DNA from: a virus
Taxonomy: Duplodnaviria; Caudoviricetes
IMG/VR virus record: IMGVR_UViG_3300037067_026010
Coordinates: 128,001 to 192,000 of that record
Length of the DNA: 64,000 nucleotides
Strand: one strand, 5' to 3'
Shown here: piece by piece, positions 1-64,000 of the stretch
How positions within the stretch are numbered: position 1 is the stretch's first letter
How the letters are laid out: every line of letters starts with the position of its first letter
Made by a program: the position numbers and the translations under genes
Notes under the pieces: generated by a model
Seen by the model: the letters and a program-made list of their open reading frames with translations, nothing else
The model's database searches: none
What the model was told of the DNA's origin: nothing

Positions 1-592
1 CGCTAAGCGTACTGCCGCTATTGAACGACGCCCCGGACAGATCCGCCGAGGCAAAATTCGCGCCGTCGAGTTTGGCGCCGTTAAAGCACGCATTTTGCAG
101 ATCGGCGTACTGAAACTGGGCACGGCAGGTGGCTGACGTAAAATCGGCGCCGCGCAGCTGGGCGAGGTCGAAATGCGTCCAACTGCAATGCGCTCCGCGG
201 AAGTTGGCCCGATTGAGCCTGGCTGTCGCAAAGTTGACGTGATGGCAATGCGTATAGGAGAAATCCGCCCTATAGCCGTCAGCTGCAGTAAAATTGCTAT
301 GGTCCAGCATCGCATCCCTGAGCTGGGCCCTCGAAAAGTTGGCCCCGGTGCAATCCGCTCCGTCCAGTACGGCTTCTGCCATATTCGCCGAACGAAAATC
401 CGTTCCGACGAGATCGGCGTAAGACAGCTCGATTTTTCGTAAATCGGCCTTCGGTAGGTTGCGATGGCGGAGTACGACATCCTCGTGCACCGTCCCTGCG
501 GCGGCAACCTCCTCCAAAGCTTTCCGCAGTCCGCCCGTATACTCGAATAACAGCTTACCGTTGCGATTATGAATTTGCGATATTTTAGACAT
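1..592 (-). CDS. Pentapeptide repeat protein (runs off window start)
   Basis: Manual translation from ATG at 592: MSKISQIHNRNGKLLFEY...ADLRK IELSY ADLVG TDFRS ANMAE AVLDG ADCTG ANFSR AQLRD..., tandem A(D/N)(L/F)xx repeats; AAAGGAAG upstream. Absent from ORF track because it lacks a stop in the window. Confidence 0.92.
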   Translation of the reverse strand, partial: MSKISQIHNRNGKLLFEYTGGLRKALEEVAAAGTVHEDVVLRHRNLPKADLRKIELSYADLVGTDFRSANMAEAVLDGADCTGANFSRAQLRDAMLDHSNFTAADGYRADFSYTHCHHVNFATARLNRANFRGAHCSWTHFDLAQLRGADFTSATCRAQFQYADLQNACFNGAKLDGANFASADLSGASFNSGSTLS

Positions 593-633
593 TTCATGCT
601 TCCTTTCGTATATAATGCCAAGAAAAAATGGGT

Positions 634-894
634 TTATTGCAAGATTTGCTGGGCTGCTTGCTGCTGGACGAGCCACTGTAGTTGCCCCCTAAGCTGCAGA
701 GTGACTTGCCAACAGACTCGCTGCCAGATTTGCTGGTCAAGTTGTTGGTGGATTTGCCGGTTGATTTGCCGGCTGATTTGTTGCTTGAAGTTGCACGGGT
801 CTTGGTAACCGATGTAATCATTGACTTGCTGCACTATTTGCTGCCGGCGTTGCCGGGCAAGTTGCCGCGGGCTTCGTGGTCTTCTTGCCTTCAT
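634..894 (-). CDS. Q-rich array protein 18 (last)
   Basis: 86 aa, QQI/RQI repeats, ATGA coupling. Confidence 0.8.
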   Translation of the reverse strand: MKARRPRSPRQLARQRRQQIVQQVNDYIGYQDPCNFKQQISRQINRQIHQQLDQQIWQRVCWQVTLQLRGQLQWLVQQQAAQQILQ

Positions 895-1124
895 GGTTTG
901 CCCTTCACGGTAAACACAGTCTGCTGCTCGATTGGATTTGCAATTCGCCTGAAGAGTTCAGGTACGATGCTCCAGCCGACGTGATCTGCAATTTCCGGAC
1001 TGACCTGCCGCTCGATTTGCGCCGAGATGTGTACGCTAATCGGTACCGCGACGTGCCAAAATTGCTGCATCGTTTGCCGGCGGAGTTGCTTCTTGAACCG
1101 ACGCTTTTGGCTTTTTGTCTTCAT
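891..1124 (-). CDS. Q-rich array protein 17
   Basis: 77 aa, ends FTVKGKP. Confidence 0.85.
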   Translation of the reverse strand: MKTKSQKRRFKKQLRRQTMQQFWHVAVPISVHISAQIERQVSPEIADHVGWSIVPELFRRIANPIEQQTVFTVKGKP

Positions 1125-1339
1125 AACTCGCCCTCCACGGTAAGGTCGGCTTGCCGTTGAATCCGCCGTGCCGTTTGCACCCCAATTTGCTGGTCAATTC
1201 GCTGATGGATTTGCTGCCGAACTGTCTCTCCGACTTGCTGTGCGACCGGCTGCCGGATCTGTCGCCAGAGCGGCGTATCGGTTAGTGGCCAGGCTTGCTG
1301 CTGCGCGAGCCGCCGGCGCCTCGCATTTTTTGTCTTCAT
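1121..1339 (-). CDS. Q-rich array protein 16
   Basis: 72 aa, ends LTVEGEL. Confidence 0.85.
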   Translation of the reverse strand: MKTKNARRRRLAQQQAWPLTDTPLWRQIRQPVAQQVGETVRQQIHQRIDQQIGVQTARRIQRQADLTVEGEL

Positions 1340-1542
1340 GCCTTTACCTCCAAGGTAAGTGCGGCTTGCTGCCGGAGCAGCGACTCAAACTGCTGCCGGA
1401 ACTGCTCGATTTGCGGATGCATTTGCTCGATATGCTGCCGGATTTGTCGCCAGACCTGCGGATCGACTGGTGGCCCGGCGTACGGCAACATTTGCTGTAT
1501 GGCCTGCATGACTTGCCGGTCCATTAAATCTACTGTCTTCAT
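1336..1542 (-). CDS. Q-rich array protein 15
   Basis: 68 aa, ends LTLEVKA. Confidence 0.85.
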   Translation of the reverse strand: MKTVDLMDRQVMQAIQQMLPYAGPPVDPQVWRQIRQHIEQMHPQIEQFRQQFESLLRQQAALTLEVKA

Positions 1543-1742
1543 GATTTAGCCGCCGTGATGCGCCAGGCCTGTTGCCGGACTTCCTGGTAGATTGACCCCA
1601 GGCATTGCTGTTCGATTTGCTGCAGAACCTGCTGCTCAACTCGCAGTTCAGCTGGTGGGCTGACTTGCTGCTCTACTTGCTGCCAGAGTTGCTGCCCGTA
1701 TTGCCGGCCACGTAGCTGCCGAGTTAAATCTGTCGTCGTCAT
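1539..1742 (-). CDS. Q-rich array protein 14
   Basis: 67 aa, ends ITAAKS. Confidence 0.85.
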   Translation of the reverse strand: MTTTDLTRQLRGRQYGQQLWQQVEQQVSPPAELRVEQQVLQQIEQQCLGSIYQEVRQQAWRITAAKS

Positions 1743-1936
1743 TACCTATCCTCCACGGTAAGTTCCCCTTGGCAGCAAAGGTGCTCAGCAATTTGCCAAT
1801 GGGCTCGCTCCAACGGTATCTGGATATGCCGCCACACCCGCTGCCCGAGGTCCCGGTCGACTTGCTGACGGACTTGCAGGCCGGCGTGCTCCACCAGCCG
1901 CTGCAGTTGCCACTCTATTTCAGCTTTTGTTTTCAT
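1742..1936 (-). CDS. Q-rich array protein 13
   Basis: 64 aa, ends LTVEDR. Confidence 0.85.
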   Translation of the reverse strand: MKTKAEIEWQLQRLVEHAGLQVRQQVDRDLGQRVWRHIQIPLERAHWQIAEHLCCQGELTVEDR

Positions 1937-2166
1937 AACTTGTCCTCCACGTTAAACTGGGCTTGCTGATAGACTTGCCACGCAACTCGTCGCCAAACGT
2001 GTTGCTCGGCTTGCCGTTGGAGGTGCTGCCATGCCCGTTGCCTAATTGCCGTATCGACCTGCTGCCGAACTTGCAAATTGATACACTGCTCGAGATTCCC
2101 AAGCTCCGCCAGCTGCGGCAGTTGCACAGTCTGCCCGTTTGGCGGCTGTAGTTGTCTTGCTTTCAT
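1933..2166 (-). CDS. Q-rich array protein 12
   Basis: 77 aa MKARQL...FNVEDKL; start reassigned to the ATGA overlap. Confidence 0.85.
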   Translation of the reverse strand: MKARQLQPPNGQTVQLPQLAELGNLEQCINLQVRQQVDTAIRQRAWQHLQRQAEQHVWRRVAWQVYQQAQFNVEDKL

Positions 2167-2387
2167 AAACGGTACTCCACGGTAAGCTCGGCCTGACGCT
2201 GTACGGGTCCCCGGATTTGCTGGATTTGCTGCAAGATATTCTGCTCGATGTGCAACTGCACTTGGGGTTGGTCGAGCACAGTCCTGATGAATGTTTCGGA
2301 CAAGTGAATGGCGGGCGTTATGGTCTGGGCAAGATCCCAATGCAGGGCCTGTTGAAGTTGCCAATGCCTATCAGCTTTTATTTGCAT
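2163..2387 (-). CDS. Q-rich array protein 11
   Basis: 74 aa MQIKAD...LTVEYRL. Confidence 0.85.
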   Translation of the reverse strand: MQIKADRHWQLQQALHWDLAQTITPAIHLSETFIRTVLDQPQVQLHIEQNILQQIQQIRGPVQRQAELTVEYRL

Positions 2388-2602
2388 AACGTGTCCTCCA
2401 CGACAAGGCCGGCTTGCTGCTGCACAGGGCGTCGGAACGGCCACCGGAGCAGCCAGGTCTGCGGCGCGACCTGCTGCTCGATCTGGTCTTGAACGTGCCC
2501 TGCCACTCGCCGATCGGCCGCACGCCCGACCTGCCCCAGCAACCCTTGCACCATCCCCCAGGGTTGCAGAATTTGCTGTACAGGGGTATTCGCTATCTTC
2601 AT
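2378..2602 (-). CDS. Q-rich array protein 10
   Basis: 74 aa MKIANT...LVVEDTLCK. Confidence 0.85.
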   Translation of the reverse strand: MKIANTPVQQILQPWGMVQGLLGQVGRAADRRVAGHVQDQIEQQVAPQTWLLRWPFRRPVQQQAGLVVEDTLCK

Positions 2603-2826
2603 GATTTGCCCTCCAGAACGCGCTGTGTTTGTTGCAGGATGGGTTGTCGGAGGTCCCGCATAGCTTGCCAGTCGAACTGCTGGGCAATCTGGCGCTGGAC
2701 CTGCTGCTGAACCTGTTGCTCGGCACGAGCAGCCGGGTCCCAAATTTGCTGACTGATGGGCAGTTCGACCTGCTGCCAGACTTGTTGCGCGATTCGCCGG
2801 GCAACGTGGCGTGCTACTGGCTTCAT
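2599..2826 (-). CDS. Q-rich array protein 9
   Basis: 75 aa MKPVAR...VLEGKS. Confidence 0.85.
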   Translation of the reverse strand: MKPVARHVARRIAQQVWQQVELPISQQIWDPAARAEQQVQQQVQRQIAQQFDWQAMRDLRQPILQQTQRVLEGKS

Positions 2827-3044
2827 AGCTTGTCCTCCACGGTAAGTTTGACTTGCTGGCAGACCTGCCACGAGGCTTGCCGCCATACCGGCGGCACGAC
2901 ATGCGGGGAGGATCGCGCACGATCCCGGACTAGGACGTGTTGTATCATCTGCTCGTCCATGTATTCGCCCCCCAGCGGTTGTGCCAGGACACGTTCCCAA
3001 ATCTGCTGACATACCTGCTCCCAGATCTGCTCAGCTGTCGTCAT
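2823..3044 (-). CDS. Q-rich array protein 8
   Basis: 73 aa, ends LTVEDKL. Confidence 0.85.
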   Translation of the reverse strand: MTTAEQIWEQVCQQIWERVLAQPLGGEYMDEQMIQHVLVRDRARSSPHVVPPVWRQASWQVCQQVKLTVEDKL

Positions 3045-3271
3045 GGCTTGCCCTCCGTGGTGAGTATAATTTGCGGTTGGACGACCGGCTTAATCCGCCG
3101 GGCAATCTGCCGTTCGTATAGCTGCACAGCGATGTGCGTGCGCAACGTCGCCTGGACTTGTTGCTCCACTGGATGGTACGTACGGCACCCAACCTGCTCA
3201 AACACTTGTGCCTGGGTATACTCCCAGATTTGCTCCCATATCCGTTGCTCAAGCCCCTCTGCCGTCTTCAT
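3041..3271 (-). CDS. Q-rich array protein 7
   Basis: 76 aa MKTAEG...LTTEGKP. Confidence 0.85.
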   Translation of the reverse strand: MKTAEGLEQRIWEQIWEYTQAQVFEQVGCRTYHPVEQQVQATLRTHIAVQLYERQIARRIKPVVQPQIILTTEGKP

Positions 3272-3495
3272 GGCTTGTCCCCCACGATAAGTGTAATGTG
3301 CTCGTGCATCGCCGCCCGGATTTGTTGTACCGCTCGCAGGGTAGCTTGGTTCCTGACCTGCCACAGCACTTGTGCCGGGAGCTGCTTACAGATCTGCCTC
3401 CAGATTGGATCCCAGATCTGCGGCGTGATCCGCAGCGAGCCGTGTTCCCAGGTTTGCTTCAGTATCTGCTGCTTGCGTATCTTTGTTGGCTTCAT
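3268..3495 (-). CDS. Q-rich array protein 6
   Basis: 75 aa, ends LIVGDKP. Confidence 0.85.
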   Translation of the reverse strand: MKPTKIRKQQILKQTWEHGSLRITPQIWDPIWRQICKQLPAQVLWQVRNQATLRAVQQIRAAMHEHITLIVGDKP

Positions 3496-3701
3496 GGCTT
3501 GTCCTCCACGGTAAGTTCAACTTGCAGACGGAGTGGCAGTTGGTATAGCCGCTTCACTTGCGCGTTAATCGGCCAACAGGTTTGCTGCAGGATTTGTACC
3601 CGGACCCGCTGATGCACTTGTAGCTCGTCCGCCGGCTTGATCGGTATCCTAAAGTCCCGCCAGGTTTGCCAGATCTGCTGCCGGAGCTGATCTTTTGTCA
3701 T
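3492..3701 (-). CDS. Q-rich array protein 5
   Basis: 69 aa MTKDQL...LTVEDKP. Confidence 0.85.
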   Translation of the reverse strand: MTKDQLRQQIWQTWRDFRIPIKPADELQVHQRVRVQILQQTCWPINAQVKRLYQLPLRLQVELTVEDKP

Positions 3702-3916
3702 GATTTATCCTCCACGGCAAGCTGGCTTTGTCGTTCGGTGTGCTGCATGAATTCCCGCATAACTTGCCACCAGTTTGGCCATTCGACCTGCCGTAGGGCC
3801 TGCCCGCGAATTGCCTGGTTAACTTGTTGCTCGATGGACCCCGAACACTGCTCCCAGATCCGCTGACAGATCTGCGGCTCAACCTGCAGCTGCTGTTGGA
3901 GCTGATCTTTTGTCAT
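3698..3916 (-). CDS. Q-rich array protein 4
   Basis: 72 aa MTKDQL...LAVEDKS. Confidence 0.85.
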   Translation of the reverse strand: MTKDQLQQQLQVEPQICQRIWEQCSGSIEQQVNQAIRGQALRQVEWPNWWQVMREFMQHTERQSQLAVEDKS

Positions 3917-4152
3917 CCCTTGTCCTCCGCAGTAAGCCTGGCTTGCTGCCGGACGGGTGCCCGGATTTGCCCTGTAATTTGCCACCAGATCAGCGACTCG
4001 ATTTGCTCATAGATTTGCTCCCGCACCTGCTCCGGGACTTGCTGGTGCACTTGCCAGGCGGGTTGCCGCCCGATCTGCATCACCAGTTGCCTCTCAACAT
4101 GACCCCAGGCCTGCTGCCGTATTTCCCACTCAATGTGTCTTGTTGTCCTCAT
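3913..4152 (-). CDS. Q-rich array protein 3
   Basis: 79 aa MRTTRH...LTAEDKG. Confidence 0.85.
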   Translation of the reverse strand: MRTTRHIEWEIRQQAWGHVERQLVMQIGRQPAWQVHQQVPEQVREQIYEQIESLIWWQITGQIRAPVRQQARLTAEDKG

Positions 4153-4355
4153 GGTTTGCCCTCCACGGCAAGCTGGCTTTGTTGCTCGATGTGCTGCTGT
4201 AATTCCCGCATAGATCGCCACCAGATTGGCCGTTCGATCTGCCCTAGGATCTGCTGGCGGGTTGTATAGTCAACTTGTTTCTTGACGGACCCACCGGCCT
4301 GCTCCAGTAGTTGCCATTCGAGTATTTGCCATTCAAGTGTCTCTACTGGCGTCAT
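4149..4355 (-). CDS. Q-rich array protein 2
   Basis: 68 aa MTPVET...LAVEGKP. Confidence 0.85.
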   Translation of the reverse strand: MTPVETLEWQILEWQLLEQAGGSVKKQVDYTTRQQILGQIERPIWWRSMRELQQHIEQQSQLAVEGKP

Positions 4356-4582
4356 CACTTGCCCTCCACCGTAAGCCTGGCTTGCTGCTGGACGGGTGAT
4401 CGAATTTGCCCTGCAATTTGTCCCCAGACCGACAGAGCGATTTGCGCATCGATTTGCTCCAGCACCTGCTCCTGGACTCGTTGGTGCGCTTGTTGCCGCC
4501 CGATCTGCACCGCCAGTTGTATTGCCTCGCAAGGCTGCGCACAGCACTGTGCGTATATGCCCAACCATCGACCTGTCTTCAT
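4355..4582 (-). CDS. Q-rich array protein 1 (first)
   Basis: 75 aa, ends LTVEGK; GGAGG SD upstream. Confidence 0.85.
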   Translation of the reverse strand: MKTGRWLGIYAQCCAQPCEAIQLAVQIGRQQAHQRVQEQVLEQIDAQIALSVWGQIAGQIRSPVQQQARLTVEGK

Positions 4583-4617
4583 AATTCGCCCTCCGCAGTA
4601 ATCCCTGGTTTGCAGCC

Positions 4618-4623
4618 ATTATA
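4618..4623 (-). promoter_or_regulatory. Candidate -10 box (TATAAT) upstream of Q-rich array
   Basis: Perfect TATAAT ~36 nt upstream of the first ATG; no good -35. Confidence 0.45.
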
Positions 4624-4656
4624 CCCAGCATTTTGCCTACGAAACTGCTGATTTGG

Positions 4657-4672
4657 CGGTGCTTAATTACCG
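4657..4672. promoter_or_regulatory. 16-bp quasi-palindromic motif, copy 1
   Basis: CGGTGCTTAATTACCG, intergenic. Confidence 0.75.
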
Positions 4673-4707
4673 CAATCCCGCTGTATTTGGCTAAGAGATA
4701 TCGTGGC

Positions 4708-5589
4708 TTAAACCACGTTGTTTTTTACGCCAAAAGATGCGTTTCCGTTGATATTTCCGGTCGTAGAAATGCCGCCGTAAGACTGAATAGGATGCTGATT
4801 CGGCGATTGATTTGCCTTCCCAGTCGGACCAGGAGCCATCGTCGTACTCGCTGCCAGAACCGCAGGCTGTGGCCTACGAGCCAGCAGGTCCATAACACTC
4901 GCTGTATCAGCTCCTACAGCCGACCCTCCCGGCTGCGGCGCCATAGGGCTCGCCACACCGCCTAATCCGGCTGTAGCAGGCGCTACGGCTCCTAAGCCAG
5001 ACGGCTGCGCTGTATTAGGTAATACAGCCGCCTTCTTTGCTGTATCAGCTGCTACAGCCGTACAAGGAGCTACAGCCATATGCCGCTGTACGGCTGCTGC
5101 CAGCAACTGCGCAGCCTTGATTGCTTGTAAATCAAACGGATCGGAGACAGGAGCTGCTGTAGGTGTTGATGTGCCACAGAGCATGGCGCCATCCTCGATA
5201 TTTGCGTATCCTGCCTCTTTTAACAATCGATAGGGTACGTAATCGTCCAGAACCGACGCCGACTTGGGATGCACGGGGATTCGCAGAAGTTGCAAGAGCT
5301 GCTCTGCGGGGTTTTTCGTTATTTTCGCGGCAGCTTGCTTGGAAAACCCGGAGTTGCCGTAACGAAGCAAGTCAAAAGGGCACAAGGCGGCCGTCGGCTT
5401 CGTGCCGGATGCCTGATCGCAATGCGTAAGTGGTAAAACTGTCGGCATGTCGACCGCTTGTGCCTTTTGTTTTCTGGGTCTTCGGAGTAGGAACGCTCTT
5501 TTGAGGTATTCTTGCTTCGTGATGACGCTGCGCCGGTAAGCACATGCATTATCCAGGGGCAAACCGGAAAGGGCGTTCCAGCTTTTCAC
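4708..5589 (-). CDS. Hypothetical protein with Ala/Pro/Gly-rich C-terminus (possibly virion-associated)
   Basis: 293 aa ORF; repeated K-x-A motifs (KQAA, KSAS, KEAG, KKAA). Confidence 0.6.
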   Translation of the reverse strand: MKSWNALSGLPLDNACAYRRSVITKQEYLKRAFLLRRPRKQKAQAVDMPTVLPLTHCDQASGTKPTAALCPFDLLRYGNSGFSKQAAAKITKNPAEQLLQLLRIPVHPKSASVLDDYVPYRLLKEAGYANIEDGAMLCGTSTPTAAPVSDPFDLQAIKAAQLLAAAVQRHMAVAPCTAVAADTAKKAAVLPNTAQPSGLGAVAPATAGLGGVASPMAPQPGGSAVGADTASVMDLLARRPQPAVLAASTTMAPGPTGKANQSPNQHPIQSYGGISTTGNINGNASFGVKNNVV

Positions 5590-5855
5590 AGTATGGCGAT
5601 CGGTTCCGCCTGCGTCAAGGCAGGCACTCGAATAGAGCGCGGATAGTACTGGGGCGGTTGGGTAGGTGGCTGGGGCCGAGGCGGGCTTCGGCAGTGATGC
5701 CGGATGGGCTGCGGCAGTGGGTGGGGTATAGTTCGCCGTTTTCTTTAGCTATGGCGCTTTTGCCTGTTTTTACGCGAACTACGAGGGGAGATTGACGCTC
5801 TACTCCTATAGGCTGGCCGTACCACTCTGCGGGCAGTCGCCCTGGCAGGTGGGTA

Positions 5856-5884
5856 TTTACAACCATGCCACCTTAGGGTATAGT
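5856..5884 (+). promoter_or_regulatory. Sigma70-like promoter
   Basis: TTTACA-17 nt-TATAGT upstream of the + strand gene at 6024. Confidence 0.6.
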
Positions 5885-5888
5885 TACA

Positions 5889-6000
5889 GGGAGAGGCAAG
5901 CGTGCTACGGCGGTTATCGACCCCTACGAGGCCCTACAGCGCGTCGATTCTCCGTCAGAACGCTTTCGGGGCCTTAGCATGGCCCATGACGATTGCCTCC
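5889..6000 (+). ncRNA. Candidate structured leader or small RNA
   Basis: Complementary pairs GAGGCAA/TTGCCTC, AAGCGT/ACGCTT, ATCGAC/GTCGAT, GGGCC/GGCCC just downstream of the promoter. Confidence 0.4.
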
Positions 6001-6023
6001 TACGATAAGGAAGGAGGGTTATT

Positions 6024-6236
6024 ATGCAAAGCCAAATGCTCGTGGAAGACCTGATCCGACACCTCCAGCAGCACCACCCGAAGTGCCCCGTCGTCATTGA
6101 AGGCGAGGCGACCTGCAGGCCGCAGTTCATCCTGGCCGGCACGGAGCAGGTATACGTCGGACCAGTTCCCACCGATCTGTCCAATCCCGAATACTTCCGA
6201 GAGGTGGATGTCGTGCGCATCGTCCCCGGTAATTAA
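6024..6236 (+). CDS. Hypothetical protein
   Basis: 70 aa, strong AAGGAGG SD. Confidence 0.8.
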   Translation: MQSQMLVEDLIRHLQQHHPKCPVVIEGEATCRPQFILAGTEQVYVGPVPTDLSNPEYFREVDVVRIVPGN

Positions 6237-6242
6237 GCACCG
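6227..6242. promoter_or_regulatory. 16-bp motif, copy 2
   Basis: CGGTAATTAAGCACCG overlapping the stop of 6024..6236. Confidence 0.75.
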
Positions 6243-6281
6243 CGGCATGCGCTTACATACCACTCTGCCGGGGAGTGCCGG

Positions 6282-6602
6282 CTAAACAGGCTGGCCTCCC
6301 CGAATGAGGGCGCTATTCTTCGCGGAAACCCGGCCCCGAGGTATGTGCTGGATGTACAACCGCGCCCCGTAAATATTCCGCCATGCCGCCACCGTTCGGC
6401 AGAGGACGCGAAACGACGCGAACTCGACCAGGAAGGTTTCGCCGTCCTGGAACTGCAGCCGCAGTCTGCCCCCTCCGTTCGCCATTCGCGAAAGGAAAAC
6501 GTTCCGGCAATTATGCTTGCCGGCGTAAGCGCGCACGCCGCGCAAGTTCCTCGATCGGGACACCACCTTTCCGGCAGCATCGCGTATCTGCAAAGACTTC
6601 AT
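6282..6602 (-). CDS. Hypothetical protein
   Basis: 106 aa, AAGGAG SD. Confidence 0.75.
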   Translation of the reverse strand: MKSLQIRDAAGKVVSRSRNLRGVRAYAGKHNCRNVFLSRMANGGGRLRLQFQDGETFLVEFASFRVLCRTVAAWRNIYGARLYIQHIPRGRVSAKNSALIRGGQPV

Positions 6603-6617
6603 GGTCGCTCCTTTCTT

Positions 6618-7691
6618 TTAAGTTCCAAGACTTGCCGCCTCCTGCTTGATACGCTCTTGAATGCACCAGGCGACCGCCGCGCACACCCGCTCCTCGTCAT
6701 TGCGAAAACCTCGATAAAACCGCGTCTCCTCGTTCCCGAAGCGCGGCAGGACGCGGTGAACTTGCGCCGAGCCGCCGCCCGTGCGCAGGATCAGGTAACA
6801 CCTGAACGACACCCCGCCGCGCTTTTCGTAATCGCCGGCATAGCTGCGTTTGCCGTAAGAACAAAAATCGCGCATAGTCAACAGCATCGCCCGCCATCCG
6901 GCGCTGATTTGCACGGAATGCACCACGCTGCCCGTCAGCTTATGGTTCTTGCCGGGCCTTCCGGAAAAATCGCAATGCGCATGAAAAAAGGGTGTAGTCT
7001 CCGGGAGATTGACCCTGCCTACCACGCGAAGGAGGCACTTTACCGCGCCGTCGCTGTCCGGGTGTTCTTCCCCGATCTTGCCGAGCCGGCGCAGCGTGCC
7101 GTCCTTCCAGGCCTTGCGCGTCGGCGCGATGCCCAGCTTGCCGGAACGGATGCGCTTGAGCAGAGCCTCTTCCTTCTCGGCAACGCGTTGCTCGGCGAGG
7201 TGCCGCGCCATTTCGAGAAACCGGCCCGGTTCGCCGCGCCGCGCCTTCTCGGCCATGCCGCGATTCGACCGGCGTATATGCCGCTGCCGGAGTATTTCCA
7301 GGGCCTCCTTGACGGCACGGCGCTCGGCGAAGTCCGTTTCGTAGTATTTTGCGCACTGCCCGAGTTTTTGCCAGGCCCGCCTGCGCTCCGGCGCAAAAGC
7401 GAGTAATTCCCGCGCCGTCGTTTTGGCCTTCAGGCGTTCGCGCATCGGCATAATCAGCGCGGCTTCGATCTCCCGATGCCGGCGGGCGTCCGACCGCTGC
7501 AACAACTCGCATGCGGCAACCGCTTCGGCCTGCCTGACGAGCGCGTCATAATCTTCGAAATCTCTCCAGCGGTACGAGCACCGATAAAAGACGCTGGCCG
7601 ACGAGCCTTCCAAGTACGCCTGTATGCCCGCATCGGAGCTTCTTAGGACGATCGTACCTAAAGCACACGGTTCATGAATTTCCACGCTCAT
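6618..7691 (-). CDS. Hypothetical protein
   Basis: 357 aa from MSVEIH, AAGGAG SD. Confidence 0.75.
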   Translation of the reverse strand: MSVEIHEPCALGTIVLRSSDAGIQAYLEGSSASVFYRCSYRWRDFEDYDALVRQAEAVAACELLQRSDARRHREIEAALIMPMRERLKAKTTARELLAFAPERRRAWQKLGQCAKYYETDFAERRAVKEALEILRQRHIRRSNRGMAEKARRGEPGRFLEMARHLAEQRVAEKEEALLKRIRSGKLGIAPTRKAWKDGTLRRLGKIGEEHPDSDGAVKCLLRVVGRVNLPETTPFFHAHCDFSGRPGKNHKLTGSVVHSVQISAGWRAMLLTMRDFCSYGKRSYAGDYEKRGGVSFRCYLILRTGGGSAQVHRVLPRFGNEETRFYRGFRNDEERVCAAVAWCIQERIKQEAASLGT

Positions 7692-7798
7692 GCGATTCTC
7701 CTTTCCTGATTTCCCGCGCCGTCTCGAATGCCCTTGTCTACGCGCTAGCCGCCTTGTTATCATTGAGTCGGTATCGCCGACTATTCAGGAGACCATTT

Positions 7799-8413
7799 AT
7801 GCCCCCGTTCCAACGCCGCATCACCATTCCCGGAGCACCGTCTGCACCGAATACTGAAGGCACCTATTCCCTCTATGCGAGTTGCACCAATTGCAACTGG
7901 GCGGGGCGCGTCGACGTCCCCAAAGGCATGCCTTTCAGAGAAGGAGAGGGCTTCGGCGACTATGCCCTCTGCCCGCATTGCGCTTGCAGCACCCTCTTGC
8001 GCTGCGCCGATCCGGAGAAAACCGAGGAAGCGACGGAACCCCCCGTGCAAGAACGCCAAGGCCCTATCGGGCCGCAGGGCATACCAGGACCGATAGGCCC
8101 GCCGGGGCCGGCAGGCGTAGCGCCGAGACCCGTTGTATGGCCACCGGTGCCGGCAGAACGGCCTGAACGCACCTGGCAGCCTACAACGCCAATCCCCTAT
8201 GCGCCTGATCCTACGCGCATCATGCACCCGAATTGGCAGCTATACGTGTCCCACCGCCAACAGACTGAGCAACTGACCACCGAACAGGCGCGAGGGTCGG
8301 ATGCAGACCTGCATACGCCCCAGAATGCCAACGGCTTGCGCATCGGCTGTCCCTACGGTTGCGTCGGCACCGCCCACGATTTTGCCAAGGTCACCGCTAC
8401 CCCTGCCGTATAA
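7799..8413 (+). CDS. Zn-ribbon protein with short collagen-like repeat
   Basis: CTNC...CPHC; GPIGPQGIPGPIGPPGPAG; AGGAG SD. Confidence 0.75.
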   Translation: MPPFQRRITIPGAPSAPNTEGTYSLYASCTNCNWAGRVDVPKGMPFREGEGFGDYALCPHCACSTLLRCADPEKTEEATEPPVQERQGPIGPQGIPGPIGPPGPAGVAPRPVVWPPVPAERPERTWQPTTPIPYAPDPTRIMHPNWQLYVSHRQQTEQLTTEQARGSDADLHTPQNANGLRIGCPYGCVGTAHDFAKVTATPAV

Positions 8414-8416
8414 ACC

Positions 8417-8875
8417 ATGCTCGCTTCCATTGTCCGCTGGCCCGACGAATCCTGGACCGTCACCCTCGGTGTAACGCATCGCGATCTCGACAGCTGCGAG
8501 CCCGATGACGCCCTGATCTGGCAACTCAAACGCCTGCCGGTCATTGCCGAGCCGTTAGTTGTCGTGCTCGCCGACAGCGGGCATTTCGGGACGGCGCGGC
8601 GCCGTAGAAAACTCTTTGACGTGCTCCAGCTGCATTACCCCGACGATAACTTCTTTCTGCCCATTCTTCTGACCCAGACCAGTCGCGCGCAATTGCGCCG
8701 CGGGCGCGACCTCGCATTCGGCAATCCGCTCGCTAAATCGACGGCGGCGGGCTGGCAGTTCTGCAGGGAAATAAGCGTCAGATGCCGCGCGACCCGCAGA
8801 GCCCTGCGCGACGCTTGGAGAGTCGACGCGCGAGGCGGGCCGCACGACGTATATCCGGAAGATACCGCGGAATAG
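8417..8875 (+). CDS. Hypothetical protein
   Basis: 152 aa, 3 nt after the previous stop. Confidence 0.65.
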   Translation: MLASIVRWPDESWTVTLGVTHRDLDSCEPDDALIWQLKRLPVIAEPLVVVLADSGHFGTARRRRKLFDVLQLHYPDDNFFLPILLTQTSRAQLRRGRDLAFGNPLAKSTAAGWQFCREISVRCRATRRALRDAWRVDARGGPHDVYPEDTAE

Positions 8876-8879
8876 ATTG

Positions 8880-9467
8880 CTACGGCGCCGTTCTGTCGGG
8901 CAGCCGGATCACCCGCGTGCGCTCTTGGGGAGGCGGGCGTTGCGCCGTTTCGGCCTTTGCACTGGAAGACAGGCCCTGCTCGGAAGCAACGCGCAGGACA
9001 GCCACATGCAACTCGCGGAAAGGCACGCCCTCGTCGATCAACCAGTAGAGGAAGTAGTAAAGTATCTCCGACAGCGCAGCACGGGATATGGAACGGCACA
9101 GCGCGTGCAAGAGCGCCCCCGCGCGGGACAACACCCTTGGCACGTCGTCGCGATGATACCAACGGCGCGCAGTATCGATGAAGGTACGCGCCTGAGTCTG
9201 CGTAAATCGCCGCTGGCTTTCGCTACTTGAGGCACGCTGCTGGCTTTCGTCACCGGGTACAGTATATCGGATATACTGTTCGACCGGGACATCTGGGGTA
9301 TATAACGCCTGGAGTTCCTCAAACGTCGGTCTATTTAACGGTCCGTGCTGGCGTGCATCCGCGGCAAGGGCGTTAGCCATGTCTTCGTTGTGCGGCACGT
9401 TAATGTTAAACCAACCATGTGCGCCACCTATACGAGGACGCTGCGCGGGCGTTGCTGGATCGCTCAT
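8880..9467 (-). CDS. Hypothetical protein
   Basis: 195 aa from MSDPAT (ATGA overlap); C-terminal RVIRL. Confidence 0.7.
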   Translation of the reverse strand: MSDPATPAQRPRIGGAHGWFNINVPHNEDMANALAADARQHGPLNRPTFEELQALYTPDVPVEQYIRYTVPGDESQQRASSSESQRRFTQTQARTFIDTARRWYHRDDVPRVLSRAGALLHALCRSISRAALSEILYYFLYWLIDEGVPFRELHVAVLRVASEQGLSSSAKAETAQRPPPQERTRVIRLPDRTAP

Positions 9468-9814
9468 TTCGGTGCCTCGCCGCGTGTTATGGGAAAACTC
9501 ACACTTGGGACCACGCCGTGCTGGCACACACCGCTTTTGCCCTCGGTAATGGGCAAGGACCGGCCTTGCCCGGCGGTCATGCTCGGCATTGGCGCATTCG
9601 ACCACCGCAGCACCGTGCCGTCCTGCAGACACAGGCCTATGCCCGCGTCCAAATAGTCCACGCGGATCGGCTGCATCCCGCCAAGAATTGCTTGGCCGCA
9701 TTGCACGAAGCGATACATGGCCGCTAAATCCGCCTTCGGTGTGTCCTCCGGCAGCGTTTTGCACACTTCGGCATACACCCACGCCAATAAGTCTTGGGGA
9801 TTTTGCTCTGCCAT
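9464..9814 (-). CDS. Hypothetical protein
   Basis: 116 aa, AAGGA SD. Confidence 0.7.
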   Translation of the reverse strand: MAEQNPQDLLAWVYAEVCKTLPEDTPKADLAAMYRFVQCGQAILGGMQPIRVDYLDAGIGLCLQDGTVLRWSNAPMPSMTAGQGRSLPITEGKSGVCQHGVVPSVSFPITRGEAPK

Positions 9815-9854
9815 TTCAAGGTTCCTTTTTTTTTATGAAAATTTTGGTAACGGT

Positions 9855-10202
9855 TTACTTGGGCTCAACCTGGGACGGCCACGGTTCGTTTTGGAGAATC
9901 TGGAATCCGATCAATTCGAGCCAATCTCCTACCGTTTCTTTAGGGTCTGAAAATTTAGCGGCGATCGGGCCATATCCTTTTTTGGGGCCAGATTCGTAAG
10001 TGCCGCAGAGCCCGTTGAGAAGCCCGAGCAATCCCACGTGCCATCCCCCATGTTGTGTTATAACCTGGCAACTCGGATGGTCCGCAAGTTTCTCATTGCA
10101 CGGAACGCGATTGGCAAGCAATGCCCCGATGGCTGGCCGATCTAGTTCGCATAAATCATTCAAATACGCGACAATTTTTTCTGCGAGTTTTAAATCAACC
10201 AT
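9855..10202 (-). CDS. Hypothetical protein
   Basis: 115 aa, GGAGG SD. Confidence 0.8.
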   Translation of the reverse strand: MVDLKLAEKIVAYLNDLCELDRPAIGALLANRVPCNEKLADHPSCQVITQHGGWHVGLLGLLNGLCGTYESGPKKGYGPIAAKFSDPKETVGDWLELIGFQILQNEPWPSQVEPK

Positions 10203-10246
10203 TTTTCCTCCCGTTATAGTGCCCCAGGTAAATACCTGCCAAAATT

Positions 10247-10960
10247 TTACTCACAGCCTGCGAGTTCGTTTTTCATGGCTTCGCGCACCGGCACCAGAGC
10301 GATCGCATTACAGGGCACGGCATGGCCCCTTGCCCGCAGGTTGTCCACCAACCCCACGTATTTCCGCCAGCGGTCTATTGCCCGCAGCAACCCTTCGCAT
10401 AACGCTCTTGCGTCGTTCCAGGCTTGCCGCGTCGTCGTATGCTGCCCCAGCTGCCGCATGGCCGCAAGGTATTTCTGGTATTCAGGCAATATGGCCGCCA
10501 GGCTGTGTCGATACCGATCGGGTGCCGCCAAGAGATGGCTTCTGGCAGTATGCAGCGATGCACGCAGTTGCACGAGCCGCACGATCTGTGCGCACGGCGA
10601 GGCCTGCCCCAAAACGCCCGTATGCATAAGAATCCGCTTAGGCAGCGGAAGCCGCGTGTCAACGGTCAGCGCCACTACGATATCCGCGACCTCCAGATTC
10701 GTAAGACTCGCGAGGTCCTCGTAGACGCAACCGTAATGGTCGAAAGCCCCTGCCAGCAACATGGCGTGCCACGCTGCGGCCGAACTGCTGTGCATGGCCG
10801 CCGATACGAAGCCGTTCGCTTCCAGATACCACGCCATCGCCAGCTTCTCGGCAATTTGGCCCAGTCGCATTCGCTGCCGCAGCACCGGACACATCCCACC
10901 GAACCAAGCCTCTTGCACCCAACTGATCGTACGCCCCTTATCGAGCATGTCCGTAGTCAT
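10247..10960 (-). CDS. Degenerate HD-domain protein (RelA/SpoT hydrolase, Mesh1-like fold)
   Basis: EDL...EVADIVVALTVDTRLPLPKR...AQIVRL matches the SpoT-HD scaffold; the HD/ED residues are absent. Confidence 0.6.
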   Translation of the reverse strand: MTTDMLDKGRTISWVQEAWFGGMCPVLRQRMRLGQIAEKLAMAWYLEANGFVSAAMHSSSAAAWHAMLLAGAFDHYGCVYEDLASLTNLEVADIVVALTVDTRLPLPKRILMHTGVLGQASPCAQIVRLVQLRASLHTARSHLLAAPDRYRHSLAAILPEYQKYLAAMRQLGQHTTTRQAWNDARALCEGLLRAIDRWRKYVGLVDNLRARGHAVPCNAIALVPVREAMKNELAGCE

Positions 10961-10994
10961 GAGCAGGATCCTTCCGAAACGGGGTCAGAAACGC

Positions 10995-11318
10995 TTATTC
11001 TGCGGCGTCGCCGACCGGTGATTCGTCGTCCATTGGTTTCGCGATCGGTGACAAGACCGGCTTCGGCGTCTCGGCGGACGGTGCCGCGGCCTTCTGCGGT
11101 ACATTCTTGTACGTCTCTGCCATATCCGGTGCCTGCACTGGCGCCGGTTGCTCGCTCGGATTGGCTTGCGGAGGCACGATTGGTGCCACGGTAAGTGCTG
11201 GAGCGGGCACTGGCACGCTGTCCGGATCAGGAGCGCCTGCGGAAGCCGAAGGGTAGAACGTTCTGGTGCCAGGCGCTGCGCGCTTGGCTAGGCGTCGGCG
11301 GTATTCGATTTGGCTCAT
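10995..11318 (-). CDS. Pro/Ala-rich hypothetical protein
   Basis: 107 aa, AAGGAG SD. Confidence 0.7.
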   Translation of the reverse strand: MSQIEYRRRLAKRAAPGTRTFYPSASAGAPDPDSVPVPAPALTVAPIVPPQANPSEQPAPVQAPDMAETYKNVPQKAAAPSAETPKPVLSPIAKPMDDESPVGDAAE

Positions 11319-11393
11319 CGTACGCTCCTTTTCGATAATTAGCCCGCTTTAAACTGCCTCTGTGGATAATGTATCGCGCCGCTCCCTTTTTGG

Positions 11394-12416
11394 CTAGAGG
11401 TTGAAAGCTTGCAATAATCCGTCAGAAAAAGCGCGCTCCCGCGCAGACGCGTTGTACGGCGTGTGTCCGTACATCTCTTCCACCTTTTCCGGGTTATCCA
11501 GCAGTGCTCTGCAGCAGGCCTCGATTGCTGCGTAATTTGGCACGGGTTTTGGCACTCCCGCAGCAGTTAAACGACATCGGCAAGGTATGGTCAGACTGTT
11601 GTTCGGATGCAGGAATTCGAGCACCGATGTCATGTTGTAAGCAATCACAGGCGAACCGGCGTACAGCGATAACAAGCCGGGCAGCCCGGCACCTGCATCG
11701 CGTGTCGGCCAGAACGTCCAGTCCGCCTCCAGAAAGCTTTGAACAGACCAACGCCGCTGTGGATCCGGCACAAGCTGCACGCGTTCGCCGTAAGCTCTGC
11801 GCAACTGCCGCAGCCAACGGTAAGCGAACGGTGCAAGTGTTGCAGGTGTGTAGCCCACAATCAGCTGCATGTCGCCGTACCGCTGCAACAGCCTATGCAG
11901 CACGCTCAAGATCGTACCTTCGACGCTCTGTGCCATATCATCCCATAACGGGAGAAATACGCAGCGTCCGGACTGCGATTTTTTGCGATAAAATACGGGG
12001 ACTCCCGGATCCAACGGTACGTACCGCGTGCCCACTTGCCACCGAGTACTTAAAAACTGCATGGCATTGCGCGCGGGGCAAAGCACCTCATCCGCTGCCC
12101 TATAGGCCTCGGCATCTGCAGGTTCCAAGTCGCCCCATAGACAGTAAATTATCGCCCTGGCCGATGTATGGCACTTCACCCACGCTACCTGCCCGGCACT
12201 CGGCTGTTTCAGCCAAAGAATGTAATCCTGACCTTTGGACCAGTCCGTAAACCGGCCGCGCCCTATGCTGCATAGATCCGGCAATAGCCGTTGGGAAGTC
12301 GTGGCCGTACGCCACAACGAGCTGGATAGCCCCTGCTGCGCGGCCCAGCGTGCAACGCGCAGCGCAATTTGTGTGGCTTCGCCGTGATATGGAGGAGGTA
12401 CGAGGCCAAGACGCAT
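11394..12416 (-). CDS. GT-B (GT4-like) glycosyltransferase, degenerate motif
   Basis: ADWTFWPTRDAGAGLPGLLSLYAGSPVIAY...EFL resembles the GT4 C-terminal signature; ADEVLCP in N-domain. Confidence 0.7.
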   Translation of the reverse strand: MRLGLVPPPYHGEATQIALRVARWAAQQGLSSSLWRTATTSQRLLPDLCSIGRGRFTDWSKGQDYILWLKQPSAGQVAWVKCHTSARAIIYCLWGDLEPADAEAYRAADEVLCPARNAMQFLSTRWQVGTRYVPLDPGVPVFYRKKSQSGRCVFLPLWDDMAQSVEGTILSVLHRLLQRYGDMQLIVGYTPATLAPFAYRWLRQLRRAYGERVQLVPDPQRRWSVQSFLEADWTFWPTRDAGAGLPGLLSLYAGSPVIAYNMTSVLEFLHPNNSLTIPCRCRLTAAGVPKPVPNYAAIEACCRALLDNPEKVEEMYGHTPYNASARERAFSDGLLQAFNL

Positions 12417-12441
12417 GATGACTTTGCAGGTCGGCCCATCC

Positions 12442-14439
12442 TTAGGCTGTTTCCTGGCGAGCGTCCTTGTCGCCTAGAGATATTACTCGCAAATGTCGTC
12501 CGTACCGCATTAAGTGCAGCATGTCGGCCGCTTGCTTCGGGTATTGCTGCTCCAGTAACTGGGATCCGGCGGCTTGCCGTGCTTGCTGCCGTTGGTCGTC
12601 CATAATGCTGCGCACCAGTGCCGCCAGTGCCGGCGCATCCTTCTTCAACCGAATCAGGAACGAATCCTTCTGCGATTCCGGCATGGACAGTGCCTGTGCA
12701 GCCAACGTTTGGGCCTTGCTCGTGAGTTCTTGCGGCGTCGTCGGTGCGGTCTCGCTATAATTCTGCGCCGCGAAGGCTTGCGCCGCTCCGGCCGGGCCTT
12801 GAGGCATGCCCATAGCCCCCATGGGGGCGCCGGCAGGTTGGCCAGCCCCTGGCATACCGCCGGGTATACCGCCTGGCATACCACCTGGCATGGCCGCGGC
12901 CGGCTGTGCCATTTGGTCGCCCTGTGCCGCTGCCTCCATCTCCTCCTGCTGCTTTTGTGCGGATTCGGCAGCGATGCGTTCTTCTTCCAGCTTGGTTCGC
13001 TCCTCGTCCAGGAAATCGAGCCCGACGCTGGTAAGACCGGTGCTTCTGGAAATCTGACCGCCCATCATCAACTGGAGTTTGGCCATCTGACGATTGAGGT
13101 CGTCGGCATGCGTAACGCGCACTAATCGGCAACTGACAGGTTCCCAGCTCATAATCTGCGATATACGGTCGACAAGTTGCCCAAGGAACCTATTCAGGTT
13201 ATGCACGAGGTGGCTCCAGTTCGCTTCGAAAAGTCGGAGCGCGGATGGTGCAGCCTGGGCCGACAAATTGCCCTTGTAAAGCTCTACGGGCACGTCACAA
13301 GCGTTTAATAGCATGTCCACGCCCAACTCCAGTAGATCTTTCGGCGCCAGCTGCGTCGCATCGCCACCCAGGGCCTTGTAATCGATCGGAAACGGCAGCA
13401 CGTTCCAGCGAGCAGGGTCGCGTCTGCGGGCCCGCAGCATGCCGTTTACCCGTGAGGTAAAGTTACCCATGTTCACGGACAGCACGGGATCGTTAATTTC
13501 ACCGCCTTGTCCCGGCCTCGGCATGGGTGTGAGGACACGGAACGGTATAACGTAGTCCAGGGCAATTGCCTCGTTGTAGCGATGCAATACCTGCACGTAC
13601 CACGCTTGCCGGAAATTCGTAAGGATACGCGAATATCCCCAACCACGGCTCCGAAGCCCGGCTGGCGGCTCCTCGCGCATGTGGTACACCACCTCTTTGT
13701 CGAATAGAAGATGCTGGTTCTGCCTTACCGCCTGTACGACGTCCCAGCTCGCGCGTTCGATATGATACAAATGCCCCTTCTTGAGCAATTGTCGATAGTC
13801 ATCCGGTATTTTCCAGATGTAGGCATTATCGTCCGTGTACGGATCATTGAGGATATCGATTTCGTGCGGTGACCATCTTTTGACTTTGATAGCGTTTTGC
13901 TCGCTGCTGCGCCGATCCACGTGCCGCCATATGCCTTGATAACCGCAGTTTAAACACCGGGCATTGAACTCGAAGTTCGACCAGGAAAAATGCATATGGG
14001 GATTGTTGAATATCCGTGACAAGGGCATCTCTACGCCGCAGTTTTTACAAGCCAAATGCCGCCTGAAGGGCAGTAGCACGCTGGTAAAAGAATTACCGTA
14101 GATCAGTAGGTCCAGGGCGACGATATGCAAAACGTTGCGAATGCCCAGTGTGTTGTCCAAGAAGTCTTTATACTTGTCGCGCTCCTCGCGGCCTACCTTG
14201 TCTACGCCGTTCGGCGCAGTAATTTCCACGTCAGTTAAAAAATAAGAGATGACGCGGCTCAGGGCAGCCCGGTACGGGCCCATCGCCATGGCGATATACT
14301 GGCACCATTGGAGGGCGTCCTGGTTGGTCTTCGGCATCGCGAGCGACGCCATATCCGCGAACGGACAAGGGAATAGCTCCGAATTACGTCCTGTAGTCCA
14401 AGCCGGGCTAATGCCCAGGGAATTGTCGGAGAGCGCCAA
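12442..14439 (-). CDS. Putative portal protein with Zn-ribbon insert
   Basis: 665 aa; DLLIYGNSF, WSPHEI, YHMRE...RGWGYS portal-like segments; CKNC/CLNC insert; low-complexity G/M/P/Q tail; AGGAGG SD + TTG. Confidence 0.6.
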   Translation of the reverse strand: MALSDNSLGISPAWTTGRNSELFPCPFADMASLAMPKTNQDALQWCQYIAMAMGPYRAALSRVISYFLTDVEITAPNGVDKVGREERDKYKDFLDNTLGIRNVLHIVALDLLIYGNSFTSVLLPFRRHLACKNCGVEMPLSRIFNNPHMHFSWSNFEFNARCLNCGYQGIWRHVDRRSSEQNAIKVKRWSPHEIDILNDPYTDDNAYIWKIPDDYRQLLKKGHLYHIERASWDVVQAVRQNQHLLFDKEVVYHMREEPPAGLRSRGWGYSRILTNFRQAWYVQVLHRYNEAIALDYVIPFRVLTPMPRPGQGGEINDPVLSVNMGNFTSRVNGMLRARRRDPARWNVLPFPIDYKALGGDATQLAPKDLLELGVDMLLNACDVPVELYKGNLSAQAAPSALRLFEANWSHLVHNLNRFLGQLVDRISQIMSWEPVSCRLVRVTHADDLNRQMAKLQLMMGGQISRSTGLTSVGLDFLDEERTKLEEERIAAESAQKQQEEMEAAAQGDQMAQPAAAMPGGMPGGIPGGMPGAGQPAGAPMGAMGMPQGPAGAAQAFAAQNYSETAPTTPQELTSKAQTLAAQALSMPESQKDSFLIRLKKDAPALAALVRSIMDDQRQQARQAAGSQLLEQQYPKQAADMLHLMRYGRHLRVISLGDKDARQETA

Positions 14440-14460
14440 CGCGGATCCTCCTATGCCCGG

Positions 14461-14476
14461 TGGTAATTAAGCACCG
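14461..14476. promoter_or_regulatory. 16-bp motif, copy 3
   Basis: TGGTAATTAAGCACCG just upstream of the portal gene. Confidence 0.75.
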
Positions 14477-14640
14477 CAGCGATTTTTCACAAGCTTTTGC
14501 TCCACGCCGTCCGCCAGCCGCTTTGTCGTATCGTCGTCGAGTGCACGTATCTGCTGCGTTTCTCCTGCAGCCTTTACGCCTGGCTCGATCTTGTGTTCCA
14601 CATCCGGAGTTTGCGGTGTTATGGCGCCGTTTTTTTCCAT
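14467..14640 (-). CDS. Small hypothetical protein (57 aa, MEKNGAI...)
   Basis: Manual translation, below ORF-track cutoff; fills the gap; stop lies in the 16-bp motif. Confidence 0.7.
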   Translation of the reverse strand: MEKNGAITPQTPDVEHKIEPGVKAAGETQQIRALDDDTTKRLADGVEQKLVKNRCGA

Positions 14641-14659
14641 CGTCGCGGCCTTTTCGCAG

Positions 14660-15529
14660 TTAATCGCCGACCTCGGCAGTTACTTGCCTCTCGACAAGAA
14701 GTACACAGAATTCGTACTCCTTATAAATGTACTGGATTCCCGTCGTCTGCACTAGGTAGATTTCAGAACCCCCCTTAATATGCAAGGCCAGCTGCGGGAC
14801 TTTCTCACCCGTCTGGACTTCAGGAAAGTACCGGTTGGCGTTACGGCAGCGCGTATCGTAAACAAGCACCATGAAGCCTGGCGAAACAACAATATCGTGA
14901 TAATACGCTGTAAGCGTCCCGAAATGCTCTATCTCGAACAGGGCCTCGCACGTAGGTGCTTGTACCGGGTCACTCGCTACCAAATGCCCGTTGGCAGCTG
15001 CCGCGACTGGCGCCGTGGCGGCGTGCAGCGCTTGCAACGGGCTGACTACCCGGTTCCGAGGCGTTGGTTGCATCGGGGCTGTGGACACCGGCTTATTGGC
15101 CCCCTGGTCATCGAGCAAATGCATGGCAACCGCGTCATGAAAACGCTGAACCGCCATATCCCCGGATAGCGGCACGGCGGCATCGGCTGCCTGTACAGCT
15201 TTAAGCATGTGTTGTGCAGTGATATCCCCCAAGCGCAGTGTTTTACTCTGTCCGGGGATCGTCGGGTCGATCGTGACGGATAGATTGGCCACATCGTGGG
15301 GACGACTCCCAGCCGGCACTCCACCGGGCGTGGCGCGTGGTATCAATGTGCCTACAAGCCCGAAGGAACTAGGCGCCAGCCTCTGCGGCGTTGTACCGCT
15401 GCTTTCGTCGCGTACGCTCCGGTAGTTTACTGCTGCAGCGCCAGCCTGCGGTCCGACCTGTGCCGGCGGTGTGGCTGGTGCCGCCACGCCGTCATGAAGT
15501 AAATCCATGTGCAATGGTAATTGTGCCAT
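14660..15529 (-). CDS. Hypothetical protein
   Basis: 289 aa from MAQLPL; start uncertain. Confidence 0.75.
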   Translation of the reverse strand: MAQLPLHMDLLHDGVAAPATPPAQVGPQAGAAAVNYRSVRDESSGTTPQRLAPSSFGLVGTLIPRATPGGVPAGSRPHDVANLSVTIDPTIPGQSKTLRLGDITAQHMLKAVQAADAAVPLSGDMAVQRFHDAVAMHLLDDQGANKPVSTAPMQPTPRNRVVSPLQALHAATAPVAAAANGHLVASDPVQAPTCEALFEIEHFGTLTAYYHDIVVSPGFMVLVYDTRCRNANRYFPEVQTGEKVPQLALHIKGGSEIYLVQTTGIQYIYKEYEFCVLLVERQVTAEVGD

Positions 15530-15675
15530 GTACTTTCCCTTTTTCCTAAAAAAAAAAATCGATTGCCGGCAAAACTCACACCAACATAGCACACCTAATT
15601 CCAAACGACAATCGAGAAGCACAAGGTGGATAAAAGCGGGACCCCCGGGCAACGGGGATCCCGCGTCACAATCCA

Positions 15676-15972
15676 TCAGGCGTCTACTGACTCCGGGAAC
15701 ACCTCTGCATATCGCGGGCACACGCCCGGCCTACGAAGTATATCCCGAGGCACGACAAAAAATAGAACGGCACACGGCCGACCCATCATGTCGTTGAGGT
15801 CCTCGCCCGTACCGAGAAGGTACCCCGCAGTTTGTCGATCTTCGTTTTCGTAAACGGCGACAACCGCGACATGCTGGGATTTTGGCCAATCGGGAAGCAG
15901 CGTAGGTGCCGCAAAGCGATTTAACCAACCCTCTGGTATTTCGTCATCGGGAGGGAAAATCTCCGTGATCAT
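15676..15972 (-). CDS. Hypothetical protein
   Basis: 98 aa, ATGA overlap. Confidence 0.7.
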   Translation of the reverse strand: MITEIFPPDDEIPEGWLNRFAAPTLLPDWPKSQHVAVVAVYENEDRQTAGYLLGTGEDLNDMMGRPCAVLFFVVPRDILRRPGVCPRYAEVFPESVDA

Positions 15973-17270
15973 TTGCTGCTCCAGGTCTGGGTCGACCAAA
16001 AATCAACGGTGGCACCCGCTCGGCGGAATTGGAACGCCGAGGACAAATACGGCGCTGCGCAAAGTTGCACGCGTGCCAAGCCGGCTGCCCATAATCGCTG
16101 GGTGGGATTTCGGGCGGCTTTGACCAGGTCCTCGTCTTCGCAACATTCCGCGTATCTCGGCTCCAAGACGTTTCGCATAGCCTTCGCCAACAAAGCGTCC
16201 GGAAAAATATCGGGGTTTACCGGTCCGGTAAAGTGGATAGGCTGCCGTGGCCTGCCTAGAATATCCAAGATCTGGTCATCCGTCAAAATGTCGGACAACG
16301 AGGCACCGAGGGCCTCGCGCATACCTCGCACAAGCCTCTCCACGTCGCTCGCGTCCGTAACCTCGAGCAAATTCAGCTGCAAGGCCCTGGCAACGCTGTA
16401 GGCGGGATTAGGCAAGTCCGTCTCGCCGTGCACCGGGAAAGCCCGTCTTACCGGATTGTATATCTCAGCCCCGATCAGCCGCGATACGTTTTCGAAATTT
16501 CCGCAACTGCTATCGCTGCGGCTGCAGAATTTAGTAGAGATAAGCCATCGCCCGGTACGATTTGTCGGATCGCCACTTGCCGGGTCCTCCTCCGTACCCG
16601 CCTGATACGGCGCGGAAAAACAGTTGTGCCAAGCCTCTTCGATCACTGCGGGAGCCATGTCCGAAAGAAGCAGCTTGCGCCGGGCTTCATCGTACTCGGC
16701 ATAGTCCTCCGGGACTACCCGTCCGTTGTCCGTAAGCACTTTTTGCACGAACGCCGCAGAATACTCCGGCGGAGGCAGGTGGCCTTCGGCAAAGCCGAGC
16801 TCCACGTCCGGCAGATCTGCTTGGTGCAATGCCGGCAGGCAGTAGCCGCCGGATAACGCACGCATGCGGCACCGATCCATTTCCAGAAGCAGTTGCAACA
16901 GGCGCTGCCGACCTTCGCTGGCATAGGGGTCAAAACATCTACCTCGTGCTCCCGCGAACACCGGATAGCCCAAATCATAACAAAACCGGTTTTCCGCGTC
17001 GCCGCCCAGATATACCTGCGCGCCAGTTTGAGTAATCGCCGCACGATAACCGCGACACGGCACGGCGACACGTTCTCGATTTCTGCGATCTTCCGTTAAT
17101 ACGCTGGTCTGCACGATGTGGCAAGGCCCGCGCAGCGGAAGTCGCCACTTCCGCAAACAGGTGTTGGTATGGTCGCCGGGCGAAATACAGTACGCCACCA
17201 CACCGAACGGCTCACACTTTCGTGCGCGGGATAGGATCTGCTTCTTGTGCTTACGTACGAGCTGCGTCAT
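15969..17270 (-). CDS. Hypothetical protein
   Basis: 433 aa from MTQLVR, AAGGAG SD. Confidence 0.8.
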   Translation of the reverse strand: MTQLVRKHKKQILSRARKCEPFGVVAYCISPGDHTNTCLRKWRLPLRGPCHIVQTSVLTEDRRNRERVAVPCRGYRAAITQTGAQVYLGGDAENRFCYDLGYPVFAGARGRCFDPYASEGRQRLLQLLLEMDRCRMRALSGGYCLPALHQADLPDVELGFAEGHLPPPEYSAAFVQKVLTDNGRVVPEDYAEYDEARRKLLLSDMAPAVIEEAWHNCFSAPYQAGTEEDPASGDPTNRTGRWLISTKFCSRSDSSCGNFENVSRLIGAEIYNPVRRAFPVHGETDLPNPAYSVARALQLNLLEVTDASDVERLVRGMREALGASLSDILTDDQILDILGRPRQPIHFTGPVNPDIFPDALLAKAMRNVLEPRYAECCEDEDLVKAARNPTQRLWAAGLARVQLCAAPYLSSAFQFRRAGATVDFWSTQTWSSK

Positions 17271-17327
17271 CTCAGACTCCTTCTGCGGTCGTTGCCGCCA
17301 TAAGTGTAACTCGGTTAGCTCCAATAG

Positions 17328-17354
17328 AAAAAGGAAGCTACCAGTAGCTTCCTT
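17328..17354 (-). terminator. Intrinsic terminator
   Basis: AAGGAAGCTAC-TG-GTAGCTTCCTT followed by T run. Confidence 0.65.
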
Positions 17355-17399
17355 GCTAACAGAGTGATCACTTAGATATGCCCGGTTTGCATCGCGAAT

Positions 17400-18065
17400 T
17401 TAGCCGACGGGCATCACTGGAGTGTCCTCGTCTTCCACGGGCAATGGCAGCTCGATGGAATCCTCGTCGGCTGCCGCATCGACCGGCGGCGGCCGTACAA
17501 TAGTCGTGATCGGGCTCTCGCGGCCAACCCAGCCGTGCGCTTCCACTTCAACCTGGTCCGGCTGCGGCAATTGAAACAACGGCAACATTCCGAAAGGCGT
17601 CAAGAGGTGCCGCATCTCGCCCTTAGTAATCTGCAACCAATAGCCCATAAACGGAAATAGGGCTGTTTCCGTACCGACCAAGGCCGTAATTCGCTCGCAC
17701 AGCTGCTCGACGCGATCAAACACTTCCACGCTGGGCATCTCGTCCTCGGGAAGCCGCACCAGGTAAAATTTCTGGTCCTGCGCCATCCGTGACTGGAGTA
17801 ACTGGTGCAGCATGTATTGCGCTGGCGGCGCATGCCGAAACTTCTCGACCTCCGGTGCCAAGTCGGACTTGGCCTGGGCCACTTGTGCCAACACTTCGTT
17901 AAGCTGCCGGGTAGCTTCCACCACCTGGGCCGAGAGATCCTCGTAGCGGCCCGGTTGTGGCGGGCTGATCGGTTGCAGCAATGGCGCATCCTGCGCCTGG
18001 TTCGCTGCGGTTTCCGGCGTCTCCGGCGTCTGTCGCAACGGCATCGTTCGGTTTGTATTGCTCAT
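17400..18065 (-). CDS. Hypothetical protein
   Basis: 221 aa, GGAGG SD. Confidence 0.8.
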   Translation of the reverse strand: MSNTNRTMPLRQTPETPETAANQAQDAPLLQPISPPQPGRYEDLSAQVVEATRQLNEVLAQVAQAKSDLAPEVEKFRHAPPAQYMLHQLLQSRMAQDQKFYLVRLPEDEMPSVEVFDRVEQLCERITALVGTETALFPFMGYWLQITKGEMRHLLTPFGMLPLFQLPQPDQVEVEAHGWVGRESPITTIVRPPPVDAAADEDSIELPLPVEDEDTPVMPVG

Positions 18066-18315
18066 CGTCTACCTCCGCAGGCACATATAACACGGCCAAT
18101 CCAATTACGACGCATTTTACAGTCAGATCTTCGGTACACCAATGGGTATGCATCCCCAACTGTCCGGGATGCGTGATGGTTGCCGCTGTCTGCTGCAACC
18201 ACTCCGCCACCTGGACATCGATAGCCTTCTCTTCGGCAAGCACGCTCCAGGTTTCGGGAGTTTCCCGTTTGTAATGGATTTGCTGCAAAAATGTTTTTAT
18301 AAGCTGTCTTGTCAT
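17899..18315 (-). CDS. Hypothetical protein
   Basis: 138 aa; C-terminus overlaps the next gene. Confidence 0.6.
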   Translation of the reverse strand: MTRQLIKTFLQQIHYKRETPETWSVLAEEKAIDVQVAEWLQQTAATITHPGQLGMHTHWCTEDLTVKCVVIGLAVLYVPAEVDDEQYKPNDAVATDAGDAGNRSEPGAGCAIAATDQPATTGPLRGSLGPGGGSYPAA

Positions 18316-18317
18316 AT

Positions 18318-18662
18318 TCAGGAGTCCTGTTCCTCGGCCAGCGAGCGACTTTTTGCTTCCTGCATGGCCTTTGCACGCTCCCGTCTCTGCTCGCGCCGAC
18401 GATTGTATTCTGCCGGCGGAAGATCGAAGTTATGCCGCACGCTGGCGAGCTTGTCCAGATCGCTTATTTCCAGCGCGCCGTTATGCACGCTGACCCGCAC
18501 CAAATAACGCCGCTGCATTCCGCCGTCGCCTGTTATGGTGATATACCCGGCACCGGCCAGCACTTGACGCGTCGGAACGCGCACGGTCCATTCGCACCCG
18601 TCCTCTGTGGCCTTTAAGCCCTCCATTTCCATGGAAAGCGGCGCTTGAAACGATATTTTCAT
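18318..18662 (-). CDS. Hypothetical protein
   Basis: 114 aa, ATGA coupling. Confidence 0.75.
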   Translation of the reverse strand: MKISFQAPLSMEMEGLKATEDGCEWTVRVPTRQVLAGAGYITITGDGGMQRRYLVRVSVHNGALEISDLDKLASVRHNFDLPPAEYNRRREQRRERAKAMQEAKSRSLAEEQDS

Positions 18663-19336
18663 ACGATGTCCTTATTAGGGTAGATACGATCAGCTAGTGC
18701 TTGTGGGTCTGGGGGAGGTCCCAACACGGCCTCTGCCTCGCGCACGATGGCTTCATCCGGTTCCCGCAACGCCACGTGTGGCAGAGTACGCGGTGGATCC
18801 ACCGCAGGTGCCAGATATACCAGGTTACGATTTGTCGAAACTCCGAAAACTGTAATAGCTAAAATAGGCAGATCCCGTAACATCCGCAATTGCCCTAAGG
18901 CAGTCGAATCCACAATGCGTAATTCGTAATGAACGGCCCTCGCATAATGGTAACACTTCGTGTCGTACATGGCTACAGAGCCAAGATATCGCAGACACTC
19001 CGGCCAGCGCTCTCGACAAATGCCGTAAAGGCGGTAGTCCCAACGGATCGTTTCGCCGTCGAATGCTGTTTCGCCAAGACCTGTAAAAAATGGCGCGCCG
19101 GAGGAATCCACCGCGAAGGGCGCTGCTTCCGGCACAGATGCTGGAAGCAGCGCGTTAAACTCCCGCATCGGATCCCGGTCCAACCTGCCGTGTGTCACCA
19201 ACAGCGCCGGCGTGAAAAAGACACACTCCTCCGACATCTCGCCGAGGGTGTGAATTTTTGCCGGTTCCGGAGGCCTATCGTCAGCTTGGGCCAAGGCCGG
19301 GGCCACCACGAGCGGTTTGCCTTCGATCGGTTTCAT
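18659..19336 (-). CDS. Hypothetical protein
   Basis: 225 aa in operon. Confidence 0.8.
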   Translation of the reverse strand: MKPIEGKPLVVAPALAQADDRPPEPAKIHTLGEMSEECVFFTPALLVTHGRLDRDPMREFNALLPASVPEAAPFAVDSSGAPFFTGLGETAFDGETIRWDYRLYGICRERWPECLRYLGSVAMYDTKCYHYARAVHYELRIVDSTALGQLRMLRDLPILAITVFGVSTNRNLVYLAPAVDPPRTLPHVALREPDEAIVREAEAVLGPPPDPQALADRIYPNKDIV

Positions 19337-19343
19337 TAGTCAC

Positions 19344-20036
19344 CTACGCAGTTGCGGTCAGGCCTGCACGGAAGGCAAGCCCGTACGCAACCGTGGCCTG
19401 GCTACGTGCGTTAATTGTCAAATCATTCGGGCAGCTCACGCCCAGGAAATCACATAAACCGTAAATATCGATATCGCGATTACGGCATTCGCTGGGGACA
19501 ATCAGTTCAAAGGGGTCGCCCCACGGCGCCGGCGCCCATGTAGGATGCCGCCAAAGCCGCAGCCGGTTGCCCGGTCCAGCAAGTTGCTCGGTGATCTCGG
19601 CACGCACAGCATCCAGATGCATGATCTGCATCGTCGTACTGATATCGAGACCGTATAGGCTGATACCGAAATCATTCGCCGTCATTACCGGCGTCGGCAG
19701 TCCTTCGGGAAACACTGTAGCCAGCCAGTTTAATGTTCGCACCGAAACGGCGCCGGGGCTGTCGCCGGCTATGGCGACTGTCTCGAACGCGGGCTGTCCG
19801 GTCCGATCCAAGACACAGACACTGGTCAATGTGCCCGATACCGGGTAATTATGGCACTCCGCTTCCTGCTTCGCCCGCTTCTCCTGTTCCTCCTTCCTCA
19901 CCGAGTCCGGCAGCTTGCTGCGCGTCGCTACCGGGAGCATCAGAAACTGCCCCCAATCCGGCCGCCGCTGCCGTGTCGCCCCCAGGAAGTACTGCGCTCT
20001 CTGATTCGTCATCACGCTCCTCCGTTCGATTTGCAT
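19344..20036 (-). CDS. Hypothetical protein (possibly degenerate 3'-5' exonuclease fold)
   Basis: 230 aa; weak resemblance only (LYGLDI, IYGLCDFLGV). Confidence 0.6.
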   Translation of the reverse strand: MQIERRSVMTNQRAQYFLGATRQRRPDWGQFLMLPVATRSKLPDSVRKEEQEKRAKQEAECHNYPVSGTLTSVCVLDRTGQPAFETVAIAGDSPGAVSVRTLNWLATVFPEGLPTPVMTANDFGISLYGLDISTTMQIMHLDAVRAEITEQLAGPGNRLRLWRHPTWAPAPWGDPFELIVPSECRNRDIDIYGLCDFLGVSCPNDLTINARSQATVAYGLAFRAGLTATA

Positions 20037-20373
20037 CGGTCTGTTGTTTGACTATTGCCAAAACCGGAATGACGTGGCTCAACAGAGCCTGCTGCAACTC
20101 CTCGATGGCGAACGGCCGCACAGCTTTCTGCTCGGCTGACGCGACGAATGTTCGCGCGACAAGCTGTGGATTATCCACCTCCCAGCCGTGCAACAGCTCG
20201 TTGTCCAACATCGTCCGATAAACCATGTAAAGCTGCCGTGCGGAAACCATTCCCGCTACGGCCGCTTGTAAAATTTTGCTCTGCTGCAAAAGCGTACGGG
20301 CGTCTTCCGCCGCGTGTTCCAGTTCCTCGCGCGTTGGTCCCGATCTGTTCGGCCCTGGTGCGGGTTTTGCCAT
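19849..20373 (-). CDS. Hypothetical protein
   Basis: 174 aa from MAKPAP; acidic tail overlaps the next gene. Confidence 0.65.
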   Translation of the reverse strand: MAKPAPGPNRSGPTREELEHAAEDARTLLQQSKILQAAVAGMVSARQLYMVYRTMLDNELLHGWEVDNPQLVARTFVASAEQKAVRPFAIEELQQALLSHVIPVLAIVKQQTDANRTEERDDESESAVLPGGDTAAAAGLGAVSDAPGSDAQQAAGLGEEGGTGEAGEAGSGVP

Positions 20374-20389
20374 GGCATCTGTCCTTTCT

Positions 20390-20405
20390 CGGTAATTAAG
20401 CACCG
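20390..20405. promoter_or_regulatory. 16-bp motif, copy 4
   Basis: CGGTAATTAAGCACCG, intergenic. Confidence 0.75.
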
Positions 20406-20444
20406 CCTAATCTAAGCAATTCTGCCACGGCAGACAAGTGTTGT

Positions 20445-21170
20445 CTACGCTGTGGTATTCCCGGGCTGCGCCACGGCACCCTCCGAGTACAGCGTCACAG
20501 CGTAAGCGCAGAGCATCGCGGCATCCGCGATGTTATCCACGCCCGTCTGTTTGTAGGTTGCCGGATCCAGTTGAAAACCGAATGCAGCATTTGCCGCTGC
20601 GATCATGTCTTCTTTGCTGGCATTGCCGCGATGCGTGGCAAAAGACTTCAATTGGCTGCTGCTGATACCGTGGCACGGCACGCCCTGCTCCTCGCACCAG
20701 GTCGACACCGTAGCTTTAAGCGAGCCTAGAAACTCCGCGCCGCTCACCGCGCGCGACAGGATCATCGTCATGCTCTGCGTGCCTTTAGTCGGCAGGACGC
20801 TGCCGAAACGCGCGTCCTCGAGCATCACGAGATCGGGCTGCAATACCGCTAAGTATTGCCTGAGGCGCACGAGCCTTAACGGCCCGGAGTCGTAATCGCC
20901 GGAGCAACCGAGGTACCACTGTCCTGATGTAATCGTCGCCGCCGTCACGGGTTGACCCGGCACGATATCGCAAAAAGCAACGCCCGCGTGCGTCGCCAAA
21001 TCGAGACCTACGAAGCGCACGTGCGGGCGAATCACCCGCGGCAGCGTAAGCTCGTAAACTCGCGGATCCTTGGCAAGCGCCACTTTGCCTGTGGCCAGCT
21101 GTGTCACAAGCGCCGCCGCCAATTCCTCTATCGTAGCCTTCGGTTTAGCCGATTTTTTATCCGCTGCCAT
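20445..21170 (-). CDS. ruvC: RuvC-like Holliday junction resolvase
   Basis: VGLDLA, VMLEDA, QLKSFATHRGNASKEDM, DNIADA. Confidence 0.88.
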   Translation of the reverse strand: MAADKKSAKPKATIEELAAALVTQLATGKVALAKDPRVYELTLPRVIRPHVRFVGLDLATHAGVAFCDIVPGQPVTAATITSGQWYLGCSGDYDSGPLRLVRLRQYLAVLQPDLVMLEDARFGSVLPTKGTQSMTMILSRAVSGAEFLGSLKATVSTWCEEQGVPCHGISSSQLKSFATHRGNASKEDMIAAANAAFGFQLDPATYKQTGVDNIADAAMLCAYAVTLYSEGAVAQPGNTTA

Positions 21171-21192
21171 ACTGCCTTGCACCTTGTCCGAT

Positions 21193-21429
21193 TTAATCCT
21201 TGTCGAAATCGACGGCTACTTCCACCTTTACCGGTTCGCCGTTCTGAAATTGCACCAGCTTTGTGCAGATTGCCGGCGTGCCGATATCACGGTGCCACAA
21301 CACCAGTATGTCGTCCGGCGGCTGATCGCCGAGCGTATTTGCAAAATCCAACGCAGCTTGCCGGTCGGCAAACAATTTGATCGGCAAATCGTCCATGAGG
21401 AACGTTTGCACTACTAAATATCCGTCCAT
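21193..21429 (-). CDS. Hypothetical protein
   Basis: 78 aa from MDGYLV, GAGGAG SD. Confidence 0.7.
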   Translation of the reverse strand: MDGYLVVQTFLMDDLPIKLFADRQAALDFANTLGDQPPDDILVLWHRDIGTPAICTKLVQFQNGEPVKVEVAVDFDKD

Positions 21430-21436
21430 TTTCTCC

Positions 21437-22255
21437 TCAATCCTTTCCTGCGGCAGACAATGCCGAGATAAGCTGTCTATAGGTCTCAAGCAAATGCGAT
21501 GTACACACACAGTCGAACGCGGCCTGATGTGCGTGGGCCATATCCAGATGGTAACGCTCCGCTAAAGCATACTTCTGCGTGCAGTGCCGATCAAGTGACC
21601 AAGTCACACCGCGTATGCGCTGGGCGTTTATTCTGGCAAACCAGTCGTCCAGCGTTTCCGCCGCATACGGCGGATAATTCAACCCGGCCGCCTTCTCCAT
21701 GAGGCCGGTGTCCAGTACGGAGTTCGGACGCCACGGCAAACGGTAGCCGTCCATAAAGCGATCCATGTAACCGTTAAGCATCGCACGGTCAAACCTCCAA
21801 AGGTTATGGCCGACGATGCACACGCCGTTTTCTATGCAATTAAATAATCGATGCACGAGTTCCCCCAAGCCCTGCCAGGCCGCTACGCCCTCTTGGCAGA
21901 GCATGTCCCACGTAAAGCGATAATCCTTGCCCTGGCTCACCATGCCGTTTCGCGCCTTCTCCAGGCGCCGGCAGAAATCCTCCTTGCTTACGGGCATAGC
22001 CGACCAGTCCAGCAATTGATAACCGGAATCGGTAATCCGGCGCTGCCGTATCTCGGCCCAGCCGATTTCCACGATATAATCGCTATTCGGGTCGAATCCC
22101 GTCGTTTCAAAATCGACGACGAGATAGTCTTCCGGCAGCACCTGACGGCTGGCGAAGCCTCGCAGCATTTCAGAGGTGCCGCAGAACCACTCCGGCATCG
22201 GACGCTCCGCGTCATAACGCTGCCACGCCGATGCCAGGGCGTCGGCTAGGGTCAC
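21437..22255 (-). CDS. DEDDh 3'-5' exonuclease (DnaQ-like)
   Basis: VVDFETTG, VGHNLWRFD, AHQAAFD; start set at GTGA overlap. Confidence 0.9.
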   Translation of the reverse strand: MTLADALASAWQRYDAERPMPEWFCGTSEMLRGFASRQVLPEDYLVVDFETTGFDPNSDYIVEIGWAEIRQRRITDSGYQLLDWSAMPVSKEDFCRRLEKARNGMVSQGKDYRFTWDMLCQEGVAAWQGLGELVHRLFNCIENGVCIVGHNLWRFDRAMLNGYMDRFMDGYRLPWRPNSVLDTGLMEKAAGLNYPPYAAETLDDWFARINAQRIRGVTWSLDRHCTQKYALAERYHLDMAHAHQAAFDCVCTSHLLETYRQLISALSAAGKD

Positions 22256-22956
22256 GGATCCCGATTCAACAACCGCTTCCACCATGGTCGTTTCCTCCAC
22301 GCGCGTTTGAAGTCTTCCATGGCCGCCTGCTGCCTTGTTATCACAGCGTGTCGAAATTCTACGAATTCCGCAGACTTTCGTGAGATCGCGTGTTTGCATT
22401 GCGCCAGCTCGGCCTTCGTGGTTTCCAGTTCGGCTTTCAGCCCGTCGGCAATCACAGGATCGTCCTCGTTGCAGCCTTGGCACCACGCTGCCAAAGCCCG
22501 GCCGGAGCCAAGCATCTGTGCCAGCTCCACTTCCGGGGGCACGCCCGCAAAGAACGGCGTCACGTCGCGCAACGCCACGAAAAAGCCGCCCGTCATCGTG
22601 GCGCCGATACGGCTATAGATCAGTAATTGCGCCAGCTGCGGCATATCCAAAAATCCGCTGCGCCGTAAAGCGTCTTCCGGCGAAGAGATTTCGGGATCGT
22701 GCACAAAAGACTCGTGCGCGGCTACAAAGCGCTCCACGGCCAAACCGAGCGTTTCGAAGTCCAAACCTTGCTGCTGCATCAGGTCTTTGGCGTACGGGCC
22801 TATATGCTCCGGTTGCAGACCAAAAAACGCCTCGCGAACGGCGGGGGCATAAATATAGGCAAGATCGCGCTGCGGCGCGTACATCGGCGCGCTCGGATCG
22901 CCCTTGGGTCGGAACTGCGCAATATTGCGCTTTGGGGGTTGTATAGATTCCGTCAT
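22252..22956 (-). CDS. Hypothetical protein with coiled coil
   Basis: 234 aa, ends RPWWKRLL. Confidence 0.8.
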   Translation of the reverse strand: MTESIQPPKRNIAQFRPKGDPSAPMYAPQRDLAYIYAPAVREAFFGLQPEHIGPYAKDLMQQQGLDFETLGLAVERFVAAHESFVHDPEISSPEDALRRSGFLDMPQLAQLLIYSRIGATMTGGFFVALRDVTPFFAGVPPEVELAQMLGSGRALAAWCQGCNEDDPVIADGLKAELETTKAELAQCKHAISRKSAEFVEFRHAVITRQQAAMEDFKRAWRKRPWWKRLLNRDP

Positions 22957-23201
22957 GACGTTTCTTCCTTCCTACCGGTTTCGACGATGCGGAATACCAG
23001 TGCTTCCGCCGTCACGGTCAAAACGGCATCATACGGTGCATGCAACGACACGGATACGCCAAAAACTTCAGCCAGCCGGAGCAGCGAGCGCATCAGCGCC
23101 CGCACGTACTCCAGCTTCGCAAGCTGCTCCGACTCCATTTTTCTGCGCCGCTTCTTCGTTGGTTTCGCTGCCCGTTTGGTCGCTTTGCGTTGTTTGCTCA
23201 T
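22953..23201 (-). CDS. Small basic hypothetical protein
   Basis: 82 aa from MSKQRK. Confidence 0.6.
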   Translation of the reverse strand: MSKQRKATKRAAKPTKKRRRKMESEQLAKLEYVRALMRSLLRLAEVFGVSVSLHAPYDAVLTVTAEALVFRIVETGRKEETS

Positions 23202-23595
23202 GGCCTTCGCACCTTTCCGCCCGCAGTTGGTGATATTCTTGGATCGCCGCATCCCATCCCGCCTGCACCGGCACAGCATATGCTTGCCGGTTTTCTTCGG
23301 TGATGAGCAACCCTGTTTTGCAATACGCATAAACATATTCGGGGCGCATGCCGCTGCGCAACATGGCTTTCGCCGCCTCGCGGCGTGGGCCAAGTATGTC
23401 GTTTGCTACCGGTTGCGGCAGCGCTGCCTCCTGCCGTAAGCGCCGCGGGGCGCCGACTTTGCGCCGGCCGCGCGCAAGACAGCATGCTTTGAATTTCCGC
23501 TTGCTGCCGCAGGGGCAGGGGTCGTTTCTTTTTACGCGCGGCGGCCGACGATACGGTTCCGCGCCTTGGCGACGTACGCTATTCTGCATGTACAT
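23068..23595 (-). CDS. SEC-C motif protein
   Basis: RNDPCPCGSKRKFKACC. Confidence 0.8.
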   Translation of the reverse strand: MYMQNSVRRQGAEPYRRPPRVKRNDPCPCGSKRKFKACCLARGRRKVGAPRRLRQEAALPQPVANDILGPRREAAKAMLRSGMRPEYVYAYCKTGLLITEENRQAYAVPVQAGWDAAIQEYHQLRAERCEGHEQTTQSDQTGSETNEEAAQKNGVGAACEAGVRAGADALAAPAG

Positions 23596-24937
23596 GTTGT
23601 CCTCCGGTATCCGAACTTAAAACAATTATGGATTGCTCCCAAAATCTTTGAAGGGCGTACGTAGCACAACGGCTCTGAAACTGCGCGCCGGTTTCACCTT
23701 CGCCCTGTTGCACCAAACTGTCCCAGTCCTCGGGCCAGTCTTGCACGATGCGCTTGCACAGCTGATAGCGTCCTGCACTATCCAAACATTCCATTTTTAC
23801 AATACGGTCGATGCGTCCCGGTCTAGTTGTTGTACCATTATCCGCAATGCTGCCAAGTGCCGAGTCCAAGGCGTCAGGATTGTTCGTCGTCAGCATGAGC
23901 AAAATACCGGCAGTCGCCTCCACACCGTCTATACAATTCAGAAGGCAATCAAACGTCAGATGCCCTCCTGCGATGTTTTTACGCTGATGGAAAACAGCAT
24001 CAATATCCTCTATTAACGCCAAACAGGGCGTGTCGTGGCACATAGCCTGCCACTCCCGCTGTAGCTCACTATCGTAAAGCGTCGCCAAATGAAACACGTA
24101 GACCGGCAAATCCGTATCTTCCGCGATCGCCCGCACCACCGAGGTCTTGCCTGTGCCAGGCGGCCCGTGCCAGACACAACCGAAGCGCCACGGGATACCC
24201 CGTGCCCTATACCACTCCGCATTTTTGACCCAGTGGCGTATCTCATCATTTACGTTTTTCGCTTCTTCTGATAGGGCCAAATTATTTATGGCACAGCCCT
24301 GCGAGACGGGCACACCCAGTTCCGACGGCGACCATGCCAGCACGCGCAACCATTCCCACGGAGACAGGCCAGCCGATGGCCCCTCCCTATTATACAGCAC
24401 ACTAGGGTTCTGCATTTGGGTCTTGCCGTCGGTGCCGAATATCTGGCGCACTGTAAAGCGGCGACAAGTCGCCTGCACGGCAAAGCGGCTATTGTACATG
24501 CGCACCGCCTCGTTGACAAAACCATCCATAGACCATGTGCCACGTAGAAATCGCACGGTCAGCGCCGAGTCACTGCTAAATTGCGCAGTTGGTTTTTCGT
24601 TAGTATTTCCGCTTTGCAATGTGCCCAGCCATATAGGGCGCCAACCTTTCCAAAATAACTTGCCGCCACGTCCAACACCCTCGGACGCGATTAGCTGAAC
24701 GCGCTCTAATGGCCGCACCCAGACATACCACCCCATATATGACCGTTGACCGAGCGTGGATGCCAGGAGATGCCGCCAGCAATAGTGCTGCACGGCGGTA
24801 CTAACAGCCGGATCCAGCTCAAAAGATACTACCAACACACTGGACACGTATCCCCAGAAACCCCTGAAGTATCCCCATACGACAGCCAGTCCGCCTGCCA
24901 AGGTTGCTACGCCTGCCATAAGCCACGCTGTTCCCAT
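23579..24937 (-). CDS. Membrane-anchored AAA+ ATPase (BCS1-like)
   Basis: N-terminal hydrophobic helix; WYRARGIPWR, GPPGTGKT, LIEDID, LLNCIDG, TTN, RPGRID. Confidence 0.9.
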   Translation of the reverse strand: MGTAWLMAGVATLAGGLAVVWGYFRGFWGYVSSVLVVSFELDPAVSTAVQHYCWRHLLASTLGQRSYMGWYVWVRPLERVQLIASEGVGRGGKLFWKGWRPIWLGTLQSGNTNEKPTAQFSSDSALTVRFLRGTWSMDGFVNEAVRMYNSRFAVQATCRRFTVRQIFGTDGKTQMQNPSVLYNREGPSAGLSPWEWLRVLAWSPSELGVPVSQGCAINNLALSEEAKNVNDEIRHWVKNAEWYRARGIPWRFGCVWHGPPGTGKTSVVRAIAEDTDLPVYVFHLATLYDSELQREWQAMCHDTPCLALIEDIDAVFHQRKNIAGGHLTFDCLLNCIDGVEATAGILLMLTTNNPDALDSALGSIADNGTTTRPGRIDRIVKMECLDSAGRYQLCKRIVQDWPEDWDSLVQQGEGETGAQFQSRCATYALQRFWEQSIIVLSSDTGGQHVHAE

Positions 24938-24946
24938 TTCGTACTC

Positions 24947-25810
24947 CTATCCTACCTGCTGCGGCTGCAGCCGGCAGCGTTCCCTGTTGTCACACTCCAC
25001 GCAACGCACGGCACGCCGTTCCGGATCGAAATACTGTATCTGACCGCAACCGTCGCACTGCTGCTGTACATACGTGTCCCGGTGGCACCCGGCCGGGCAC
25101 TCGGCATAGCCTACGGCGCACACATCGCAGCTGTGCGTGAACCCATGCGGGCACTCGGCGCCGGCTCGACAACGTAAGCGCAAGACTTGCTCGCGATTCC
25201 AGCGCTTCACCGACGCAGGACACTGCACTTGGAAAAAGCGCGGTGTCCGGGTGCTCCGCAATTGCTCTATTAAGGCCGTCAGCCGCAAGCCGACTAGCTG
25301 CAAACTCCGCCGGTACGGATAACTGCGCCACGGCGCCGAGAACCCTGCATTTCGTGCAATGATACTGGCAGCGCCTTCGGTCCAAAAAGTCTCCAGGGTC
25401 ATCGGACAGCACGTGCCCGACAGCGCCCGAAACATGAAATAATGACCGAATTTGCCCCGCATCGTGCGCCCCGGCAGCGCCCCTACAACTTGAAGCGGGA
25501 CCCATTCGTCGGCAAGCTGCGCCTGCCAAGGTCGTACCGGCGTATGCGTCTGCAGCAGTCGCACATTGCCGGCCAGCCGCCACGCCAGCACTAAACAGTC
25601 CTCGCCCGTCAATGTGCGTCCGATCAAATGCCGCAGTGACTCGTACAGCGTATCCAACCGCACGCCGGGCATGCACTGATGCAGCCTACGCAACAGTTGT
25701 TCCAGCGCATCCGCACTCAACGGCTGGCCGGCAGCCATATCGAACTGCACGCGCAGGCGATCCCGCATTTGAAAAATACGTGTAAGCGGAAAAATCGGAG
25801 CCTCGTCCAT
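24947..25810 (-). CDS. Hypothetical protein with Cys-rich C-terminus
   Basis: 287 aa, multiple CxxC. Confidence 0.8.
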   Translation of the reverse strand: MDEAPIFPLTRIFQMRDRLRVQFDMAAGQPLSADALEQLLRRLHQCMPGVRLDTLYESLRHLIGRTLTGEDCLVLAWRLAGNVRLLQTHTPVRPWQAQLADEWVPLQVVGALPGRTMRGKFGHYFMFRALSGTCCPMTLETFWTEGAASIIARNAGFSAPWRSYPYRRSLQLVGLRLTALIEQLRSTRTPRFFQVQCPASVKRWNREQVLRLRCRAGAECPHGFTHSCDVCAVGYAECPAGCHRDTYVQQQCDGCGQIQYFDPERRAVRCVECDNRERCRLQPQQVG

Positions 25811-25813
25811 AAA

Positions 25814-25966
25814 TCACCGCCGCTCCAGCCCCTGCGGGCCTCGCGCCACGAGACGGGGGCAACTTCCGCACGTTTCAGGGGCCTTTTCCGTTTCCTGTGG
25901 CTTTGCCGCTTTGGTTGCCCGCTTCGCTTTCTTCGCTGCGCGTTTTTTCGCTGATTTCTTTGCCAT
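25814..25966 (-). CDS. Small Lys/Ala-rich protein
   Basis: 50 aa MAKKSAKKRAAKKAK. Confidence 0.55.
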   Translation of the reverse strand: MAKKSAKKRAAKKAKRATKAAKPQETEKAPETCGSCPRLVARGPQGLERR

Positions 25967-25971
25967 GATTT

Positions 25972-26376
25972 TCACGGAGTAGTTTCTTGTGCCTGTTCGC
26001 CAGTTACGCAACCCCTGGAAGCGGCTCCCGCCCTATCCGCGGCTGCCTGCTGCGCGTCGTTGCAAAGCTGTACTCCGGCCGATGCAATAGTCTGCAATCG
26101 TTCCCATAGCCGGATAATGTGGCCGCCCAAACGGCCGTCCAGTAGATTGCGCACTTCTTCCAGGTACGCATCGGGGGTATCGTCCAACGATAGCCGACTC
26201 TCCAACGGACCTAGACGAAGCACCAACGCCGCCCGCCCGCCAGGCGGTACCTCTGCTGCTTCCGCAAGCTGCTCGCGTAATTCGCGAAAAAGCCGCGTGG
26301 CGTTCACCAGCTCTACGGCGGTATTACAGGCGTCTTCGCTCGCTCGTTCCAATCGTGTTTTCTCGCAGGTACTCAT
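25972..26376 (-). CDS. Hypothetical protein
   Basis: 134 aa. Confidence 0.75.
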   Translation of the reverse strand: MSTCEKTRLERASEDACNTAVELVNATRLFRELREQLAEAAEVPPGGRAALVLRLGPLESRLSLDDTPDAYLEEVRNLLDGRLGGHIIRLWERLQTIASAGVQLCNDAQQAAADRAGAASRGCVTGEQAQETTP

Positions 26377-26385
26377 TTTTTTTTC

Positions 26386-26805
26386 TCACTTGAAAAGCAG
26401 GCCGACGCCTGCCCAGAATTGCCAATAGGTTTCATCGCCGTCGCACACCTGCTGCACCGGCTGGCCGATTGCCAAATGCAAGCGTTGCACCTGTTCCGGT
26501 GCTATGGAGAGCCCGCAGCGCAGTCCGAGCTGCAGCATATAACCGAGAGCCGCCTCCGGTACGGCGGCCAGCCGATATGGAAATAGTGGAATCATGACGT
26601 GCGTACCTTGTATGCAGTAACGCCAGTCAATCGGCTTGTCCATGGCTATAGGACTGTACGCACTGTGCCATTTTGCCGCTGCATCCTTCGCAAATAGATC
26701 CTTCGGCAGCTCCTCGATATACCCCGGCCGAGCTCCGGACAGCGCCTTCGGATATTTCGCCAAATCCACAAAATGATACGTCGTCTCCATAGTCGCTCCG
26801 ATCAC
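26386..26805 (-). CDS. Hypothetical protein
   Basis: 139 aa. Confidence 0.75.
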   Translation of the reverse strand: MIGATMETTYHFVDLAKYPKALSGARPGYIEELPKDLFAKDAAAKWHSAYSPIAMDKPIDWRYCIQGTHVMIPLFPYRLAAVPEAALGYMLQLGLRCGLSIAPEQVQRLHLAIGQPVQQVCDGDETYWQFWAGVGLLFK

Positions 26806-27527
26806 GGTTCATAAAAATAACCCAGCGGCTTATTGTTCGGGCCGCGCCGCTGTGCGCTGGATTCTCGCCCATTCGCGTCGGCGTTGATCGCCAGACCTTC
26901 GCGGAATGCTCCGATACGGTAGCCCTGCTGCAAACATAACGCGCCCAGAATAACATCCTCGCCGCAGGTCCCGTAATTCATATCCAAAAATGGAAAATCG
27001 TGCCGCTTCAAAATCTCGGTACGAATGGTCCACCATCCCCCGGTAGGAAAGAATATGAACTGCCTCGGCTGTACCGGCACGCCTTTGTACCACGGCTGGT
27101 CGCGCAGCCACAAGTGCTGGTTTCCCGCCAGCCTACAGCGATACATGGCACCGATCAGGTCTGCAGTGCGCATGGCATCCAGGACCATGCCCAGCCAGTT
27201 TTCGTAGACCCCGATACGATAAGAATCGTCGTCGAACCACATAACGTAGGGCGTCGTCACCGGTGCCGCGCCATGAAACATCTGCCGCATCATCGGACAT
27301 TTGTAAATGTTCGTTTCCGACGGGTAAAGCAGCACGGTGCCATTCGCCGCCTGCCAATCCCGGCAGAAAGCGTCCACGATGTCTCGGGTGGCCGCGCTTA
27401 CCGCGTTCAGCCCGATACGCAGCTCGCACGGCTCCTTTGGCAAAGACCGCAAGGAATCCAGGCATCTGCTGGCCAGTTGTGGATAGTCTCCGTAAAGCAA
27501 CGCACAAATCGTAACATCCTTATTCAT
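26802..27527 (-). CDS. GT-A (GT2-like) glycosyltransferase
   Basis: VTICAL...CLDSL, YVMWFDDDSY (DxD), GEDV. Confidence 0.8.
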   Translation of the reverse strand: MNKDVTICALLYGDYPQLASRCLDSLRSLPKEPCELRIGLNAVSAATRDIVDAFCRDWQAANGTVLLYPSETNIYKCPMMRQMFHGAAPVTTPYVMWFDDDSYRIGVYENWLGMVLDAMRTADLIGAMYRCRLAGNQHLWLRDQPWYKGVPVQPRQFIFFPTGGWWTIRTEILKRHDFPFLDMNYGTCGEDVILGALCLQQGYRIGAFREGLAINADANGRESSAQRRGPNNKPLGYFYEP

Positions 27528-28005
27528 GGCATGTATCTCGCAGGGGTGATCGCACCTCCATCAGGCGCACTCGCTCTTGCAACCAGTCCTCCAGCGTATC
27601 CGGCGGCATGTCGCGCAAAGCCCGCAGGAATTTGTTGCGCCTGGCTTTGTCTTTAAAAACGAGCCTGGCGCTTGGAAACACTGCTCCGGCATTGTTTCCT
27701 TCATTATCCACGTCGACGAGCGTCCAACGCCGATCGTCGCATACGCCGCAATACCTGAGCAGGCCGCTCTGGTCGTACACCAGCAGCGCTTGGCAATCCT
27801 CCAGTTTCGCGGCATCTCCAAAAATATGCGTAAGCCCGCACGGCAATGCCAGCGTTTGCCAGGTTTTCGCAGACAGCCGCCGGAAACGGCAGTGCTTATA
27901 TACCCCCGGACGAGCCTCCGCGAATTCGAGCTCGCATTCGAGCACCTGCACCGTCGGATCGATGACCGGCGGATAATCATAAAAAATGATGTGTGCCAAC
28001 GTCAT
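27520..28005 (-). CDS. Hypothetical protein
   Basis: 161 aa. Confidence 0.7.
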   Translation of the reverse strand: MTLAHIIFYDYPPVIDPTVQVLECELEFAEARPGVYKHCRFRRLSAKTWQTLALPCGLTHIFGDAAKLEDCQALLVYDQSGLLRYCGVCDDRRWTLVDVDNEGNNAGAVFPSARLVFKDKARRNKFLRALRDMPPDTLEDWLQERVRLMEVRSPLRDTCHE

Positions 28006-28012
28006 TATCCTT

Positions 28013-28906
28013 TTAAACGGGATCGGCGGAAGGCATGCGAATACTCCGAGTATGCCGGCGTCCCGCGCCGGTCGCAGCTGCCTCGGCCTCTCGCCGTTGC
28101 AGCGTCGCCTCGTAACAGCTCGACGCGTGCGTGATCAGCTCGTCCAGCCGCCGCATATTTTCCGTGGCCTCATCGCGCATGCCCTCCATAGCAGCCCGCG
28201 CCACGCGCAGGTCTTCGATCATTTCCGGCGTCCACGTCTCGGGCGGCGCCGACATAATATCGTGGAACGCATTGATCTCCGTGCCATTCCAGGCTTGCCG
28301 CTGTTTTGCCAGCCACTTTTCGGTGTCGTCCCGAATTTGCCGTATTTTGCTCGGTACGGTGGGTGGTAATTTGAATGTGGGGCCATGCGGGGAAGTCACC
28401 GCCGGTCCGTAATGTTCCTTGATGCGCCGATGCAGCTCCGGCGGTGCCCATAATCCGCGAACCGCGCGTTTGGCCCACATACGCCGTTTGTCCGGCGTTT
28501 TGAGAATCAGCAGATAAGAGACGTGCCCCCAGTGCAACTGAAAGCCGGTCTTGTCGCAATGCAACTCCAGGAGTTCTTGCAGGGCTTCTTTCGTGTAGGC
28601 CTGCGTAAATGACGCCGCTTTACGCAACTGCCGCGCGTGTATTGCCAAGGCCTGCTCCAACAGCCGCATGGCACTTTCGCCGTATTTGTCGGGGTCATCC
28701 TGCACTTCCGTGCACAGCTTGCCTAGGTCGTAGTAAAACCGCAGCGTCGTTTGCCGCCCTTCGTCCAATTGCCGCTGGATGATGTTGAACTTCTTGCGAA
28801 GCTCCTTGTTCATCATCTGCAGCGCCTCCTCGCGGGCTTGCACGATTTGCGCGGCATCCAAGGTGGCGCGGCGCTGCGCCTGCGCAGCGGGCGATATACG
28901 TACCAT
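28013..28906 (-). CDS. Hypothetical protein (helical; weakly DUF1016 N-terminal-like)
   Basis: 297 aa; YYDLGK...KYGE, LHWGHVSYLL; C-terminal RSIRM. Confidence 0.75.
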   Translation of the reverse strand: MVRISPAAQAQRRATLDAAQIVQAREEALQMMNKELRKKFNIIQRQLDEGRQTTLRFYYDLGKLCTEVQDDPDKYGESAMRLLEQALAIHARQLRKAASFTQAYTKEALQELLELHCDKTGFQLHWGHVSYLLILKTPDKRRMWAKRAVRGLWAPPELHRRIKEHYGPAVTSPHGPTFKLPPTVPSKIRQIRDDTEKWLAKQRQAWNGTEINAFHDIMSAPPETWTPEMIEDLRVARAAMEGMRDEATENMRRLDELITHASSCYEATLQRREAEAAATGAGRRHTRSIRMPSADPV

Positions 28907-28918
28907 GATCTTCGTTCC

Positions 28919-30049
28919 TTATGAAAAACGGTCTTGTAATAAAAGTGAAAACGCGGCCTGCTCCGTGTGAACACGCCGTCTGGGGTCGAGTTTCCTTGCC
29001 AAGCGCACAAGGACGGCATACAAATCGAGCTGCGTTCGCATTCCCCAAACGGACTCGGGACGTTGCAATCGTTGCTCGGAGGCGTCCGCGCGGCTGCCCA
29101 GAAACAGCGTATGCTCCACGGCGTCTCGCGCAATACTCGCCTGCACGCCCAAATGCACCAGCATTCGCACCAAGCATGCCATCCTGGCCTTGCGTTCCAC
29201 ATCCCCCAACCCCGCAAAGCCCAATGGCGTCGACGCCAAACGGTCGGCGCCTTGCTGCAATTGCGTCACGGTAGGATTTTTACCGAGCATCCTGCTTATC
29301 ATGCCGCGAAGCCGAGGTCCGAACGAGTTGCCGGTGTGGTTAAGGCGCCATCCGGCGCGTTTATAGCTGTCCAAGCTCACGCCGTGTCTGCAGTAAAGCG
29401 CGGCGGTGCCGTGCACGGCTGTACCGCATGCTTCGCCGTTTCCGAAATAGTAGCCGAGGTAAAATGGCCAGGCGTCCGCTTGCTGCAACCGGAAACACGG
29501 CTCATGGCTACGATACCATACGGCCATACGGCGACCCAGGATGGCCGCAGCGTAGAATTGCATATCCGACCTGGTTTCGGCAATAATTTGCTCCAGAATC
29601 TCAAAATATGCGCAGTTGTCCAGAAATCGCTGCTGTGCCCCGACGAGCCCTTCAATAAGCTTGTCGTCGTGGTTCAACAACAGCCGGTACGGCGCCACAA
29701 GCGCATAGCGCAGCCGCAATACGTCTTTAAACATCTGCACGGCCGTCGGGCCATCGCAACTGCGTTCCTGCTCGCGTTGACGTCGGGTGTAGCCGGCAAT
29801 GTCTGTCAGCGTACGTCCGAGACCATTGCTCAACACGTTCGTCAACTGCAGAAATGCCGTACGCGTGTACCGGTAGCCGGCTGCCGTCTCCCCCGAGCTC
29901 CTTAACTCCAGCTGGTACGGCGAACTTATGGTCGCAATATCACTAACGCGCACGAGCCGCCGCAGCCGCTCCAGCAGCAATTCCCGCTGCGTACGGTCAA
30001 ATACGTAGCTGGAGGGGCGCACGAACAGCGTTGACAGCGCATCAGTCAT
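28919..30049 (-). CDS. DUF932-like protein
   Basis: TAFLQL, GLVGAQQRFLDN, GYYFGNGEACG pattern. Confidence 0.55.
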   Translation of the reverse strand: MTDALSTLFVRPSSYVFDRTQRELLLERLRRLVRVSDIATISSPYQLELRSSGETAAGYRYTRTAFLQLTNVLSNGLGRTLTDIAGYTRRQREQERSCDGPTAVQMFKDVLRLRYALVAPYRLLLNHDDKLIEGLVGAQQRFLDNCAYFEILEQIIAETRSDMQFYAAAILGRRMAVWYRSHEPCFRLQQADAWPFYLGYYFGNGEACGTAVHGTAALYCRHGVSLDSYKRAGWRLNHTGNSFGPRLRGMISRMLGKNPTVTQLQQGADRLASTPLGFAGLGDVERKARMACLVRMLVHLGVQASIARDAVEHTLFLGSRADASEQRLQRPESVWGMRTQLDLYAVLVRLARKLDPRRRVHTEQAAFSLLLQDRFS

Positions 30050-30062
30050 AAGTGTTCTGCCG

Positions 30063-30632
30063 TTACAATTCAGCCCAGTCCGTACCAATGCTAAAAAGGA
30101 ATTCTTTTAGCGGGTCAATAACGTAAACCACCGGCGGATTGCCGTAAGGTCGAACGATACGCGTGTTGCGTTCGTACCGTAACGAAGGGTCCGGTACTTC
30201 CGCCACCTCGATCGGATAGTTATGCAGCACCATCGTACCCGCCGTGGGGATATGCGGCCATGCGAACACCAGGCCGATGCGCTCGTCCGCGTCACTCGCG
30301 TCCATGTCCACCTGTAGGTCCACATAGGCCCGCATCATCGGCGTTTTCATAAAGCCTGGGCCGAACAACTCGCCCAGCTGCACTTTGTGTATATTCGCCA
30401 ACTTGCGGGCACCAAGACGCACCGGGAAGCGCGGAAAACGCTGATTGAACCAGGGTAGGGTCAATTTAGCCCCGCGCTGAACTTCCGACGATTCTTGCCG
30501 CAATCGCCCAATCTGCGCGCCCAGGCCGCCGGTACGCAACAGCTGCGCCACCACGGCATCCTCGAAGGTGTCCTGCCGCTGCGTCTCGCGTTGGCTCCAT
30601 TGCTCCTGCGTATCACCAAATAAACCGCCCAT
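30063..30632 (-). CDS. Hypothetical protein
   Basis: 189 aa. Confidence 0.8.
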   Translation of the reverse strand: MGGLFGDTQEQWSQRETQRQDTFEDAVVAQLLRTGGLGAQIGRLRQESSEVQRGAKLTLPWFNQRFPRFPVRLGARKLANIHKVQLGELFGPGFMKTPMMRAYVDLQVDMDASDADERIGLVFAWPHIPTAGTMVLHNYPIEVAEVPDPSLRYERNTRIVRPYGNPPVVYVIDPLKEFLFSIGTDWAEL

Positions 30633-30655
30633 GAACTTTTCCGATGTTTAATTGT

Positions 30656-32080
30656 TTATGGCACAACATCTTCAGGATCGACGTCCTGCTCCGCCGGTCC
30701 TGCTACATCCGGCACTTCGGGAACTTCACATTCGTCGGTGCCGGTCGGTTGCAACTGCGGCATATTTTCTACACGCTCGTACAGATCAACGCCGGCTGTG
30801 CCTTCGGAAACCACCGCCTCGGCCAATAGCCGCCGGAAGTCCATGCCGGGCTGAAACGGAATACGCGGGGTTATACCGAGCAGCGGGTACATCGCCTGCA
30901 ACAGGTCGGGCCGCTGCTCCAGTTTGCTGCCCAGCACGCGAAATTCCTGCGGGTCGCTCTCTGGTACCCCTAGCGCCCGGCTCCAGCCTGTGCGATTACC
31001 CTTGTTTGCCACGCGAATATCGCAAACGTCCATCAAGTGATTATAGATCGTTCGCTTACCCTTCATATTTTCAAATGACAATAGCAGCTCAATCGATGCC
31101 GTATCCCAGTCCCAGGCCGTCTGTTGTCTGAAGCCCTGACGACCCTCCGCGTCCTGATACTCCGTTAACCACCACAGCAATTCTGCGGTTATGCGCTTCC
31201 GCGACGGACCTAAGCTATTCTTGCGCAGGATAATGCTCAAACGCAGGCCGCCATACTCCAACCGATCGATGTCACAGCCGGGCGCTTTGTGCATCTCTAC
31301 CTCGAATACTTCCATGAATTTTACCGATTTCCCGCCACCGATATTGTTTACCGGCCGGCCCATATAATCGGTAGACGGCTTCAAGTGATTCGTACCGAGC
31401 ACGGAAAACGGGTAAGTTTTGATGGCATTCGGCATTGTTCTCATATACTGCGATATCAGCAAAGCGGCCAGCGCGAAGTCCCGCGAAGCATGCCCGGCTT
31501 CGAGGATCTTCTCCAACTGTGCCCTGGGCGCCGTACCCATGATCGAATCGATGCCGAAAGCAATAGGAATAGTCCGGCCTGGCCCGTCCGGGGAATCCTG
31601 ATACCGAGCTGCAATCTGCGTAAACGCCGTTAGGGCGTCCATCCAATCCTCCAACGTGTGCGTATAGACAACTTCTACACGGTTTAACCAGGACTGGTTC
31701 CAGCCCAGAAGGGAGCCGCGCAGCTCGGGGGCATCCTTCCCTTCGTTTTCGACAAATACCGCGCCGCCACCGTAGACGAGGTGCCATCGGAAAACTTCAT
31801 TCATGAAAGCCGTTTTGCAACAGCCCTCCTCCCCAGTGATCTGCGCGATCGTGCCCAGCGGATACATCGTAGATTGAAATAAATAACGTAATGCCAATGC
31901 CGGCAGCGGCAAGCCGACGCGCGGGCCGCTCGCCGAAGCCACGCTTACCGACAAACCCGTAGCGCGTTTTCCCTCGTCGCTCATGGCGAGAAACATCCCA
32001 TTAAGCTGTGTCTCGCGGTTTGCACCCTGCCATAATTGCTGGCGCCGCGCCAGTTCCGCCCGTGTTGCTGCCTTGGCCAT
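30656..32080 (-). CDS. recA: RecA/UvsX-like recombinase
   Basis: ITGEEGCCKT (Walker A), IDSI (Walker B), NHLK, GGGKSVKF. Confidence 0.85.
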   Translation of the reverse strand: MAKAATRAELARRQQLWQGANRETQLNGMFLAMSDEGKRATGLSVSVASASGPRVGLPLPALALRYLFQSTMYPLGTIAQITGEEGCCKTAFMNEVFRWHLVYGGGAVFVENEGKDAPELRGSLLGWNQSWLNRVEVVYTHTLEDWMDALTAFTQIAARYQDSPDGPGRTIPIAFGIDSIMGTAPRAQLEKILEAGHASRDFALAALLISQYMRTMPNAIKTYPFSVLGTNHLKPSTDYMGRPVNNIGGGKSVKFMEVFEVEMHKAPGCDIDRLEYGGLRLSIILRKNSLGPSRKRITAELLWWLTEYQDAEGRQGFRQQTAWDWDTASIELLLSFENMKGKRTIYNHLMDVCDIRVANKGNRTGWSRALGVPESDPQEFRVLGSKLEQRPDLLQAMYPLLGITPRIPFQPGMDFRRLLAEAVVSEGTAGVDLYERVENMPQLQPTGTDECEVPEVPDVAGPAEQDVDPEDVVP

Positions 32081-32113
32081 CTGACGTACCTTTCCTTCAA
32101 AAATAATTATCCA

Positions 32114-32166
32114 AAAACACGGCAGGGCCGGTTCGGTGCTTAACTACCGAACCGGCTACCTGCCGT
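32114..32166 (-). terminator. Long hairpin terminator containing 16-bp motif copy 5 (32134-32149)
   Basis: ACGGCAGG/GCCGGTTCGGT arms paired with ACCGAACCGGC/CCTGCCGT, then GTTTTT. Confidence 0.75.
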
Positions 32167-32172
32167 AAAAAC

Positions 32173-33995
32173 CTATCGCCCAGCCGCGCGTTGTGCGGCT
32201 AACAGAGCCGCTTGCGCTCGCGTAAGCCCGCCGCTCGAAGCCGCCGCAGGCACACCAACCGCTTCCGTGGGCGGCAAGGCCGCCGCGCCTTGGCTAATGC
32301 CGGCAGTAGGCGGTGTTGGCGTCATCGGCATCGCGGGTGAGTTTGGCACCGCTGCTGACGGCACCAACCCTGCGGGCGCGACTTCTGCTGCCGGTACGTA
32401 TGGCGCCGTTGCCAAGCCTGCAGTGGGCGCAGCTGGCGGCACGTATGGCACCGTTGCAGGCCCTGTTGTGGGCGCTATCGGGAAATCCCCGGTCGGCAGG
32501 CCAGCTACCACAGCGGGTTGCACGGGCGCTGCAACATCAGCCTGCGGCACGCCCCAGCCCATCGCCTGGGGAGGTGCAACTGGGGGTGGCGGCATTATCG
32601 GAGCAGCTGCTGGTTGCGACTGCTGCACAGGCCAGGACGCCGCCGCGGGTACGGCCGTTTGAGGCTGCTGTCCCACCGTGCCCGGCACTGGAACTTGACT
32701 TGGCACTGGTGCCTGCACAATAGCCGGTGCCGGCATAGGTGCAGCTACTGTCCCTACCGCGGGTTGTTGCGCCGCACCGGCAATCGGTGCTCCGAACAAA
32801 CCTGCCGGCGGTGCCACCGCAGCAGGCGCTGCCTCCACGCCCCACCCGGACATCTGCGGCATCGTTGCGGCATAAGGCGATGCCCCAGGGCCGCCCGACA
32901 CAGGCGGAACCACCGCGGCAGGGCCGCTTACCGCGCCCACAGCCTGGCGCCGCACGCTGTCGGGAATCCACTCAGGATGATCCCGCCAAGCATATGCAAT
33001 CACGTCCGGCGGAAATTTATCCGCCAAGATTGCAGCCTGCTCCGCGATGCTCGGAAAATGCAAGATATCGTCCCAAGGACGGACCAAGCGACGGATATTA
33101 TCGTGCTGCTCTGCAGGAATTATCGCGGGCATATTCAAAAACGTGTCCTCCAAGAAGCAACCGTAACCAATCGGTGCTGCTTGGCTCGCTTGCCCCATTG
33201 CCATCTGCGACGCGGGTGCCTGCCAACCGCTGCCGGACAACCCCTGGTTGCCAGCACGTTGCGTTCGCGGATCACCGTCCGCTAAAGCGTAAAAAGTAAC
33301 GAATTTCCCGATGCTCAAATCGATAGGATCACCCACCTCCATAACCTCGTGCCAATCACCATTTCCGTAGGGGCAGTTGACGCGGTATCGGTTCAATTCG
33401 TTCAGTAACGCCAAGCCAGCAGACGGGCCCAGCATCAAAACGATCGGTCGCGGGTTCGGTGCATCCAGCGGCTTGGGCGGCATATAGCTCCGCGCCTTGT
33501 GGTGCAATACCACCACCTGCATTAAGTACACCTCGCTCGGGTTCGGCAATTGCGCTCGGCGATTCCGTCCACCGGTCAGCAGAGCCGCCCACCCCGGCGG
33601 TCCTGCCCGCGCTCCACTGCGCGGCTTATGCTTTCGCGCAACAGCCACGCCGGCGTAATACGCGGATCCAGCAACACAGGGTCGGACGGGTCTCCTACGA
33701 TAAAGGTAGCACCGGGATCACCCATATTACGTACCGCGGGGTAACGCCGAATCCAGTCGCCAAACGCGTTAGGTTCCGCGCTGAGCCGGTACGTATCCCA
33801 TTGAGTTGCGTCATCGGGATTCAACTGTGGCAGTATTCGCACGACCGTATATCCGTCGCCATAACACGGCGACCACAAGTCCGCCATGTTATTGCGAATC
33901 AGAAAATTGCCCTGGTTCGTTGCCCGCTCGGGGTTCCCATACTGCTCAAAGGTATAACGGCGCCCGTGCGCCCGCATCGAAGGATCTCGTGGCAT
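32173..33995 (-). CDS. Putative ssDNA-binding protein split by a 1-nt frameshift near 33598
   Basis: ORF 33576..33995 (TVVRILP, T4 gp32-like) continues in another frame as PGWAALL... into a long P/A-rich tail; sits between pol and recA. Confidence 0.55.
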
Positions 33996-34088
33996 AAAAG
34001 GTCTCCAGTGAAATTGAAACGGCATGCAGCCGTTGATTCAAAAACGGTGTTTTTTATTGTACTGCCGAGCACACGATCCGCTAGCCCG

Positions 34089-37000
34089 CTAGACCAGCGC
34101 CGGATCGATTCCGTGCAGCGCGCACTGCTCAGGCGTAATCTTTTCGCCCCAATTGAGGGCAACTTCCACATCAATACCGAAATGGTAGGGCTGCGCCATC
34201 TCCATAGGTGTACCATCCGGGTGCCGTGGCCATATCGGCACGCGACTACACATGCATTCCCGCAAAATACTGGGTTGCAGTATCGTACCGTCTTCGCTGC
34301 GCACATCCTTGGCAAATGCAGCCAATTCGGAAACGGGAACCTCGAACAGCAACGCATCGTGAATCTGCAACAGCATGCGGTAATGGCATTCCGGGTGCTC
34401 CGCCCGATACTGTCGCAAATTTTGGATGGATATGTTAATCGCGTCAGCTACGCCGCCCTGAATCGTACAGTTCTGGGCCTGCCTCTGTTGCTCGCCTATG
34501 ACCTTTTCGTCACGGCTGGCGATAAAACGACGACGACGTCCGCACCAATTCATCAACCACTGGAACGGCGGCTGCGATCGTATACGGCAGGTTTCCAAAA
34601 AGCCTGCCACGTAAGGGTACTGCGCGAAGTATGCGTCAATCAGGCGCTGCGTATCTTCCGACGTCACATCTACGCCTTCTTCTTTGCATTGCCGGGCAAT
34701 TGCTAAAGCCGCGCGACCGTACGGCACCCCGAAATTCACATTTTTTGCCGCAATTCTAAGTGGCGTATAGCCGCCGCGTTTTAGTGCACTTTTTGTGGGA
34801 GTGCAATCAAGGTGAAAAGCCGTCACTGCTTGTCGCGAGTGAATATCGTAATGATCTGGATGACTCTCCGGCAGCTCATTGCGGCGAACATGGTCGATCA
34901 TATTGGGGTCACCGGATGCCCAGGCAATCATAGCCAGCTCCGCACCGATGTAGTCCGCCTCCACCAGCACATAATCGTCGGTCGCGCAAAAAATCGACCG
35001 AATCGGGTGCTCGTAAAGCGGCCTAGGAAAAACGTGCTGGTAATCCCCGCGGTATCGCGTCGCCTCATTGTCCTCCCACGTTCCCATAATCCGTGCATAG
35101 TCGCTTTCGCGCCTTTTGGCTAACGCCTGCAAATTCGGATCCCAACTGGCCGCCCGGCCGGTTTCCTTCGTCTGCGACAAATGCGTATGCACGCGCCCGT
35201 CCGACGAAATGCAGGTGGCCAGCCCTTCGCTGTACTCCTGATGCCCTTCGTCGTCCACGACCAGGCTGCCATCCTCGTTTTCCTCCGGATCGCGCAATAC
35301 GCCACTGACAGCCTGTGCGATGAACTTTAAATCGCGCAGCTGCATGGCTAGCCTATGCTGGTGTCCCAAAATACCCAACACCTCTTTGTCCGTGGATGGC
35401 GTATAACTGCTCGTGGATTCGCCGCGTGCAAGGATTTCCGCCCACATCTTGCTGCGCTTACCCGTCGTTTTGATGGGGGCCAGATCGAGCGTAACGGCAC
35501 CCTCGGGTACGATGGACACAGGCTGCCCGTCTTTCGACAGTTTAAACCGCCACTCGCTACCGAACAGAAAAGCCCGGCACTGCGGATGCGATCGCGGATT
35601 GAAGGACGGCCAGCGTATAGCGTCGCGGAAGGCTTGTAGAAGGTTCTCGCGCACGAACACGTACAGGTTCGCGAGTTCATCGAGCCGTTTATGGTCGACC
35701 CGGATGCCGTTCATCTCCATTTCCAAGAAGCCCAGACTGGCCCTATGCGCCACCCAGTACGGCTCCCAGGACGGTTGCTTGAACCAATCGCTGTCCAACA
35801 GGCCGCCGGGCTGCATGCAGCGCATGATAATGCGCCTGGTGACATCCGCATCGTAATTGCTGTATGATGGATTTTCATCCCACGGTTCAGGGTGCATTAC
35901 CCAGCTCGGGCAGTTGGACACGAAGCCGACTTTTGTTAAAAAGTTTCCAGCATCTGTCGTTAAACAGTAACGTACTCCGTTACCTTTATGACTCGGTGGC
36001 GGGGGTGCCGCCAGTACCGCGACAACAGGATCGCAAAATAAGCTTGCGGTGTGCTGCACGACGGGTGCAGCAAATACAGGCAACGGTGTTTTGTACGCCA
36101 TGCACGGATGCATATACGGGTTTATAATGGTATGCAATTGCCGAAAAGCTACTTTGGAAAATTGTAAAAAGCCTCCTTTGATTGATCCCTTATAACTAAC
36201 GCCTGCACCGAGCCACTGTGTGAGCCAATGCACAGCCAGTTGCTGCTCCGCTACATCCACAATAGTGCAATAAATGCGCGAATTATAATAATTACATGCT
36301 TTCTTGCCACAGCGCACCAGTGTACCGTCATCCTGGTACCACACGGCCAAACCCAACGGGCCTAAATTTGCCAACAGTTCGTGCGTCAATACCAGCTTTC
36401 TTTTACTGTGCTGTTGCGCTGTATGTCGCGGAAAACGCTGTGCAAGCACGCACAACTGACGGCTCGTAGGCAGCACGTAGCACGCGCAACCCACCATCTG
36501 TCGCAGCTTTGGCGCGTATTCTGCAAAAACAGCAGCTTTCCAAACGGCATAAGCCGCATGGGTGGATGTCTGCCCAAATCCGAAACTCATGCTCTTTCTG
36601 CCTTTTGGTATAAAGCCGCCGTCACCCAAGCCACAAGCTAACAAAACGGACAATTGCTCCTTCGAAAAGGCCGGTTCGTCTGTTATAATGCTATCCTCGC
36701 CAGGTATGAGTGCATCCACGCGTACTTTACCGCGCGGTGTCATCACCTGATGGTCTGGCGTAAACCGCGGTCCATATAAATGACCATGTGCAGCCAACGT
36801 CGATTGTGTCTGTACACGCAACCACTCCGATTGCCCGACGTTATTGGCATGCCAGTCTGTTACCCTACTGGCTACCATGCACCCGTTCACACAGGCACGC
36901 ACCTGCCCGGTATACCGCTGATGGACCAACTTGGCAATTTTAACCCAAGTGCCGTTAGCTAACTGTACCTTGCTATCTTGGTGCAAACACATGCCGTAAC

Positions 37001-38453
37001 CATCGAGCTTCTTCTTGGTAATCTTGTTTTCCTTGCAGTACGCGTCTCGCCAATGCATTAGCGGCTCGTCGTATCGCGGCGCGTTGGTGAGCCGGATCGT
37101 CATATCCGACAAATCGTAAGAGGCGGTCTCGTTCACCGAGTGGTAGGCCAGGCTGGTATCCCAACCGCCTTTGTCGCGCATGTCACCTATGTTCTCCGGA
37201 GGCACGTAGCTGTCGCGCAAGTCAATGCCCTCGTTCAACAGCCACGGCAAGTCGGAGCGGAAGAAGTGCCCTCCTGGCCGCGGCTGCCAGCCGGCTGCAG
37301 CGTCAGGTTGTAGAAGGCAATTCAGGCCTGCCACCGCGTGCGCTATAGAAGGCACGAACGCCGGTTCGCCGCCTTGGTGCCTAAGCACCACCGTATAGGC
37401 CTCGCCCTCCTTGGCACTGAATTGCACCGTGCGCAAATACGACCCTGGCTCGCCAGGTCGGCGTCCGTGCCATTCCGCATCCACCCCGATGATGTTCCGC
37501 AGCGGATCCGAATCTTTCCGGATCTGCTCGACAATCCGCATCAGTTGTCCGTATTTGTATACATTGACGTGCTTGACGTTCTCGCGCGCGCCGATCTCTA
37601 CGCCTTCCGTCAGGCGCATAAACAATCCTAGCTGGTCTTTAAAGGCCTCGAACGCCTCCATACGCCGATATACGTAGGCCGGGTGCATGATCGTCATCAC
37701 CTTGGCCTCGTGATACCGCGGTGCTTCGCCGCGTTCGAAAGTCGGTATACGGTACGGGATCACCCGTCCCGTCATCACTTCCACGCCGTAGGCCGTACCG
37801 AGCAGCCATTTGGAAGCATCGCTGCCCAGACACAGAATATAATCGGGTTGCACTAGGCGCAGCTCCTGGGCAAGTAGGATGGCACAATCCTGCTTCCAAG
37901 CGGTCGGCAAGCCGTCGCCCTGCTTGTCCAGCTGCGGCCACTTCACCAGATTCGTCACATACCATTCCGCGCGCTGGTCCGGGCTAATCCCCAATTGATC
38001 CGCCGCGTCCCACAGACATGCAGAAGTCTCTCCGACAAGGTTTGCCTTCTGCTGTACTTCCTCTCGACCCGGGAATTTCCCGATGAGCATGATGCGTGCC
38101 CGCCGCGGCCCGCCGTTGAAGTCGTCTGCGTTATCGCCGAGCAGATGCCCCGGTACCGTTCGCGCCTGCACCATACGACCTTTGACATTGACCGGCAACT
38201 CGAATTCGTCGTCGTACAGCGCCCTGCGGTAAAGATACTGCAAGCGCGGTCCTGCGCTGCTGCACCAGCGGCTGCTTCCGCGGCCTTCGAATATCGGCGG
38301 CGGGTCGCCTGCGGCACACGCCGCCGTTATGAAGTCGCTGCCGGGCAGCGGCATACCGGGTGCGTTCAACGGGTAAAACGGGAATTGCCGTTCTAGTTCC
38401 TCGCTGCGCGTACCGGCCAGTATGTGCTGAAATAACGCTCCAAGTTCTCGCAT
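34089..38453 (-). CDS. polA: Family A DNA polymerase with N-terminal UDG-like domain, 3'-5' exonuclease and intein
   Basis: UDG4-like IGKFPG, TNLVK, HPAY; exo VDAE, YSNYD; TGR; motif A ADYIGAE, B KNVNFGVPYG, C QIHD. Confidence 0.95.
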   Translation of the reverse strand: MRELGALFQHILAGTRSEELERQFPFYPLNAPGMPLPGSDFITAACAAGDPPPIFEGRGSSRWCSSAGPRLQYLYRRALYDDEFELPVNVKGRMVQARTVPGHLLGDNADDFNGGPRRARIMLIGKFPGREEVQQKANLVGETSACLWDAADQLGISPDQRAEWYVTNLVKWPQLDKQGDGLPTAWKQDCAILLAQELRLVQPDYILCLGSDASKWLLGTAYGVEVMTGRVIPYRIPTFERGEAPRYHEAKVMTIMHPAYVYRRMEAFEAFKDQLGLFMRLTEGVEIGARENVKHVNVYKYGQLMRIVEQIRKDSDPLRNIIGVDAEWHGRRPGEPGSYLRTVQFSAKEGEAYTVVLRHQGGEPAFVPSIAHAVAGLNCLLQPDAAAGWQPRPGGHFFRSDLPWLLNEGIDLRDSYVPPENIGDMRDKGGWDTSLAYHSVNETASYDLSDMTIRLTNAPRYDEPLMHWRDAYCKENKITKKKLDGYGMCLHQDSKVQLANGTWVKIAKLVHQRYTGQVRACVNGCMVASRVTDWHANNVGQSEWLRVQTQSTLAAHGHLYGPRFTPDHQVMTPRGKVRVDALIPGEDSIITDEPAFSKEQLSVLLACGLGDGGFIPKGRKSMSFGFGQTSTHAAYAVWKAAVFAEYAPKLRQMVGCACYVLPTSRQLCVLAQRFPRHTAQQHSKRKLVLTHELLANLGPLGLAVWYQDDGTLVRCGKKACNYYNSRIYCTIVDVAEQQLAVHWLTQWLGAGVSYKGSIKGGFLQFSKVAFRQLHTIINPYMHPCMAYKTPLPVFAAPVVQHTASLFCDPVVAVLAAPPPPSHKGNGVRYCLTTDAGNFLTKVGFVSNCPSWVMHPEPWDENPSYSNYDADVTRRIIMRCMQPGGLLDSDWFKQPSWEPYWVAHRASLGFLEMEMNGIRVDHKRLDELANLYVFVRENLLQAFRDAIRWPSFNPRSHPQCRAFLFGSEWRFKLSKDGQPVSIVPEGAVTLDLAPIKTTGKRSKMWAEILARGESTSSYTPSTDKEVLGILGHQHRLAMQLRDLKFIAQAVSGVLRDPEENEDGSLVVDDEGHQEYSEGLATCISSDGRVHTHLSQTKETGRAASWDPNLQALAKRRESDYARIMGTWEDNEATRYRGDYQHVFPRPLYEHPIRSIFCATDDYVLVEADYIGAELAMIAWASGDPNMIDHVRRNELPESHPDHYDIHSRQAVTAFHLDCTPTKSALKRGGYTPLRIAAKNVNFGVPYGRAALAIARQCKEEGVDVTSEDTQRLIDAYFAQYPYVAGFLETCRIRSQPPFQWLMNWCGRRRRFIASRDEKVIGEQQRQAQNCTIQGGVADAINISIQNLRQYRAEHPECHYRMLLQIHDALLFEVPVSELAAFAKDVRSEDGTILQPSILRECMCSRVPIWPRHPDGTPMEMAQPYHFGIDVEVALNWGEKITPEQCALHGIDPALV
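35913..36989 (-). mobile_element. Intein (359 aa) with LAGLIDADG homing endonuclease
   Basis: M|CLHQDSKVQLANG, FTPDH, LGDGG, WYQDDG, YCLTT...FVSN|C. Confidence 0.92.
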
Positions 38454-38470
38454 GATTTACCTTCACGCCG

Positions 38471-38683
38471 TTACGCTGTGAACCCTTCCAAGTCTGGTGC
38501 ATACCAATGTATCTCTTGCTTCGCGTCTTCGTTCGCGACTTGCCATGCCGCGAACTCTTCCGCGTCTTCGATAGGGGCACCTGTCAGCTCTTGTATTTTG
38601 CGAACGGCTGCCCGCTCGTTGACAAAAGCATGCACCTCCTGAATTACGCCTTGATTCAGCTCTACGATAACCTCGATTTTCAC
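38471..38683 (-). CDS. Hypothetical protein
   Basis: 70 aa, AAGGA SD. Confidence 0.75.
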   Translation of the reverse strand: MKIEVIVELNQGVIQEVHAFVNERAAVRKIQELTGAPIEDAEEFAAWQVANEDAKQEIHWYAPDLEGFTA

Positions 38684-38696
38684 TGCACTGTTCCTT

Positions 38697-39092
38697 TCAG
38701 CCCCAACACACCCAACTAGCGTACTCCAGCTTGTCCTGGAAACGTTTTCCAGGCACCGTAAGCTGTTCTACGCCTTGCACCGTGAAAAAACAGCCGCATA
38801 CGTCGTCCGTTCCTGCGTCACCGTCATCCTGGTCGTGGTACGCAATGGAGAGCTCCAAGCACGCTCTGCCGACCCTAGTTGCCTCCTTAAAACATCTACA
38901 GACCTCGCCCCACGCCACCGTGATGGGCTCCGGCAACTCGTCTATGTCGCACTCGTCGTAGCTACGCGCCAATTCGTCCCAGGTAATCCCTGCTGCTTCT
39001 AGCATACCTTCAAACTCGGCAAGGGGGGCAAGTTCCCTCAAATGCTCCATACTGATTACCCAGGCCCGGCATCCAACAACGTTCACACTCAT
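38697..39092 (-). CDS. Hypothetical protein
   Basis: 131 aa, ATGA coupling. Confidence 0.75.
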   Translation of the reverse strand: MSVNVVGCRAWVISMEHLRELAPLAEFEGMLEAAGITWDELARSYDECDIDELPEPITVAWGEVCRCFKEATRVGRACLELSIAYHDQDDGDAGTDDVCGCFFTVQGVEQLTVPGKRFQDKLEYASWVCWG

Positions 39093-40213
39093 AGTGTTAC
39101 TCCCATAGCCGCTGCCTGCGTGCGGATTACGTTGTGCAAAATTTCTCGGCTATTCCGCGGATCGTAACTCCCCGGATCACGTCCGTCGGGTAAAGTCACC
39201 GGTACGATGGCCCGTCCGGAAGCACCCGGCTGGTTCAGTAGCTGTTGTATGATATCCGTCATATTTTTTCTCTCCGTCGCGCCGCCGTCCAGCAGCAGCA
39301 CGATCGTCTGCTGCCGCCCCATGGTCAACAAATGCTGCTGCGGCATGGCACAGGTCTTGCCGAGCAAGGCCACGGCGTGCGGCCCTACGTTCCAAGAAGA
39401 CATAATGCCTTCGCAAACGACGATGAACGGATAGCGCTGGGCGATATCCCAGTTGTAAAGCACCTGTCGTTTCGGCATGCCCGGCATGGAGTAGAACTTT
39501 ATTCTGCCGGTCGCTTTCCAGTTCAGATCTTCAGGCCAACGCGCCTGCCAGCCCACCAGTTGCCCGTTCATAAAGATAGGCAAAACGATTCGCCCTTCCG
39601 CCGGACGATACTGTGGCAACGCGCGTACACAAAAGCACGTCTGGTATTGCGTCAGAATTTCCAAGGAATACCGACGCGTTACCGTGAGGTACTGCCGAGC
39701 GATATGGTCGGCTGGCAGATGCGCTATAGGGATGCATTCACCGGGCAGGGTCGCCACCGTAAGCCTATCCGATTCCTGCTCGCCGGCGGCCGCCACCCAA
39801 TTGACGTCACGGTTGTTTCGATTGTGCAATCCGAATATCTGGTCCGCCAACTCCAGCCGGCGGGACCAGTCTCTCAAACAATCCTCGTTGTAACAGATGG
39901 CCAAATGCAGCATACGGCGATTGTCCGAGCCGAACTCGCCAAAACGGTGGTTAATCCACAACCGTTGCCGCTGATCGCCGCAATATCGGCAGTTCACGCA
40001 GTAATACTCTCCCGGGTCGGCAACTCGCAGATCGTGCCTGCGCCTGGCCGAATCGTATATTTCATTGCCGCGAAAGCCCGCCCCCGGGTCCGCGACGCGC
40101 ACTCGACCGAAAAGCTGTTTCAACTTTTGATACAGCAGCGGGTTGAGCACGCCAGCCGCAGCCTGCGTAGGCAGCGCCGCGGCGGTTAATCTATTTGCAC
40201 GCGGCATTTTCAA
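39089..40213 (-). CDS. DnaG-type primase
   Basis: CRYC Zn domain, GRIVLPI, GWQAR, LYNWD, VCEG, ALLG, DGRDPG. Confidence 0.85.
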   Translation of the reverse strand: MKMPRANRLTAAALPTQAAAGVLNPLLYQKLKQLFGRVRVADPGAGFRGNEIYDSARRRHDLRVADPGEYYCVNCRYCGDQRQRLWINHRFGEFGSDNRRMLHLAICYNEDCLRDWSRRLELADQIFGLHNRNNRDVNWVAAAGEQESDRLTVATLPGECIPIAHLPADHIARQYLTVTRRYSLEILTQYQTCFCVRALPQYRPAEGRIVLPIFMNGQLVGWQARWPEDLNWKATGRIKFYSMPGMPKRQVLYNWDIAQRYPFIVVCEGIMSSWNVGPHAVALLGKTCAMPQQHLLTMGRQQTIVLLLDGGATERKNMTDIIQQLLNQPGASGRAIVPVTLPDGRDPGSYDPRNSREILHNVIRTQAAAMGVTL

Positions 40214-41886
40214 ACCTCTATATTCGTACGGGTTGGTAACGCTACAGATCTTGTACGCGCGGCTTGATTCAGCCCCGTTGGGCCTGCGGAAGCACCACGG
40301 GCTCCGGTTGCACCGAGAACATGCGCCAGGTCCGCCCTGGATACGATACGCGCACCGGAGCCATCCACAGCCATCGTATCCGACATATCTTCGATACGTG
40401 CGAATTGCTCATGGATGCTGAACAGCAGTGGCGCAATGCGTTCCACAGGCTTGTTTCGGACCTTCGAAAAATTCATAAGACGACAACCGGAATTCCTGTC
40501 CGGGTTTCCGATGCACATGCACAGCGATAAATTGTCGGCGAAGGATTTGGCTTCGGCGGCGTCATTGTGGTGCAACAGTTTTGCAGGACTTAAATTGCAA
40601 GCAGCACCCGCGATTTGATGCAATATCCAAACCGTGGTATTAAGTGGGATGGCAATCTGCAACCGACAGGCCTCGCCAAATGCCCGCAACAGGTGCCGCA
40701 ACTCGCTATCCGGCTTGCCCATAGCCGTACGGTACCGATCGCAAGCCACGCCAGCCCAATCTATGATCACCGCACGCACGCCACGGCCGGTCCGTTGCTG
40801 GTGCATCGTCGCCATTTGCGCTATTTCGGGCACATAGCCCTGCCCTACGCCAGGTACCTCGTCTCCCACCATATCAAAGCCGACGACAGAGGAATTCAGC
40901 CACTCCATGCCCAAAACGTATCTATCGAACTCCGAGGGCAGTTCGCCCGACGCCGTAGCGCACATTGCTTGCTCGTAGGGCAGACGGATGCGCGACAAAT
41001 CGTTTACGTCGCGCAGCACTTCCAAAGTCTCACGCGGAATTCCGAACGCGGCCGCCTGGAACCGCGGACGCAGCCTACGCACCGTTTCCTCGAAAGAGAA
41101 ATATAAGACCTGCTCTCCGCGATGCCCCTCTTCCGTGAACGCCCGCCGGCCGAGGGTAACTGCGACGTGCACACCCAGCGTCGTTTTACCGCCGCCGGTA
41201 ACGCCGATGACGCCGACGACATCCTGTCGCTGCTGGCCGGTAAAGCGTTCGTCAAACCATGCCAACCCCGTCGGCACATAGTCGGCAGCCGGCACAAGCT
41301 CCGTACCGGGCGCCGGCGCAAGGTCCACTGCAGGCAGCACGCTCCCGCTGCGCAAGCGTTGCTCACGCTGAATAAGCGATTGCAGGGTATCCGCCACGGT
41401 GCTCGGGTAACTCGCAGCGCCGAAGCCACTGGCAACCAGGTGGCGCAACGGCTCCAGCACCGTCCTCTCGTAAAGAAAACGCTGAGCCATCTCCCGTGCC
41501 GCAAGCACCACGCCTTCGGTCAGATGTTCGACCGGCGTCATGTAGATGTTCCATACGATGCCGTCGGCGTCGCGTGAAACCAGCGCCTGGTATTGTTCCT
41601 GCGAAACCGCAGCTGTGCCGTCATTCAACAACCCGTTCATTACGTGCCAAACGGTGTCGTGGCTAGCGTCACGGTATTGCTGGTACGCCAGATGTATCCC
41701 TTGCCAAAGCAACCGCCAATGCGCTTCCGCTGCCGGATTGAAATGTTCGGCGCGCAATTGCTCGTGCCACTCCTGGTAGAACGCCGGGAAGCGTGCAAGG
41801 GCCAAGAACAGAATATACAGATCGTCTTCCGTTACCGGTTGCTGGCGCGGCACCGCGTCCGCCACATGGTGCGACCCATTCGACAT
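40210..41886 (-). CDS. DnaB-like replicative helicase
   Basis: PTG, GVTGGGKTT, YFSFEE, VIIDW, LHQ, KVRN. Confidence 0.85.
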   Translation of the reverse strand: MSNGSHHVADAVPRQQPVTEDDLYILFLALARFPAFYQEWHEQLRAEHFNPAAEAHWRLLWQGIHLAYQQYRDASHDTVWHVMNGLLNDGTAAVSQEQYQALVSRDADGIVWNIYMTPVEHLTEGVVLAAREMAQRFLYERTVLEPLRHLVASGFGAASYPSTVADTLQSLIQREQRLRSGSVLPAVDLAPAPGTELVPAADYVPTGLAWFDERFTGQQRQDVVGVIGVTGGGKTTLGVHVAVTLGRRAFTEEGHRGEQVLYFSFEETVRRLRPRFQAAAFGIPRETLEVLRDVNDLSRIRLPYEQAMCATASGELPSEFDRYVLGMEWLNSSVVGFDMVGDEVPGVGQGYVPEIAQMATMHQQRTGRGVRAVIIDWAGVACDRYRTAMGKPDSELRHLLRAFGEACRLQIAIPLNTTVWILHQIAGAACNLSPAKLLHHNDAAEAKSFADNLSLCMCIGNPDRNSGCRLMNFSKVRNKPVERIAPLLFSIHEQFARIEDMSDTMAVDGSGARIVSRADLAHVLGATGARGASAGPTGLNQAARTRSVALPTRTNIEV

Positions 41887-41908
41887 GATTTTAATCCCTT
41901 CCGGCTCT

Positions 41909-42598
41909 CTATGTGAGCATTTGCGCCCGCAGCGCCTCTCCCTCCAGCCGCAACTCTTGAGGAATCCGATCTCCCCAAGCCGCGTCATAGACTGTTTTCT
42001 GAAATACGTAGTCCGCCAATGCCTTCGCATGGAAGGCCGCGGCGATATCAGGAAACCCGTACTTTACGGCGACACAATATCGCCAAATCGGTGACGCTGA
42101 GACCGTACCGATATTGGTAAGCGCAGAACGCATCGCTCGGTCGAACGACCAGTGCAGTCTATCCACGAGCGGCCTGAGCTCTCCCTCCAGCGACGACAAT
42201 GCAGTATCCCAGCTGCGCTGCAACTCCATCGGACGATCGCAGATATACGCGCGATAGCGTTCCGTCGCCAAGCCTGAACGCAGTGCCGTCGGCCATGGCA
42301 CCTGACGCACGGTAGCGTGTAGGAATTGTGCCTTGAGGTACTCTAGCGGATCTGCTCCCAGGCTCACGATATGCTGTGCCAGCGCAGGCCAGCAGTTCGA
42401 GTGAGACCGTCCGTGGCTATCCACCCCGCCATCCCAAGCTGGTATCGGGCGCGTGCCGTATGCCGGATCGCCCTTGATGAGCTGCGCTAGGCTGAAAAAC
42501 GCTGCGCGCACCGTCTCTGCCAACGCAGCAAGTCTAACGTCCGCTGCGGCAGGCGCCGGTGTTGCATCCGATAGTATTACGCTCCGCTGATACTCCAT
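41909..42598 (-). CDS. Hypothetical protein in replication operon
   Basis: 229 aa. Confidence 0.8.
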   Translation of the reverse strand: MEYQRSVILSDATPAPAAADVRLAALAETVRAAFFSLAQLIKGDPAYGTRPIPAWDGGVDSHGRSHSNCWPALAQHIVSLGADPLEYLKAQFLHATVRQVPWPTALRSGLATERYRAYICDRPMELQRSWDTALSSLEGELRPLVDRLHWSFDRAMRSALTNIGTVSASPIWRYCVAVKYGFPDIAAAFHAKALADYVFQKTVYDAAWGDRIPQELRLEGEALRAQMLT

Positions 42599-42601
42599 GA
42601 C

Positions 42602-44098
42602 TCACGACCTGTTCGCTTGCCTGCGGCCCGTAGGCCAATTATCCGCCCAACCGAGGGACTTATATTGTCGCCTGCGCAATTCCGATTTGCGCTTAAAGCC
42701 ACTGTCGAAAAAATCGATGCAATCAACTACCTCGCCGCAATCCTTGCCGTCGAACGTCCTACTGACGCGCCCAGGCCCTTGGGTATTCAGAATTTCCGAT
42801 TCACGCCCGGAAATGTTGTAAAAAACCTGCAACTGCTCGAAGTCCACGCCTGTGCTCCACACATCCGTGGCAATTACCCGCTTCAGCGCTTTTCGCTCGA
42901 AGTCGCGCTGCATTTGATAACGCCGCTCCGGCGTAACGATGCGAAAATCCTGCGGGAGCAGTTTATTTCGTTGATAGCGGTGGCACTCCTCCGGATCGAA
43001 CGACGCGTAGCACAGTTCGAATTCGGGCAAATACTGCCACAAATGTATGGCATGGTCTATCGTAGAGACATTGATCAATATTTGGGTATCTTCCGGGTAT
43101 TGCCTGGCATCCGCCGCGATCAATGCGTTACGAGCCTGATTGCGCCAAATGCCCCAACGCAGTTTGGGGACGTCTTTCTTGCCTGCCGCCGGGTTGTCCG
43201 TAAGACAAACGGGCAGCCACCGCACGAAAATCGGCACGACGAGGCCGAGCGACACGGCTTCGTCGTAGGTCATCTGAAATATGCGCGGTCCGAAGAACAT
43301 TTCCAGCATGGCACAGGCGCCATCCATGCGCCCTTCGGGAGTCGCCGTAAATCCGTAGTTGCGCGTGTGCCGAAAAGTCGCACCCATTGTCTCCGACGAA
43401 TCGTCGCTCATTAGCTGATGAATTTCATCAGCTAAAAAAATGTCCGCGTCGCCATCGCAATGATGCATACTTCCCGCCGTATAGACGGTAACACGCCCGG
43501 TGATAGCACGCCCTCCGCCAACCATGCCCACGCTGGGCAGATAGGCAGAAAGGCGCCGGACGATCGTCTCGGCAACTTCAACGGATCTGGTAACAATCGC
43601 AATTTTCGCACGAGGGTACAGCAATGCCAACATGCACAAAAGCATGGTTTTCCCGAACCCTGTCGGGGCGACGATAACGCCGCCGGGGTTATTGGCGATA
43701 GCGAGCAAGCATTCTAATTGCCGAGGCCGAAACTGCAGACCGGCCTGTGCCAAACCTTCCCAATTCGTCTCGTAGCAGTTCGGCCGTCGGCGAGGCGGAC
43801 TGATGTCCACAAAATGGACAATATGTCCTTGTGCCCGCAGCAGATTGACAATACGCGGTAGAAAGCCGAAGCCCGTTACCAAACGTCCGCCTTCTAGGCG
43901 ATACATCAACTTCGTCACGATCTCAACGCTTTCGCGGTGACCCGTCACGCTGTCGTATGCCGCAGCACCGCGTAGCAGGTGTCTATGATCGTACTGCAAA
44001 TACGGATGCAGGCAGGCTACTATCGGGGCCGGGAGAGGCGTTTGCCCGTCCGGACTGATCTCGATGAGCGTACCCGATCGTCGAATAACAAGATGCAT
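42602..44098 (-). CDS. SF2 helicase (UvsW/Rad25-like)
   Basis: APTGFGKT, DEIH, TAT, TGVD, QGPGRVSR. Confidence 0.92.
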   Translation of the reverse strand: MHLVIRRSGTLIEISPDGQTPLPAPIVACLHPYLQYDHRHLLRGAAAYDSVTGHRESVEIVTKLMYRLEGGRLVTGFGFLPRIVNLLRAQGHIVHFVDISPPRRRPNCYETNWEGLAQAGLQFRPRQLECLLAIANNPGGVIVAPTGFGKTMLLCMLALLYPRAKIAIVTRSVEVAETIVRRLSAYLPSVGMVGGGRAITGRVTVYTAGSMHHCDGDADIFLADEIHQLMSDDSSETMGATFRHTRNYGFTATPEGRMDGACAMLEMFFGPRIFQMTYDEAVSLGLVVPIFVRWLPVCLTDNPAAGKKDVPKLRWGIWRNQARNALIAADARQYPEDTQILINVSTIDHAIHLWQYLPEFELCYASFDPEECHRYQRNKLLPQDFRIVTPERRYQMQRDFERKALKRVIATDVWSTGVDFEQLQVFYNISGRESEILNTQGPGRVSRTFDGKDCGEVVDCIDFFDSGFKRKSELRRRQYKSLGWADNWPTGRRQANRS

Positions 44099-44110
44099 GC
44101 CGCGCTCCGT

Positions 44111-44593
44111 TCATCTGACCGGCAATATTTCCACAACCTCGAACGTCCCGTAAGTTTCGCCATCGCGGCGAAACGGCGAAATGCCGCGATAAATTCCGGC
44201 TACCGTTAAAAGTTCGCGCAAGGCTTCCGTATCCAGTCCACGCGGTAATACCGCGCTTACCGTAATTTCCGCGCCTGGCGGAAACGCTTCGTGCACGGCA
44301 TAACGCCTGCGTCTATTCGGGGTATCCGCAGCGGCCACGACAGTGCGTTGCCAATCCCCGCGCGGTACACCGGCTATTGCCGGTGCCCAATCGATATGCT
44401 GTACAAGTGCTCCGTAATGGGCCGTGACGGTTGCTGCATACTGCATTAACTGCCGCCACCAGGACGGCATAAACACGATCTCTCCGCACACGTTCCGCGG
44501 CAGCACAAATTTTGTTTGTCCACGCCTCGTTTTTTCTCGAATGGCGCCTAGGCAGGCACCGGTAAAACGTAACCGAATCCGCACCTCTTGCAT
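44111..44593 (-). CDS. Minimal Cas7/RAMP-like protein
   Basis: VRIRLRFTGACLG, GEIVFMPSWWR, EAFPPGAEITV, C-terminal G-loop AGIYRGISPFRR-YGTFEV. Confidence 0.6.
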   Translation of the reverse strand: MQEVRIRLRFTGACLGAIREKTRRGQTKFVLPRNVCGEIVFMPSWWRQLMQYAATVTAHYGALVQHIDWAPAIAGVPRGDWQRTVVAAADTPNRRRRYAVHEAFPPGAEITVSAVLPRGLDTEALRELLTVAGIYRGISPFRRDGETYGTFEVVEILPVR

Positions 44594-44653
44594 GTTGATT
44601 ATCCCTGATAAGTGCACGAGGTTGTCTTATCTTAGTGAACGTACCGTTTGCTG

Positions 44654-45532
44654 TCAAACAGCGCCGTCGCCAACCTGTTGCATGTGCCTGCGGAACGCAG
44701 TAACCTCTTCTGGGGTCTTGAAGAACATATCTGGGAGGAATAAGGTATCCCCCCCACTATATCTTGTGCCTCGGTATATCGCTTGAAGCCAGATACGGCG
44801 AAGAAAAATCGCAAATTTCTGCGAAGCGCGCAGGGTGCCGCGCCACCCGCCGCCAGCTGCATCTCTAACGCGCCATAAGAATTCCTCCGGACGCGACGGG
44901 TCCTGCGGCGGATCCCCGCTCCAGCAATCCGTTAGGACACGATATGTTGCTGCCCAAACGGGACTACCCTGTGCACGTGCATGTCGCGGCACCAGCCCTA
45001 AGTAGGCAAAGTACCGCGACATACGCTCCGGTGCACCAGGGTCGACATACCATCGCGGATCGGTAATGGCACATAAGATTTCCAGCACCGCGTTCCAGTC
45101 CAAACGCGGTATGAAATTTACCGCAGGCCAAACCGGATGTTGCTGCAACGCATACCGACTACGCTGCATCATCAACATATATTGGGCATGATCCGCTGCG
45201 GTATATCCGTGCCATCCGCCTTGGCTCGGCGCGAACCGGCACTGCCTCATGGCGTATAACGTCTCGACGGGATCACGCAGATTAGGGCTTACGCCCGGCT
45301 TTGCCACCTCGAAAGAAAGCAAGCACTTGCGCTTTTGCTGCCATAATCCGGCCAACAACGCGGCGTTTTGCCTCGCCCCGAGCACACGCACGCGGCATGG
45401 ACATGGCGGATGCCAGTCGCGCACGAATACCTCGGCCGGCTTCGCGGAAGCGCAGGCCACGGACGTGCCGTCGGCGCACCAGACCATTCCGTCGGCAGCA
45501 GTATGCAATTTTAATGTGCCGTGCTCGTACAT
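44654..45532 (-). CDS. IS110/Nop-domain-like protein, apparently lacking catalytic residues
   Basis: FIPRL...ILCAITDPRWY...SRYFAYLGLVP and LRASQKFAIFL match the IS110 C-terminal/Nop pattern. Confidence 0.6.
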   Translation of the reverse strand: MYEHGTLKLHTAADGMVWCADGTSVACASAKPAEVFVRDWHPPCPCRVRVLGARQNAALLAGLWQQKRKCLLSFEVAKPGVSPNLRDPVETLYAMRQCRFAPSQGGWHGYTAADHAQYMLMMQRSRYALQQHPVWPAVNFIPRLDWNAVLEILCAITDPRWYVDPGAPERMSRYFAYLGLVPRHARAQGSPVWAATYRVLTDCWSGDPPQDPSRPEEFLWRVRDAAGGGWRGTLRASQKFAIFLRRIWLQAIYRGTRYSGGDTLFLPDMFFKTPEEVTAFRRHMQQVGDGAV

Positions 45533-45536
45533 CGTC

Positions 45537-45773
45537 TCACGCCGCTTGCGTTTCCTCGTCCAACAGACAGTCGATGCCGTGCTCGTCGTGCGCTTGATCC
45601 GCGAGCGCATCGCACAAATTGACGAGCCCCGCTAACGCTTCGGCGTCTTCCGCCGTGAACTCGTAAGGCCTCCGGCCCGCAACCGCGTGCCACTCCAGTA
45701 GTCTTGTACGCTGCTGCTTGAATAGCTGGCCGTCCAGCGCCAGTTGGTAGGACTTTTGTACTGCCGCACCCAT
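45537..45773 (-). CDS. Hypothetical protein
   Basis: 78 aa from MGAAVQ, GAGG SD. Confidence 0.7.
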   Translation of the reverse strand: MGAAVQKSYQLALDGQLFKQQRTRLLEWHAVAGRRPYEFTAEDAEALAGLVNLCDALADQAHDEHGIDCLLDEETQAA

Positions 45774-45780
45774 AGGCACC

Positions 45781-47928
45781 TCACAGTTGTATGACCGCGT
45801 CAAAAAGCGGGGCAAGTTCGTCTTCGTGCGTAACAATGATACATTGTAAGCCGCTACTCGACGCCAGCTGCCGCAATTGCGTCAATACCGGTGCAAATCC
45901 GCGGATATGATGCTTGTCCAAATATGCCGTAGGTTCGTCCAGCATAAGCAACCTGACCTGCGGCGCCAATCGTAAGTTGAGCGCCAAGCGTATTGCGCAG
46001 GCTAGTACCACCTTCTGACCGTGTGATAAGCGCTTTCCGGACTGCACGCGGCCGTCTTGGAAATGCGCGCAAAATGACATATCGTCGCTGACAGTCACAT
46101 AAAAGTCGGTCTGAAACAAGCTTAACGTTTCATTGGTCGCGACGGTCAGCCGTTGCAAGTTCTGCTGTATAACGTACCTTGGCAATGCATCCCAGTGCAC
46201 AATGTCACGCCACCGCGTGATACGCTGAAGCCACTCGCGGCTGCGCCGGCTCTCCTGCAGTTGCTCCTGAAGTCTGGCAACGTCCGCTTCGAGTTGCAAC
46301 CGTAGTGCCTGCTGCTGCACCAACTCTTGGTCAAGCTCCTGACGCTGAACCAGTTGCCCTGTGCGTATGTCGCAGCGCTCCCGCGCCGCCTGGGCATGTT
46401 CATCGACTATTCGCCCCTGGGCGAGCTGCTGCGACAGTTGCTGTAGACGCAGCTTGCTGGCGTCGTATCTGGAGCGAAGCGTGGCCGTTGCCACGCAGCA
46501 CGACTGCCAGTACGCCCTCCGCCGCTGCACCTCTGCAGTACGACCTGCGACTTCTTGGATTTGCGCTGTCAATTGCTCCGGCACGACATCCGGCATGTCC
46601 AACTGTTGCCATTGCTCCATCTGCACGCGCAAATCCGCGATCTTCGCCTGTAGCGCGGCACAATTGCCGTCGTACTTTGCCAGGGCTGTTTCGTAAGCCT
46701 CGCAGGACGCCTGCTCGCGGCGCAAGGCCTCCAATCTCGCCCGCAGCTCCGGCAACACTGTCCGGGCCCGATCGATCTCCGCCTGCAATCCGCCTACAAT
46801 GGGTGTATGACAGGTCGGACATTCGGCGCGGCCTGTTTGGGCCAGGTCCCGCAACATTTGCTCATACCGCGCTGCCCGAGTACTCAACGTCGTTATCTCT
46901 GTATCGGGATCGGTGCGCACGGTCGCATAGCCTTGCGGCGGTAACGGCCGCTGGAGTTGCTGCAGCTCCACTTCTGCCGTATGTAGCGCAGTGGCAACCC
47001 GGTCCCTCGTACGGACTATCGCCGCTTGCTTTTCCATATCCGCCAGCAATTGTTTGGCACGCTCGGCTGCCGGACGGCACGCCTCTAGGCGCTGTTCGCT
47101 GTCAGTCATATCTTGCTGCGCCGCTGCCTCAACGCCGGCAGCGACGTGGCCCTGTGCCTCCAGCTCCGCCAGCAGTTGTACTAAATGCTGCGCGTCCGCC
47201 AGCTCCGCTTGCTGCTGCGAGTATAACAGCAGGATACCCTCGTCTTCCCGTTGTGCCGCAACCAGCTCTACCAGCGGCTGCAACGCCTGGGCACGCTGCC
47301 GTACTGCCTCTTCCGCTTCTTGGGCAGCCGCCAGCTGCCGGCGCAAGGTATCCAGGTCGCCGGCAACTTCCGGCACGACAATCGCGCTACCGTGCGCTCC
47401 GAGCACCTTATATGCGGCCTCGGCGGCATCTGTGCGAAACAGCCGCTGGAAGGCCGCCGCGCGTTCGCCCTGCGTTGCGGACAGTACGCCAAAAATGTCT
47501 TCCTGCGCTACCAAAGCCACCTGCTGCAGCGTATCGAATGACACGTCCAGGATCGCCTCGATCCGCGCATTTACCTTCTTGTCGTCGCGCACCGTCTCCA
47601 GTTTTTTGTTGTTGAGGCGGTCGCACAGTCCCAATGTGGATTTGCGCGTATCGGGGCGCAGATGCCGCGTGACCGTTGCTCGGATATCGCCGTGCGTGAA
47701 CACGATCTTGCCGAACGCCGCCTCTTCCGCGGCAGCGTATTGCGAAACGTTTTCGTCCTTCGTACCGCTGTTGGCGTTCGCGCCGGTCAACAGCCAGCGT
47801 ATGCCGTTGAAAAAGTTCGATTTTCCAGAGCCGTTTGCGCCAAGCACGGCGGTCAGCCCGCGCTGGAAATTTTCGACGCGATGGTGGTGGTTGCAAAAAT
47901 TCACAAGCTCGATGGATTCTAAGAACAT
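45781..47928 (-). CDS. sbcC: SbcC/Rad50 ATPase
   Basis: GANGSGKS, Q-loop, CPTC zinc hook, LSHGQ, LDEPT, VTH. Confidence 0.95.
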   Translation of the reverse strand: MFLESIELVNFCNHHHRVENFQRGLTAVLGANGSGKSNFFNGIRWLLTGANANSGTKDENVSQYAAAEEAAFGKIVFTHGDIRATVTRHLRPDTRKSTLGLCDRLNNKKLETVRDDKKVNARIEAILDVSFDTLQQVALVAQEDIFGVLSATQGERAAAFQRLFRTDAAEAAYKVLGAHGSAIVVPEVAGDLDTLRRQLAAAQEAEEAVRQRAQALQPLVELVAAQREDEGILLLYSQQQAELADAQHLVQLLAELEAQGHVAAGVEAAAQQDMTDSEQRLEACRPAAERAKQLLADMEKQAAIVRTRDRVATALHTAEVELQQLQRPLPPQGYATVRTDPDTEITTLSTRAARYEQMLRDLAQTGRAECPTCHTPIVGGLQAEIDRARTVLPELRARLEALRREQASCEAYETALAKYDGNCAALQAKIADLRVQMEQWQQLDMPDVVPEQLTAQIQEVAGRTAEVQRRRAYWQSCCVATATLRSRYDASKLRLQQLSQQLAQGRIVDEHAQAARERCDIRTGQLVQRQELDQELVQQQALRLQLEADVARLQEQLQESRRSREWLQRITRWRDIVHWDALPRYVIQQNLQRLTVATNETLSLFQTDFYVTVSDDMSFCAHFQDGRVQSGKRLSHGQKVVLACAIRLALNLRLAPQVRLLMLDEPTAYLDKHHIRGFAPVLTQLRQLASSSGLQCIIVTHEDELAPLFDAVIQL

Positions 47929-48815
47929 TCGATATCGCCTCCACGCGCTAAAGTAATACAACGACTCATGCGCAAATGCTGCGGCTCCTGGACCATTTCC
48001 GTATCACCGCTGTCCACCCATTCTCGGTAGTGCATCCGCAGTGCCCGCATCGGCGGTATTTTAAATTTTATAGGGCAACCTTCCCAGAGCACCGGGGGTA
48101 GTGGCGCCTCCGTAGGCGTAATCTTGGCATCGGCATATATCGCCTGGCAGCACTGACATCTCCCTTGGCTGCGACATGTACCTCGGCCAATACCGCCACC
48201 GCATACGCTACAATAATGCGCCCACGGCGATGGCGCAAATGTCGTCCCGTACTCGGAAACTGCCACCGGGTTCCAGGCATAGCCGCTGACGGCATCGTGC
48301 AATAACTCCGCCGCTGGAGCACGCTCCGCTGCGCTAATGGTCTTATAGTCAGCCTTCAGCCACGCCGCGCCAACCGCCACGCGGGCCGCTATCTCGCCCG
48401 GCTGCCACAGGCAGAAACCTAGATGATATTTGCCGGTACGTGTACGCAACATTTGCGGCCACTCCTTCTCTGCGAGCCGCAAGGCCTCGGCACCGTTTCG
48501 CCAGAGCCGGACATCGCTGCCGAACCCCTCCTGCGGTGCGGCCGTTTGCACCGCGAAGGCGTAGCTTAGCTGTACGCCGGACGCCGACGTCCGCAACGAA
48601 AAAATATGCAAGCATCCGCGCACATATAGCGGCGGCCCCGCGAAATACAGCACCGTTGCCCCTTTCATGGCTCGCATGTATCGCAGTGTCCCGCGTATGC
48701 TTCCTGAGCCAAAGCCAGGTGCCACAGTTTGAATAACGTCAACCGACGCCGGCAGTGCCCGCTTCTGCAGTTCGGCTACTGCCTTTGCCGTGCGCGCATG
48801 CAGCTCTTTAGTCAT
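47919..48815 (-). CDS. Hypothetical protein inserted between sbcD and sbcC
   Basis: 298 aa, CSVC/CQCC; C-terminal RCITL. Confidence 0.75.
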   Translation of the reverse strand: MTKELHARTAKAVAELQKRALPASVDVIQTVAPGFGSGSIRGTLRYMRAMKGATVLYFAGPPLYVRGCLHIFSLRTSASGVQLSYAFAVQTAAPQEGFGSDVRLWRNGAEALRLAEKEWPQMLRTRTGKYHLGFCLWQPGEIAARVAVGAAWLKADYKTISAAERAPAAELLHDAVSGYAWNPVAVSEYGTTFAPSPWAHYCSVCGGGIGRGTCRSQGRCQCCQAIYADAKITPTEAPLPPVLWEGCPIKFKIPPMRALRMHYREWVDSGDTEMVQEPQHLRMSRCITLARGGDIECS

Positions 48816-49966
48816 GACGTCTCCCTGTGTTCACGGTACAACCGCGCAAGTTCAGCATACTTATCGTCGGCCTGCAATAAGCGCCGCAAAGCTACACGAT
48901 CTGCCGCATCGTCCGTAAGGGCATCCAAGCCCGCCAGTAGGTTGGCGAAGCCGTCCCGCACGGTGTCGTCCGGCGCGGTAAGCGCCGTAATCCCTACATC
49001 CTCCGTCCTCGGTTGTGCTTCGAGGAACAGATACCAGCGATCTCCGGCCGACTTTTGCAGTCTGGAGTATGCCTCGGGCAAATCGGAGGCGTACCGTACT
49101 CGAGCTATCGGCTTCCGTATATGCTCCGCAGTCGCAGCCCATGCCTCAGGCGTACCGTGTGACTCCCACAACCCGTCCGGCTGTACAGGATCGCGTGCCA
49201 AGTATTCCACGACGGCGTCGAGTGTCCTGCTATCCGATACGTCAAAAGCTAGCTTCGGCCGCGTATAGAAGCCTCGAGACTCCACGCGCAGTTCACAGCC
49301 CGGGCCGTCCAAATGCAGGATATAGAATTCCTTTGTAGCCGATTCGTCTATTGCCCGCAAATTCGTAGAACCGGGTGAAATCAGTCGTACTCGCTGCCCG
49401 GTCGCACCTTGCCCGTAAATCTGCTCGTGCTTGTGCCAATCTCCGGACAGGATCATAGACACGTGCGGCACGGATGCTACCGTCGCATCGGCTGTACCCA
49501 CAGCTTGCAGCTCGGCCCAAGAACAGTGCGTTGCCAATATGGTGGCCTGCGACGGAATATTATCCAACGCCGGCAGCATACCGCCCGGTTGGTAATCCAA
49601 TCCGTAAAGCCGTTGCCCGGGGCATACTTCGATAATGCGGTCGTGCAGATGCTGCGTCGCCGGAGCCGCTGCCGGCCACGGCGGGTTCCCGGCGACAACG
49701 CGGTCGTGATCGCCTTGAACGTAAAATAGCGGCAGCCTTGCTGCCTCCATGCGCTGTGCCCCCTGGTAGAAAGCACACCACGCCGCGGAGTCCGGCCGTG
49801 CCGTGTCGAAAATATCTCCCAGCAGCAGCCCGGGAACTGCATACTTCACGCAGTAATCGATGAACTGCGCAAAACTATCTTGGGAATCGCCGCAAAGCTC
49901 CGGGCGCCTTGCCCAATTGTGGCAATCCAAATGCAGATCGCCGGTTATTGCCAATATTGCTGCCAT
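48812..49966 (-). CDS. sbcD: SbcD/Mre11 nuclease
   Basis: GDLHL, GDIFD, GDHD, GDWH, PGS. Confidence 0.92.
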   Translation of the reverse strand: MAAILAITGDLHLDCHNWARRPELCGDSQDSFAQFIDYCVKYAVPGLLLGDIFDTARPDSAAWCAFYQGAQRMEAARLPLFYVQGDHDRVVAGNPPWPAAAPATQHLHDRIIEVCPGQRLYGLDYQPGGMLPALDNIPSQATILATHCSWAELQAVGTADATVASVPHVSMILSGDWHKHEQIYGQGATGQRVRLISPGSTNLRAIDESATKEFYILHLDGPGCELRVESRGFYTRPKLAFDVSDSRTLDAVVEYLARDPVQPDGLWESHGTPEAWAATAEHIRKPIARVRYASDLPEAYSRLQKSAGDRWYLFLEAQPRTEDVGITALTAPDDTVRDGFANLLAGLDALTDDAADRVALRRLLQADDKYAELARLYREHRETS

Positions 49967-49981
49967 GGTAATTAAGCACCG
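49966..49981. promoter_or_regulatory. 16-bp motif, copy 6
   Basis: TGGTAATTAAGCACCG spanning the upstream stop and abutting the sbcD ATG. Confidence 0.75.
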
Positions 49982-50337
49982 TCGTTGTCTTGTTGTACCT
50001 TGTGCTGCGCCTGCAGCATCTCGCTTAGCTTATGTAACGCCGCCGGCAAGAGACTGCCTACCGGTACGGCCTCGGGACAATCCGTCTTCCCGCATATCGG
50101 GCAAATCTCCTGCAACTGCCGAATGCGCCCGCCCTGCTGCTTCGTCAATTGCACTAACTCTGCGTCCAACTCGCTCTGGCACCGGATCATTTGCCGGGCA
50201 ATTCGGCCCGCCACGTAATAAGGCAAGCGTCCCCCGTCCTCCGTCAATCCGTGATAAAGCCGAGCAGCAGCGCTCAGCAAAACATGTTCCCGGAATGCCG
50301 TCTTGGCATACAGAGCGTTAAAAAAGGTTTTTGTCAT
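49972..50337 (-). CDS. Hypothetical protein
   Basis: 121 aa, CPICG. Confidence 0.75.
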   Translation of the reverse strand: MTKTFFNALYAKTAFREHVLLSAAARLYHGLTEDGGRLPYYVAGRIARQMIRCQSELDAELVQLTKQQGGRIRQLQEICPICGKTDCPEAVPVGSLLPAALHKLSEMLQAQHKVQQDNDGA

Positions 50338-50461
50338 ATCATCCGCTCCCTAAAAACAGCAACGGCCCAGTGCGTCAAACACGGGGCCGTTGCGCGGTTC
50401 GGAATAGTATCGGCAAGATGCCGAAGGGATAACGCAATGGTACTGGGTGCGCCGTTCGCCG

Positions 50462-51925
50462 TCAATCCCCCGTATTTGCAATAGCCGTCGTGCTGTAAAA
50501 CTCTTTGGCATCAACGAATCGAACCTCCCCGCCGTGCTTGGCGACAAAGTCCGCACCCGGCAATTGTCGCTGCCGCCAGTCCACGCCCTTCACAAGAATA
50601 TCCGGCCGTATGGTCCGCACAAGTGGTTCAACGTCCCCGTCAAATAAGAAAGCCGCGGTCACCGGCGCAAATTGCGCGACGTCCTGCAACCGTGTTTGCT
50701 CATCCACGACAGGGCGCGTTTCTCCCTTGAGCATGCGTACCGACGCGTCGGTATTCACTGCCACCAGTAACATATCGCCGCAAGCCGACGCCTCCTGTAA
50801 GAGCCGCAGGTGTCCCTGATGCAGTAAATCAAAACACCCATTCGTAAATACGATGCGCTTCCCTTGTCGCCTCGCCCTTGCTATCAGGCTCGGCACTGCT
50901 TGGAGCATTATACATTTCCCGGCCCATCCCGCCGCAGCCAGGATGGCCTCGTCCCACGCATCGCGCGTGGGCACATGCACCCCAGTATGCCGGACCGCTA
51001 GCTCGGCAGCGATATTTGCCCGTCGGCAGCTGTCCTCTATAGCCGCACTCGGATTCTCGAGAATGTCAGTAACAAGCGCCGCCATGAACGTATCGCCGGC
51101 GCCCGTCGGATCGCCTACCTGGCAAACGTTTGCGGGCACGTGGTCTACCGCTGACGCCGTCGCCGCCGCACACCCTTCCGATCCACAAGTTACCACAGCG
51201 ACGTGCGGCGACAACCGCGCACGAATTTGTAGAGCCGCTGCCAAGCCACGCTCGCGAATGTCCGGATGCGCCAATGCCGGGTGCACGTCGTCCGCCAAAA
51301 ACATCATGGCATCCGGTATGTTGCATTTGACGAGAGTGGCCTGCGTGTAGTACTGCAACTGAGATGCGCAAACGTCGGCAAATAACGGTATATGCGCGGC
51401 AGCACACTGCCCTTGGAGCCAGCGCAGCAGATCGGGAGACAGTGCTCCGCGGCCGTAGTCGCCGATGACCACTGCCCCGATATTGCTTGGATCGCGCCAT
51501 ATTTCCGCCAACACCTGCAACAGTGCGTCCTCGGACGGACCAATGCCACCCGCACTCATACAAAACAACTGCTGACCTTCGCAAACGATCCGAGTTTTCT
51601 CGGCCGTCGCGCCGGATACGCGCACCAGTCGCACGACGCAGCCGCGAGCCTGCAACCACGAAATCAGCGTATTTCCAGAAGCGTCGTCCCCGACAGCCCC
51701 GAGCACGAAAACGCGCGGAGCGCATCGACAATGCTCGGGGTCGTACAGGTTACTCAGGTTTGCCGCCAAATTTCCGGCTCCGCCGGGATTGCCACCATAT
51801 CCCGCGATCTGCAACACCGGCACCGGGGCTTCCCGCGAAATTCCGGTAAGACTCCCGAATATCCAGCGGTCGTAGATCATATCGCCGATGCACAATATAG
51901 CCTTACCGTCCACCATGGCTTTCAT
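50462..51925 (-). CDS. hldE: Bifunctional heptose kinase/adenylyltransferase
   Basis: ISREAPVPV, GGAGNLAANL, DPTGAGD (PfkB) plus FTNGCFDLLHQGH, LKGETRP, PDILVKG, YSTT. Confidence 0.93.
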   Translation of the reverse strand: MKAMVDGKAILCIGDMIYDRWIFGSLTGISREAPVPVLQIAGYGGNPGGAGNLAANLSNLYDPEHCRCAPRVFVLGAVGDDASGNTLISWLQARGCVVRLVRVSGATAEKTRIVCEGQQLFCMSAGGIGPSEDALLQVLAEIWRDPSNIGAVVIGDYGRGALSPDLLRWLQGQCAAAHIPLFADVCASQLQYYTQATLVKCNIPDAMMFLADDVHPALAHPDIRERGLAAALQIRARLSPHVAVVTCGSEGCAAATASAVDHVPANVCQVGDPTGAGDTFMAALVTDILENPSAAIEDSCRRANIAAELAVRHTGVHVPTRDAWDEAILAAAGWAGKCIMLQAVPSLIARARRQGKRIVFTNGCFDLLHQGHLRLLQEASACGDMLLVAVNTDASVRMLKGETRPVVDEQTRLQDVAQFAPVTAAFLFDGDVEPLVRTIRPDILVKGVDWRQRQLPGADFVAKHGGEVRFVDAKEFYSTTAIANTGD

Positions 51926-53010
51926 TCCCTGCAAGTTACTTCCAATAAATAGGTCTGCCCGTCAACCTGGAAGATATACTCCCCTGTAATATTCTTACGA
52001 GGAGGAACATCCGCCAACACTTCGGTCGTTGCGCCCGCGCTGAGCAGCTGGGCGTCCACGTACGGGCCCGTTTCGCCATTCACGACGGAGACTGCAGCAT
52101 ATTTACCGTCGGGATAAACGACGGCGAATGGGCGTATCATGCCGCCGATGGGGACATTTCCCATCGCCTGCGTCAGCGCCAGTGCTTGCTGCACCTGCGC
52201 CATGTCCGCTTTGGAAATGCGTAGTAGCGCACGACCGGCTACCGTACGCTCATCCACGGTACGCCGCGGATGGTCCGCCTCGCTTACTGCGGTCAGATGG
52301 GTACGATTCAAATCTTTCATATCCTCGCCTTCATCCGACCTGAAATCCGCATACAGCTTGCCCTCATACTCGGTCAGCCCCGTACAGGTACCTCGGATTT
52401 GCCGGCGTTGTGGCGTCGTATAGATACAACGTTGCCCGATCGCCAATATAGGCGCGGCTGGCGTATCCGCGACGCCGGCGGCCACGGGCACAACGGTCGC
52501 ACCGGCTACAGGGGCCACAGCGCCGGTACTTGCCGGTGCTGGCACTGGGGCTGCCACAGGCACAACATCCGCGCCACTAGCCACAGGTGCTGCTGCTTCA
52601 CCTGCCAATTCCCCAGCCAAGTAGGCCGGGCCGAGCTGCTCCAGAAACTGGTCGCAAGTCAACGGCGGTTCCAGGCCTTGCGACTCCGCCTCCCTGACCA
52701 TGTCCACATAGAGTACCAGAAAATCTGAACACTCCTCGGCGGACCACTGCCGCTTCCCCGCCTTCTTTGCGACGGAACTGCTTCTGGGGCAATGATAATA
52801 GAGGGCATCCGCCGGGTGTTTGCGATTCTTCTCGTCGTGATCCGCCAGCGGAGCAAATTTTTCCAGAAATCTCTCGAATGTGAGGTCGTCCGATAGTTGC
52901 CGTTGCCATAAATACGTCGTCAACAGCGATATTTTGGCGCTGTCTGTCCGGTATTGTTCACAACCCGGTTGTTTACTGAATTGTTTCAGAGCTTCCGCCA
53001 CAGTTTGCAT
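51922..53010 (-). CDS. Hypothetical protein
   Basis: 362 aa, AAGGA SD. Confidence 0.8.
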   Translation of the reverse strand: MQTVAEALKQFSKQPGCEQYRTDSAKISLLTTYLWQRQLSDDLTFERFLEKFAPLADHDEKNRKHPADALYYHCPRSSSVAKKAGKRQWSAEECSDFLVLYVDMVREAESQGLEPPLTCDQFLEQLGPAYLAGELAGEAAAPVASGADVVPVAAPVPAPASTGAVAPVAGATVVPVAAGVADTPAAPILAIGQRCIYTTPQRRQIRGTCTGLTEYEGKLYADFRSDEGEDMKDLNRTHLTAVSEADHPRRTVDERTVAGRALLRISKADMAQVQQALALTQAMGNVPIGGMIRPFAVVYPDGKYAAVSVVNGETGPYVDAQLLSAGATTEVLADVPPRKNITGEYIFQVDGQTYLLEVTCRE

Positions 53011-53033
53011 CGTTTTTCCTTTCAGATAGTAAA

Positions 53034-53966
53034 TTAGGACACACGTCGCCTACGGAACCGACCGTAGGTGGCCAACATCCGTGCACCGCGGAAAAGCTGC
53101 CCATCGATTTCCGTCGCAGCCCGTGCGGCAAGCAATTCCGCCGTCATGCGCACATCCCCGCTAAGTAACTGCCTCGGATAGCGCAACGTACGAATTACCG
53201 CCTGGCATACTACGGAACGACTCGGTCGCACGTGTCGGCGGTATTTACCGCTCTCTAACGTTAATAGGGCCTTTGCCGGTATCTGGAATAACTGGCGGTG
53301 GGTGAAGCGCCAACCACTGTGGCAAGCTTCCACTGTCGTAAAAAACAAAGCGCCGCATACGGTCCCGCTGCGCACCAGCTTACGCATAACTACTGCACGT
53401 TGCTGGCAAACACTGGTCATCAGGTATCGTACCCATGCCGCCTCCGTAGGGTATCGGGAGCGTTCCTCGGCGTGCGCAGGTAGCCACGGATACACCACCA
53501 CCCTGCGGCGCTCTACAAGGTGGTATGCAAATTCCGCCGTGTCGCTTAACCGGATTGCACGCATCGGTCGGCCATATTCGTCGATAGCCTCGGAGCTTCC
53601 CGGTTTGGGGAAGGCATGATCCACGCTCTCCCACAATTCCGAGGCTCTGCGAGCATAACAGAAAGGGCACAAGTAATCCAGGCGGCAACATCGTGTTAAC
53701 GGCATGGCAAATGCAAAGGTAGGGCAGCAGTTGCGCAAATACGTATTACACATGCGCGTCCCCGGTGGGTGCCATCCGCACGACATCAACGCCGACACTC
53801 GCGCGCGCCAAATCGTAAGTAAGCGGGTGGTACGGCGGCGGACACCTGCATCGTTTGTTGCAGGCCGGCCGGTCAACGGATAGAGCACCGCTGCCCGCTG
53901 CACCCGTGCTGCATAGGTATGCGGCACCCAGTCCAACTTGAACGCGATATCCGTTTTTCTGGCCAT
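53034..53966 (-). CDS. Hypothetical protein resembling degenerate HUH rolling-circle Rep
   Basis: CRLDYLCPFC, GALFFTTVE...WRFTHRQL, RYPR, RMLATYGRFR. Confidence 0.5.
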   Translation of the reverse strand: MARKTDIAFKLDWVPHTYAARVQRAAVLYPLTGRPATNDAGVRRRTTRLLTIWRARVSALMSCGWHPPGTRMCNTYLRNCCPTFAFAMPLTRCCRLDYLCPFCYARRASELWESVDHAFPKPGSSEAIDEYGRPMRAIRLSDTAEFAYHLVERRRVVVYPWLPAHAEERSRYPTEAAWVRYLMTSVCQQRAVVMRKLVRSGTVCGALFFTTVEACHSGWRFTHRQLFQIPAKALLTLESGKYRRHVRPSRSVVCQAVIRTLRYPRQLLSGDVRMTAELLAARAATEIDGQLFRGARMLATYGRFRRRRVS

Positions 53967-53988
53967 GAGAAGTCTCCCGCGTGCCCGC

Positions 53989-54330
53989 CTATTTTGCCAC
54001 CGACTTGGGCTTCTGTCCAGACTGCGCGCATACGGCCGTCCTGGCGAGCACCATCACCGCCACGTCCGCAATATCCGTCTGCACGCGAATAATGCGTCGA
54101 AGAAGCTCCATGGCCGTCATATCCGGCTCCTCGCAAAGTTCCGCGATCAGGAAGCGAAATAGTCCGTCGCCCCGCGCGTCCGCTAGGTACTGCAGATACT
54201 CGCTGCCGGTCTCGTTTTCTTCGGGTGGCCGCACACCCAACATGTCGCTATCGGGATAGGCCTGCCACACATTTAACGGGCTAACAACGCTTTTTTGCTT
54301 TTTTGCTTTTTTGTGTTTTCGTTTTGACAT
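53989..54330 (-). CDS. Hypothetical protein
   Basis: 113 aa. Confidence 0.7.
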   Translation of the reverse strand: MSKRKHKKAKKQKSVVSPLNVWQAYPDSDMLGVRPPEENETGSEYLQYLADARGDGLFRFLIAELCEEPDMTAMELLRRIIRVQTDIADVAVMVLARTAVCAQSGQKPKSVAK

Positions 54331-55204
54331 GGTCCAAAGTGGCGCGATAGCACCGGTTAAGTTTGTCTTGTGGTAATTGACCAGTACGGTCTACCCATAC
54401 TTCTTCTGGAAGTGGCCGGGCCCGGGCCTCGGCGGCAAGCCACGTGCAAAATGAGCCCAAACAACTGTAACGTTTACAGAGCCACGCGCTGGTCTGCGCT
54501 GCCACCGGTCTGTATTCAGCCATGAATTCCTGAAAAGGTCGCAATCTACGATGCGCTTTTTGCCCATATAACAGGTTGATCAAGCGAAAATGATCTGCGA
54601 TATAGCTAATAGCGCCATCGACCGTGCGCGCGCTATATGCGGAACGAAGCTCAGGAAACTCCGAAATAATCCAGGCCAGCTGGTAGGCGAGCTGGTGCAC
54701 GCGATACGCAGAAAGGCGTTGCGCGGACTGCTTGCGCTTACGCCTTTTACAAACCGTAGGATTATACACCACCTCGTAGCAGCCACACACGCTCGACCAC
54801 CTGACGTAGCACCCGTGATCCTGCAGGGACTTTTGATAGGATTTTACCGGGTGCTGCACACGGATATTGCCGAGCTTCGCGAGGTTTGCCAAAACCGCTA
54901 TATCGTCGTAACTACGCACCTCTGCCGTGGCCTTGTCGTCTATTTGTATCTGCATGACATGCTCAGGGTCATACGGCCAGCCCGCGTAGGATAGTCTGTG
55001 GTTATGCAATATCGCGTGATCAGTCGGCCACCGCCCTTCTATAGCCCGCACCAGATCTTCGAGGCTTTGCATATTATCGAAAAAAACCAAATCCTCACTG
55101 GGGGTTGCCACAACGACTTCCCGCTTGGTTACTCGCTGCCATGACGTACTTGTCGCGCCTTCATCGCGCGGCAAGCGCCGAAACACCATTGTTTTATCGA
55201 ACAT
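54281..55204 (-). CDS. Hypothetical protein
   Basis: 307 aa. Confidence 0.75.
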   Translation of the reverse strand: MFDKTMVFRRLPRDEGATSTSWQRVTKREVVVATPSEDLVFFDNMQSLEDLVRAIEGRWPTDHAILHNHRLSYAGWPYDPEHVMQIQIDDKATAEVRSYDDIAVLANLAKLGNIRVQHPVKSYQKSLQDHGCYVRWSSVCGCYEVVYNPTVCKRRKRKQSAQRLSAYRVHQLAYQLAWIISEFPELRSAYSARTVDGAISYIADHFRLINLLYGQKAHRRLRPFQEFMAEYRPVAAQTSAWLCKRYSCLGSFCTWLAAEARARPLPEEVWVDRTGQLPQDKLNRCYRATLDHVKTKTQKSKKAKKRC

Positions 55205-55243
55205 GATCAATTTTGCCGCATGCCTTGGAAGAGTGTAAGAAAG

Positions 55244-55274
55244 AAAAAAAGCACTGCCCGTTGAGGGCAGTGCT
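55244..55274 (-). terminator. Intrinsic terminator
   Basis: AGCACTGCCC-TCAAC-GGGCAGTGCT plus T run. Confidence 0.85.
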
Positions 55275-55307
55275 TCACTTATCCGTTATACGCTATGCAC
55301 ACATAGG

Positions 55308-56048
55308 CTAATTGTGGGGCAATGCCAGCACCGCCTTCGTGAGGTTCGCCGTCAGCCGAGTAAGAATCTCCTGACCCTCTTTCGACTTGGACAGCCGATG
55401 CTTGGCCAAAGTCGCCTGCGCTTGGCGCAACAGCATCGGAATATTGCATAGACGCCGTTTCCATTCGTAAGCCAATTGCTGCGCCTCGTCCTTGGTCTGC
55501 CGCGCCTTTTGTATCTGTCGTTGCAGCCGCCGCATTTCCGCAGTCGTCGGCAGCGTCTTCCGTAGCGTCACGCTGCCGCGCCAAATCTCTGCGGGGCCTG
55601 AAGCCGTAGGCGACACCTGCAACGTGCACCGCACGACGTATCCCTTGGTAATGGGGCACGCAGACTCGACCACTGGAGCCGCAGGTTTTTCCTGCAACTC
55701 GCCCGATGCGTCGAATTGTACTTTGGTGTGCTTATTGCAGCTCTCCAAGGCCGTCCGCAACGTTTCCTGCTCGTGTGCCCACGCATTTTCGCAAAACTGG
55801 CGCACGCACGTGTCCAATTGCGCTGCGTGCTGTTTCAGGACTTGTTCCGCACGAGCAACATCCGCCACGGCCCGTGCGATTTGGCTATTGGCTTCCGCTT
55901 CCGCCTGGGACTCCACGACAGCCAAAACGTCGTCCTTATCCACGGTAACGTTCATGGCCAGCAACGCAATTTCACCGCCCGTGCTCGCTCCCAAGGGCCG
56001 TTCCGGGGGCAACATCTCCACGACCTTGTTTGCTTTCTTCTTACTCAT
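55308..56048 (-). CDS. Coiled-coil hypothetical protein
   Basis: 246 aa, AAGGAG SD. Confidence 0.8.
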   Translation of the reverse strand: MSKKKANKVVEMLPPERPLGASTGGEIALLAMNVTVDKDDVLAVVESQAEAEANSQIARAVADVARAEQVLKQHAAQLDTCVRQFCENAWAHEQETLRTALESCNKHTKVQFDASGELQEKPAAPVVESACPITKGYVVRCTLQVSPTASGPAEIWRGSVTLRKTLPTTAEMRRLQRQIQKARQTKDEAQQLAYEWKRRLCNIPMLLRQAQATLAKHRLSKSKEGQEILTRLTANLTKAVLALPHN

Positions 56049-56105
56049 GTGCGCGTCTCCTTAAAAGGATCAAAAAATTGGATTCAAATCTCTTGCACTT
56101 CTCGC

Positions 56106-56360
56106 TTAATCGTCGTACGCCGGGTCGTCCGGGGCGTGTTCGTAACGCTGTAACGTTTCCGCCAGCTTTAGCGTCTGGTCGGCTAAATATGCCATGCGGT
56201 TCGGAATAGATTGCAGCACAATTTGTGCTTCTACGCAATCCCCGACCTGCAGCAGCTGTTCTATCTGCGCCAAATCCTCTGCGGCGCGTCGGCAGTGTAA
56301 GCAAAGCAGGTCTCGATGCTGTTGCAAAATGGGTTCTAATTGCTGTTTCGTAACTGCCAT
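56106..56360 (-). CDS. Hypothetical protein
   Basis: 84 aa. Confidence 0.7.
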   Translation of the reverse strand: MAVTKQQLEPILQQHRDLLCLHCRRAAEDLAQIEQLLQVGDCVEAQIVLQSIPNRMAYLADQTLKLAETLQRYEHAPDDPAYDD

Positions 56361-56369
56361 AATCTGTCT

Positions 56370-56858
56370 TTACGAGAGGGGGTGCACTTCCCGGACACGC
56401 CGGCTTTCGCAGGCATTCTCGAGATCAATGATAGCCGTTGGATCCTCTTGCGTGATATCCGACCACACGAACAGCTGCAATCGTCCGCTACGCAGATCCA
56501 ATAAAATAGGTGCGGCATCCTCGCATTTCGCAACGCCGTAGCCTGCCATGGCAATTTCCACATGTGTCTTGCTCCACGTACAAGTTACCGGTATGCGCTG
56601 CTGCTCCATGCGCAAGACCTGGGTTACCGACACCTGCGCCGTACGCCGCAAGGTACGGGCCACATATGCAGCGCAAGCCGCCATTTGCTCGGCACAACCC
56701 GCCAGAAATTCATCTTTCTGTTGACCCTGCCCGTTTGAAGCAACCGTATTCAGGAAGTCTGCGACAGTATAATCTTCAGACGATCCTGTCGCAGCCAACC
56801 GGATGAACAGCTTTGAGGCTTTGCGCGAAAGCCCGGCGGCTGAATCGATTTTACTCAT
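56370..56858 (-). CDS. Hypothetical protein
   Basis: 162 aa. Confidence 0.75.
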   Translation of the reverse strand: MSKIDSAAGLSRKASKLFIRLAATGSSEDYTVADFLNTVASNGQGQQKDEFLAGCAEQMAACAAYVARTLRRTAQVSVTQVLRMEQQRIPVTCTWSKTHVEIAMAGYGVAKCEDAAPILLDLRSGRLQLFVWSDITQEDPTAIIDLENACESRRVREVHPLS

Positions 56859-56861
56859 AAA

Positions 56862-57146
56862 TTATCCTAAATCCGCTAAGGGCTTTGCCGGAATGCCGTA
56901 TACGCAGGCAATCAGGAAATCGTTAAGTACCGCACGGCCGCGCTCCGGATCCGTAAGTTCGGAACCGTCGCACAGCAGCAGTTCGTGGCCTTCGCTGTCC
57001 GTCAGTCGTAGATAGTCCCCGGCGATGAGCCCTCTCGGATCGTCCCGATCCTGGTACCCGGAGTAAATCCGCCGCCCGTTTGCCAGCTCGATGACCAGTT
57101 CGTCATTTTCGTCCAACAGGCTTTGCACGATGGTTTCCCGCGTCAT
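56862..57146 (-). CDS. Hypothetical protein
   Basis: 94 aa from MTRETI. Confidence 0.7.
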   Translation of the reverse strand: MTRETIVQSLLDENDELVIELANGRRIYSGYQDRDDPRGLIAGDYLRLTDSEGHELLLCDGSELTDPERGRAVLNDFLIACVYGIPAKPLADLG

Positions 57147-58131
57147 GCGTCGTTTCTCCCATGACAGCATTCCAGTTGTCTAATGGTATCCATCCCTTTA
57201 AATCGGCTTCCTGCATCGCCAGGTAGAGTGGCTTGGCCGCGATGCCCAATTCTTCCGGCATGCGATGCGCCACCCAGTAAATCTGCGCCTCCGTAATCGC
57301 GTCCGGCGTCGTGCCCACCACGTCGATAAGGTATTGTATCGCGGCCGCCTCCTTCAAGGCCAACGGCGTAACGCAGGGTTGCTTTGCCCTGCCGAGCACC
57401 TCCTCGGGACCGGGGGGCGGCTCGTCTCCAAGCAGCATCCGATTCAGTTTGTTCCCGGCAAGGTCATACTGTTCGTATGCCGTTCCGACATACAGGTAGG
57501 GACGCACGGCCTCGAAGACCCAGCGCGTCGGATCCGCGATCCGCCCGTCTGCAAGCACGATCCAGCCATGGTGCGACGACACTCTCGTTGCGAACATGCT
57601 CGTCGGAGCGATCGGCCCATGGTAGTGCCCATAACCTACGTGCGCACCGGGGAACAGGCCGGCTTCCACAGCACGGCGTGCTATTTCATAACAGCGCCCC
57701 GGCCAGTCCGCGACGGCGACGCCAATAGCTGTGGCAATGTCGCGCAGCTTCGGCATAGGCGCTTGAGGCGCTTTCGTCTCAGTCGCTGCCCGCTGATAAG
57801 CCGCCGTACGCCCGTTTCCACGGCGCAAGAGCTTCTGGGCGCGATAGACCTGCCGCAACACGTGCAGCAACGCCATGTGCTGCGCATCGCGTATAACCGC
57901 GGCAGACGGCTGCTTGCCCGCGGGCAACGGGGGCCACCGATGCTTTTGATAATAGGAGGCCACGGCCTCCGCAATGTTGATGCTCGGCGAGAGTTGCTTA
58001 AACAAAGTTGCATAATTCACGTAATGATCTGCGGGAACCGCAGCCACCACCTCCCCTTGCGAAATCCAATGATGCTTGGATTCGGCCATAGCCTTGTACT
58101 CCTTTAAGGGCAAGTGAACAAACACGCTCAA
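57103..58131 (-). CDS. Hypothetical protein with possible Cys-His-Asp (transglutaminase-like) triad
   Basis: WPGRCYE, HHGWI, IADPT. Confidence 0.6.
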   Translation of the reverse strand: MSVFVHLPLKEYKAMAESKHHWISQGEVVAAVPADHYVNYATLFKQLSPSINIAEAVASYYQKHRWPPLPAGKQPSAAVIRDAQHMALLHVLRQVYRAQKLLRRGNGRTAAYQRAATETKAPQAPMPKLRDIATAIGVAVADWPGRCYEIARRAVEAGLFPGAHVGYGHYHGPIAPTSMFATRVSSHHGWIVLADGRIADPTRWVFEAVRPYLYVGTAYEQYDLAGNKLNRMLLGDEPPPGPEEVLGRAKQPCVTPLALKEAAAIQYLIDVVGTTPDAITEAQIYWVAHRMPEELGIAAKPLYLAMQEADLKGWIPLDNWNAVMGETTHDAGNHRAKPVGRK

Positions 58132-58895
58132 ATACGGATAGCCCGCTGCGGCCTACCCCAGCATGCACCCGTCTCCTCGGCCAGATGCCGCTCGCAGTCT
58201 TCTAACGTCGTCTCCGCCCGGCGTAGCTGATCCTCCAGTTCGACCACGGCTTGGGCATTTACGATTGGGCTGTCCAGAAGCACTCCTGCCTCCACAAGCT
58301 CCGTAAGTTTGATATACCAGCTCTGCAAGTCCTTTAGCGCTTCGCGCGCCTTGTCCACGTGATCCACGGGCGTGTCGATGTTACCCCAGGAGTAGCACCG
58401 CTGTGGCCCTGCCAGCTCCCGCACATAGACTTCGGGACGATATTGCTTGTTGCATAACCGCTGAATGGCGGTAGCCCTGGGCACCCCGCCGTCCGGCAAG
58501 GCCATATACGCGGACACCACTGCCTCCCACGGATTGGCGGCGCCTTGCAGGCGCAGTTCCAGCTGCTGCCCATAATCCGCATCCTCGTCAAAACGAAAAG
58601 CAACTGCGTAGCCGTACTGCGGCCAAATGGGGTCGGTCTGCACCTGAATCTCGGATACGCAGCCGCGGTAAGGGCTGGGCCATTCGATATCGCAGCGGCT
58701 GCAATGCAGCCTGACTTGCCCGGCCCGCCACACTGGGGCACCTGCCACACGTGCCGCGCCCGAGATCTGCGGTTTATCGTCATGCCACACCAGTTCCGAA
58801 TAAACGTGGCGCAGCTCCAGAATACCGTCCGCCGGATACCCGCAAAATAAGCACCGCGGATAGCCAAACCAAGTATCGGTACAGATTTGTTGCAT
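58128..58895 (-). CDS. Zn-ribbon domain protein
   Basis: CLFCG...CSRC; ends RAIRI. Confidence 0.75.
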   Translation of the reverse strand: MQQICTDTWFGYPRCLFCGYPADGILELRHVYSELVWHDDKPQISGAARVAGAPVWRAGQVRLHCSRCDIEWPSPYRGCVSEIQVQTDPIWPQYGYAVAFRFDEDADYGQQLELRLQGAANPWEAVVSAYMALPDGGVPRATAIQRLCNKQYRPEVYVRELAGPQRCYSWGNIDTPVDHVDKAREALKDLQSWYIKLTELVEAGVLLDSPIVNAQAVVELEDQLRRAETTLEDCERHLAEETGACWGRPQRAIRI

Positions 58896-58903
58896 AGGGT
58901 CTC

Positions 58904-59332
58904 CTAGCCAAGAATCCCGGCCTGCAGCCGGGCTTCTGCCGTGCGTATTGGCGGGTCCAGCACCCTGGTCTCGCCATTTGTCAGTATCGCGATGTTAACG
59001 ATTTGCAGATGCGCTACGCCATCCACGACCCGCACATGCGGATCACTGAGGGCACGCTTATACGTCTGCCGCCAAGCACGCGGCAACCGTTCTGGATCGT
59101 ACGTCAGACTGGCAACCTGCTTGTGGCTTATGCCCTGCTGGAGCAAGTCCACCCACACCTCAAGCGCCGCGAGGCATTCGAGGGACTGCCTATATTTTGC
59201 CTTCAAGGCTTTAACGACCTCGACCGCGCGTTCGTGCGTCGCCATCAACTCTGCACTAGATTCTTGCGGAGTCTCGGCAACAGGCGGCCCCTCGACAGGG
59301 TGTGTATCCGGATTTTCAGTAGTCATCATCAT
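58904..59332 (-). CDS. Hypothetical protein
   Basis: 142 aa, AAGGAG SD. Confidence 0.75.
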   Translation of the reverse strand: MMMTTENPDTHPVEGPPVAETPQESSAELMATHERAVEVVKALKAKYRQSLECLAALEVWVDLLQQGISHKQVASLTYDPERLPRAWRQTYKRALSDPHVRVVDGVAHLQIVNIAILTNGETRVLDPPIRTAEARLQAGILG

Positions 59333-59558
59333 CTCCTTCCGCGTCCTCCTCTGCCCGATGTCGCGCCCTGGCCTGAAGCTTTAAATGCGTCTGCCAACGC
59401 TGGTCCGCCTCCTTGTGGCCGCGCGTTACTGCTTGTTTTAACAATTGCGCCCCCAAGGTGTTCATCGATCGCTCCTTCGCATATGCCAACCGTTTAAACT
59501 CCTTATAAAGCTCGATCGGCAGGCGCAGCGTGAGCACTGCCTGCTGTTTATCCGCCAT
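59316..59558 (-). CDS. Arc-like ribbon-helix-helix regulator
   Basis: LTLRLPIELYKEFKRLAYAKERSMN. Confidence 0.85.
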   Translation of the reverse strand: MADKQQAVLTLRLPIELYKEFKRLAYAKERSMNTLGAQLLKQAVTRGHKEADQRWQTHLKLQARARHRAEEDAEGDDDDY

Positions 59559-60375
59559 CTGTACGCGTTCCTTTCTGGCTCGATGTCTTCGCTAAGGTGT
59601 TCTCTAGGGTAATAGCCCGCGTGCGATCTGCGGCATGTTTCCGCTGATTCCACGCCGCGATAGACGCGGCACGCCACGCCTCCAGTTCTGCTTTTGCGGA
59701 CAGTAACCTTTCGCGAGTTATCCCGAACGATGCCATACCTTGGCCGGCAGGCGTCGTAAGCGAGGCTTGTGCCGAGGCCAAGGCCCGCGCAAGTTTTGCA
59801 TATTGGGCACTTTGTTGGGCCGGCGTGCCTATCTGGGAAGGTGCAACCGGCACGAGACCGTCGACGCGCCAGACGCTGATATTTGCCTCGGCTAGGCAGG
59901 TTTCCACAGCGGCAAAGGCCGCGGCGTTATCACCGGCGAATGACTGCAGGGCGTGGGTAAGCAGCGCCTCCAACGGGCTTATTGCCTTTATACGGCGCAA
60001 GGGGTCTGCCGTGCCATTGCCCCATATTGCAGAAACCAACCACTCAGTCGGGGAAGGTGCAGCATCCGCAGTATGAATAGCATAAGCCGGAGTCGCAGAG
60101 ACAACGGTATCAGCGGGCTCGTCGATATACGTCGTCCCCCACTGCCGATAGCATTGTCCGCACACCAATATGCAGTCATCTTGGTCAATTGGCTCTACCG
60201 TTTCTTGCGACTCCCAGAATACTTCCGTTTCCCCGGAGTGTTCGGCATTCATCTCCTCGTCAAAGGTGAGGCAGGCCATGCCGCATAGTGTCTCCAGCGT
60301 ACCGCCAGCTGGTGCACCACAGAACGGGCAGTGTGGGTCACGAAATTGCATCAAGTGTCTCCATAAGCTTGCCAT
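59548..60375 (-). CDS. Zn-ribbon domain protein (N-terminus paralogous to 58128..58895)
   Basis: CPFCG...CGQC; C-terminal RAITL. Confidence 0.75.
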   Translation of the reverse strand: MASLWRHLMQFRDPHCPFCGAPAGGTLETLCGMACLTFDEEMNAEHSGETEVFWESQETVEPIDQDDCILVCGQCYRQWGTTYIDEPADTVVSATPAYAIHTADAAPSPTEWLVSAIWGNGTADPLRRIKAISPLEALLTHALQSFAGDNAAAFAAVETCLAEANISVWRVDGLVPVAPSQIGTPAQQSAQYAKLARALASAQASLTTPAGQGMASFGITRERLLSAKAELEAWRAASIAAWNQRKHAADRTRAITLENTLAKTSSQKGTRTDGG

Positions 60376-60408
60376 CGGCCGTCAACGCGTAGACACGCAT
60401 CGGTATGG

Positions 60409-60424
60409 CGGTAGTTAAGCACCG
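60409..60424. promoter_or_regulatory. 16-bp motif, copy 7
   Basis: CGGTAGTTAAGCACCG, intergenic. Confidence 0.75.
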
Positions 60425-60464
60425 GATGGAAAATACATAGGTTAGGGAATTGGCGTAATCGTTG

Positions 60465-60535
60465 CTGTATGACGCTGTGCAGAAGGGGGGTATACGACGC
60501 TATCCGATACCCCCCTTCTGCACAGCGTCATACAG
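60465..60535. repeat. Perfect 29-bp inverted repeat with 13-nt loop
   Basis: CTGTATGACGCTGTGCAGAAGGGGGGTAT and its exact reverse complement. Confidence 0.95.
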
Positions 60536-60578
60536 ACGCAGCTACCCGCAAAAGTCGAAAAATCGAATTCGTGTTACG

Positions 60579-60604
60579 CTATAGGCTAAATATTTAGCCT
60601 ATAG
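60579..60604. repeat. Perfect 26-bp palindrome
   Basis: CTATAGGCTAAATATTTAGCCTATAG. Confidence 0.95.
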
Positions 60605-60620
60605 TGGCTTTTTTTGCACT

Positions 60621-60926
60621 TAAACCCTTACCACGTAAGGACTTACGTACGCAGAAAATCGATGTCCATGTTAATAAACATACTTAACATTTTTACGTAA
60701 GTCCTTACGCAGCAAGGACTTACGAGTGTTACTGCTTCCCCTTCTTCTAAGGGAGCTACCACAGTATGGCACGACATCGCTAATGCGTGGTAGCAGCGTC
60801 GTAACTACCTCGCCAGTAAGGAGTTACGTCAAATATTATCATTAGTGAGTGGCTCGCGTATGTAATGCCTCGTGTAGGTGGTGTGTAATGTAAATTCGTC
60901 GTAAGTCCTTATCGTGTAAGGGTTTA
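60621..60926. repeat. Four dyad sites CGTAAGTCCTTA-N5-TAAGGACTTACG
   Basis: 60621-60647, 60696-60724, 60800-60828, 60900-60926. Confidence 0.9.
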
Positions 60927-61097
60927 GGTACTATTTCAACCTCGTGATAGACATGGCGTATTTAGCCTACTTACTACTTCGATATCCTGCTACTGACGTG
61001 CAGGGATGAACAGCGATATACTGCTAATGACGCACAGGGCAACATCAGAGTTGTATGATGCCATATAGTAAAAGACTACTAATTTACTATATAAATG

Positions 61098-61130
61098 AAA
61101 AAAGCCATACCACCTACTGGTGGCATGGCT
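61098..61130 (-). terminator. Intrinsic terminator
   Basis: AGCCATGCCACC-AGTA-GGTGGTATGGCT plus T run. Confidence 0.75.
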
Positions 61131-61232
61131 AATACCTGCAATCATTACGGCTGTAGTCTGGCCTGTTGTCGGCTACCTATACAATTTCAAACGGTACTTT
61201 TACAAAGAACCGAGTAAATCGGGACTTGGGGC

Positions 61233-61481
61233 TTACGACTCGGCCGGTAACTCCCCAAGCTGCATGAGGCGCTGACACAGCGTATCCGCTGCTGCTTCCG
61301 GCGTCGGGCCTGCACATGTCAGACACTCCGCGAAAAGCTTATCCTGCCCGATGTATACCGGCTCCTTATAAGGGCGCCAGGCTTGCGCGTAGTAACCGCC
61401 ATAGTCCTTGTTGTAGCCCACACTGTAAGTCCAACCCTTTGCCTCGAGTTGTTGTAGCCGCGCATCTAACGTAGTACCCAT
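61233..61481 (-). CDS. Hypothetical protein
   Basis: 82 aa, GGAG SD. Confidence 0.8.
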   Translation of the reverse strand: MGTTLDARLQQLEAKGWTYSVGYNKDYGGYYAQAWRPYKEPVYIGQDKLFAECLTCAGPTPEAAADTLCQRLMQLGELPAES

Positions 61482-61496
61482 TTTATCACTCCAAAT

Positions 61497-61516
61497 AAAA
61501 ACCCCGCCGTAGCGGG
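61497..61516 (-). terminator. Possible terminator
   Basis: CCCGC-TACG-GCGGG followed by GTTTT. Confidence 0.5.
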
Positions 61517-61538
61517 ATGAAGCGCGGGTAATTAGTGG

Positions 61539-61859
61539 TCAGTCGCTGATAAGGTATTTTTTCGCAATTGGCGGGGTACTTTGCAAGATCAATCCACGCG
61601 CATTGACCTTGACGAAGAAACTATCCGTGAGCGTCGCGTCCGGGCACATGCGAAAAATGTTCACCCGGAAGGAGTACGGCGTAATCGGCGTTGCCCGGGT
61701 GCGGCATGCCGAAATCGGAGCCAGGTCCGCCGGCCGTCCCAGCAATTGCAGCACGCTGTTTAGTACGTGTTGTGGATTTACCGGGCTAATTGCCGCATTT
61801 TCTTGTGGTGCCTCCTGTTTATCGCAAGTAGCTGAGGCCGTTTTGGCAGGGCTAGACAT
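61539..61859 (-). CDS. Hypothetical protein
   Basis: 106 aa from MSSPAK. Confidence 0.7.
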   Translation of the reverse strand: MSSPAKTASATCDKQEAPQENAAISPVNPQHVLNSVLQLLGRPADLAPISACRTRATPITPYSFRVNIFRMCPDATLTDSFFVKVNARGLILQSTPPIAKKYLISD

Positions 61860-61996
61860 CACGCTTCCTTTCTGTGCCACGCACGCTTTTCCCTTAAAGG
61901 ACACTGATTTACCTAGGATTCGGGCACCGTTACGCACGATAACCCGGGGTATATCTGCAGCGCGCATCATTGTTATTGCCGTGTGCTGCAGTGGTT

Positions 61997-62320
61997 TTAC
62001 CGCCAGCCTCCAAGGCGTTTCGGAATATGCCAGCGCAAGCCGAAGGTACGATAGGCAAGGTCCTGGCCGATGGCGCAGGCGCAACCCAGCGCGGACAGGT
62101 GCACGTGCACATAGGCCTGCTCCGAGCCGTATAGGGCTATCGTACCATAATCAAATCTGGTGATTAAGCACCGCTCCCTGCCTTCGGCAAAGACGAGTAC
62201 GGCCCCGGAGCCGGCCTGCGGACCCTCAGTTTTTTGAAGGTCCACCACCCGTATGGTGTCCAATTTGTCGTGCCAGCTCGGGTCGCGCACGGACCACTGG
62301 TTGACGGTACAGGTTCTCAC
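61997..62320 (-). CDS. Hypothetical protein (contains 16-bp motif copy 8 at 62158-62173)
   Basis: 107 aa, GTGA coupling. Confidence 0.6.
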   Translation of the reverse strand: MRTCTVNQWSVRDPSWHDKLDTIRVVDLQKTEGPQAGSGAVLVFAEGRERCLITRFDYGTIALYGSEQAYVHVHLSALGCACAIGQDLAYRTFGLRWHIPKRLGGWR

Positions 62321-62514
62321 GATATGGGACCCTTTGCTATTTTGATTGGTACGCCGCCAGGCTGGAAATCAGACCGGGCCAGGTAAGCCGTAGGCACGTC
62401 GTCGGGTGATATCCGTATTACCTGCACGACTGTTTCATCCGGAGCGTCTTTGTCCGAGTCCGTCTGCGGGGCAGCGGCACGAGCACCGACGACGCGCACC
62501 TGAAAGTTCGCCAT
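62317..62514 (-). CDS. Hypothetical protein
   Basis: 65 aa from MANFQV. Confidence 0.6.
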   Translation of the reverse strand: MANFQVRVVGARAAAPQTDSDKDAPDETVVQVIRISPDDVPTAYLARSDFQPGGVPIKIAKGPIS

Positions 62515-62515
62515 A

Positions 62516-63073
62516 CTATTTTTCGCTTTCCGGTTTTTCCCAGGTTGTCTGGCTGAACTGCTGACACCAGAACACCTGACCCTGCGCGTTGCGATATCCT
62601 GCAATACCGATCGTTCGGTGCCGTGGGTTAAGGATGTTTGCCCGGTGCCCGGAAGAACTAAGCCACGACCGCAGCACCTCTTGGGCAGTAGACTGCCCCA
62701 TAGCGATGTTTTCCGCAAAGGGGCTGTTGGCATGCACCATACCGTTGCCCCGAGCCATCCATGCGCAATGTTCGCGGGCACAGAGATGAATTACGCGATC
62801 GAGCACCAGCGGCACGAGGCCGTACCGCCGGCGCTCTTGGTTTACCGCGTCCAATAAAGCCTGTTCGCACTCGTAGACCGGGGCGGCATCGACCGGGCTG
62901 GCCACCACCCGGGCAGGGTCGACGGTATGCGCCGAGGTCCGGCTTACGGTCCGACTTACGGTGCGCGTACGCATAAAACGCCTGCCGGCGGCTTGAACGT
63001 CCGCGGCATAAAGCAGGCAAGTCAACACGAACACAAACAGGCTGAACATTCTGAATTTCGACATCATCGTCAC
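62516..63073 (-). CDS. Secreted CAP/SCP domain protein
   Basis: Signal peptide; VNQERRRYGLVPL, ENIAMGQ, WLSSSGHRANIL, FWCQQF. Confidence 0.92.
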   Translation of the reverse strand: MTMMSKFRMFSLFVFVLTCLLYAADVQAAGRRFMRTRTVSRTVSRTSAHTVDPARVVASPVDAAPVYECEQALLDAVNQERRRYGLVPLVLDRVIHLCAREHCAWMARGNGMVHANSPFAENIAMGQSTAQEVLRSWLSSSGHRANILNPRHRTIGIAGYRNAQGQVFWCQQFSQTTWEKPESEK

Positions 63074-63120
63074 TGGCTCCTTCTAAGTAATGGGACTGGT
63101 AAACGCGTAAATAGAATACA

Positions 63121-63579
63121 CTAATCTTTCGGTGGCCACGCCAGCCCGGCCATAACCATTTGCGCCTGGCTGTTGCTGGCAATCAGAGCACGTAACGTCG
63201 CATTGTCCGTGGCATTCGTGCTTGGCGTGCGCGCCATATACGCAAGGAGCTGCTCCTCGCGCACAAGCAGCGCAGATAGCGTTGCACTGATCGCCGTCGT
63301 GGCCTCCATCATGTTTGCCCATTTGGTGGGGCCACCCACGGCAGAAATGCCACGTGCTACCTGGCGCGAAACGATCGCCTGGTGGCAACTGATCTCGGCC
63401 AAGTGCCTGAGCGGGCCGGGTGAGACAGTGCAGCCCACTTCCCGGCTGACAATTGCGCACAGTTCGGGTATGGTGTGTTTGCCACCGGCCAATATGTCGA
63501 CATGGCTGCGACACCAATCCATTACGGCGAGACGTTTGGCGTCATTGAGACGGTTAATTTTGCGCGGTGCTTCGGACAT
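63121..63579 (-). CDS. Hypothetical protein, possible HTH
   Basis: 152 aa from MSEAPR, AGGAG SD. Confidence 0.65.
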   Translation of the reverse strand: MSEAPRKINRLNDAKRLAVMDWCRSHVDILAGGKHTIPELCAIVSREVGCTVSPGPLRHLAEISCHQAIVSRQVARGISAVGGPTKWANMMEATTAISATLSALLVREEQLLAYMARTPSTNATDNATLRALIASNSQAQMVMAGLAWPPKD

Positions 63580-63629
63580 CTTTTGCTCCTGTATAATTAC
63601 CTGGTTGTATACCGTACCATTAAACGTAA

Positions 63630-63821
63630 TTACTGCGGGATGGCAGTAATGGCGACCGTCAGGTCGTCCTGGTCCTGGCAGACATAGGCCTCTAAACCGG
63701 CTTGGGCATTGCGCAGCCAAAACTCGGTGCCGACGCCGGACTCCGGCCCGGAGATAAATTCCCATTGCTCCATCGGGGTGTTGCTGCGTTCAGCGACCGC
63801 AATAAGTACTCGGCTAAACAT
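63630..63821 (-). CDS. Hypothetical protein
   Basis: 63 aa. Confidence 0.6.
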   Translation of the reverse strand: MFSRVLIAVAERSNTPMEQWEFISGPESGVGTEFWLRNAQAGLEAYVCQDQDDLTVAITAIPQ

Positions 63822-64000
63822 GGCCTAACTCCGATATTTGAATTTGCTGCCAACTTTCGGTAATAACCTTATTGTCGGACGCGGCGAGCTGCGCGAGATA
63901 CGCAATCAGCGCAATTAAGCGCTGGGCGGATTGTACGCGCGTATGCCGGGTGCGCACCACCATACGCGCCGCTTGCTCCGGCGACGTGGCAATAACCACG
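63814..64000 (-). CDS. Partial hypothetical protein
   Basis: Open frame to window edge. Confidence 0.5.
   Translation of the reverse strand, partial: VVIATSPEQAARMVVRTRHTRVQSAQRLIALIAYLAQLAASDNKVITESWQQIQISELGHV

Follow-up and report, generated by a model that had tools for sequence, protein, structure and literature searches.

Proteins of the DUF6745 family (PF20530 / phrog_31813) whose tetrapeptide tracts change fast occur commonly in phages and prophages; in phages they are encoded in early or accessory regions. One example is gp38 of the Mycobacterium prophage prophiGD102-1, with a (D/G)QL(W/R/G) tract; others are the metagenomic proteins P0005 and P0007. The tract of such proteins is internal to a single protein of 350–560 aa and is encoded by near-identical 12-nt units. 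No mention of DUF6745 was found in the literature searched. A second repeat-bearing protein is gp54 of mycobacteriophage Tweety (also Che8 gp57 and PMC gp51), a mutationally tunable, tetrapeptide-repeat counter-defence protein acting against Phrann gp29/gp30 (PMC2884959, PMC9262239). Tweety gp54 is an accessory protein with central four-residue repeats that show W/G-type variation at one position, and altering the number of repeats tunes its function. Here we compare these systems with an array of 18 consecutive genes of 64–86 codons, all on the minus strand of a 210-kb uncultured phage. The window is the whole 64,000-nt stretch of this genome that was analysed.

An array of 18 diverged paralogs

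The 18 overlap-chained frames described in an earlier note on this DNA are real and lie on the minus strand. They are joined by ATGA overlaps (n = 14), by one-base overlaps of the form TGATG or TAATG (n = 2) and, between g10 and g11, by a 10-nt overlap (n = 1). Read along the minus strand, the array begins with g01 (75 aa, 4355..4582; family profile E 8.6e-22) and g02 (68 aa, 4149..4355), which overlap by one base, followed by g03 (79 aa, 3913..4152), a recent paralog of g01 and the member that was folded and docked, and g04 (72 aa, 3698..3916), which is a recent paralog of g02 but resembles g05 (69 aa, 3492..3701) at its 5' end. The middle of the array consists of g06 (75 aa, 3268..3495), g07 (76 aa, 3041..3271), g08 (73 aa, 2823..3044), g09 (75 aa, 2599..2826), g10 (74 aa, 2378..2602), g11 (74 aa, 2163..2387), g12 (77 aa, 1933..2166) and g13 (64 aa, 1742..1936). 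Then follow g14 (67 aa, 1539..1742), with a decayed junction (RITAAKS), g15 (68 aa, 1336..1542), and g16 (72 aa, 1121..1339) and g17 (77 aa, 891..1124), both with a basic N-terminus. The last gene, g18 (86 aa, 634..894), stays in one tetrad register without a break between residues 10 and 82.

The encoded proteins are true paralogs, 25–53% identical to one another (53% for g03 and g01), and each matches the family profile at E 1e-13 to 1e-28; the interiors, described earlier as very divergent, can thus be aligned. An iterative profile recovered 24 additional mini-genes just outside the window, bringing the family to at least 42 in the genome, of which mini-genes take up about 12%. The 18-gene block is separated from about 45 further mini-genes by a 297-aa pentapeptide-repeat gene (5' part at 1..592, minus strand; PF00805, E 4.9e-31), a neighbour and not a family member. 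The array proteins were considered as pentapeptide-repeat proteins themselves and rejected, given their period of four instead of the period-5 A(D/N)LXX of PF00805, to which they have no match.

The four-residue periodicity noticed in the earlier note (as Q-Q-[IV]-x) is borne out statistically. Hydrophobic residues follow one another at lags of 4, 8 and 12 with frequencies of 0.46, 0.47 and 0.42 (shuffled sequences: 0.30, sd 0.02); a sharp 90-degree peak stands out in the array spectrum. This period-4 comb is significant singly in 13 of the 18 proteins, and several keep one tetrad register over their whole length.

Similarity to DUF6745 tetrapeptide tracts

With a profile of the 18 proteins as query, a search of 1.84 billion representative proteins yielded 391 matches at E ≤ 1e-3. 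Among the best 147 of these 391, 10 were the array's own proteins; of the 137 others, 118 have the C-domain of DUF6745 and another 5 are fragments that contain the N-domain of that family, making 123 of 137 non-self matches. The matches fall in the tetrad tract, in 3–6 stretches per protein, with E values down to 1e-25. No similar mini-gene array outside this genome was found with the same profile.

Array and tracts have a tetrad register in common, in which Q is followed by V, I or L and then by two variable positions; in the tracts, as in the array, these two positions are often W, R, G or E, and the tracts are likewise predicted to be helical. By autocorrelation, spectrum and side-by-side comparison of anchor profiles, the array is of the tract's repeat type, a period-4 Q-[V/I/L] unit in one register; the match is a motif shared between periodic low-complexity sequences and does not prove common descent. 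The array, which likewise lies in an early or accessory region, differs from the tracts in consisting of stand-alone genes with their own starts and in being far more degenerate, with prolines, register shifts and 20% Gln. The array also has no single frame composed of near-identical 12-nt tandem units; its units are degenerate and form separate genes. PF20530 itself had no match in the eight array proteins scanned.

A tract-less DUF6745 core in the same genome

The genome has a single PF20530 match (E 1e-26; 90.5 bits, with the cut-off at 27), the 312-aa protein P0152. Its gene lies outside the window on the minus strand (genome 100734-101672), some 27 kb downstream from the array. The alignment of P0152 with the tract-bearing P0005 covers residues 2–113 and 120–299 and includes both the N- and C-domains, with the tract of about 230 aa between them absent; residues 75–115 of P0152 contain no tetrad run, and pLDDT is low over 87–110. 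Tracts are present in nearly all of its 77 closest homologues. Its nearest relatives have x-S-V-x tetrads instead of x-Q-V-x, which counts against a tie between P0152 and the array. Neither the link to the DUF6745 tract nor this tract-less core had been seen in the earlier note. An 83-aa frame directly upstream of the P0152 gene has a period-4 comb (P = 0.002).

The adjoining gene product, P0156, aligns to members of phrog_27831 at 25–30% identity and has the motifs QGDV, H.L, L.H.EHG, QRE and R.V.D in common with these partners, while in hmmscan it did not reach the threshold for phrog_27831. The same core-then-partner order occurs in two other loci (L027 and L029), with near-identical partners. 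On these similarities P0156 is a homologue of the usual partner of the DUF6745 family, phrog_27831.

A docking model of P0152 with g03

Structure prediction with AF2 gave an all-helical model of g03 (pLDDT 84). The complex of P0152 with g03 scored 0.77 (runs 0.76, 0.77 and 0.82), and the best of three controls scored 0.00. At the mark used, 58 of 80 solved complexes pass and 2 of 110 mismatched pairs do so; this calibration is only approximate for P0152 and g03, for which our own alignments were used, and detached domain halves tend to pass. The runs have at least 88% of contacts in common, with a partner pLDDT of at least 79. No solved structure of DUF6745 or of a similar complex was found, so that the docking pass is not the recall of a solved structure.

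On P0152 the modelled interface (residues 60–73 and 95–145) takes in both of the sites where the missing tract would be anchored. Over g03 residues 43–64 the contacts track the tetrad and every fourth residue is exposed; extra conservation of contact residues relative to other residues was not significant (P = 0.29). The model is a prediction that passed its controls; it supports binding of g03 to P0152, and from it we infer binding in the cell.

A possible library of detached repeat helices

We give an even chance to the reading that the array is a library of detached repeat helices plugging into one DUF6745 core. The 18 genes would then make up the Gln-rich block nearest the promoter, within a family that has at least 42 small, all-helical members. 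Every member would be a degenerate version, standing on its own, of the x-Q-[V/I/L]-x tract that normally lies between the DUF6745 N- and C-domains. The mini-proteins would be made together from one polycistronic message, by means of a conserved initiation cassette (Shine-Dalgarno sequence plus overlapping stop and start) that each gene contains at its 3' end. The conserved Q-[I/V] face of a mini-protein would then dock in the P0152 groove at the usual place of the internal tract, and many alternative core–insert complexes, differing in their exposed residues, would result. More tentatively, P0152 and its partner may accept any of at least 40 co-expressed helical inserts, with new ones arising by duplication and by segment swapping, possibly at the conserved junction and at tetrad microhomologies. 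Such a system, which we rate as less likely than not, would amount to a cassette repertoire at the level of proteins, through which a virus could field one recognition or counter-defence complex in many variants. As for its biological role, a host- or defence-directed specificity module is our guess by analogy, the counter-defence reading being suggested by a loose likeness to Tweety gp54.

Alternatively, small helical accessory proteins that act on their own, for instance as binders in host takeover or anti-defence, may simply have expanded in this lineage, with a period-4 Gln/Val design that is only convergent with the DUF6745 tract and no functional tie to the DUF6745 core; we think this possible, with the balance against it. 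Large tandem families of small unknown proteins are frequent in jumbo phages, for example in Bacillus phage G, and the array proteins have no Pfam or PHROG matches. Distance is a further point: the P0152 gene is about 27–32 kb from the 18-gene block and 6.5–26 kb from other family members, the nearest profile-confirmed mini-gene, at about 6.5 kb, not being adjacent. Furthermore, no tetrad mini-genes were found in the 15-kb contig of P0177, a tract-less relative that is 50% identical to P0152 and has the same partner order. On the other hand, 123 of 137 non-self proteins among the best 147 of 391 matches come from one family, the genome's only DUF6745 protein happens to be the tract-less one, and the docking passed with controls scoring zero.

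Composition, divergence and selection

The array proteins contain 19.8% Gln and 3.9% Trp, compared with 6.0% and 2.2% in the window's large genes. Gln-rich subunits that are made in equal amounts and co-polymerise, whether as structural elements, as a scaffold or in a prion-like way, would fit this Gln content and the similar dosage that coupled translation suggests; the earlier note had proposed co-polymerising helical or prion-like subunits. We consider them highly improbable: the Gln residues belong to a regular, proline-interrupted amphipathic helical repeat and not to polyQ/N tracts, AF2 predicts helices, no match to a head, tail or scaffold family was found, and in the 24 additional family members the comb persists with Gln at only 7%. 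Nothing in the analysis supports the prion-like version.

From base composition, the chance of all 18 units (72 codons each) staying open is about 1e-22. Median pN in the array is 0.42 against a near-saturated pS of 0.63; long-term change in these genes is below neutral. In the two recent pairs dN/dS is 0.75–1.08 over whole genes, i.e. about 1, and in their conserved parts 0.92 and 2.19, not significant; diversifying selection is therefore neither proved nor refuted. The description of the locus as a diversified repertoire of translationally coupled paralogous genes holds.

In the recent duplication that relates g01–g02 to g03–g04, DNA identity is 39–46% in the first ~20 codons and 77–84% in the remainder, and the indels, of 9 and 12 nt, are in frame. 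The first 19 nt of g04 are those of g05. These 5' ends lend partial support to the proposed shuffling; the longest exact matches between array genes, however, are only 14–23 nt and lie at junctions, so that no recent conversion tracts are visible.

The junction is a translation-initiation cassette

A junction of about 30 nt, common to the array genes, comprises the 3' end of one gene and the GGAGG of the next, with the consensus CTTACCGTGGAGGaCAAg..ATGA. GGAGG lies 7 nt 5' of the ATG in 14 of the 18 genes, in agreement with the proposal that the junction doubles as the next gene's Shine-Dalgarno sequence. A copy of the cassette (CCAGGgaTTACtGCGGAGGGCgAAtt, 4583..4612, minus strand) stands in the leader before g01, outside any open reading frame. 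Synonymous sites are fixed: CTT encodes the junction Leu in 12 of 13 genes (11% in the interiors) and GTG the junction Val in 12 of 12 (25% in the interiors). Since the leader copy has no frame, g18 lacks the LTVE(G/D)K ending and synonymous sites are fixed, the junction is a nucleotide-level translation-initiation cassette and LTVE(G/D)K is not a protein motif. The leader also contains a TATAAT hexamer (4618..4623, minus strand), a candidate -10 element only, at which a consensus scan reported no promoter. Between the stop of the upstream gene and the array lies GCGGTAATTAAGCACCGC (4656..4673, minus strand), 1 of 22 copies genome-wide.

That the junction is itself a functional RNA or DNA unit (for processing, regulation or recombination), with neutrally evolving frames in between, would account for the fixed synonymous sites, the frameless leader copy and the dN/dS of about 1 in the two recent pairs, but is scarcely credible given 18 open frames with in-frame indels, a comb and Q-[IV] anchors kept across saturated synonymous divergence, no stable RNA fold at the junction (mean z +0.26) and a conserved core that is a Shine-Dalgarno sequence at canonical distance from the start codon.

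Comparison with known systems

The array was also considered as a set of gp54-like proteins and rejected: gp54 has AA(G/W/Q)(S/Y) repeats and other flanking domains, which the array proteins lack, and is one protein and not a gene array; PF20530 had no match in gp54. The likeness is at most a functional analogy, with no relationship shown.

The PeSL cassettes of T4-type phages, reportedly described by Arbiol et al. in 2010, are said to be promoter-early stem-loops that were proposed to mediate modular gene shuffling. As in that system, a short conserved regulatory cassette recurs between diverged small genes of the array and could serve as microhomology for shuffling. The array cassette differs in being an initiation region inside the preceding coding sequence instead of a promoter plus stem-loop, with no stable fold and no long conversion tracts seen. 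It offers a clean case of an initiation cassette kept at synonymous sites while the surrounding coding sequence has diverged to saturation.

Like the multigene families of large phages and other large DNA viruses, the array belongs to dozens of tandem, co-oriented and strongly diverged small paralogs. It differs from them in its apparent tie to a specific module of one protein family and in having a candidate docking partner in the same genome. A tract removed from its protein and multiplied into dozens of stand-alone genes would amount to a natural dissection of a DUF6745 protein, allowing experiments in which the tract is produced, exchanged and assayed apart from the core. If the docking is true, it would give a direct handle on what tetrapeptide tracts recognise, and would represent a new viral way to diversify one complex through many interchangeable subunits, in contrast to changes in repeat number or mutagenic retro-homing.

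An array of coupled mini-genes in a phage replication region

The parent IMG/VR record, from a groundwater metagenome, comprises 210,569 bp with a G+C content of approximately 57% and is rated complete by CheckV; the window covers its bases 128001–192000. Genes in the window lie almost all on the minus strand. Those for a DnaB-like helicase, an SMC/SbcC-like ATPase and a family A DNA polymerase containing UDG and LAGLIDADG parts mark the window as a jumbo phage's replication region. From window position 4582 down to 634, the minus strand carries 18 ORFs of 64–86 codons (g01 first, g18 last), joined by ATGA overlaps (14 joints), one-base overlaps (two) or a 10-nt overlap (one), with a GGAGG 7 bases 5′ of the start in 14 of the 18. 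By base composition, a 72-codon frame stays open with a probability of 0.06 and 18 consecutive ones with approximately 1e-22. The chain of open frames that an earlier note had described is confirmed. Long open frames are also present on the opposite strand as a side effect of CAG/CAA-rich codons; Shine–Dalgarno sequences, ATG starts and stop/start coupling are found in the minus-strand array frames only.

The encoded proteins contain 19.8% Gln, 9.1% Arg and 3.9% Trp, and carry Ile, Val or Leu at every fourth residue. Hydrophobic autocorrelation across the 18 reaches 0.46, 0.47 and 0.42 at lags 4, 8 and 12, compared with 0.30 ± 0.02 for shuffled sequences, and the spectral peak falls at exactly 90 degrees, as opposed to 100 degrees for an ordinary amphipathic helix. 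This period-4 comb is individually significant (P < 0.05) in 13 of the 18 proteins. From the 18-row alignment, AlphaFold2 predicts an all-helical g03 (helices 4–27, 29–38 and 41–78; pLDDT 84, pTM 0.44), a fold with no PDB match at E ≤ 0.001 by Foldseek (best E 7.6) and none found by a shape search of the ESM Atlas. The last three proteins, g16–g18 (window 891–1339 and 634–894, minus strand), have strongly basic N termini, such as KNARRRR, KSQKRRFKKQLRR and ARRPRSPRQLARQRR; the first fifteen differ in this respect.

A larger family within one genome

The 18 proteins align over their full length with 25–53% identity, and their profile recovers all 18 from a six-frame translation of the genome (E 1e-13 to 1e-28), together with four further members beyond the window (genome 119556–120061, 122610–122834 and 125230–125472). 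Approximately 55 more chained ORFs of 55–110 codons occupy genome 107.7–127.8 kb on the same strand, outside the window, and an iterative profile search limited to the chained small ORFs converges on 42 members without pulling in a single larger gene. The 24 extra members retain the comb (0.43, 0.40 and 0.39) with just 7% Gln. The family as a whole thus takes up roughly 12% of the genome, with the 18 genes forming its promoter-proximal and Gln-rich block, which is also the most uniform. Many ORFs of genome 107,700–127,800 (minus strand) end in (V/I)xEQA(R), the counterpart of VxQQAxL in the 18. The two blocks are separated by a pentapeptide-repeat gene (297 aa; window 1–592, continuing to genome 127699, minus strand; PF00805, E 4.9e-31), so that a period-5 repeat protein is embedded among period-4 repeat proteins.

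No Pfam or PHROG family matched the array proteins, blastn of the array DNA against 50,697 phage records returned nothing, and a word-indexed protein search found the phage's own proteins only. Single-protein queries with g03, the upstream 293-aa protein and the helicase found no IMG/VR relatives, and the helicase had no tblastn match among phages. The junction pattern itself, that is, the cassette of approximately 30 nt that ends one mini-gene and carries the GGAGG of the next, had no matches in IMG/VR and 17 single matches in metagenome contigs, which we attribute to chance because none encodes a family member. By these sequence and junction searches, no related array was found elsewhere for comparison.

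The junction as a translated initiation region

Information content along the mini-genes is highest over CTTACCGTGGAGGaCAAg..ATGA; approximately 55 nt upstream lies a second, weaker block. The peptide encoded at the junction, LTVE(G/D)K, had been taken for a protein motif, a reading at odds with three observations. First, synonymous sites are fixed: 12 of 13 genes use CTT for the Leu (11% at interior Leu codons), and 12 of 12 use GTG for the Val (25% in interiors). Second, g18, with no array gene to initiate after it, ends in QQAAQQILQ and lacks LTVE(G/D)K. Third, the cassette also occurs in the leader before g01, where no ORF reads through. We therefore read LTVE(G/D)K as a translated initiation region, combining a Shine–Dalgarno sequence at canonical spacing with an overlapping stop/start. 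No stable RNA fold or hairpin was detected at the junction (mean z +0.26). The synonymous fixation extends past the Shine–Dalgarno sequence to the CTT 17–19 nt before the next ATG, for which neither Shine–Dalgarno pairing nor RNA folding accounts.

A TATAAT in the leader was considered as a sigma-70 promoter, a call that the consensus scan did not make. A motif of 18 nt, GCGGTAATTAAGCACCGC, whose outer arms GCGGT/ACCGC are palindromic, has 22 genome copies (at most one mismatch in the 14-nt core), one of them at window 4656–4673 (minus strand). Copies lie on both strands and are mostly intergenic, including upstream of g01 and of a second Gln-rich pair (genome 120141). This independence of orientation suggests not a simple promoter but a protein-binding site or a small hairpin.

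Evolution of the array

Most array pairs are synonymously saturated (median pS 0.63, pN 0.42), indicating that long-term evolution has been constrained. The sole recent event is a duplication of two genes, g01–g02 and g03–g04 (window 3698–4582, minus strand; dS 0.35 and 0.49), with dN/dS of 1.08 and 0.75 overall and 0.92 and 2.19 in the well-aligned C-terminal two thirds. In neither recent pair does dN/dS, the comparison proposed earlier, differ significantly from 1, and substitutions in the duplicates do not significantly avoid the Q-[IVL] anchors (P = 0.68). The duplicates differ by indels of 9 and 12 nt, the latter equal to one tetrad. Their first approximately 20 codons are essentially unalignable (39–46% nucleotide identity) and the remainder is 77–84% identical. 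Furthermore, g04 matches g05 over its first 19 nt but g02 in its body, which suggests that 5′-end segments may have been replaced. Shuffling at junctions, as previously proposed, is consistent with this mosaic, but ongoing conversion is not visible, exact matches between units never exceeding 23 nt.

Similarity to DUF6745 repeat tracts

An exhaustive profile search with the 18 returned 391 proteins at E ≤ 1e-3. The best non-self matches are proteins of 350–600 aa, each matched in 3–6 stretches, in which an extended series of x-Q-V-(W/R/G/E) tetrads lies between an N-domain and a C-domain that Pfam identifies as DUF6745 (PF20530). Of the best 147 among the 391 matches, 118 contain the DUF6745 C-domain, 5 others correspond to fragments with the N-domain and 10 come from the array itself; most of what is left consists of acidic period-4 repeats in secreted proteins. 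Five matches without the domain (P0034, P0090, P0119, P0130 and P0137) form a separate class with long acidic period-4 repeats, for example (E/D)-x-(V/I)-E, and a hydrophobic N terminus that by eye resembles a signal peptide. Tetrad register agrees between the array and DUF6745 tract profiles. Two tract-bearing DUF6745 proteins lie in phage-like genomic contexts, and isolated phages and prophages carry DUF6745 proteins with QL or SL tetrads. Periodic, low-complexity similarity of this kind cannot prove descent. We found no paper mentioning DUF6745, PF20530 or the two PHROGs.

The phage has a single PF20530 match, P0152 (312 aa; genome 100734–101672), encoded on the same strand as the array (minus). 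Aligned with P0005, a tract-bearing metagenomic protein, its N-domain (2–113 against 5–122) and C-domain (120–299 against 352–537) are retained and a tract of approximately 230 residues is missing. The AlphaFold2 model (pLDDT 87.9, pTM 0.80) is uncertain only at the vestigial linker, residues 87–110. Foldseek gave no PDB match at E ≤ 0.001, and the highest Z in a VIA wide search was 4.7, over 66 residues. Sequence searches of the PDB returned nothing meaningful. Nearly all of the closest homologues of P0152, at identities of up to 59%, have x-S-V-x tracts; five short ones expected to be tract-less (P0223, P0186, P0227, P0160 and P0190) in fact have 4–8 tetrads. The next gene product, P0156, aligns with phrog_27831 proteins and has all their motifs; these proteins flank DUF6745 genes in Ma-LMM01 (gp175), prophiGD102-1 (gp37) and locus L002, and near-identical partners follow the core in loci L027 and L029. 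Immediately 5′ of the core gene, an 83-aa ORF has the comb (P = 0.002).

Predicted docking of a mini-protein on the core

The modelled complex of P0152 and g03, from our own alignments (50 and 18 rows), scores 0.77 (runs 0.76, 0.77 and 0.82) against 0.00 for the best control, with at least 88% of contacts in common between runs and partner pLDDT of at least 79. At this mark, 58 of 80 solved complexes pass, as do 2 of 110 mismatched pairs. Nearly the whole mini-protein enters the interface, together with core residues 1–25, 45–73, 95–145 and 155–200, which cover the two points where the missing tract would be anchored; along g03 residues 43–64, every fourth residue is exposed and the other three contact the core. 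No solved DUF6745 structure or complex was found, so the score does not reflect recall of a known complex. The docking score supports a predicted binding of g03 to P0152, bearing in mind that detached parts of one domain tend to pass and that the alignments were our own.

A proposed detached repeat library and its known counterparts

Our preferred reading, to which we give an even chance, is that the array supplies a library of repeat helices, detached from the DUF6745 protein, that dock onto the tract-less core P0152. Against this link, the nearest fused relatives use Ser, not Gln, in their tetrads, the 18-gene block lies 27–32 kb from the core gene, and conservation is not significantly higher at contact residues than elsewhere (P = 0.29). 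Furthermore, P0177 (L029:10001–11578), a DUF6745 protein 50% identical to P0152 and followed immediately by a P0156-like partner, has an unrelated insert of approximately 60 residues where the tetrad tract would be, and its 15-kb contig contains no tetrad mini-genes, which shows that the link between tract-less core and mini-genes is not universal. The interpretation in the earlier note is partly right, in that it describes a diversified, co-translated repertoire, but it missed the DUF6745-type repeats of which the repertoire is made and misread the junction.

The array is a variation on two known kinds, the tetrapeptide-repeat accessory proteins of phages and the multigene families found in phage genomes. 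The nearest studied analogue is Tweety gp54, in which changes in AA-x-x tetrad number tune counter-defence against Phrann gp29/gp30 (PMC2884959, PMC9262239). The likeness is one of design only: when checked here, gp54 lacks the PF20530 domain, and its repeat differs.

Follow-up and report, generated by a model that had tools for sequence, protein, structure and literature searches.

A recurrent 16-bp gene-junction motif in an uncultured 210-kb phage and its relatives: a candidate docking site for a phage protein

A 16-bp motif recurs at about 22 places, mostly gene junctions, in a 210,569-bp phage genome, and related phages carry their own versions of it, partly at the same junctions. On these grounds the motif most likely punctuates gene expression as a candidate docking site for a phage protein. 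More specifically, we favour, tentatively and at slightly less than an even chance, an orientation-free site on duplex DNA for a putative phage protein acting at transcription-unit borders. This would be a cis-acting site in double-stranded DNA, read by a sequence-specific phage-encoded protein, and not an RNA element or a promoter. We infer both the binding of that protein and its effect: once bound, it would mark the borders of transcription units, with the motif functional in either orientation. It might be a roadblock or insulator against read-through; as another option, the motif could be a loading or operator site beside the promoter of the next unit, by which many units would be tuned together. 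Dispersed operator networks have precedents in stoperators (PMC6550527) and in KorB OB sites (PMC11790492).

Copy number, anatomy and placement

The window, i.e., the whole stretch of 64,000 nucleotides that was analysed, contains the 10-mer TTAAGCACCG eight times, six on the plus and two on the minus strand. These are exactly the eight places, between 4657 and 62173 and in both orientations, at which an earlier note on this DNA had seen it, against a mean of 0.16 and a maximum of 1 in dinucleotide-preserving shuffles of the window. All eight copies match YGGTRRTTAAGCACCG with no mismatches, and no further copies of this pattern occur in the window at up to 2 mismatches. The genome-wide motif scan suggested in the note yielded 19 copies of the 10-mer. 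For the 16-mer CGGTAATTAAGCACCG, 12, 7 and 3 copies were found at 0, 1 and 2 mismatches, respectively (22 in total), whereas its reversed control gave 0, 0 and 1. The 16-mer is extremely over-represented, with a steep fall-off and a near-zero control. Among all 10-mers, 12-mers and 14-mers of this genome, the commonest of each length comes from the motif, as does the most over-represented 10-mer.

The unit comprises 16-18 bp, (G)CGGT-AATTAAGC-ACCG(C), in which outer arms that are perfect inverted repeats of each other enclose an asymmetric, AT-rich core of 8 bp. Its symmetric parts are the arms CGGT/ACCG and a central TTAA; positions 5-6 and 11-12 are asymmetric and conserved. Around the copies, neither a conserved promoter nor any other conserved flank was seen beyond G at -1 and C at +17. 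The copies in the window and the long hairpin around one of them are the following:

4657..4672, minus strand: motif copy, F form on the coding (-) strand (CGGTAATTAAGCACCG); intergenic, 35 nt past the stop of a 246-aa gene; the next gene is the first in the small-protein array
6227..6242, plus strand: motif copy, R form on the coding strand (CGGTGCTTAATTACCG); intergenic, 39 nt past the upstream stop and 6 nt ahead of the ATG at 6220
14461..14476, plus strand: motif copy, R form; provides with its TAA the stop of the 57-aa gene 14467-14640; the start of a conserved 665-aa gene (12442-14439) follows 21 nt further on
20390..20405, plus strand: motif copy, R form; intergenic, 39 nt past the stop of the RuvC-like gene 20445-21182, followed by AAAGGA and ATG
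32134..32149, minus strand: motif copy, F form, variant CGGTAGTTAAGCACCG; intergenic, 23 nt past the upstream stop and 53 nt ahead of the UvsX-like gene 30656-32080
32112..32166, minus strand: long hairpin, the motif forming its apex, with a T run behind it; the 60-nt fold has -37.8 kcal/mol
49966..49981, plus strand: motif copy, R form; provides the TAA stop of the 121-aa gene 49972-50337 and shares its last base with the ATG (as the A) of the 384-aa gene 48812-49966 ('sbcD' of the earlier note)
60409..60424, plus strand: motif copy, R form, variant; intergenic, at the end of an 808-nt gene-poor stretch, with the ATG of the 275-aa gene (60375) 33 nt further on
62158..62173, plus strand: motif copy, R form, two mismatches; within a weak 107-aa ORF

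Five copies are thus intergenic and two supply a TAA, in keeping with the seven described earlier as intergenic or stop-supplying. The ORF around the eighth copy may be spurious, in which case that copy would lie past the stop at 62317 and ahead of the start at 62084. The hairpin that one copy had been said to tip is formed around copy 32134, with arms of roughly 17 bp, and looks like an intrinsic terminator. Regarding the genes that the copies were reported to precede, the UvsX/RecA-like assignment is supported, as is an SbcC-like one, but the names 'portal' (665-aa gene) and 'sbcD' (384-aa gene) found no confirmation in Pfam, PHROGs or PDB sequence searches.

Across the genome, about 18 of the 22 copies are located at gene junctions, mostly right behind a stop codon, and six provide the TAA stop of the upstream gene. 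They are typically 0-40 nt past the upstream stop and ahead of the ribosome-binding site or promoter of the next gene. Placement is linked more tightly to the upstream stop than to the downstream start: where spacers are long, seven of eight copies are closer to the stop, and the distance from motif to start codon can be anything between -1 and over 200 nt. Of the 20 genome sites that match a degenerate family pattern, 15 fall outside called genes versus 10% expected (binomial P = 1e-11); the random placement that the earlier note had named as speaking against its observation was not seen. Nearly all genes are on one strand; the copies comprise 9 F and 13 R forms.

Homologous motifs in related phages

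Homologous variants of the form YGGT-N8-ACCR are present in seven related, uncultured phages; their AT-rich core is asymmetric, and their symmetry is limited to GGT/ACC. A 14-nt family pattern matched all eight subclade genomes (57 sites, with 1 control match) and gave a single match in six other relatives (1.19 Mb in total). The junction ahead of the 665-aa gene has a homologous motif in seven of the eight subclade genomes, and that ahead of the 384-aa gene in four of four full genomes. This homologous family and the two conserved junctions are new in this analysis and answer the concern, raised along with the first observation, that relatives might show no conservation. Placement at junctions was also significant in three relatives (P = 2e-3, 2e-4 and 8e-8), where orientation is again mixed (2 F + 4 R, 3 F + 4 R and 9 F + 3 R). 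At the 384-aa-gene junction, this phage has the R form and the other three full genomes the F form; the element is flipped between genomes, so its position is kept and its direction is not.

Between genomes, F compared with F and R with R are identical at 12 of 16 positions, while the cross comparison gives 9 of 16. The asymmetric core is therefore conserved, which argues that it is the core that is read, and not the arms alone. A strongly conserved asymmetric core working both ways is unusual among known operators, a point against the DNA-site reading.

Similarity is higher among the copies of one genome than between the copies that different genomes carry at one and the same junction. Such homogeneity is also expected from gene conversion of a selfish repeat and, to that extent, counts against a DNA docking site. 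We considered a selfish or recombinogenic junction repeat, PeSL- or REP-like, that was spread and homogenised by gene conversion or microhomology recombination, is tolerated only between genes and mainly is a crossover point for gene swapping. PeSLs are a precedent (PMC2839356, PMC4122927). This explanation would suit copies that are near-identical within a genome and differ between genomes, the two orientations and the flipped conserved site. It would equally suit the pair of opposite-orientation copies that share the 9-nt right flank CCGGGCATA (about 0.002 such pairs expected) and the several copies that adjoin genes or indels which relatives do not share; purifying selection by itself would yield the junction placement. 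We nevertheless regard it as quite improbable. Two junctions keep the element although the proteins flanking them are only 37-72% identical between genomes, the asymmetric core is conserved, and sites adjoin conserved and variable genes alike. Neither target duplications nor a longer shared cassette were found around the copies, the unit has no promoter-terminator module of its own, and a search for a Y1 (RAYT-type) transposase (PF01797) in G000, G001, G007 and G008 gave no match.

Promoter, RNA and protein-reader explanations

Among the roles proposed in the earlier note, an operator or organisation site on DNA fits best, since the motif is direction-free, its variants are found at the same junctions in relatives and no RNA hairpin is kept there; the phage-specific promoter element and the RNA tag are disfavoured. 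T7-group promoters are lineage-specific, near-identical sequences, as are the motifs here, and many genes have a copy ahead of them. Virion RNA polymerase and sigma are described for phage Arash (PMC10585845). It is nonetheless extremely unlikely that the motif is a promoter, or a core element of one, for a presumed multisubunit RNA polymerase of the phage itself or for one of its sigma factors. Here, the asymmetric element points in both directions ahead of genes running one way, and a conserved site has opposite directions in different genomes. In addition, the motif overlaps the start codon (ATG) of the 384-aa gene, and no enrichment of sigma-70-like promoters was seen behind it; these four observations make a directional promoter disfavoured. 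Furthermore, the copies precede genes of different presumed classes and follow the upstream stop more closely than the downstream start.

The position close behind stop codons would also be compatible with an RNA hairpin at transcript ends, i.e., a terminator, a stabiliser or a processing tag for a phage RNA-binding protein, for which the RAMP protein had been suggested. In this phage the unit and its flanks fold at -3 to -9.5 kcal/mol, two genome copies cap long hairpins and three precede T runs, copy 32134 being the sole hairpin copy in the window. Loop inversion inside hairpins is known in other systems, e.g., in chloroplast 3' hairpins. We consider the hairpin highly unlikely because the two orientations give different RNAs, so that sequence-specific RNA recognition cannot fit both, and because the fold is not conserved: in relatives, the copies have stems of only 3-4 bp and about -2 kcal/mol. 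On the mRNA strand, the closing pair of four copies is an uncompensated C-A mismatch, 17 of the 22 copies have no terminator features, and stronger canonical terminators exist elsewhere in the window (e.g., 15664-15636). No Rfam family matched the window at gathering score. That some copies are terminator-like, few as they are (the three before T runs and the two in long hairpins), speaks against the DNA-site reading.

Another possibility is an mRNA or translation signal at junctions, similar to the start-associated sequences (SASs) of Cluster K mycobacteriophages, which would combine a stop codon with ribosome-binding information and might bind a translational regulator. SASs are built of a GGG-N7-CCC outer symmetry with an inner ATAGGAG, are placed 3-7 bp before starts, sometimes contain the upstream stop and typically have one orientation only (PMC3203893). 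In G007, G008 and G001, the F form combines TAA or TAG with AGGA or AGAA, and for 10 of its 11 intergenic copies a start is found 2-25 nt further on; the stop codons provided by six copies in our phage agree with this too. The SAS-like core and placement are confined to the F-form copies of these three genomes. The F form of G007 and G008 in particular (CGGTAAATAGGAACCA) has a stop codon and AGGA 3-7 nt ahead of ATGs. It thereby resembles the stop-RBS junction of a start-associated sequence and could mean an RNA or translation role, which is a further point against the DNA-site reading. As a general explanation, this signal is still very unlikely: copies in the R form yield a different RNA at the same kinds of junction, and the motif of this phage lacks an AGGAG-like core; its F form (…TTAAGCACCG), at 16-99 nt from starts, is devoid of a Shine-Dalgarno core.

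As to the protein that would read a DNA site, the Arc-like RHH at 59316, named in the note as a candidate, scores below both Pfam cut-offs and belongs to a block without homologues in motif-bearing relatives, and no cognate immunity repressor was found among 10 subclade-specific small proteins scanned. The other candidate is encoded outside the window:

106552-107424 of the genome: P0121, ParB-family protein

P0121 exceeds the Pfam cut-offs for ParB_N (34.6 bits) and HTH_ParB (28.5 bits), also matches ParB PHROGs, contains IDGERRLQA (GERR box) and is the sole ParB_N match in the genome of this phage. Its gene is the only one bracketed by two motif copies (107524, 106519). ParB-family sites are 16-bp palindromes, and those of KorB (OB) are located ahead of promoters, either 4-10 bp away or at a distance of 45 to over 1000 bp (PMC11790492). 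P0121 might be loaded as a CTP-dependent clamp at the 16-bp near-palindrome and silence nearby promoters, as KorB does at OB of RK2; a clamp loaded at a site would be indifferent to the site's orientation. Three copies have a -35-like hexamer 1 nt past the motif, with TATAAT, TATAAA or TATATT at a spacing that is the same in all three. However, we judge P0121 unlikely as the reader because no ParB was found in any searchable motif-bearing relative. G001, G007 and G008 have homologous motifs at the same junctions, yet neither a ParB_N match nor a P0121 homologue; their sole HTH_ParB match, in G001, is below cut-off and in a non-conserved protein. If each had one, a ParB would be missed in all three fragments (54%, 75% and 89% complete) with a chance of about 1%. 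At E <= 1e-10, only 20 homologues of P0121 were found among 5.8 billion proteins, none of them on the contigs (228 kb and 213 kb) of L159 and L160, two relatives that bear the motif, and those examined had prophage or bacterial surroundings, with the motif absent. The ParB gene is situated within a hypervariable block that has no homologues in relatives, and ParB dimers read symmetric sites, whereas the asymmetric core of the motif is conserved. Judging from these distributions, the motif family is older than the ParB gene, and P0121 is a candidate reader in this genome only.

Returning to the DNA docking site, we suggest, as a rather doubtful joint proposal, that this clade of uncultured 200-kb phages has a previously undescribed, fast co-evolving pair of an asymmetric 16-bp junction site and a putative protein. 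The site would work either way and gate or insulate some 10-20 transcription units, with in-place inversion possible, as at the 'sbcD' junction and in the pair of copies sharing a flank. If true, this would be a new genome punctuation, separate from stoperators and ParB sites as well as from promoters and terminators. For large phages that have RNA polymerases of their own, knowledge comes mostly from sequence, and their regulatory grammar is almost unread. The motif offers a handle in the form of a defined 16-mer with about 20 natural sites and natural variants in eight related genomes, which should predict the specificity of the reader; finding the latter would show how a one-directional 210-kb genome is split into units. 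A caution is that a site should not be assigned to the nearest plausible DNA-binding gene, as the ParB gene bracketed by copies is absent from relatives sharing the motif family.

Comparison with known systems

REP elements are short imperfect palindromes that are intergenic, usually just behind genes, and occur in both orientations. Together with RAYT transposases, they are known from bacteria (PMC12306157). The present motif differs in that its copies are single and not paired and that relatives do not keep its stem. A Y1/RAYT gene is absent from the four full genomes, and no host genome proved to be rich in the motif. PeSL cassettes of T4-like phages are likewise repeated intergenic junction elements of a large lytic phage and tied to variable regions, but they are longer and consist of a directional early promoter and a stem-loop, whereas the unit described here has neither a promoter nor a conserved stem-loop.

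The SASs of Cluster K mycobacteriophages share with our motif the symmetric outer triplets, an asymmetric core with a stop and RBS-like AGGA, the proximity to start codons and conservation across subclusters, and the F form of G007 and G008 is very similar to them in build. SASs, however, run essentially in one direction and are restricted to the non-structural genome half, while the motif occurs genome-wide in both directions, and its version in this phage has lost the RBS-like core.

The OB sites of KorB (IncP plasmid RK2) are, similarly, 16-bp (near-)palindromes present in multiple copies on a mobile genome, near or far from promoters, and a ParB-family protein with GERR box and HTH is encoded in this phage as well, by a gene that has a motif copy on either side. 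OB is symmetric, in contrast to the conserved asymmetric core here, and the motif family is present in relatives with no detected ParB; a KorA-like partner site was not seen.

Stoperators of Cluster A mycobacteriophages are bound by L5 gp71-type repressors (PMC6550527, PMC9283540). They are 13 bp long, belong to temperate phages with an identified monomeric two-domain repressor and are predominantly one-directional (PMC6550527), whereas here the sites are of 16-18 bp with inverted-repeat arms, in a 210-kb phage, and are mixed in direction (9 F + 13 R, and mixed in relatives). Both systems have in common dozens of short asymmetric sites distributed genome-wide, in similar numbers per genome and including syntenic sites, with a lineage-specific consensus that drifts with the relatedness of the phages.

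Copies in the phage genome and their placement

As the earlier note had reported, the 10-mer TTAAGCACCG occurs eight times in the window (4657, 6227, 14461, 20390, 32134, 49966, 60409 and 62158), where shuffled sequences gave a mean of 0.16 copies and a maximum of one; all eight fit the 16-mer without a mismatch. The complete 210,569-bp record, of which the window covers bases 128001-192000, contains 19 copies of the 10-mer and 12, 7 and 3 copies of the 16-mer CGGTAATTAAGCACCG at zero, one and two mismatches, respectively (reversed control: 0, 0 and 1), and the motif is the most frequent word among the genome's 10-mers, 12-mers and 14-mers. The 18-mer form of the element is GCGGTAATTAAGCACCGC. 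Flanking enrichment is limited to G at -1 and C at +17, and no second conserved box was found within +/-60 nt of the copies.

The genome has a GC content of 57%, and ORF-based gene calls assign almost all of its genes to the minus strand; these calls were made with our own simple caller, hence start distances are approximate. Some 18 of the 22 copies fall between genes or span a gene end. Six copies terminate the upstream gene with the TAA of their central TTAA, a stop codon lies no more than 40 nt before the element in sixteen, and for seven of the eight copies in long spacers the upstream stop is closer than the downstream start. A degenerate family pattern located 20 sites in this genome, 15 of them outside called genes, against 10% expected (P = 1e-11). 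No clear preference for variable over conserved neighbour genes was seen.

Read on the coding strand, the element appears as CGGTAATTAAGCACCG (F form, n = 9) or CGGTGCTTAATTACCG (R form, n = 13), which differ solely in the inversion of the central 8 bp, flanked by perfect 4-bp inverted arms. Copies at genome positions 120127 and 142461 (window 14461) have opposite orientations and an identical 9-nt right flank, CCGGGCATA, while about 0.002 such pairs are expected; this suggests inversion or conversion of the core in place.

Two further features of the window adjoin copies. A 16-bp palindrome, CGTGGTTTAAGCCACG (4702-4717), agrees with the motif in 10 of its 16 bases. It lies 30 nt from copy 4657, at the stop of a 246-aa gene, and may be a decayed motif copy or a small terminator. 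The stretch 60425-61232, ending at copy 60409, comprises 808 nt without a called gene and falls where the window's GC content is lowest (0.54). It could have a regulatory role or encode a non-coding RNA.

Variants and shared junctions in relatives

The exact 16-mer gave single, chance-level matches, none related to the phage, in viral, metagenome and genome collections (blastn, tblastn), and megablast of 20 kb of the phage against a phage record collection returned no match. For the 665-aa protein whose gene neighbours copy 14461, over 1000 homologues were detected. Related contigs inspected in full were G001, G007 and G008 as well as G002 and G003, which are more distant, together with four partial loci of 12-22 kb each (L159, L160, L308 and L309; the contig behind L159 is JAWVHA010000157.1 of GCA_040384245.1). 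None of these nine contains the exact motif. Clearly homologous coding-strand variants were identified in eight genomes, the phage itself included:

Coding-strand variants of the element
This phage: CGGTGCTTAATTACCR
G001: TGGTTYCTAAGTACCR
G007, G008 and L160: YGGTTCYTATTTACCR (G007-type variant: TGGTTCCTATTTACCG)
L159, L309 and one G007 site: CGGTTCCTAATTACCG
L308: GGTAYCTAAKTACC

One 14-nt degenerate pattern detects 57 sites across these eight genomes (control: one match) and a single site in the 1.19 Mb of six other relatives. Family sites are enriched at junctions in G001 (P = 2e-3), G007 (P = 2e-4) and G008 (P = 8e-8). Random placement and lack of conservation, which the earlier note had regarded as counter-evidence, were not what we found: copies are concentrated at junctions genome-wide, and relatives carry homologous variants.

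Two junctions are shared:
12442-14439, 665-aa gene: element in the spacer ahead of it in seven of the eight genomes
48812-49966, 384-aa gene: spacer ahead of it with the element in each of the four full genomes, 0-7 nt upstream of the ATG

At the former, the element forms the stop of a small upstream gene in several genomes, and it is missing from most relatives with 54-58% identity. At the latter, this phage has the R form and the other three full genomes the F form, so position is conserved and direction is not. Comparing this phage with G007, F with F and R with R agree at 12 of 16 positions and the cross comparison at 9 of 16; the asymmetric core itself is conserved between genomes. The names 'portal' and 'sbcD', previously given to the 665-aa and 384-aa genes, could not be confirmed: neither gene has a Pfam, PHROGs or PDB sequence match, and the names derive from neighbourhood only (an SbcC-like gene at 45781-47961). 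PHROGs returned mostly unknowns for genes downstream of copies. A tubulin-family (PhuZ-like) protein is encoded 3-5 kb downstream of the 665-aa gene in L159, L160 and L308 (precomputed Pfam).

More distant relatives carry words of their own. A 20-bp palindrome, TCTAAAAAGTACTTTTTAGA, is present 12 times in G002, and TTAAAATCCGGAATTAAA 14 times in G003, with some copies at junctions that bear the YGGT...ACCR element in the eight genomes:

Before the primase-like 1011-aa gene
Near the junction of genes G000_265 and G000_266 of this phage
Upstream of the homologue of the 384-aa gene

The proposition that each relative possesses a junction palindrome of its own holds only in part. In G012 (L278-L287), AAAGATATCTAT has 21 dispersed copies, 17 on the coding strand, and in G010 (L288-L297) the palindrome CTCATTGATATCAATGAG has about 25; both are mostly intragenic and share a GATATC centre, a behaviour unlike that of the junction motif. 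No dispersed junction palindrome was found in G011 and G013. Lineage-specific dispersed DNA words are therefore common in this phage family, but not universal, and those of different lineages may not be one kind of thing. G002 (L023-L033) additionally contains AAACCGATGAGCAGGTATTACGAT and GGTTTAGAAGATGAGAC, with 11-13 copies each, one AAACCGATGAGCAGGTATTACGAT copy preceding a palindrome copy by about 25 nt; both may be promoter-like elements. In G007 (IMGVR_UViG_3300000944_000005), a repeat of 27 nt or more, GTCACAATGTACGAAGCCCA..., occurs at least 18 times, irregularly spaced at 50-126 nt and all within one locus of more than 1 kb (L241:14889-16000), which could be an iteron field or a CRISPR-like repeat array.

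RNA, promoter and host-repeat readings

An RNA hairpin, one of the options proposed earlier, fits poorly: the element folds at -3 to -9.5 kcal/mol in this phage, but its versions in relatives form a 3-bp stem of only about -2 kcal/mol. A T run follows the motif in only 3 of 22 copies, two copies (including 32134) cap a long hairpin, and Rfam gave no match; canonical terminators are present elsewhere.

Mixed orientation, one start codon overlapping the motif and the lack of sigma-70-like enrichment downstream (score >=8 behind 4 of 22 sites, versus 18-28% of control junctions) speak against a promoter. Three copies outside the window, at genome positions 82045, 106519 and 120127 (L261, L262 and L263), have a -35-like hexamer 1 nt past the motif and TATAAA, TATAAT or TATATT 16 nt further, with identical spacing; they resemble host-type promoters in which the motif occupies about -51 to -36.

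The element is not a host REP: in the collections scanned the exact 16-mer stays at chance level, and a metagenome match cluster proved to be an unrelated longer repeat containing it by chance. No scanned bacterial genome had more than one exact copy, and no RAYT-type transposase was found in the four full genomes.

Candidate reader and known systems

Our leading but tentative reading of the element is a duplex-DNA site for a sequence-specific protein, marking transcription-unit borders in either orientation. Among the four options of the earlier note, the DNA operator or organisation site suits the evidence best, and the promoter and RNA-hairpin options fit less well.

The ParB-type, KorB-like protein P0121 (genome 106552-107424) is an unlikely reader and at most a late recruit. 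It combines ParB_N, HTH_ParB and a GERR box, and is the genome's single ParB_N/HTH_ParB protein. No other gene of this phage has a motif copy on both sides, although this bracketing could also reflect gene insertion at a pre-existing site. However, the motif family and two of its junctions are common to this phage and to G001, G007 and G008, three relatives with neither a ParB_N match nor a P0121 homologue; the motif family is therefore older than the gene. The gene sits in a block without homologues in relatives. At E <= 1e-10, P0121 has just 20 homologues; the L159 and L160 contigs carry none of them, and those examined reside in unrelated prophage or bacterial contexts that lack the motif. 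A weak HTH_ParB match in G001 was discarded, as the protein is not conserved. Phylogenetic profiling yielded 24 genes specific to the motif-bearing genomes; a Pfam scan of ten small proteins among them revealed no DNA-binding domain. HU/IHF family proteins were not found, and G008 genes bracketed by two copies include no evident regulator.

Among the closest known systems, stoperators (PMC6550527) are likewise dispersed, asymmetric, lineage-specific and syntenic, but one-directional, whereas the element occurs in both directions. Start-associated sequences (PMC3203893) have a build close to the F form of G007 and G008, but are one-directional and RBS-linked. KorB OB sites (PMC11790492) and PeSL cassettes (PMC4122927) also belong here; a defining feature of each of these four systems is missing from the element.

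Follow-up and report, generated by a model that had tools for sequence, protein, structure and literature searches.

The window, the whole stretch of 64,000 nucleotides that was analysed, contains nine copies of a short Arg-containing peptide, all of them in the open reading frames named by an earlier sequence-only reading. The copies and their contexts are as follows.

7814–7828, plus strand: RRITI, N-terminal copy (context FQRRITIPG) in gene 7754–8413
8901–8915, minus strand: RVIRL core (context QERTRVIRLPD), 6 aa before the end of ORF 8880–9782
12475–12489, minus strand: RVISL core (context GRHLRVISLGD) in the disordered C-terminal tail of the portal, gene 12442–14439, 10 aa before the end
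28034–28048, minus strand: RSIRM core (context RRHTRSIRMPS) in the tail of a DUF1016_N-like protein, gene 28013–28906, 6 aa before the end
40237–40251, minus strand: RSVAL core (context AARTRSVALPT) in the tail of a DnaB-like helicase/ATPase, gene 40210–42030, 8 aa before the end
47949–47963, minus strand: RCITL core (context LRMSRCITLAR) in the tail of a 298-aa protein, gene 47919–48815, 9 aa before the end
53547–53561, minus strand: RAIRL core, internal (context GRPMRAIRLSD), in a Cys-rich (CPFC) protein, gene 53034–53966, with RPMRAIRL at residue 136 of 310
58131–58145, minus strand: RAIRI followed by the stop; GRPQRAIRI is the extreme C-terminus (0 aa left) of the 255-aa ORFan 58128–58895
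59605–59619, minus strand: RAITL core (context ADRTRAITLEN), 18 aa before the end of the 275-aa ORFan 59548–60375

The seven listed tails carry the peptide 0–18 aa from their ends, within the distance of about 25 aa first proposed, but this position is not a rule, as conserved internal and N-terminal copies exist. The copies use different codons (CGG, CGA, CGT or AGA for Arg; CTG, CTA, TTA, ATG or ATT for the last residue), and a codon comparison shows that the underlying nucleotides have nothing in common beyond the residue constraint. A promoter or RNA element at gene ends was rejected on these grounds, and the signal lies at the protein level, as had been suggested. An additional match, RTLRVITLP in the plus-strand ORF 21851–22249, is a spurious chance hit, because strand-aware rescoring shows that the opposite strand codes there.

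Sequence profile searches gave no match for gene 12442–14439, whose identity as a portal is confirmed by its fold: the top Foldseek matches are all portal chains, including those of T4, T7, lambda, phiKZ and HFTV1 (probability 1.0, E 7e-7 to 2e-4, TM 0.3–0.5). Gene 28013–28906 is DUF1016_N-like by a profile match to PF17761, and gene 47919–48815 sits between SbcC-like and SbcD-like genes. The name DnaB given to gene 40210–42030 is sound as far as a DnaB-like or RecA-like ATPase, but the match is no more specific. In ORF 8880–9782 the coding signal changes frame near 9460, the C-terminal ~190 aa alone being clearly coding in that frame, and no orthologue was found among five relatives. Three of the window carriers are ORFans that offer no cross-check in relatives.

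Definition and enrichment of the motif

In this genome (G000) the motif reads [R]-x(1,2)-R-x-[IV]-x-[LIM], and about a dozen unrelated proteins of the uncultured phage carry R-x-I/V-x-L in a tail or loop. Arg stands at position 0, Ile or Val at +2 and Leu, Ile or Met at +4, with a basic residue at −2 or −3 and often Asp at +5; the core across the relatives (G001–G005) is R-x-h-x-h, again often followed by Asp. In the 210,569-bp genome, 11 tails carry the extended motif R-x(1,2)-R-x-[IV]-x-[LIM], where 2000 composition-matched tail shuffles lead one to expect 1.47 ± 1.19 and none of them (0/2000) reaches 11; the pattern was partly defined on the data used for the test and was checked independently with the relatives and with a matrix made only from the portal tails of other phages. 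This portal-only matrix retrieves 5 non-portal tails in G000 (1.2 expected), 13 in G001 (0.8 expected) and 13 in G003 (0.5 expected), and places non-portal tails 5- to 25-fold above expectation in G000–G003. R.I.L is the most enriched of about 8000 tail words in both G001 (p 2.5e-12) and G003 (2.4e-9).

The enrichment over an Arg-rich, composition-matched background on which the sequence-only reading depended is thus found for the extended motif. It is scarcely credible that the peptide is a chance or compositional effect of Arg-rich tails. Taken alone, R.[IV].[LIM], the loose pattern, shows a weak and statistically non-significant excess in G000 (12 tails versus 7.9 expected, p about 0.09), and the ORFan carriers lack relatives for checking, but the shuffles never attain the observed count, and independent genomes, orthologue conservation and lineage covariation all support the motif. 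Chance is refuted for the motif family as a whole and is possible for single ORFan instances alone.

Conservation and lineage flavours

Orthologues retain the peptide in the portal, the DUF1016_N-like protein, the internal loop and others, which provides the second kind of support that the sequence-only reading had called for. Among 119 other portal homologues, 60 have a variable linker followed by a terminal R-x-I-x-L(D). R287 is the sole invariant tail column in the alignment of the DUF1016_N-like proteins, and most of the ~60 nearest lineages, with <50% identity among themselves, retain the motif. The SbcCD-linked protein carries RNIQL in G001 and RVVEL in G003. The internal copy of the Cys-rich, Rep-like protein lies in a gap-rich loop and is kept in orthologues, with the version RSLDM in G002, and the orthologues of gene 7754–8413 begin with MTMRDRIIDLD (G003), MTRHMDMH (G002) and MTSDKRHIQF (G001). 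The DnaB-like tail copy is absent from the orthologues in G001–G004 and appears as the variant RRIMPV in G005; judged from these sequences, it is a lineage-specific gain.

The motif therefore forms a conserved island in variable, disordered tails, and is also conserved in one internal loop and at one N-terminus. Its flanks are gap-rich and variable in the alignments, Arg at position 0 is invariant across the aligned tails, and the portal tail (residues 617–636) has a pLDDT below 50 in the AlphaFold2 model. With 3–10 residues and few fixed positions, a location in disordered regions, conservation amid diverging flanks and independent origin in unrelated proteins, the peptide has the features of a short linear motif in the ELM sense.

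Each phage lineage displays its own flavour of the motif, common to its carriers. G000 shows the RTR prefix, [RK][ED]xRxIxL occurs 18 times in G001, and G002 favours R-x-h-D-M/F with 8 copies of R.[ILMV]D[MF]. The G004 clade has R-x-V-D-V (RxVDV) on its portal and on 12 DUF3150-like lineages, lineage L223 has ERDIEL on three proteins, and the sister clade G005 bears the variant tag RR-h-h-x-M. The ATPases of the G004 and G005 clades have tails unlike those of the other carriers in their genomes. Because flavours are common to the carriers of a lineage, they point to a single co-evolving reader. A protein-level short linear motif, common to unrelated proteins and predicted to bind one partner, is supported by these comparisons. 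The proposal of a docking peptide for one hub is strengthened to this extent by the shared motif and its flavours. A phyletic search for a reader gene restricted to tagged genomes gave no clean set, because the sister clade G005 also carries a variant tag.

The Cdc48-like module and the putative reader

The motif is rooted in a module located at 207.8–210.5 kb of the genome, just beyond the window, which is why the sequence-only reading did not include it. The module encodes an AAA+ ATPase (PF00004), DUF1257 and DUF2997 proteins (PF06868, PF11211) and a DUF3150-like protein, and its synteny is kept in six genomes and 80 diverse phage loci. The ATPase is a two-domain (D1–D2), classic-clade, Ycf46-like enzyme that is always encoded with the other three; its model consists of D1–D2 only, with no separate N-domain, and matches Cdc48, p97, Drg1, NVL and VAT over that region. 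The surroundings of the ATPase in the six genomes and 80 loci revealed no peptidase partner, and neither a 20S-like nor any other chambered peptidase was observed. DUF1257 and DUF2997 gave no useful solved structure or structural look-alike, a search for relatives of the DUF3150-like protein in cultured phages or plasmids returned no match, and no mechanistic paper was found in the literature on the motif, DUF1257/DUF2997/DUF3150 or Ycf46.

The Cdc48-like ATPase and its DUF3150-like neighbour are the most constant motif carriers. In the 80 phage loci, a relaxed motif stands at the tail ends of 37 of 44 distinct DUF3150-like proteins, 23 of 61 ATPases and 6 of 7 OG-G proteins, compared with 53 of 620 other ORFs and about none of the DUF1257 and DUF2997 proteins. 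The motif is conserved amid variable flanks in the DUF3150-like tails, that of this genome ending in GRQLRYLNI. The ATPase ends in RSVQVD in G001 and RSVEID in G003, and in this genome, where the gene is cut by the record end, its tail is a degenerate RAIQT (RTRAIQTDGG). The ATPase tail has a pLDDT of about 50–58 in the AlphaFold2 model. That the ATPase itself carries the tag fits a client of another hub and a part of the reader complex equally well. Cellular homologues show a related ending, R-x(0,2)-h-[DE]-h-COOH, in 8 of 11 loci with adjacent DUF1257/DUF2997 versus 0 of 69 without (Fisher p 5.7e-9), a comparison that includes related genomes, with only about five independent lineages carrying the ending.

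We consider the chances about even that the peptide is a docking tag that belongs to the Cdc48-like ATPase module and has been copied to replication proteins and the portal, with the reader most probably part of the module. The peptide would be the form that the ATPase's signature C-terminal peptide takes in this lineage, copied in the branch of this phage onto the portal, the DUF1016_N-like protein, the DnaB-like ATPase, the SbcCD-linked and Cys-rich Rep-like proteins and several ORFans. With the peptide extended as a strand, its alternating R, I/V and L side chains would point to the same side and may fit a groove in a single shared reader, encoded by the phage and co-evolving with the tag; this reader is probably either the ATPase ring or the pair of DUF1257 and DUF2997, and all carriers would be tethered or handed to one protein-remodelling machine. 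A more tentative extension takes the tag as a substrate-selection code of the phage unfoldase: DUF1257 and DUF2997 might recognise the peptide and deliver a defined set of ring-forming DNA enzymes, together with the portal, to the ATPase, which would assemble them, take them apart or move them into a phage compartment. Such a code would also account for the role of the Ycf46/Ycf35-type proteins in cyanobacteria and plastids.

Several individual readers were considered. In AlphaFold2 monomer models, which by nature cannot show binding in trans, the portal tail is not docked on the portal and the ATPase tail is not docked on D1–D2; the tails are left free, and neither the portal nor the ATPase gains support as the reader. 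A sliding clamp, which the sequence-only reading had offered as a hub, is disfavoured: the beta-clamp domain PF00712 was undetected in five genomes with positive controls, in a search confined to that family, and the DNA polymerase tails are devoid of the motif. The Hsp20/alpha-crystallin domain PF00011 was likewise absent from five genomes (G000–G004), with controls positive in 13 of 14 cases.

A hub outside the module, such as a replication or packaging factory scaffold or a phage-compartment import factor, might instead read the tag, the ATPase and its neighbours being the oldest clients; we consider this possible but rather unlikely. It would account for the tag on the ATPase itself and for the fact that most identifiable carriers handle DNA (the DnaB-like, Rep-like Cys-rich, DUF1016_N-like and SbcCD-linked proteins and a DIPF-tailed SSB-like protein of G001 and G003), and the clade has large RNA-polymerase-like proteins that resemble virion proteins of the distant relative Arash. 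However, a hub of this kind cannot be recognised, as nearly all conserved proteins are blank in Pfam, PHROGs and NCBIfam, and the tight association in cells of the ATPase tail with neighbouring DUF1257/DUF2997 is left unexplained. Tubulin, whose gene adjoins the portal in relatives, was rejected as the hub: it is present in G001, G002 and the contig of the closest relative, but missing in G000, G004 and G005, where the tag is found.

A degron or timer, by which a host or phage AAA+ protease, for instance in a ClpX N-domain-type or adaptor-type manner, would clear early replication proteins and portal that has not been assembled, is improbable. A disordered, terminal, basic-hydrophobic peptide does resemble known ClpX-directed tails, such as SspB LRVVK and MuA RRKKAI, and the module ATPase is of the unfoldase type. 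The motif is nevertheless also present in an internal loop and at N-termini, its flavours vary among close phages, which fits a conserved host protease poorly, and no peptidase adjoins the ATPase.

Portal C-termini lie inside capsids in solved portal structures. The tag could accordingly be a capsid-interior targeting signal that binds scaffold or coat and loads its carriers into the head for injection, a reading that we find still harder to sustain, although the portal C-terminus faces the procapsid interior and G001 genes just downstream of the portal carry the tag. Arash packages more than 100 proteins, helicases among them (PMC10585845), and the Arash proteins examined within 50 kb show no such tag, so that its virion proteome does not bear on head loading. 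The sister clade tags module proteins and leaves its portal without a tag, the large RNA-polymerase-like protein lacks the tag although its Arash homologue was detected in virions, no structural-module protein bears a free tag, and cellular ATPase homologues have the tail without any capsid.

It is very improbable that a modifying enzyme recognises the motif in order to ADP-ribosylate or glycosylate its invariant Arg, as could be imagined in a genome rich in glycosyltransferases and encoding HldE-like enzymes, because no transferase is linked to the carriers, and the three same-face residues and the cellular ATPase endings, found without these transferases, better fit docking.

If the peptide is a docking handle of the Cdc48-like module, five residues would provide the client list of a protein-remodelling machine in many large phages, of which a simpler form would exist in cyanobacteria, myxobacteria, planctomycetes and archaea. 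The otherwise unannotatable AAA+/DUF1257/DUF2997/DUF3150 module would become directly testable, and the list itself (portal, helicase, Rep-like and nuclease-like proteins) suggests the targets of the machine. The motif is also of practical use for the annotation of ORFans in this phage group, and might serve as a portable recruitment tag.

Comparison with known docking systems

HbYX/GQYL C-terminal docking tails are found on the proteasome activators PAN/Rpt, archaeal Cdc48 and Blm10/PA200 and on mycobacterial Mpa and Bpa. As among these phages, a short tail motif occurs on an AAA+ unfoldase and on unrelated proteins, and the HbYX/GQYL carriers dock on one partner site. HbYX-type tails need a free C-terminus and a penultimate Tyr, whereas the phage motif has no Tyr, is terminal in one of the nine window copies, usually lies 0–18 residues from the end and also occurs in a loop and at N-termini.

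Clamp-binding tails, such as those of phage T4 gp43, gp33 and gp55 on gp45 or the bacterial beta-clamp motif QL[SD]LF, similarly place one peptide on phage proteins of differing function and bind a ring-shaped hub. The phage motif differs from them in sequence, in the lack of a detected beta-clamp domain, in the untagged polymerase and in the tagging of the portal and many ORFans.

Peptides that bind AAA+ accessory domains include SspB LRVVK on the ClpX N-domain and the SHP box, VIM and VBM on the p97 N-domain. These are short, extended or basic-hydrophobic peptides like the phage tag, and they address adaptors or clients to an AAA+ machine. In contrast to ClpX and p97, the phage ATPase has no separate N-domain, and DUF1257 and DUF2997 are without a known fold or function.

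In small heat-shock proteins, a C-terminal (R/K)-x-I-x-I/V anchor binds the beta4/beta8 groove of the alpha-crystallin domain. The phage peptide is near-identical in pattern, and an analogous strand insertion is proposed for it, in genomes (G000–G004) that lack the Hsp20/alpha-crystallin domain to which the small heat-shock anchor binds.

Genome setting and enrichment of the motif

The record is a single virus genome of 210,569 bp, of which the window covers bases 128,001–192,000; coordinates are on the window scale unless marked as genome. About 250 genes were called, nearly all of them on the minus strand, and most proteins of the genome have no match in Pfam, PHROGs or NCBIfam. The AlphaFold2 model of the portal encoded in the window matches phage portal proteins only; the major head protein, sheath and large terminase are encoded outside the window in the same genome. 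The window further holds:

UvsX-like recombinase
DNA polymerase with LAGLIDADG insert (34089–38453)
Primase
DnaB-like ATPase
SF2 helicase
SbcC/SbcD-like genes

The DNA polymerase (1454 aa) and the large terminase (genome 196547–200890, plus strand; 1447 aa) are both unusually long and match LAGLIDADG homing-endonuclease families, and thus probably contain inteins. Sugar enzymes are numerous for a phage across the whole genome (five GT2, GT1, GT9 heptosyltransferase, and HldE-like PfkB and cytidylyltransferase), which also encodes MT-A70, ferritin, radical SAM, ParB_N, SNase and CAP domains. A 2537-aa protein (genome 58116–65729) shares its C-terminal ending with gp206 (L141:30093–34670) of the cultured distant relative Arash, a virion-detected "RNA polymerase beta" protein (PMC10585845). 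Together with an Rpb1 domain 5 match in the genome, this ending points to phiKZ-like multisubunit RNA polymerases as a probable feature of the clade. Some relatives carry a tubulin homologue (E about 1e-11 to 1e-12) 1–3 kb downstream of the portal gene; none was found in the present genome or in G004 and G005, two of the five IMG/VR relatives (G001–G005) compared.

G001, 5677–6840 (L086): tubulin homologue, PF00091
G002, 121529–122689 (L100): tubulin homologue, PF00091
Contig of protein P0002: tubulin homologue, PF00091

The motif, R-x-[IV]-x-[LIM] or, in its extended form, R-x(1,2)-R-x-[IV]-x-[LIM], lies mostly in the C-terminal tails of unrelated proteins. Each peptide listed by the sequence-only reading was found where that reading had placed it, and the codons beneath the peptides vary freely, so that the signal does lie at the protein level, as had been claimed. 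One carrier stood in part: the peptide of ORF 8880–9782 is present, but its frame is coding only below about 9460. Near this point the coding signal of the region 8880–9814 passes from the frame of ORF 9464–9814 to that of ORF 8880–9782, reflecting either a frameshift or two genes with an internal start of the second. A plus-strand ORF (21851–22249) that appeared to be an extra carrier was rejected as an artefact, the coding strand being the opposite one.

Enrichment over a composition-matched background, on which the idea of a shared peptide depended, is mild for the loose motif (12 occurrences in the last 25 residues versus 7.9 expected in the present genome) and strong for the extended one: 11 tails carry it versus 1.5 in shuffles that preserved the composition of each tail, and 0 of 2000 shuffles reached 11, for a word that had been defined on the same data. 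Independent tests were therefore sought. More than 1000 relatives of the portal, about 60% identical, were found on contigs of 200–230 kb. An R-x-I-x-L(D) ending is present in 60 of the 119 other portal relatives listed, behind a linker that varies in length and sequence; sister-clade portals end in QQFGQGQPAG and lack the motif. A weight matrix built from foreign portal tails alone was applied to the non-portal proteins in six whole genomes (the present one and the five relatives). It detected more tails than expected in the present genome (5 versus 1.2), G001 (13 versus 0.8), G003 (13 versus 0.5) and G002 (5 versus 0.6), and no tails above expectation among the non-portal proteins of G004 and G005. 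In an unbiased count of every a.b.c word within the last 15 residues, R.I.L ranks first in G001 (13 versus 0.77, p 2.5e-12) and G003 (10 versus 0.66, p 2.4e-9). The top enriched tail word of the present genome is T.E.K, which stems from an array of small Gln-rich proteins (about 600–4650) ending in LTVE(D/G)K; this family bears no relation to the tag.

Conservation of carriers and lineage flavours

The motif is kept in orthologues of several carriers, as the sequence-only reading had anticipated. The tail of the DUF1016_N-like protein (28013–28906) is alignable only at [RK]-x-x-R-x-[IL]-x-[LM], with R287 as the sole invariant tail column, and G-[RK]-x-x-R-x-[IV]-[DE]-L was kept in most of the approximately 60 nearest representatives from an exhaustive profile search, which are less than 50% identical to each other. 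In these tails, those of homologues P0122–P0160 included, the tag is followed close to the extreme end by a further element of 3–5 consecutive Arg/Lys, such as KRRRRS or PRRRRA. The protein at 47919–48815, between SbcC and SbcD, keeps its motif in G001 and G003. Two further copies are displaced from the C-terminus: one, also kept in orthologues, occupies a loop with many gaps in a Cys-rich (CPFC) protein (53034–53966), and the other is the N-terminal RRITI of the plus-strand gene 7754–8413, whose orthologues begin MTMRDRIIDLD, MTRHMDMH and MTSDKRHIQF. Thus the motif can act from a loop or an N-terminus as well, and does not require a free C-terminus. The 53034–53966 protein yielded no family match; its conserved Cys pairs (C-x-N-C ... 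C-P-F-C-x-A-R) resemble the zinc-binding region at the N-terminus of rolling-circle Rep proteins.

Other carriers are restricted in distribution. Beyond the present genome the DnaB-like copy was found only in G005, in variant form, and judged on these sequences is a gain; ORFs 8880, 58128 and 59548 have no orthologues among the five relatives. A protein of about 200 aa in G001 (60919–61560; L089:919–1560) and G003 (68555–69136) has NDIPF, the classic tip of bacterial SSBs, at its C-terminus, with an R-x-V-x-V tag about 12 residues upstream. Pfam detects no SSB domain in it, and the present genome showed no counterpart.

Each lineage has its own flavour of the motif, common to all its carriers. 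The present genome favours the prefix R-T-R, which occurs in 4 copies among called genes and again in the 8880 ORF (0–1 elsewhere); G001 and G003 share [RK]-[ED]-x-R-x-I-x-L with Asp as the next residue, in 18 and 7 copies respectively (0–2 elsewhere). R-x-[ILM]-D-[MF] is found on eight proteins of G002, among them the portal, the DUF1016_N-like protein and the internal-loop and N-terminal copies; R-x-V-D-V marks the portal and twelve DUF3150-like lineages in the G004 clade, and E-R-D-I-E-L three proteins of locus L223. Such proteome-wide shifts would be yielded by one co-evolving, phage-encoded partner and are not expected of a conserved host hub. A common reader of the tag very probably exists. 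The enrichment, orthologue conservation and lineage flavours thus support the proposal of a shared peptide for one partner, the docking itself being predicted.

The Cdc48-like ATPase module and the candidate reader

The old carriers are proteins encoded beyond the end of the window:

Genome 207801–210569 (window scale 79801–82569); also loci L140, L142 and L143: six-gene module

The conserved module encodes a Cdc48-like AAA+ ATPase with D1 and D2 domains (PF00004), DUF1257 and DUF2997, together with a ~113-aa protein that terminates in WLxEHxIPTP, a DUF3150-like protein and OG-G, which is about 150 aa long. The linear record stops within its ATPase gene and is therefore probably circularly permuted. 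Synteny of the module holds in 6/6 genomes and across 80 diverse IMG/VR loci, where ATPase identity falls as low as 25%. In these 80 loci a relaxed motif forms the tail end of DUF3150-like proteins (37/44 distinct tails), the ATPase (23/61) and OG-G (6/7), compared with 1/42 for DUF1257, 0/47 for DUF2997 and 53/620 for other ORFs. Even in the sister clade, where the portal is untagged, DUF3150-like proteins carry RR-h-h-x-M (h, hydrophobic), which argues that the module proteins carried the tag first and that the portal and replication proteins acquired it later.

The ATPase model (pLDDT 89) matches Cdc48/p97, Drg1, NVL, Rix7 and VAT over both AAA domains, and leaves the last ~20 residues free. 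Cellular homologues (31–36% identity) are found chiefly in cyanobacteria, and also in myxobacteria, planctomycetes and archaea. They show the ending R-x(0,2)-h-[DE]-h-COOH at 8/11 loci with adjacent DUF1257/DUF2997, about five independent lineages, versus 0/69 loci without (Fisher p 5.7e-9), which ties the ATPase tail to the presence of these two proteins. A second classic-clade AAA ATPase (PF00004; 23579–24937) lacks the tag, is weakly conserved in relatives and has weak PHROG/NCBIfam matches to clamp-loader/RFC Walker A regions.

We consider it an even chance that the peptide is a docking tag of this module, with the DUF1257/DUF2997 pair or the ATPase ring as the likeliest reader. The tag would bind as an extended strand, its R, I/V and L residues all on the same side. 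Our guess is that the machine acts on the portal, the hexameric helicase-like ATPase and the Rep-like protein in ring assembly or disassembly, or in their recruitment to one site. It is unlikely that the tag is read by some hub other than the module, for instance a factory or compartment, and a role as degron is improbable. Loading into the capsid interior is more doubtful still, because the sister-clade portal is untagged, the large RNA-polymerase-like protein, whose homologue is among those detected in virions of Arash, is untagged too, and cells have the tail without any capsid. Service as an arginine-modification site is very improbable, and chance is scarcely credible.

Relation to known docking peptides

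No paper was found on the tag motif or on the function of DUF1257, DUF2997, DUF3150 or Ycf46. As a docking tag of the ATPase module, the peptide would be akin to several known systems, from each of which it departs in a defining feature. T4 clamp-binding tails differ in that no beta-clamp domain was found in the five genomes searched, and a sliding clamp of this type, once named as a candidate hub, falls away. Accessory domains of ClpX or p97 also read short peptides, but the phage ATPase has no separate N-domain, and the I-x-I anchor of sHSPs differs in belonging with an alpha-crystallin domain, none of which was found. The nearest principle is the HbYX/GQYL tail: the phage tag dispenses with its terminal Tyr and its need for a free end, but the tail is likewise common to ATPases, those of the proteasomal AAA+ group, and to unrelated activators.
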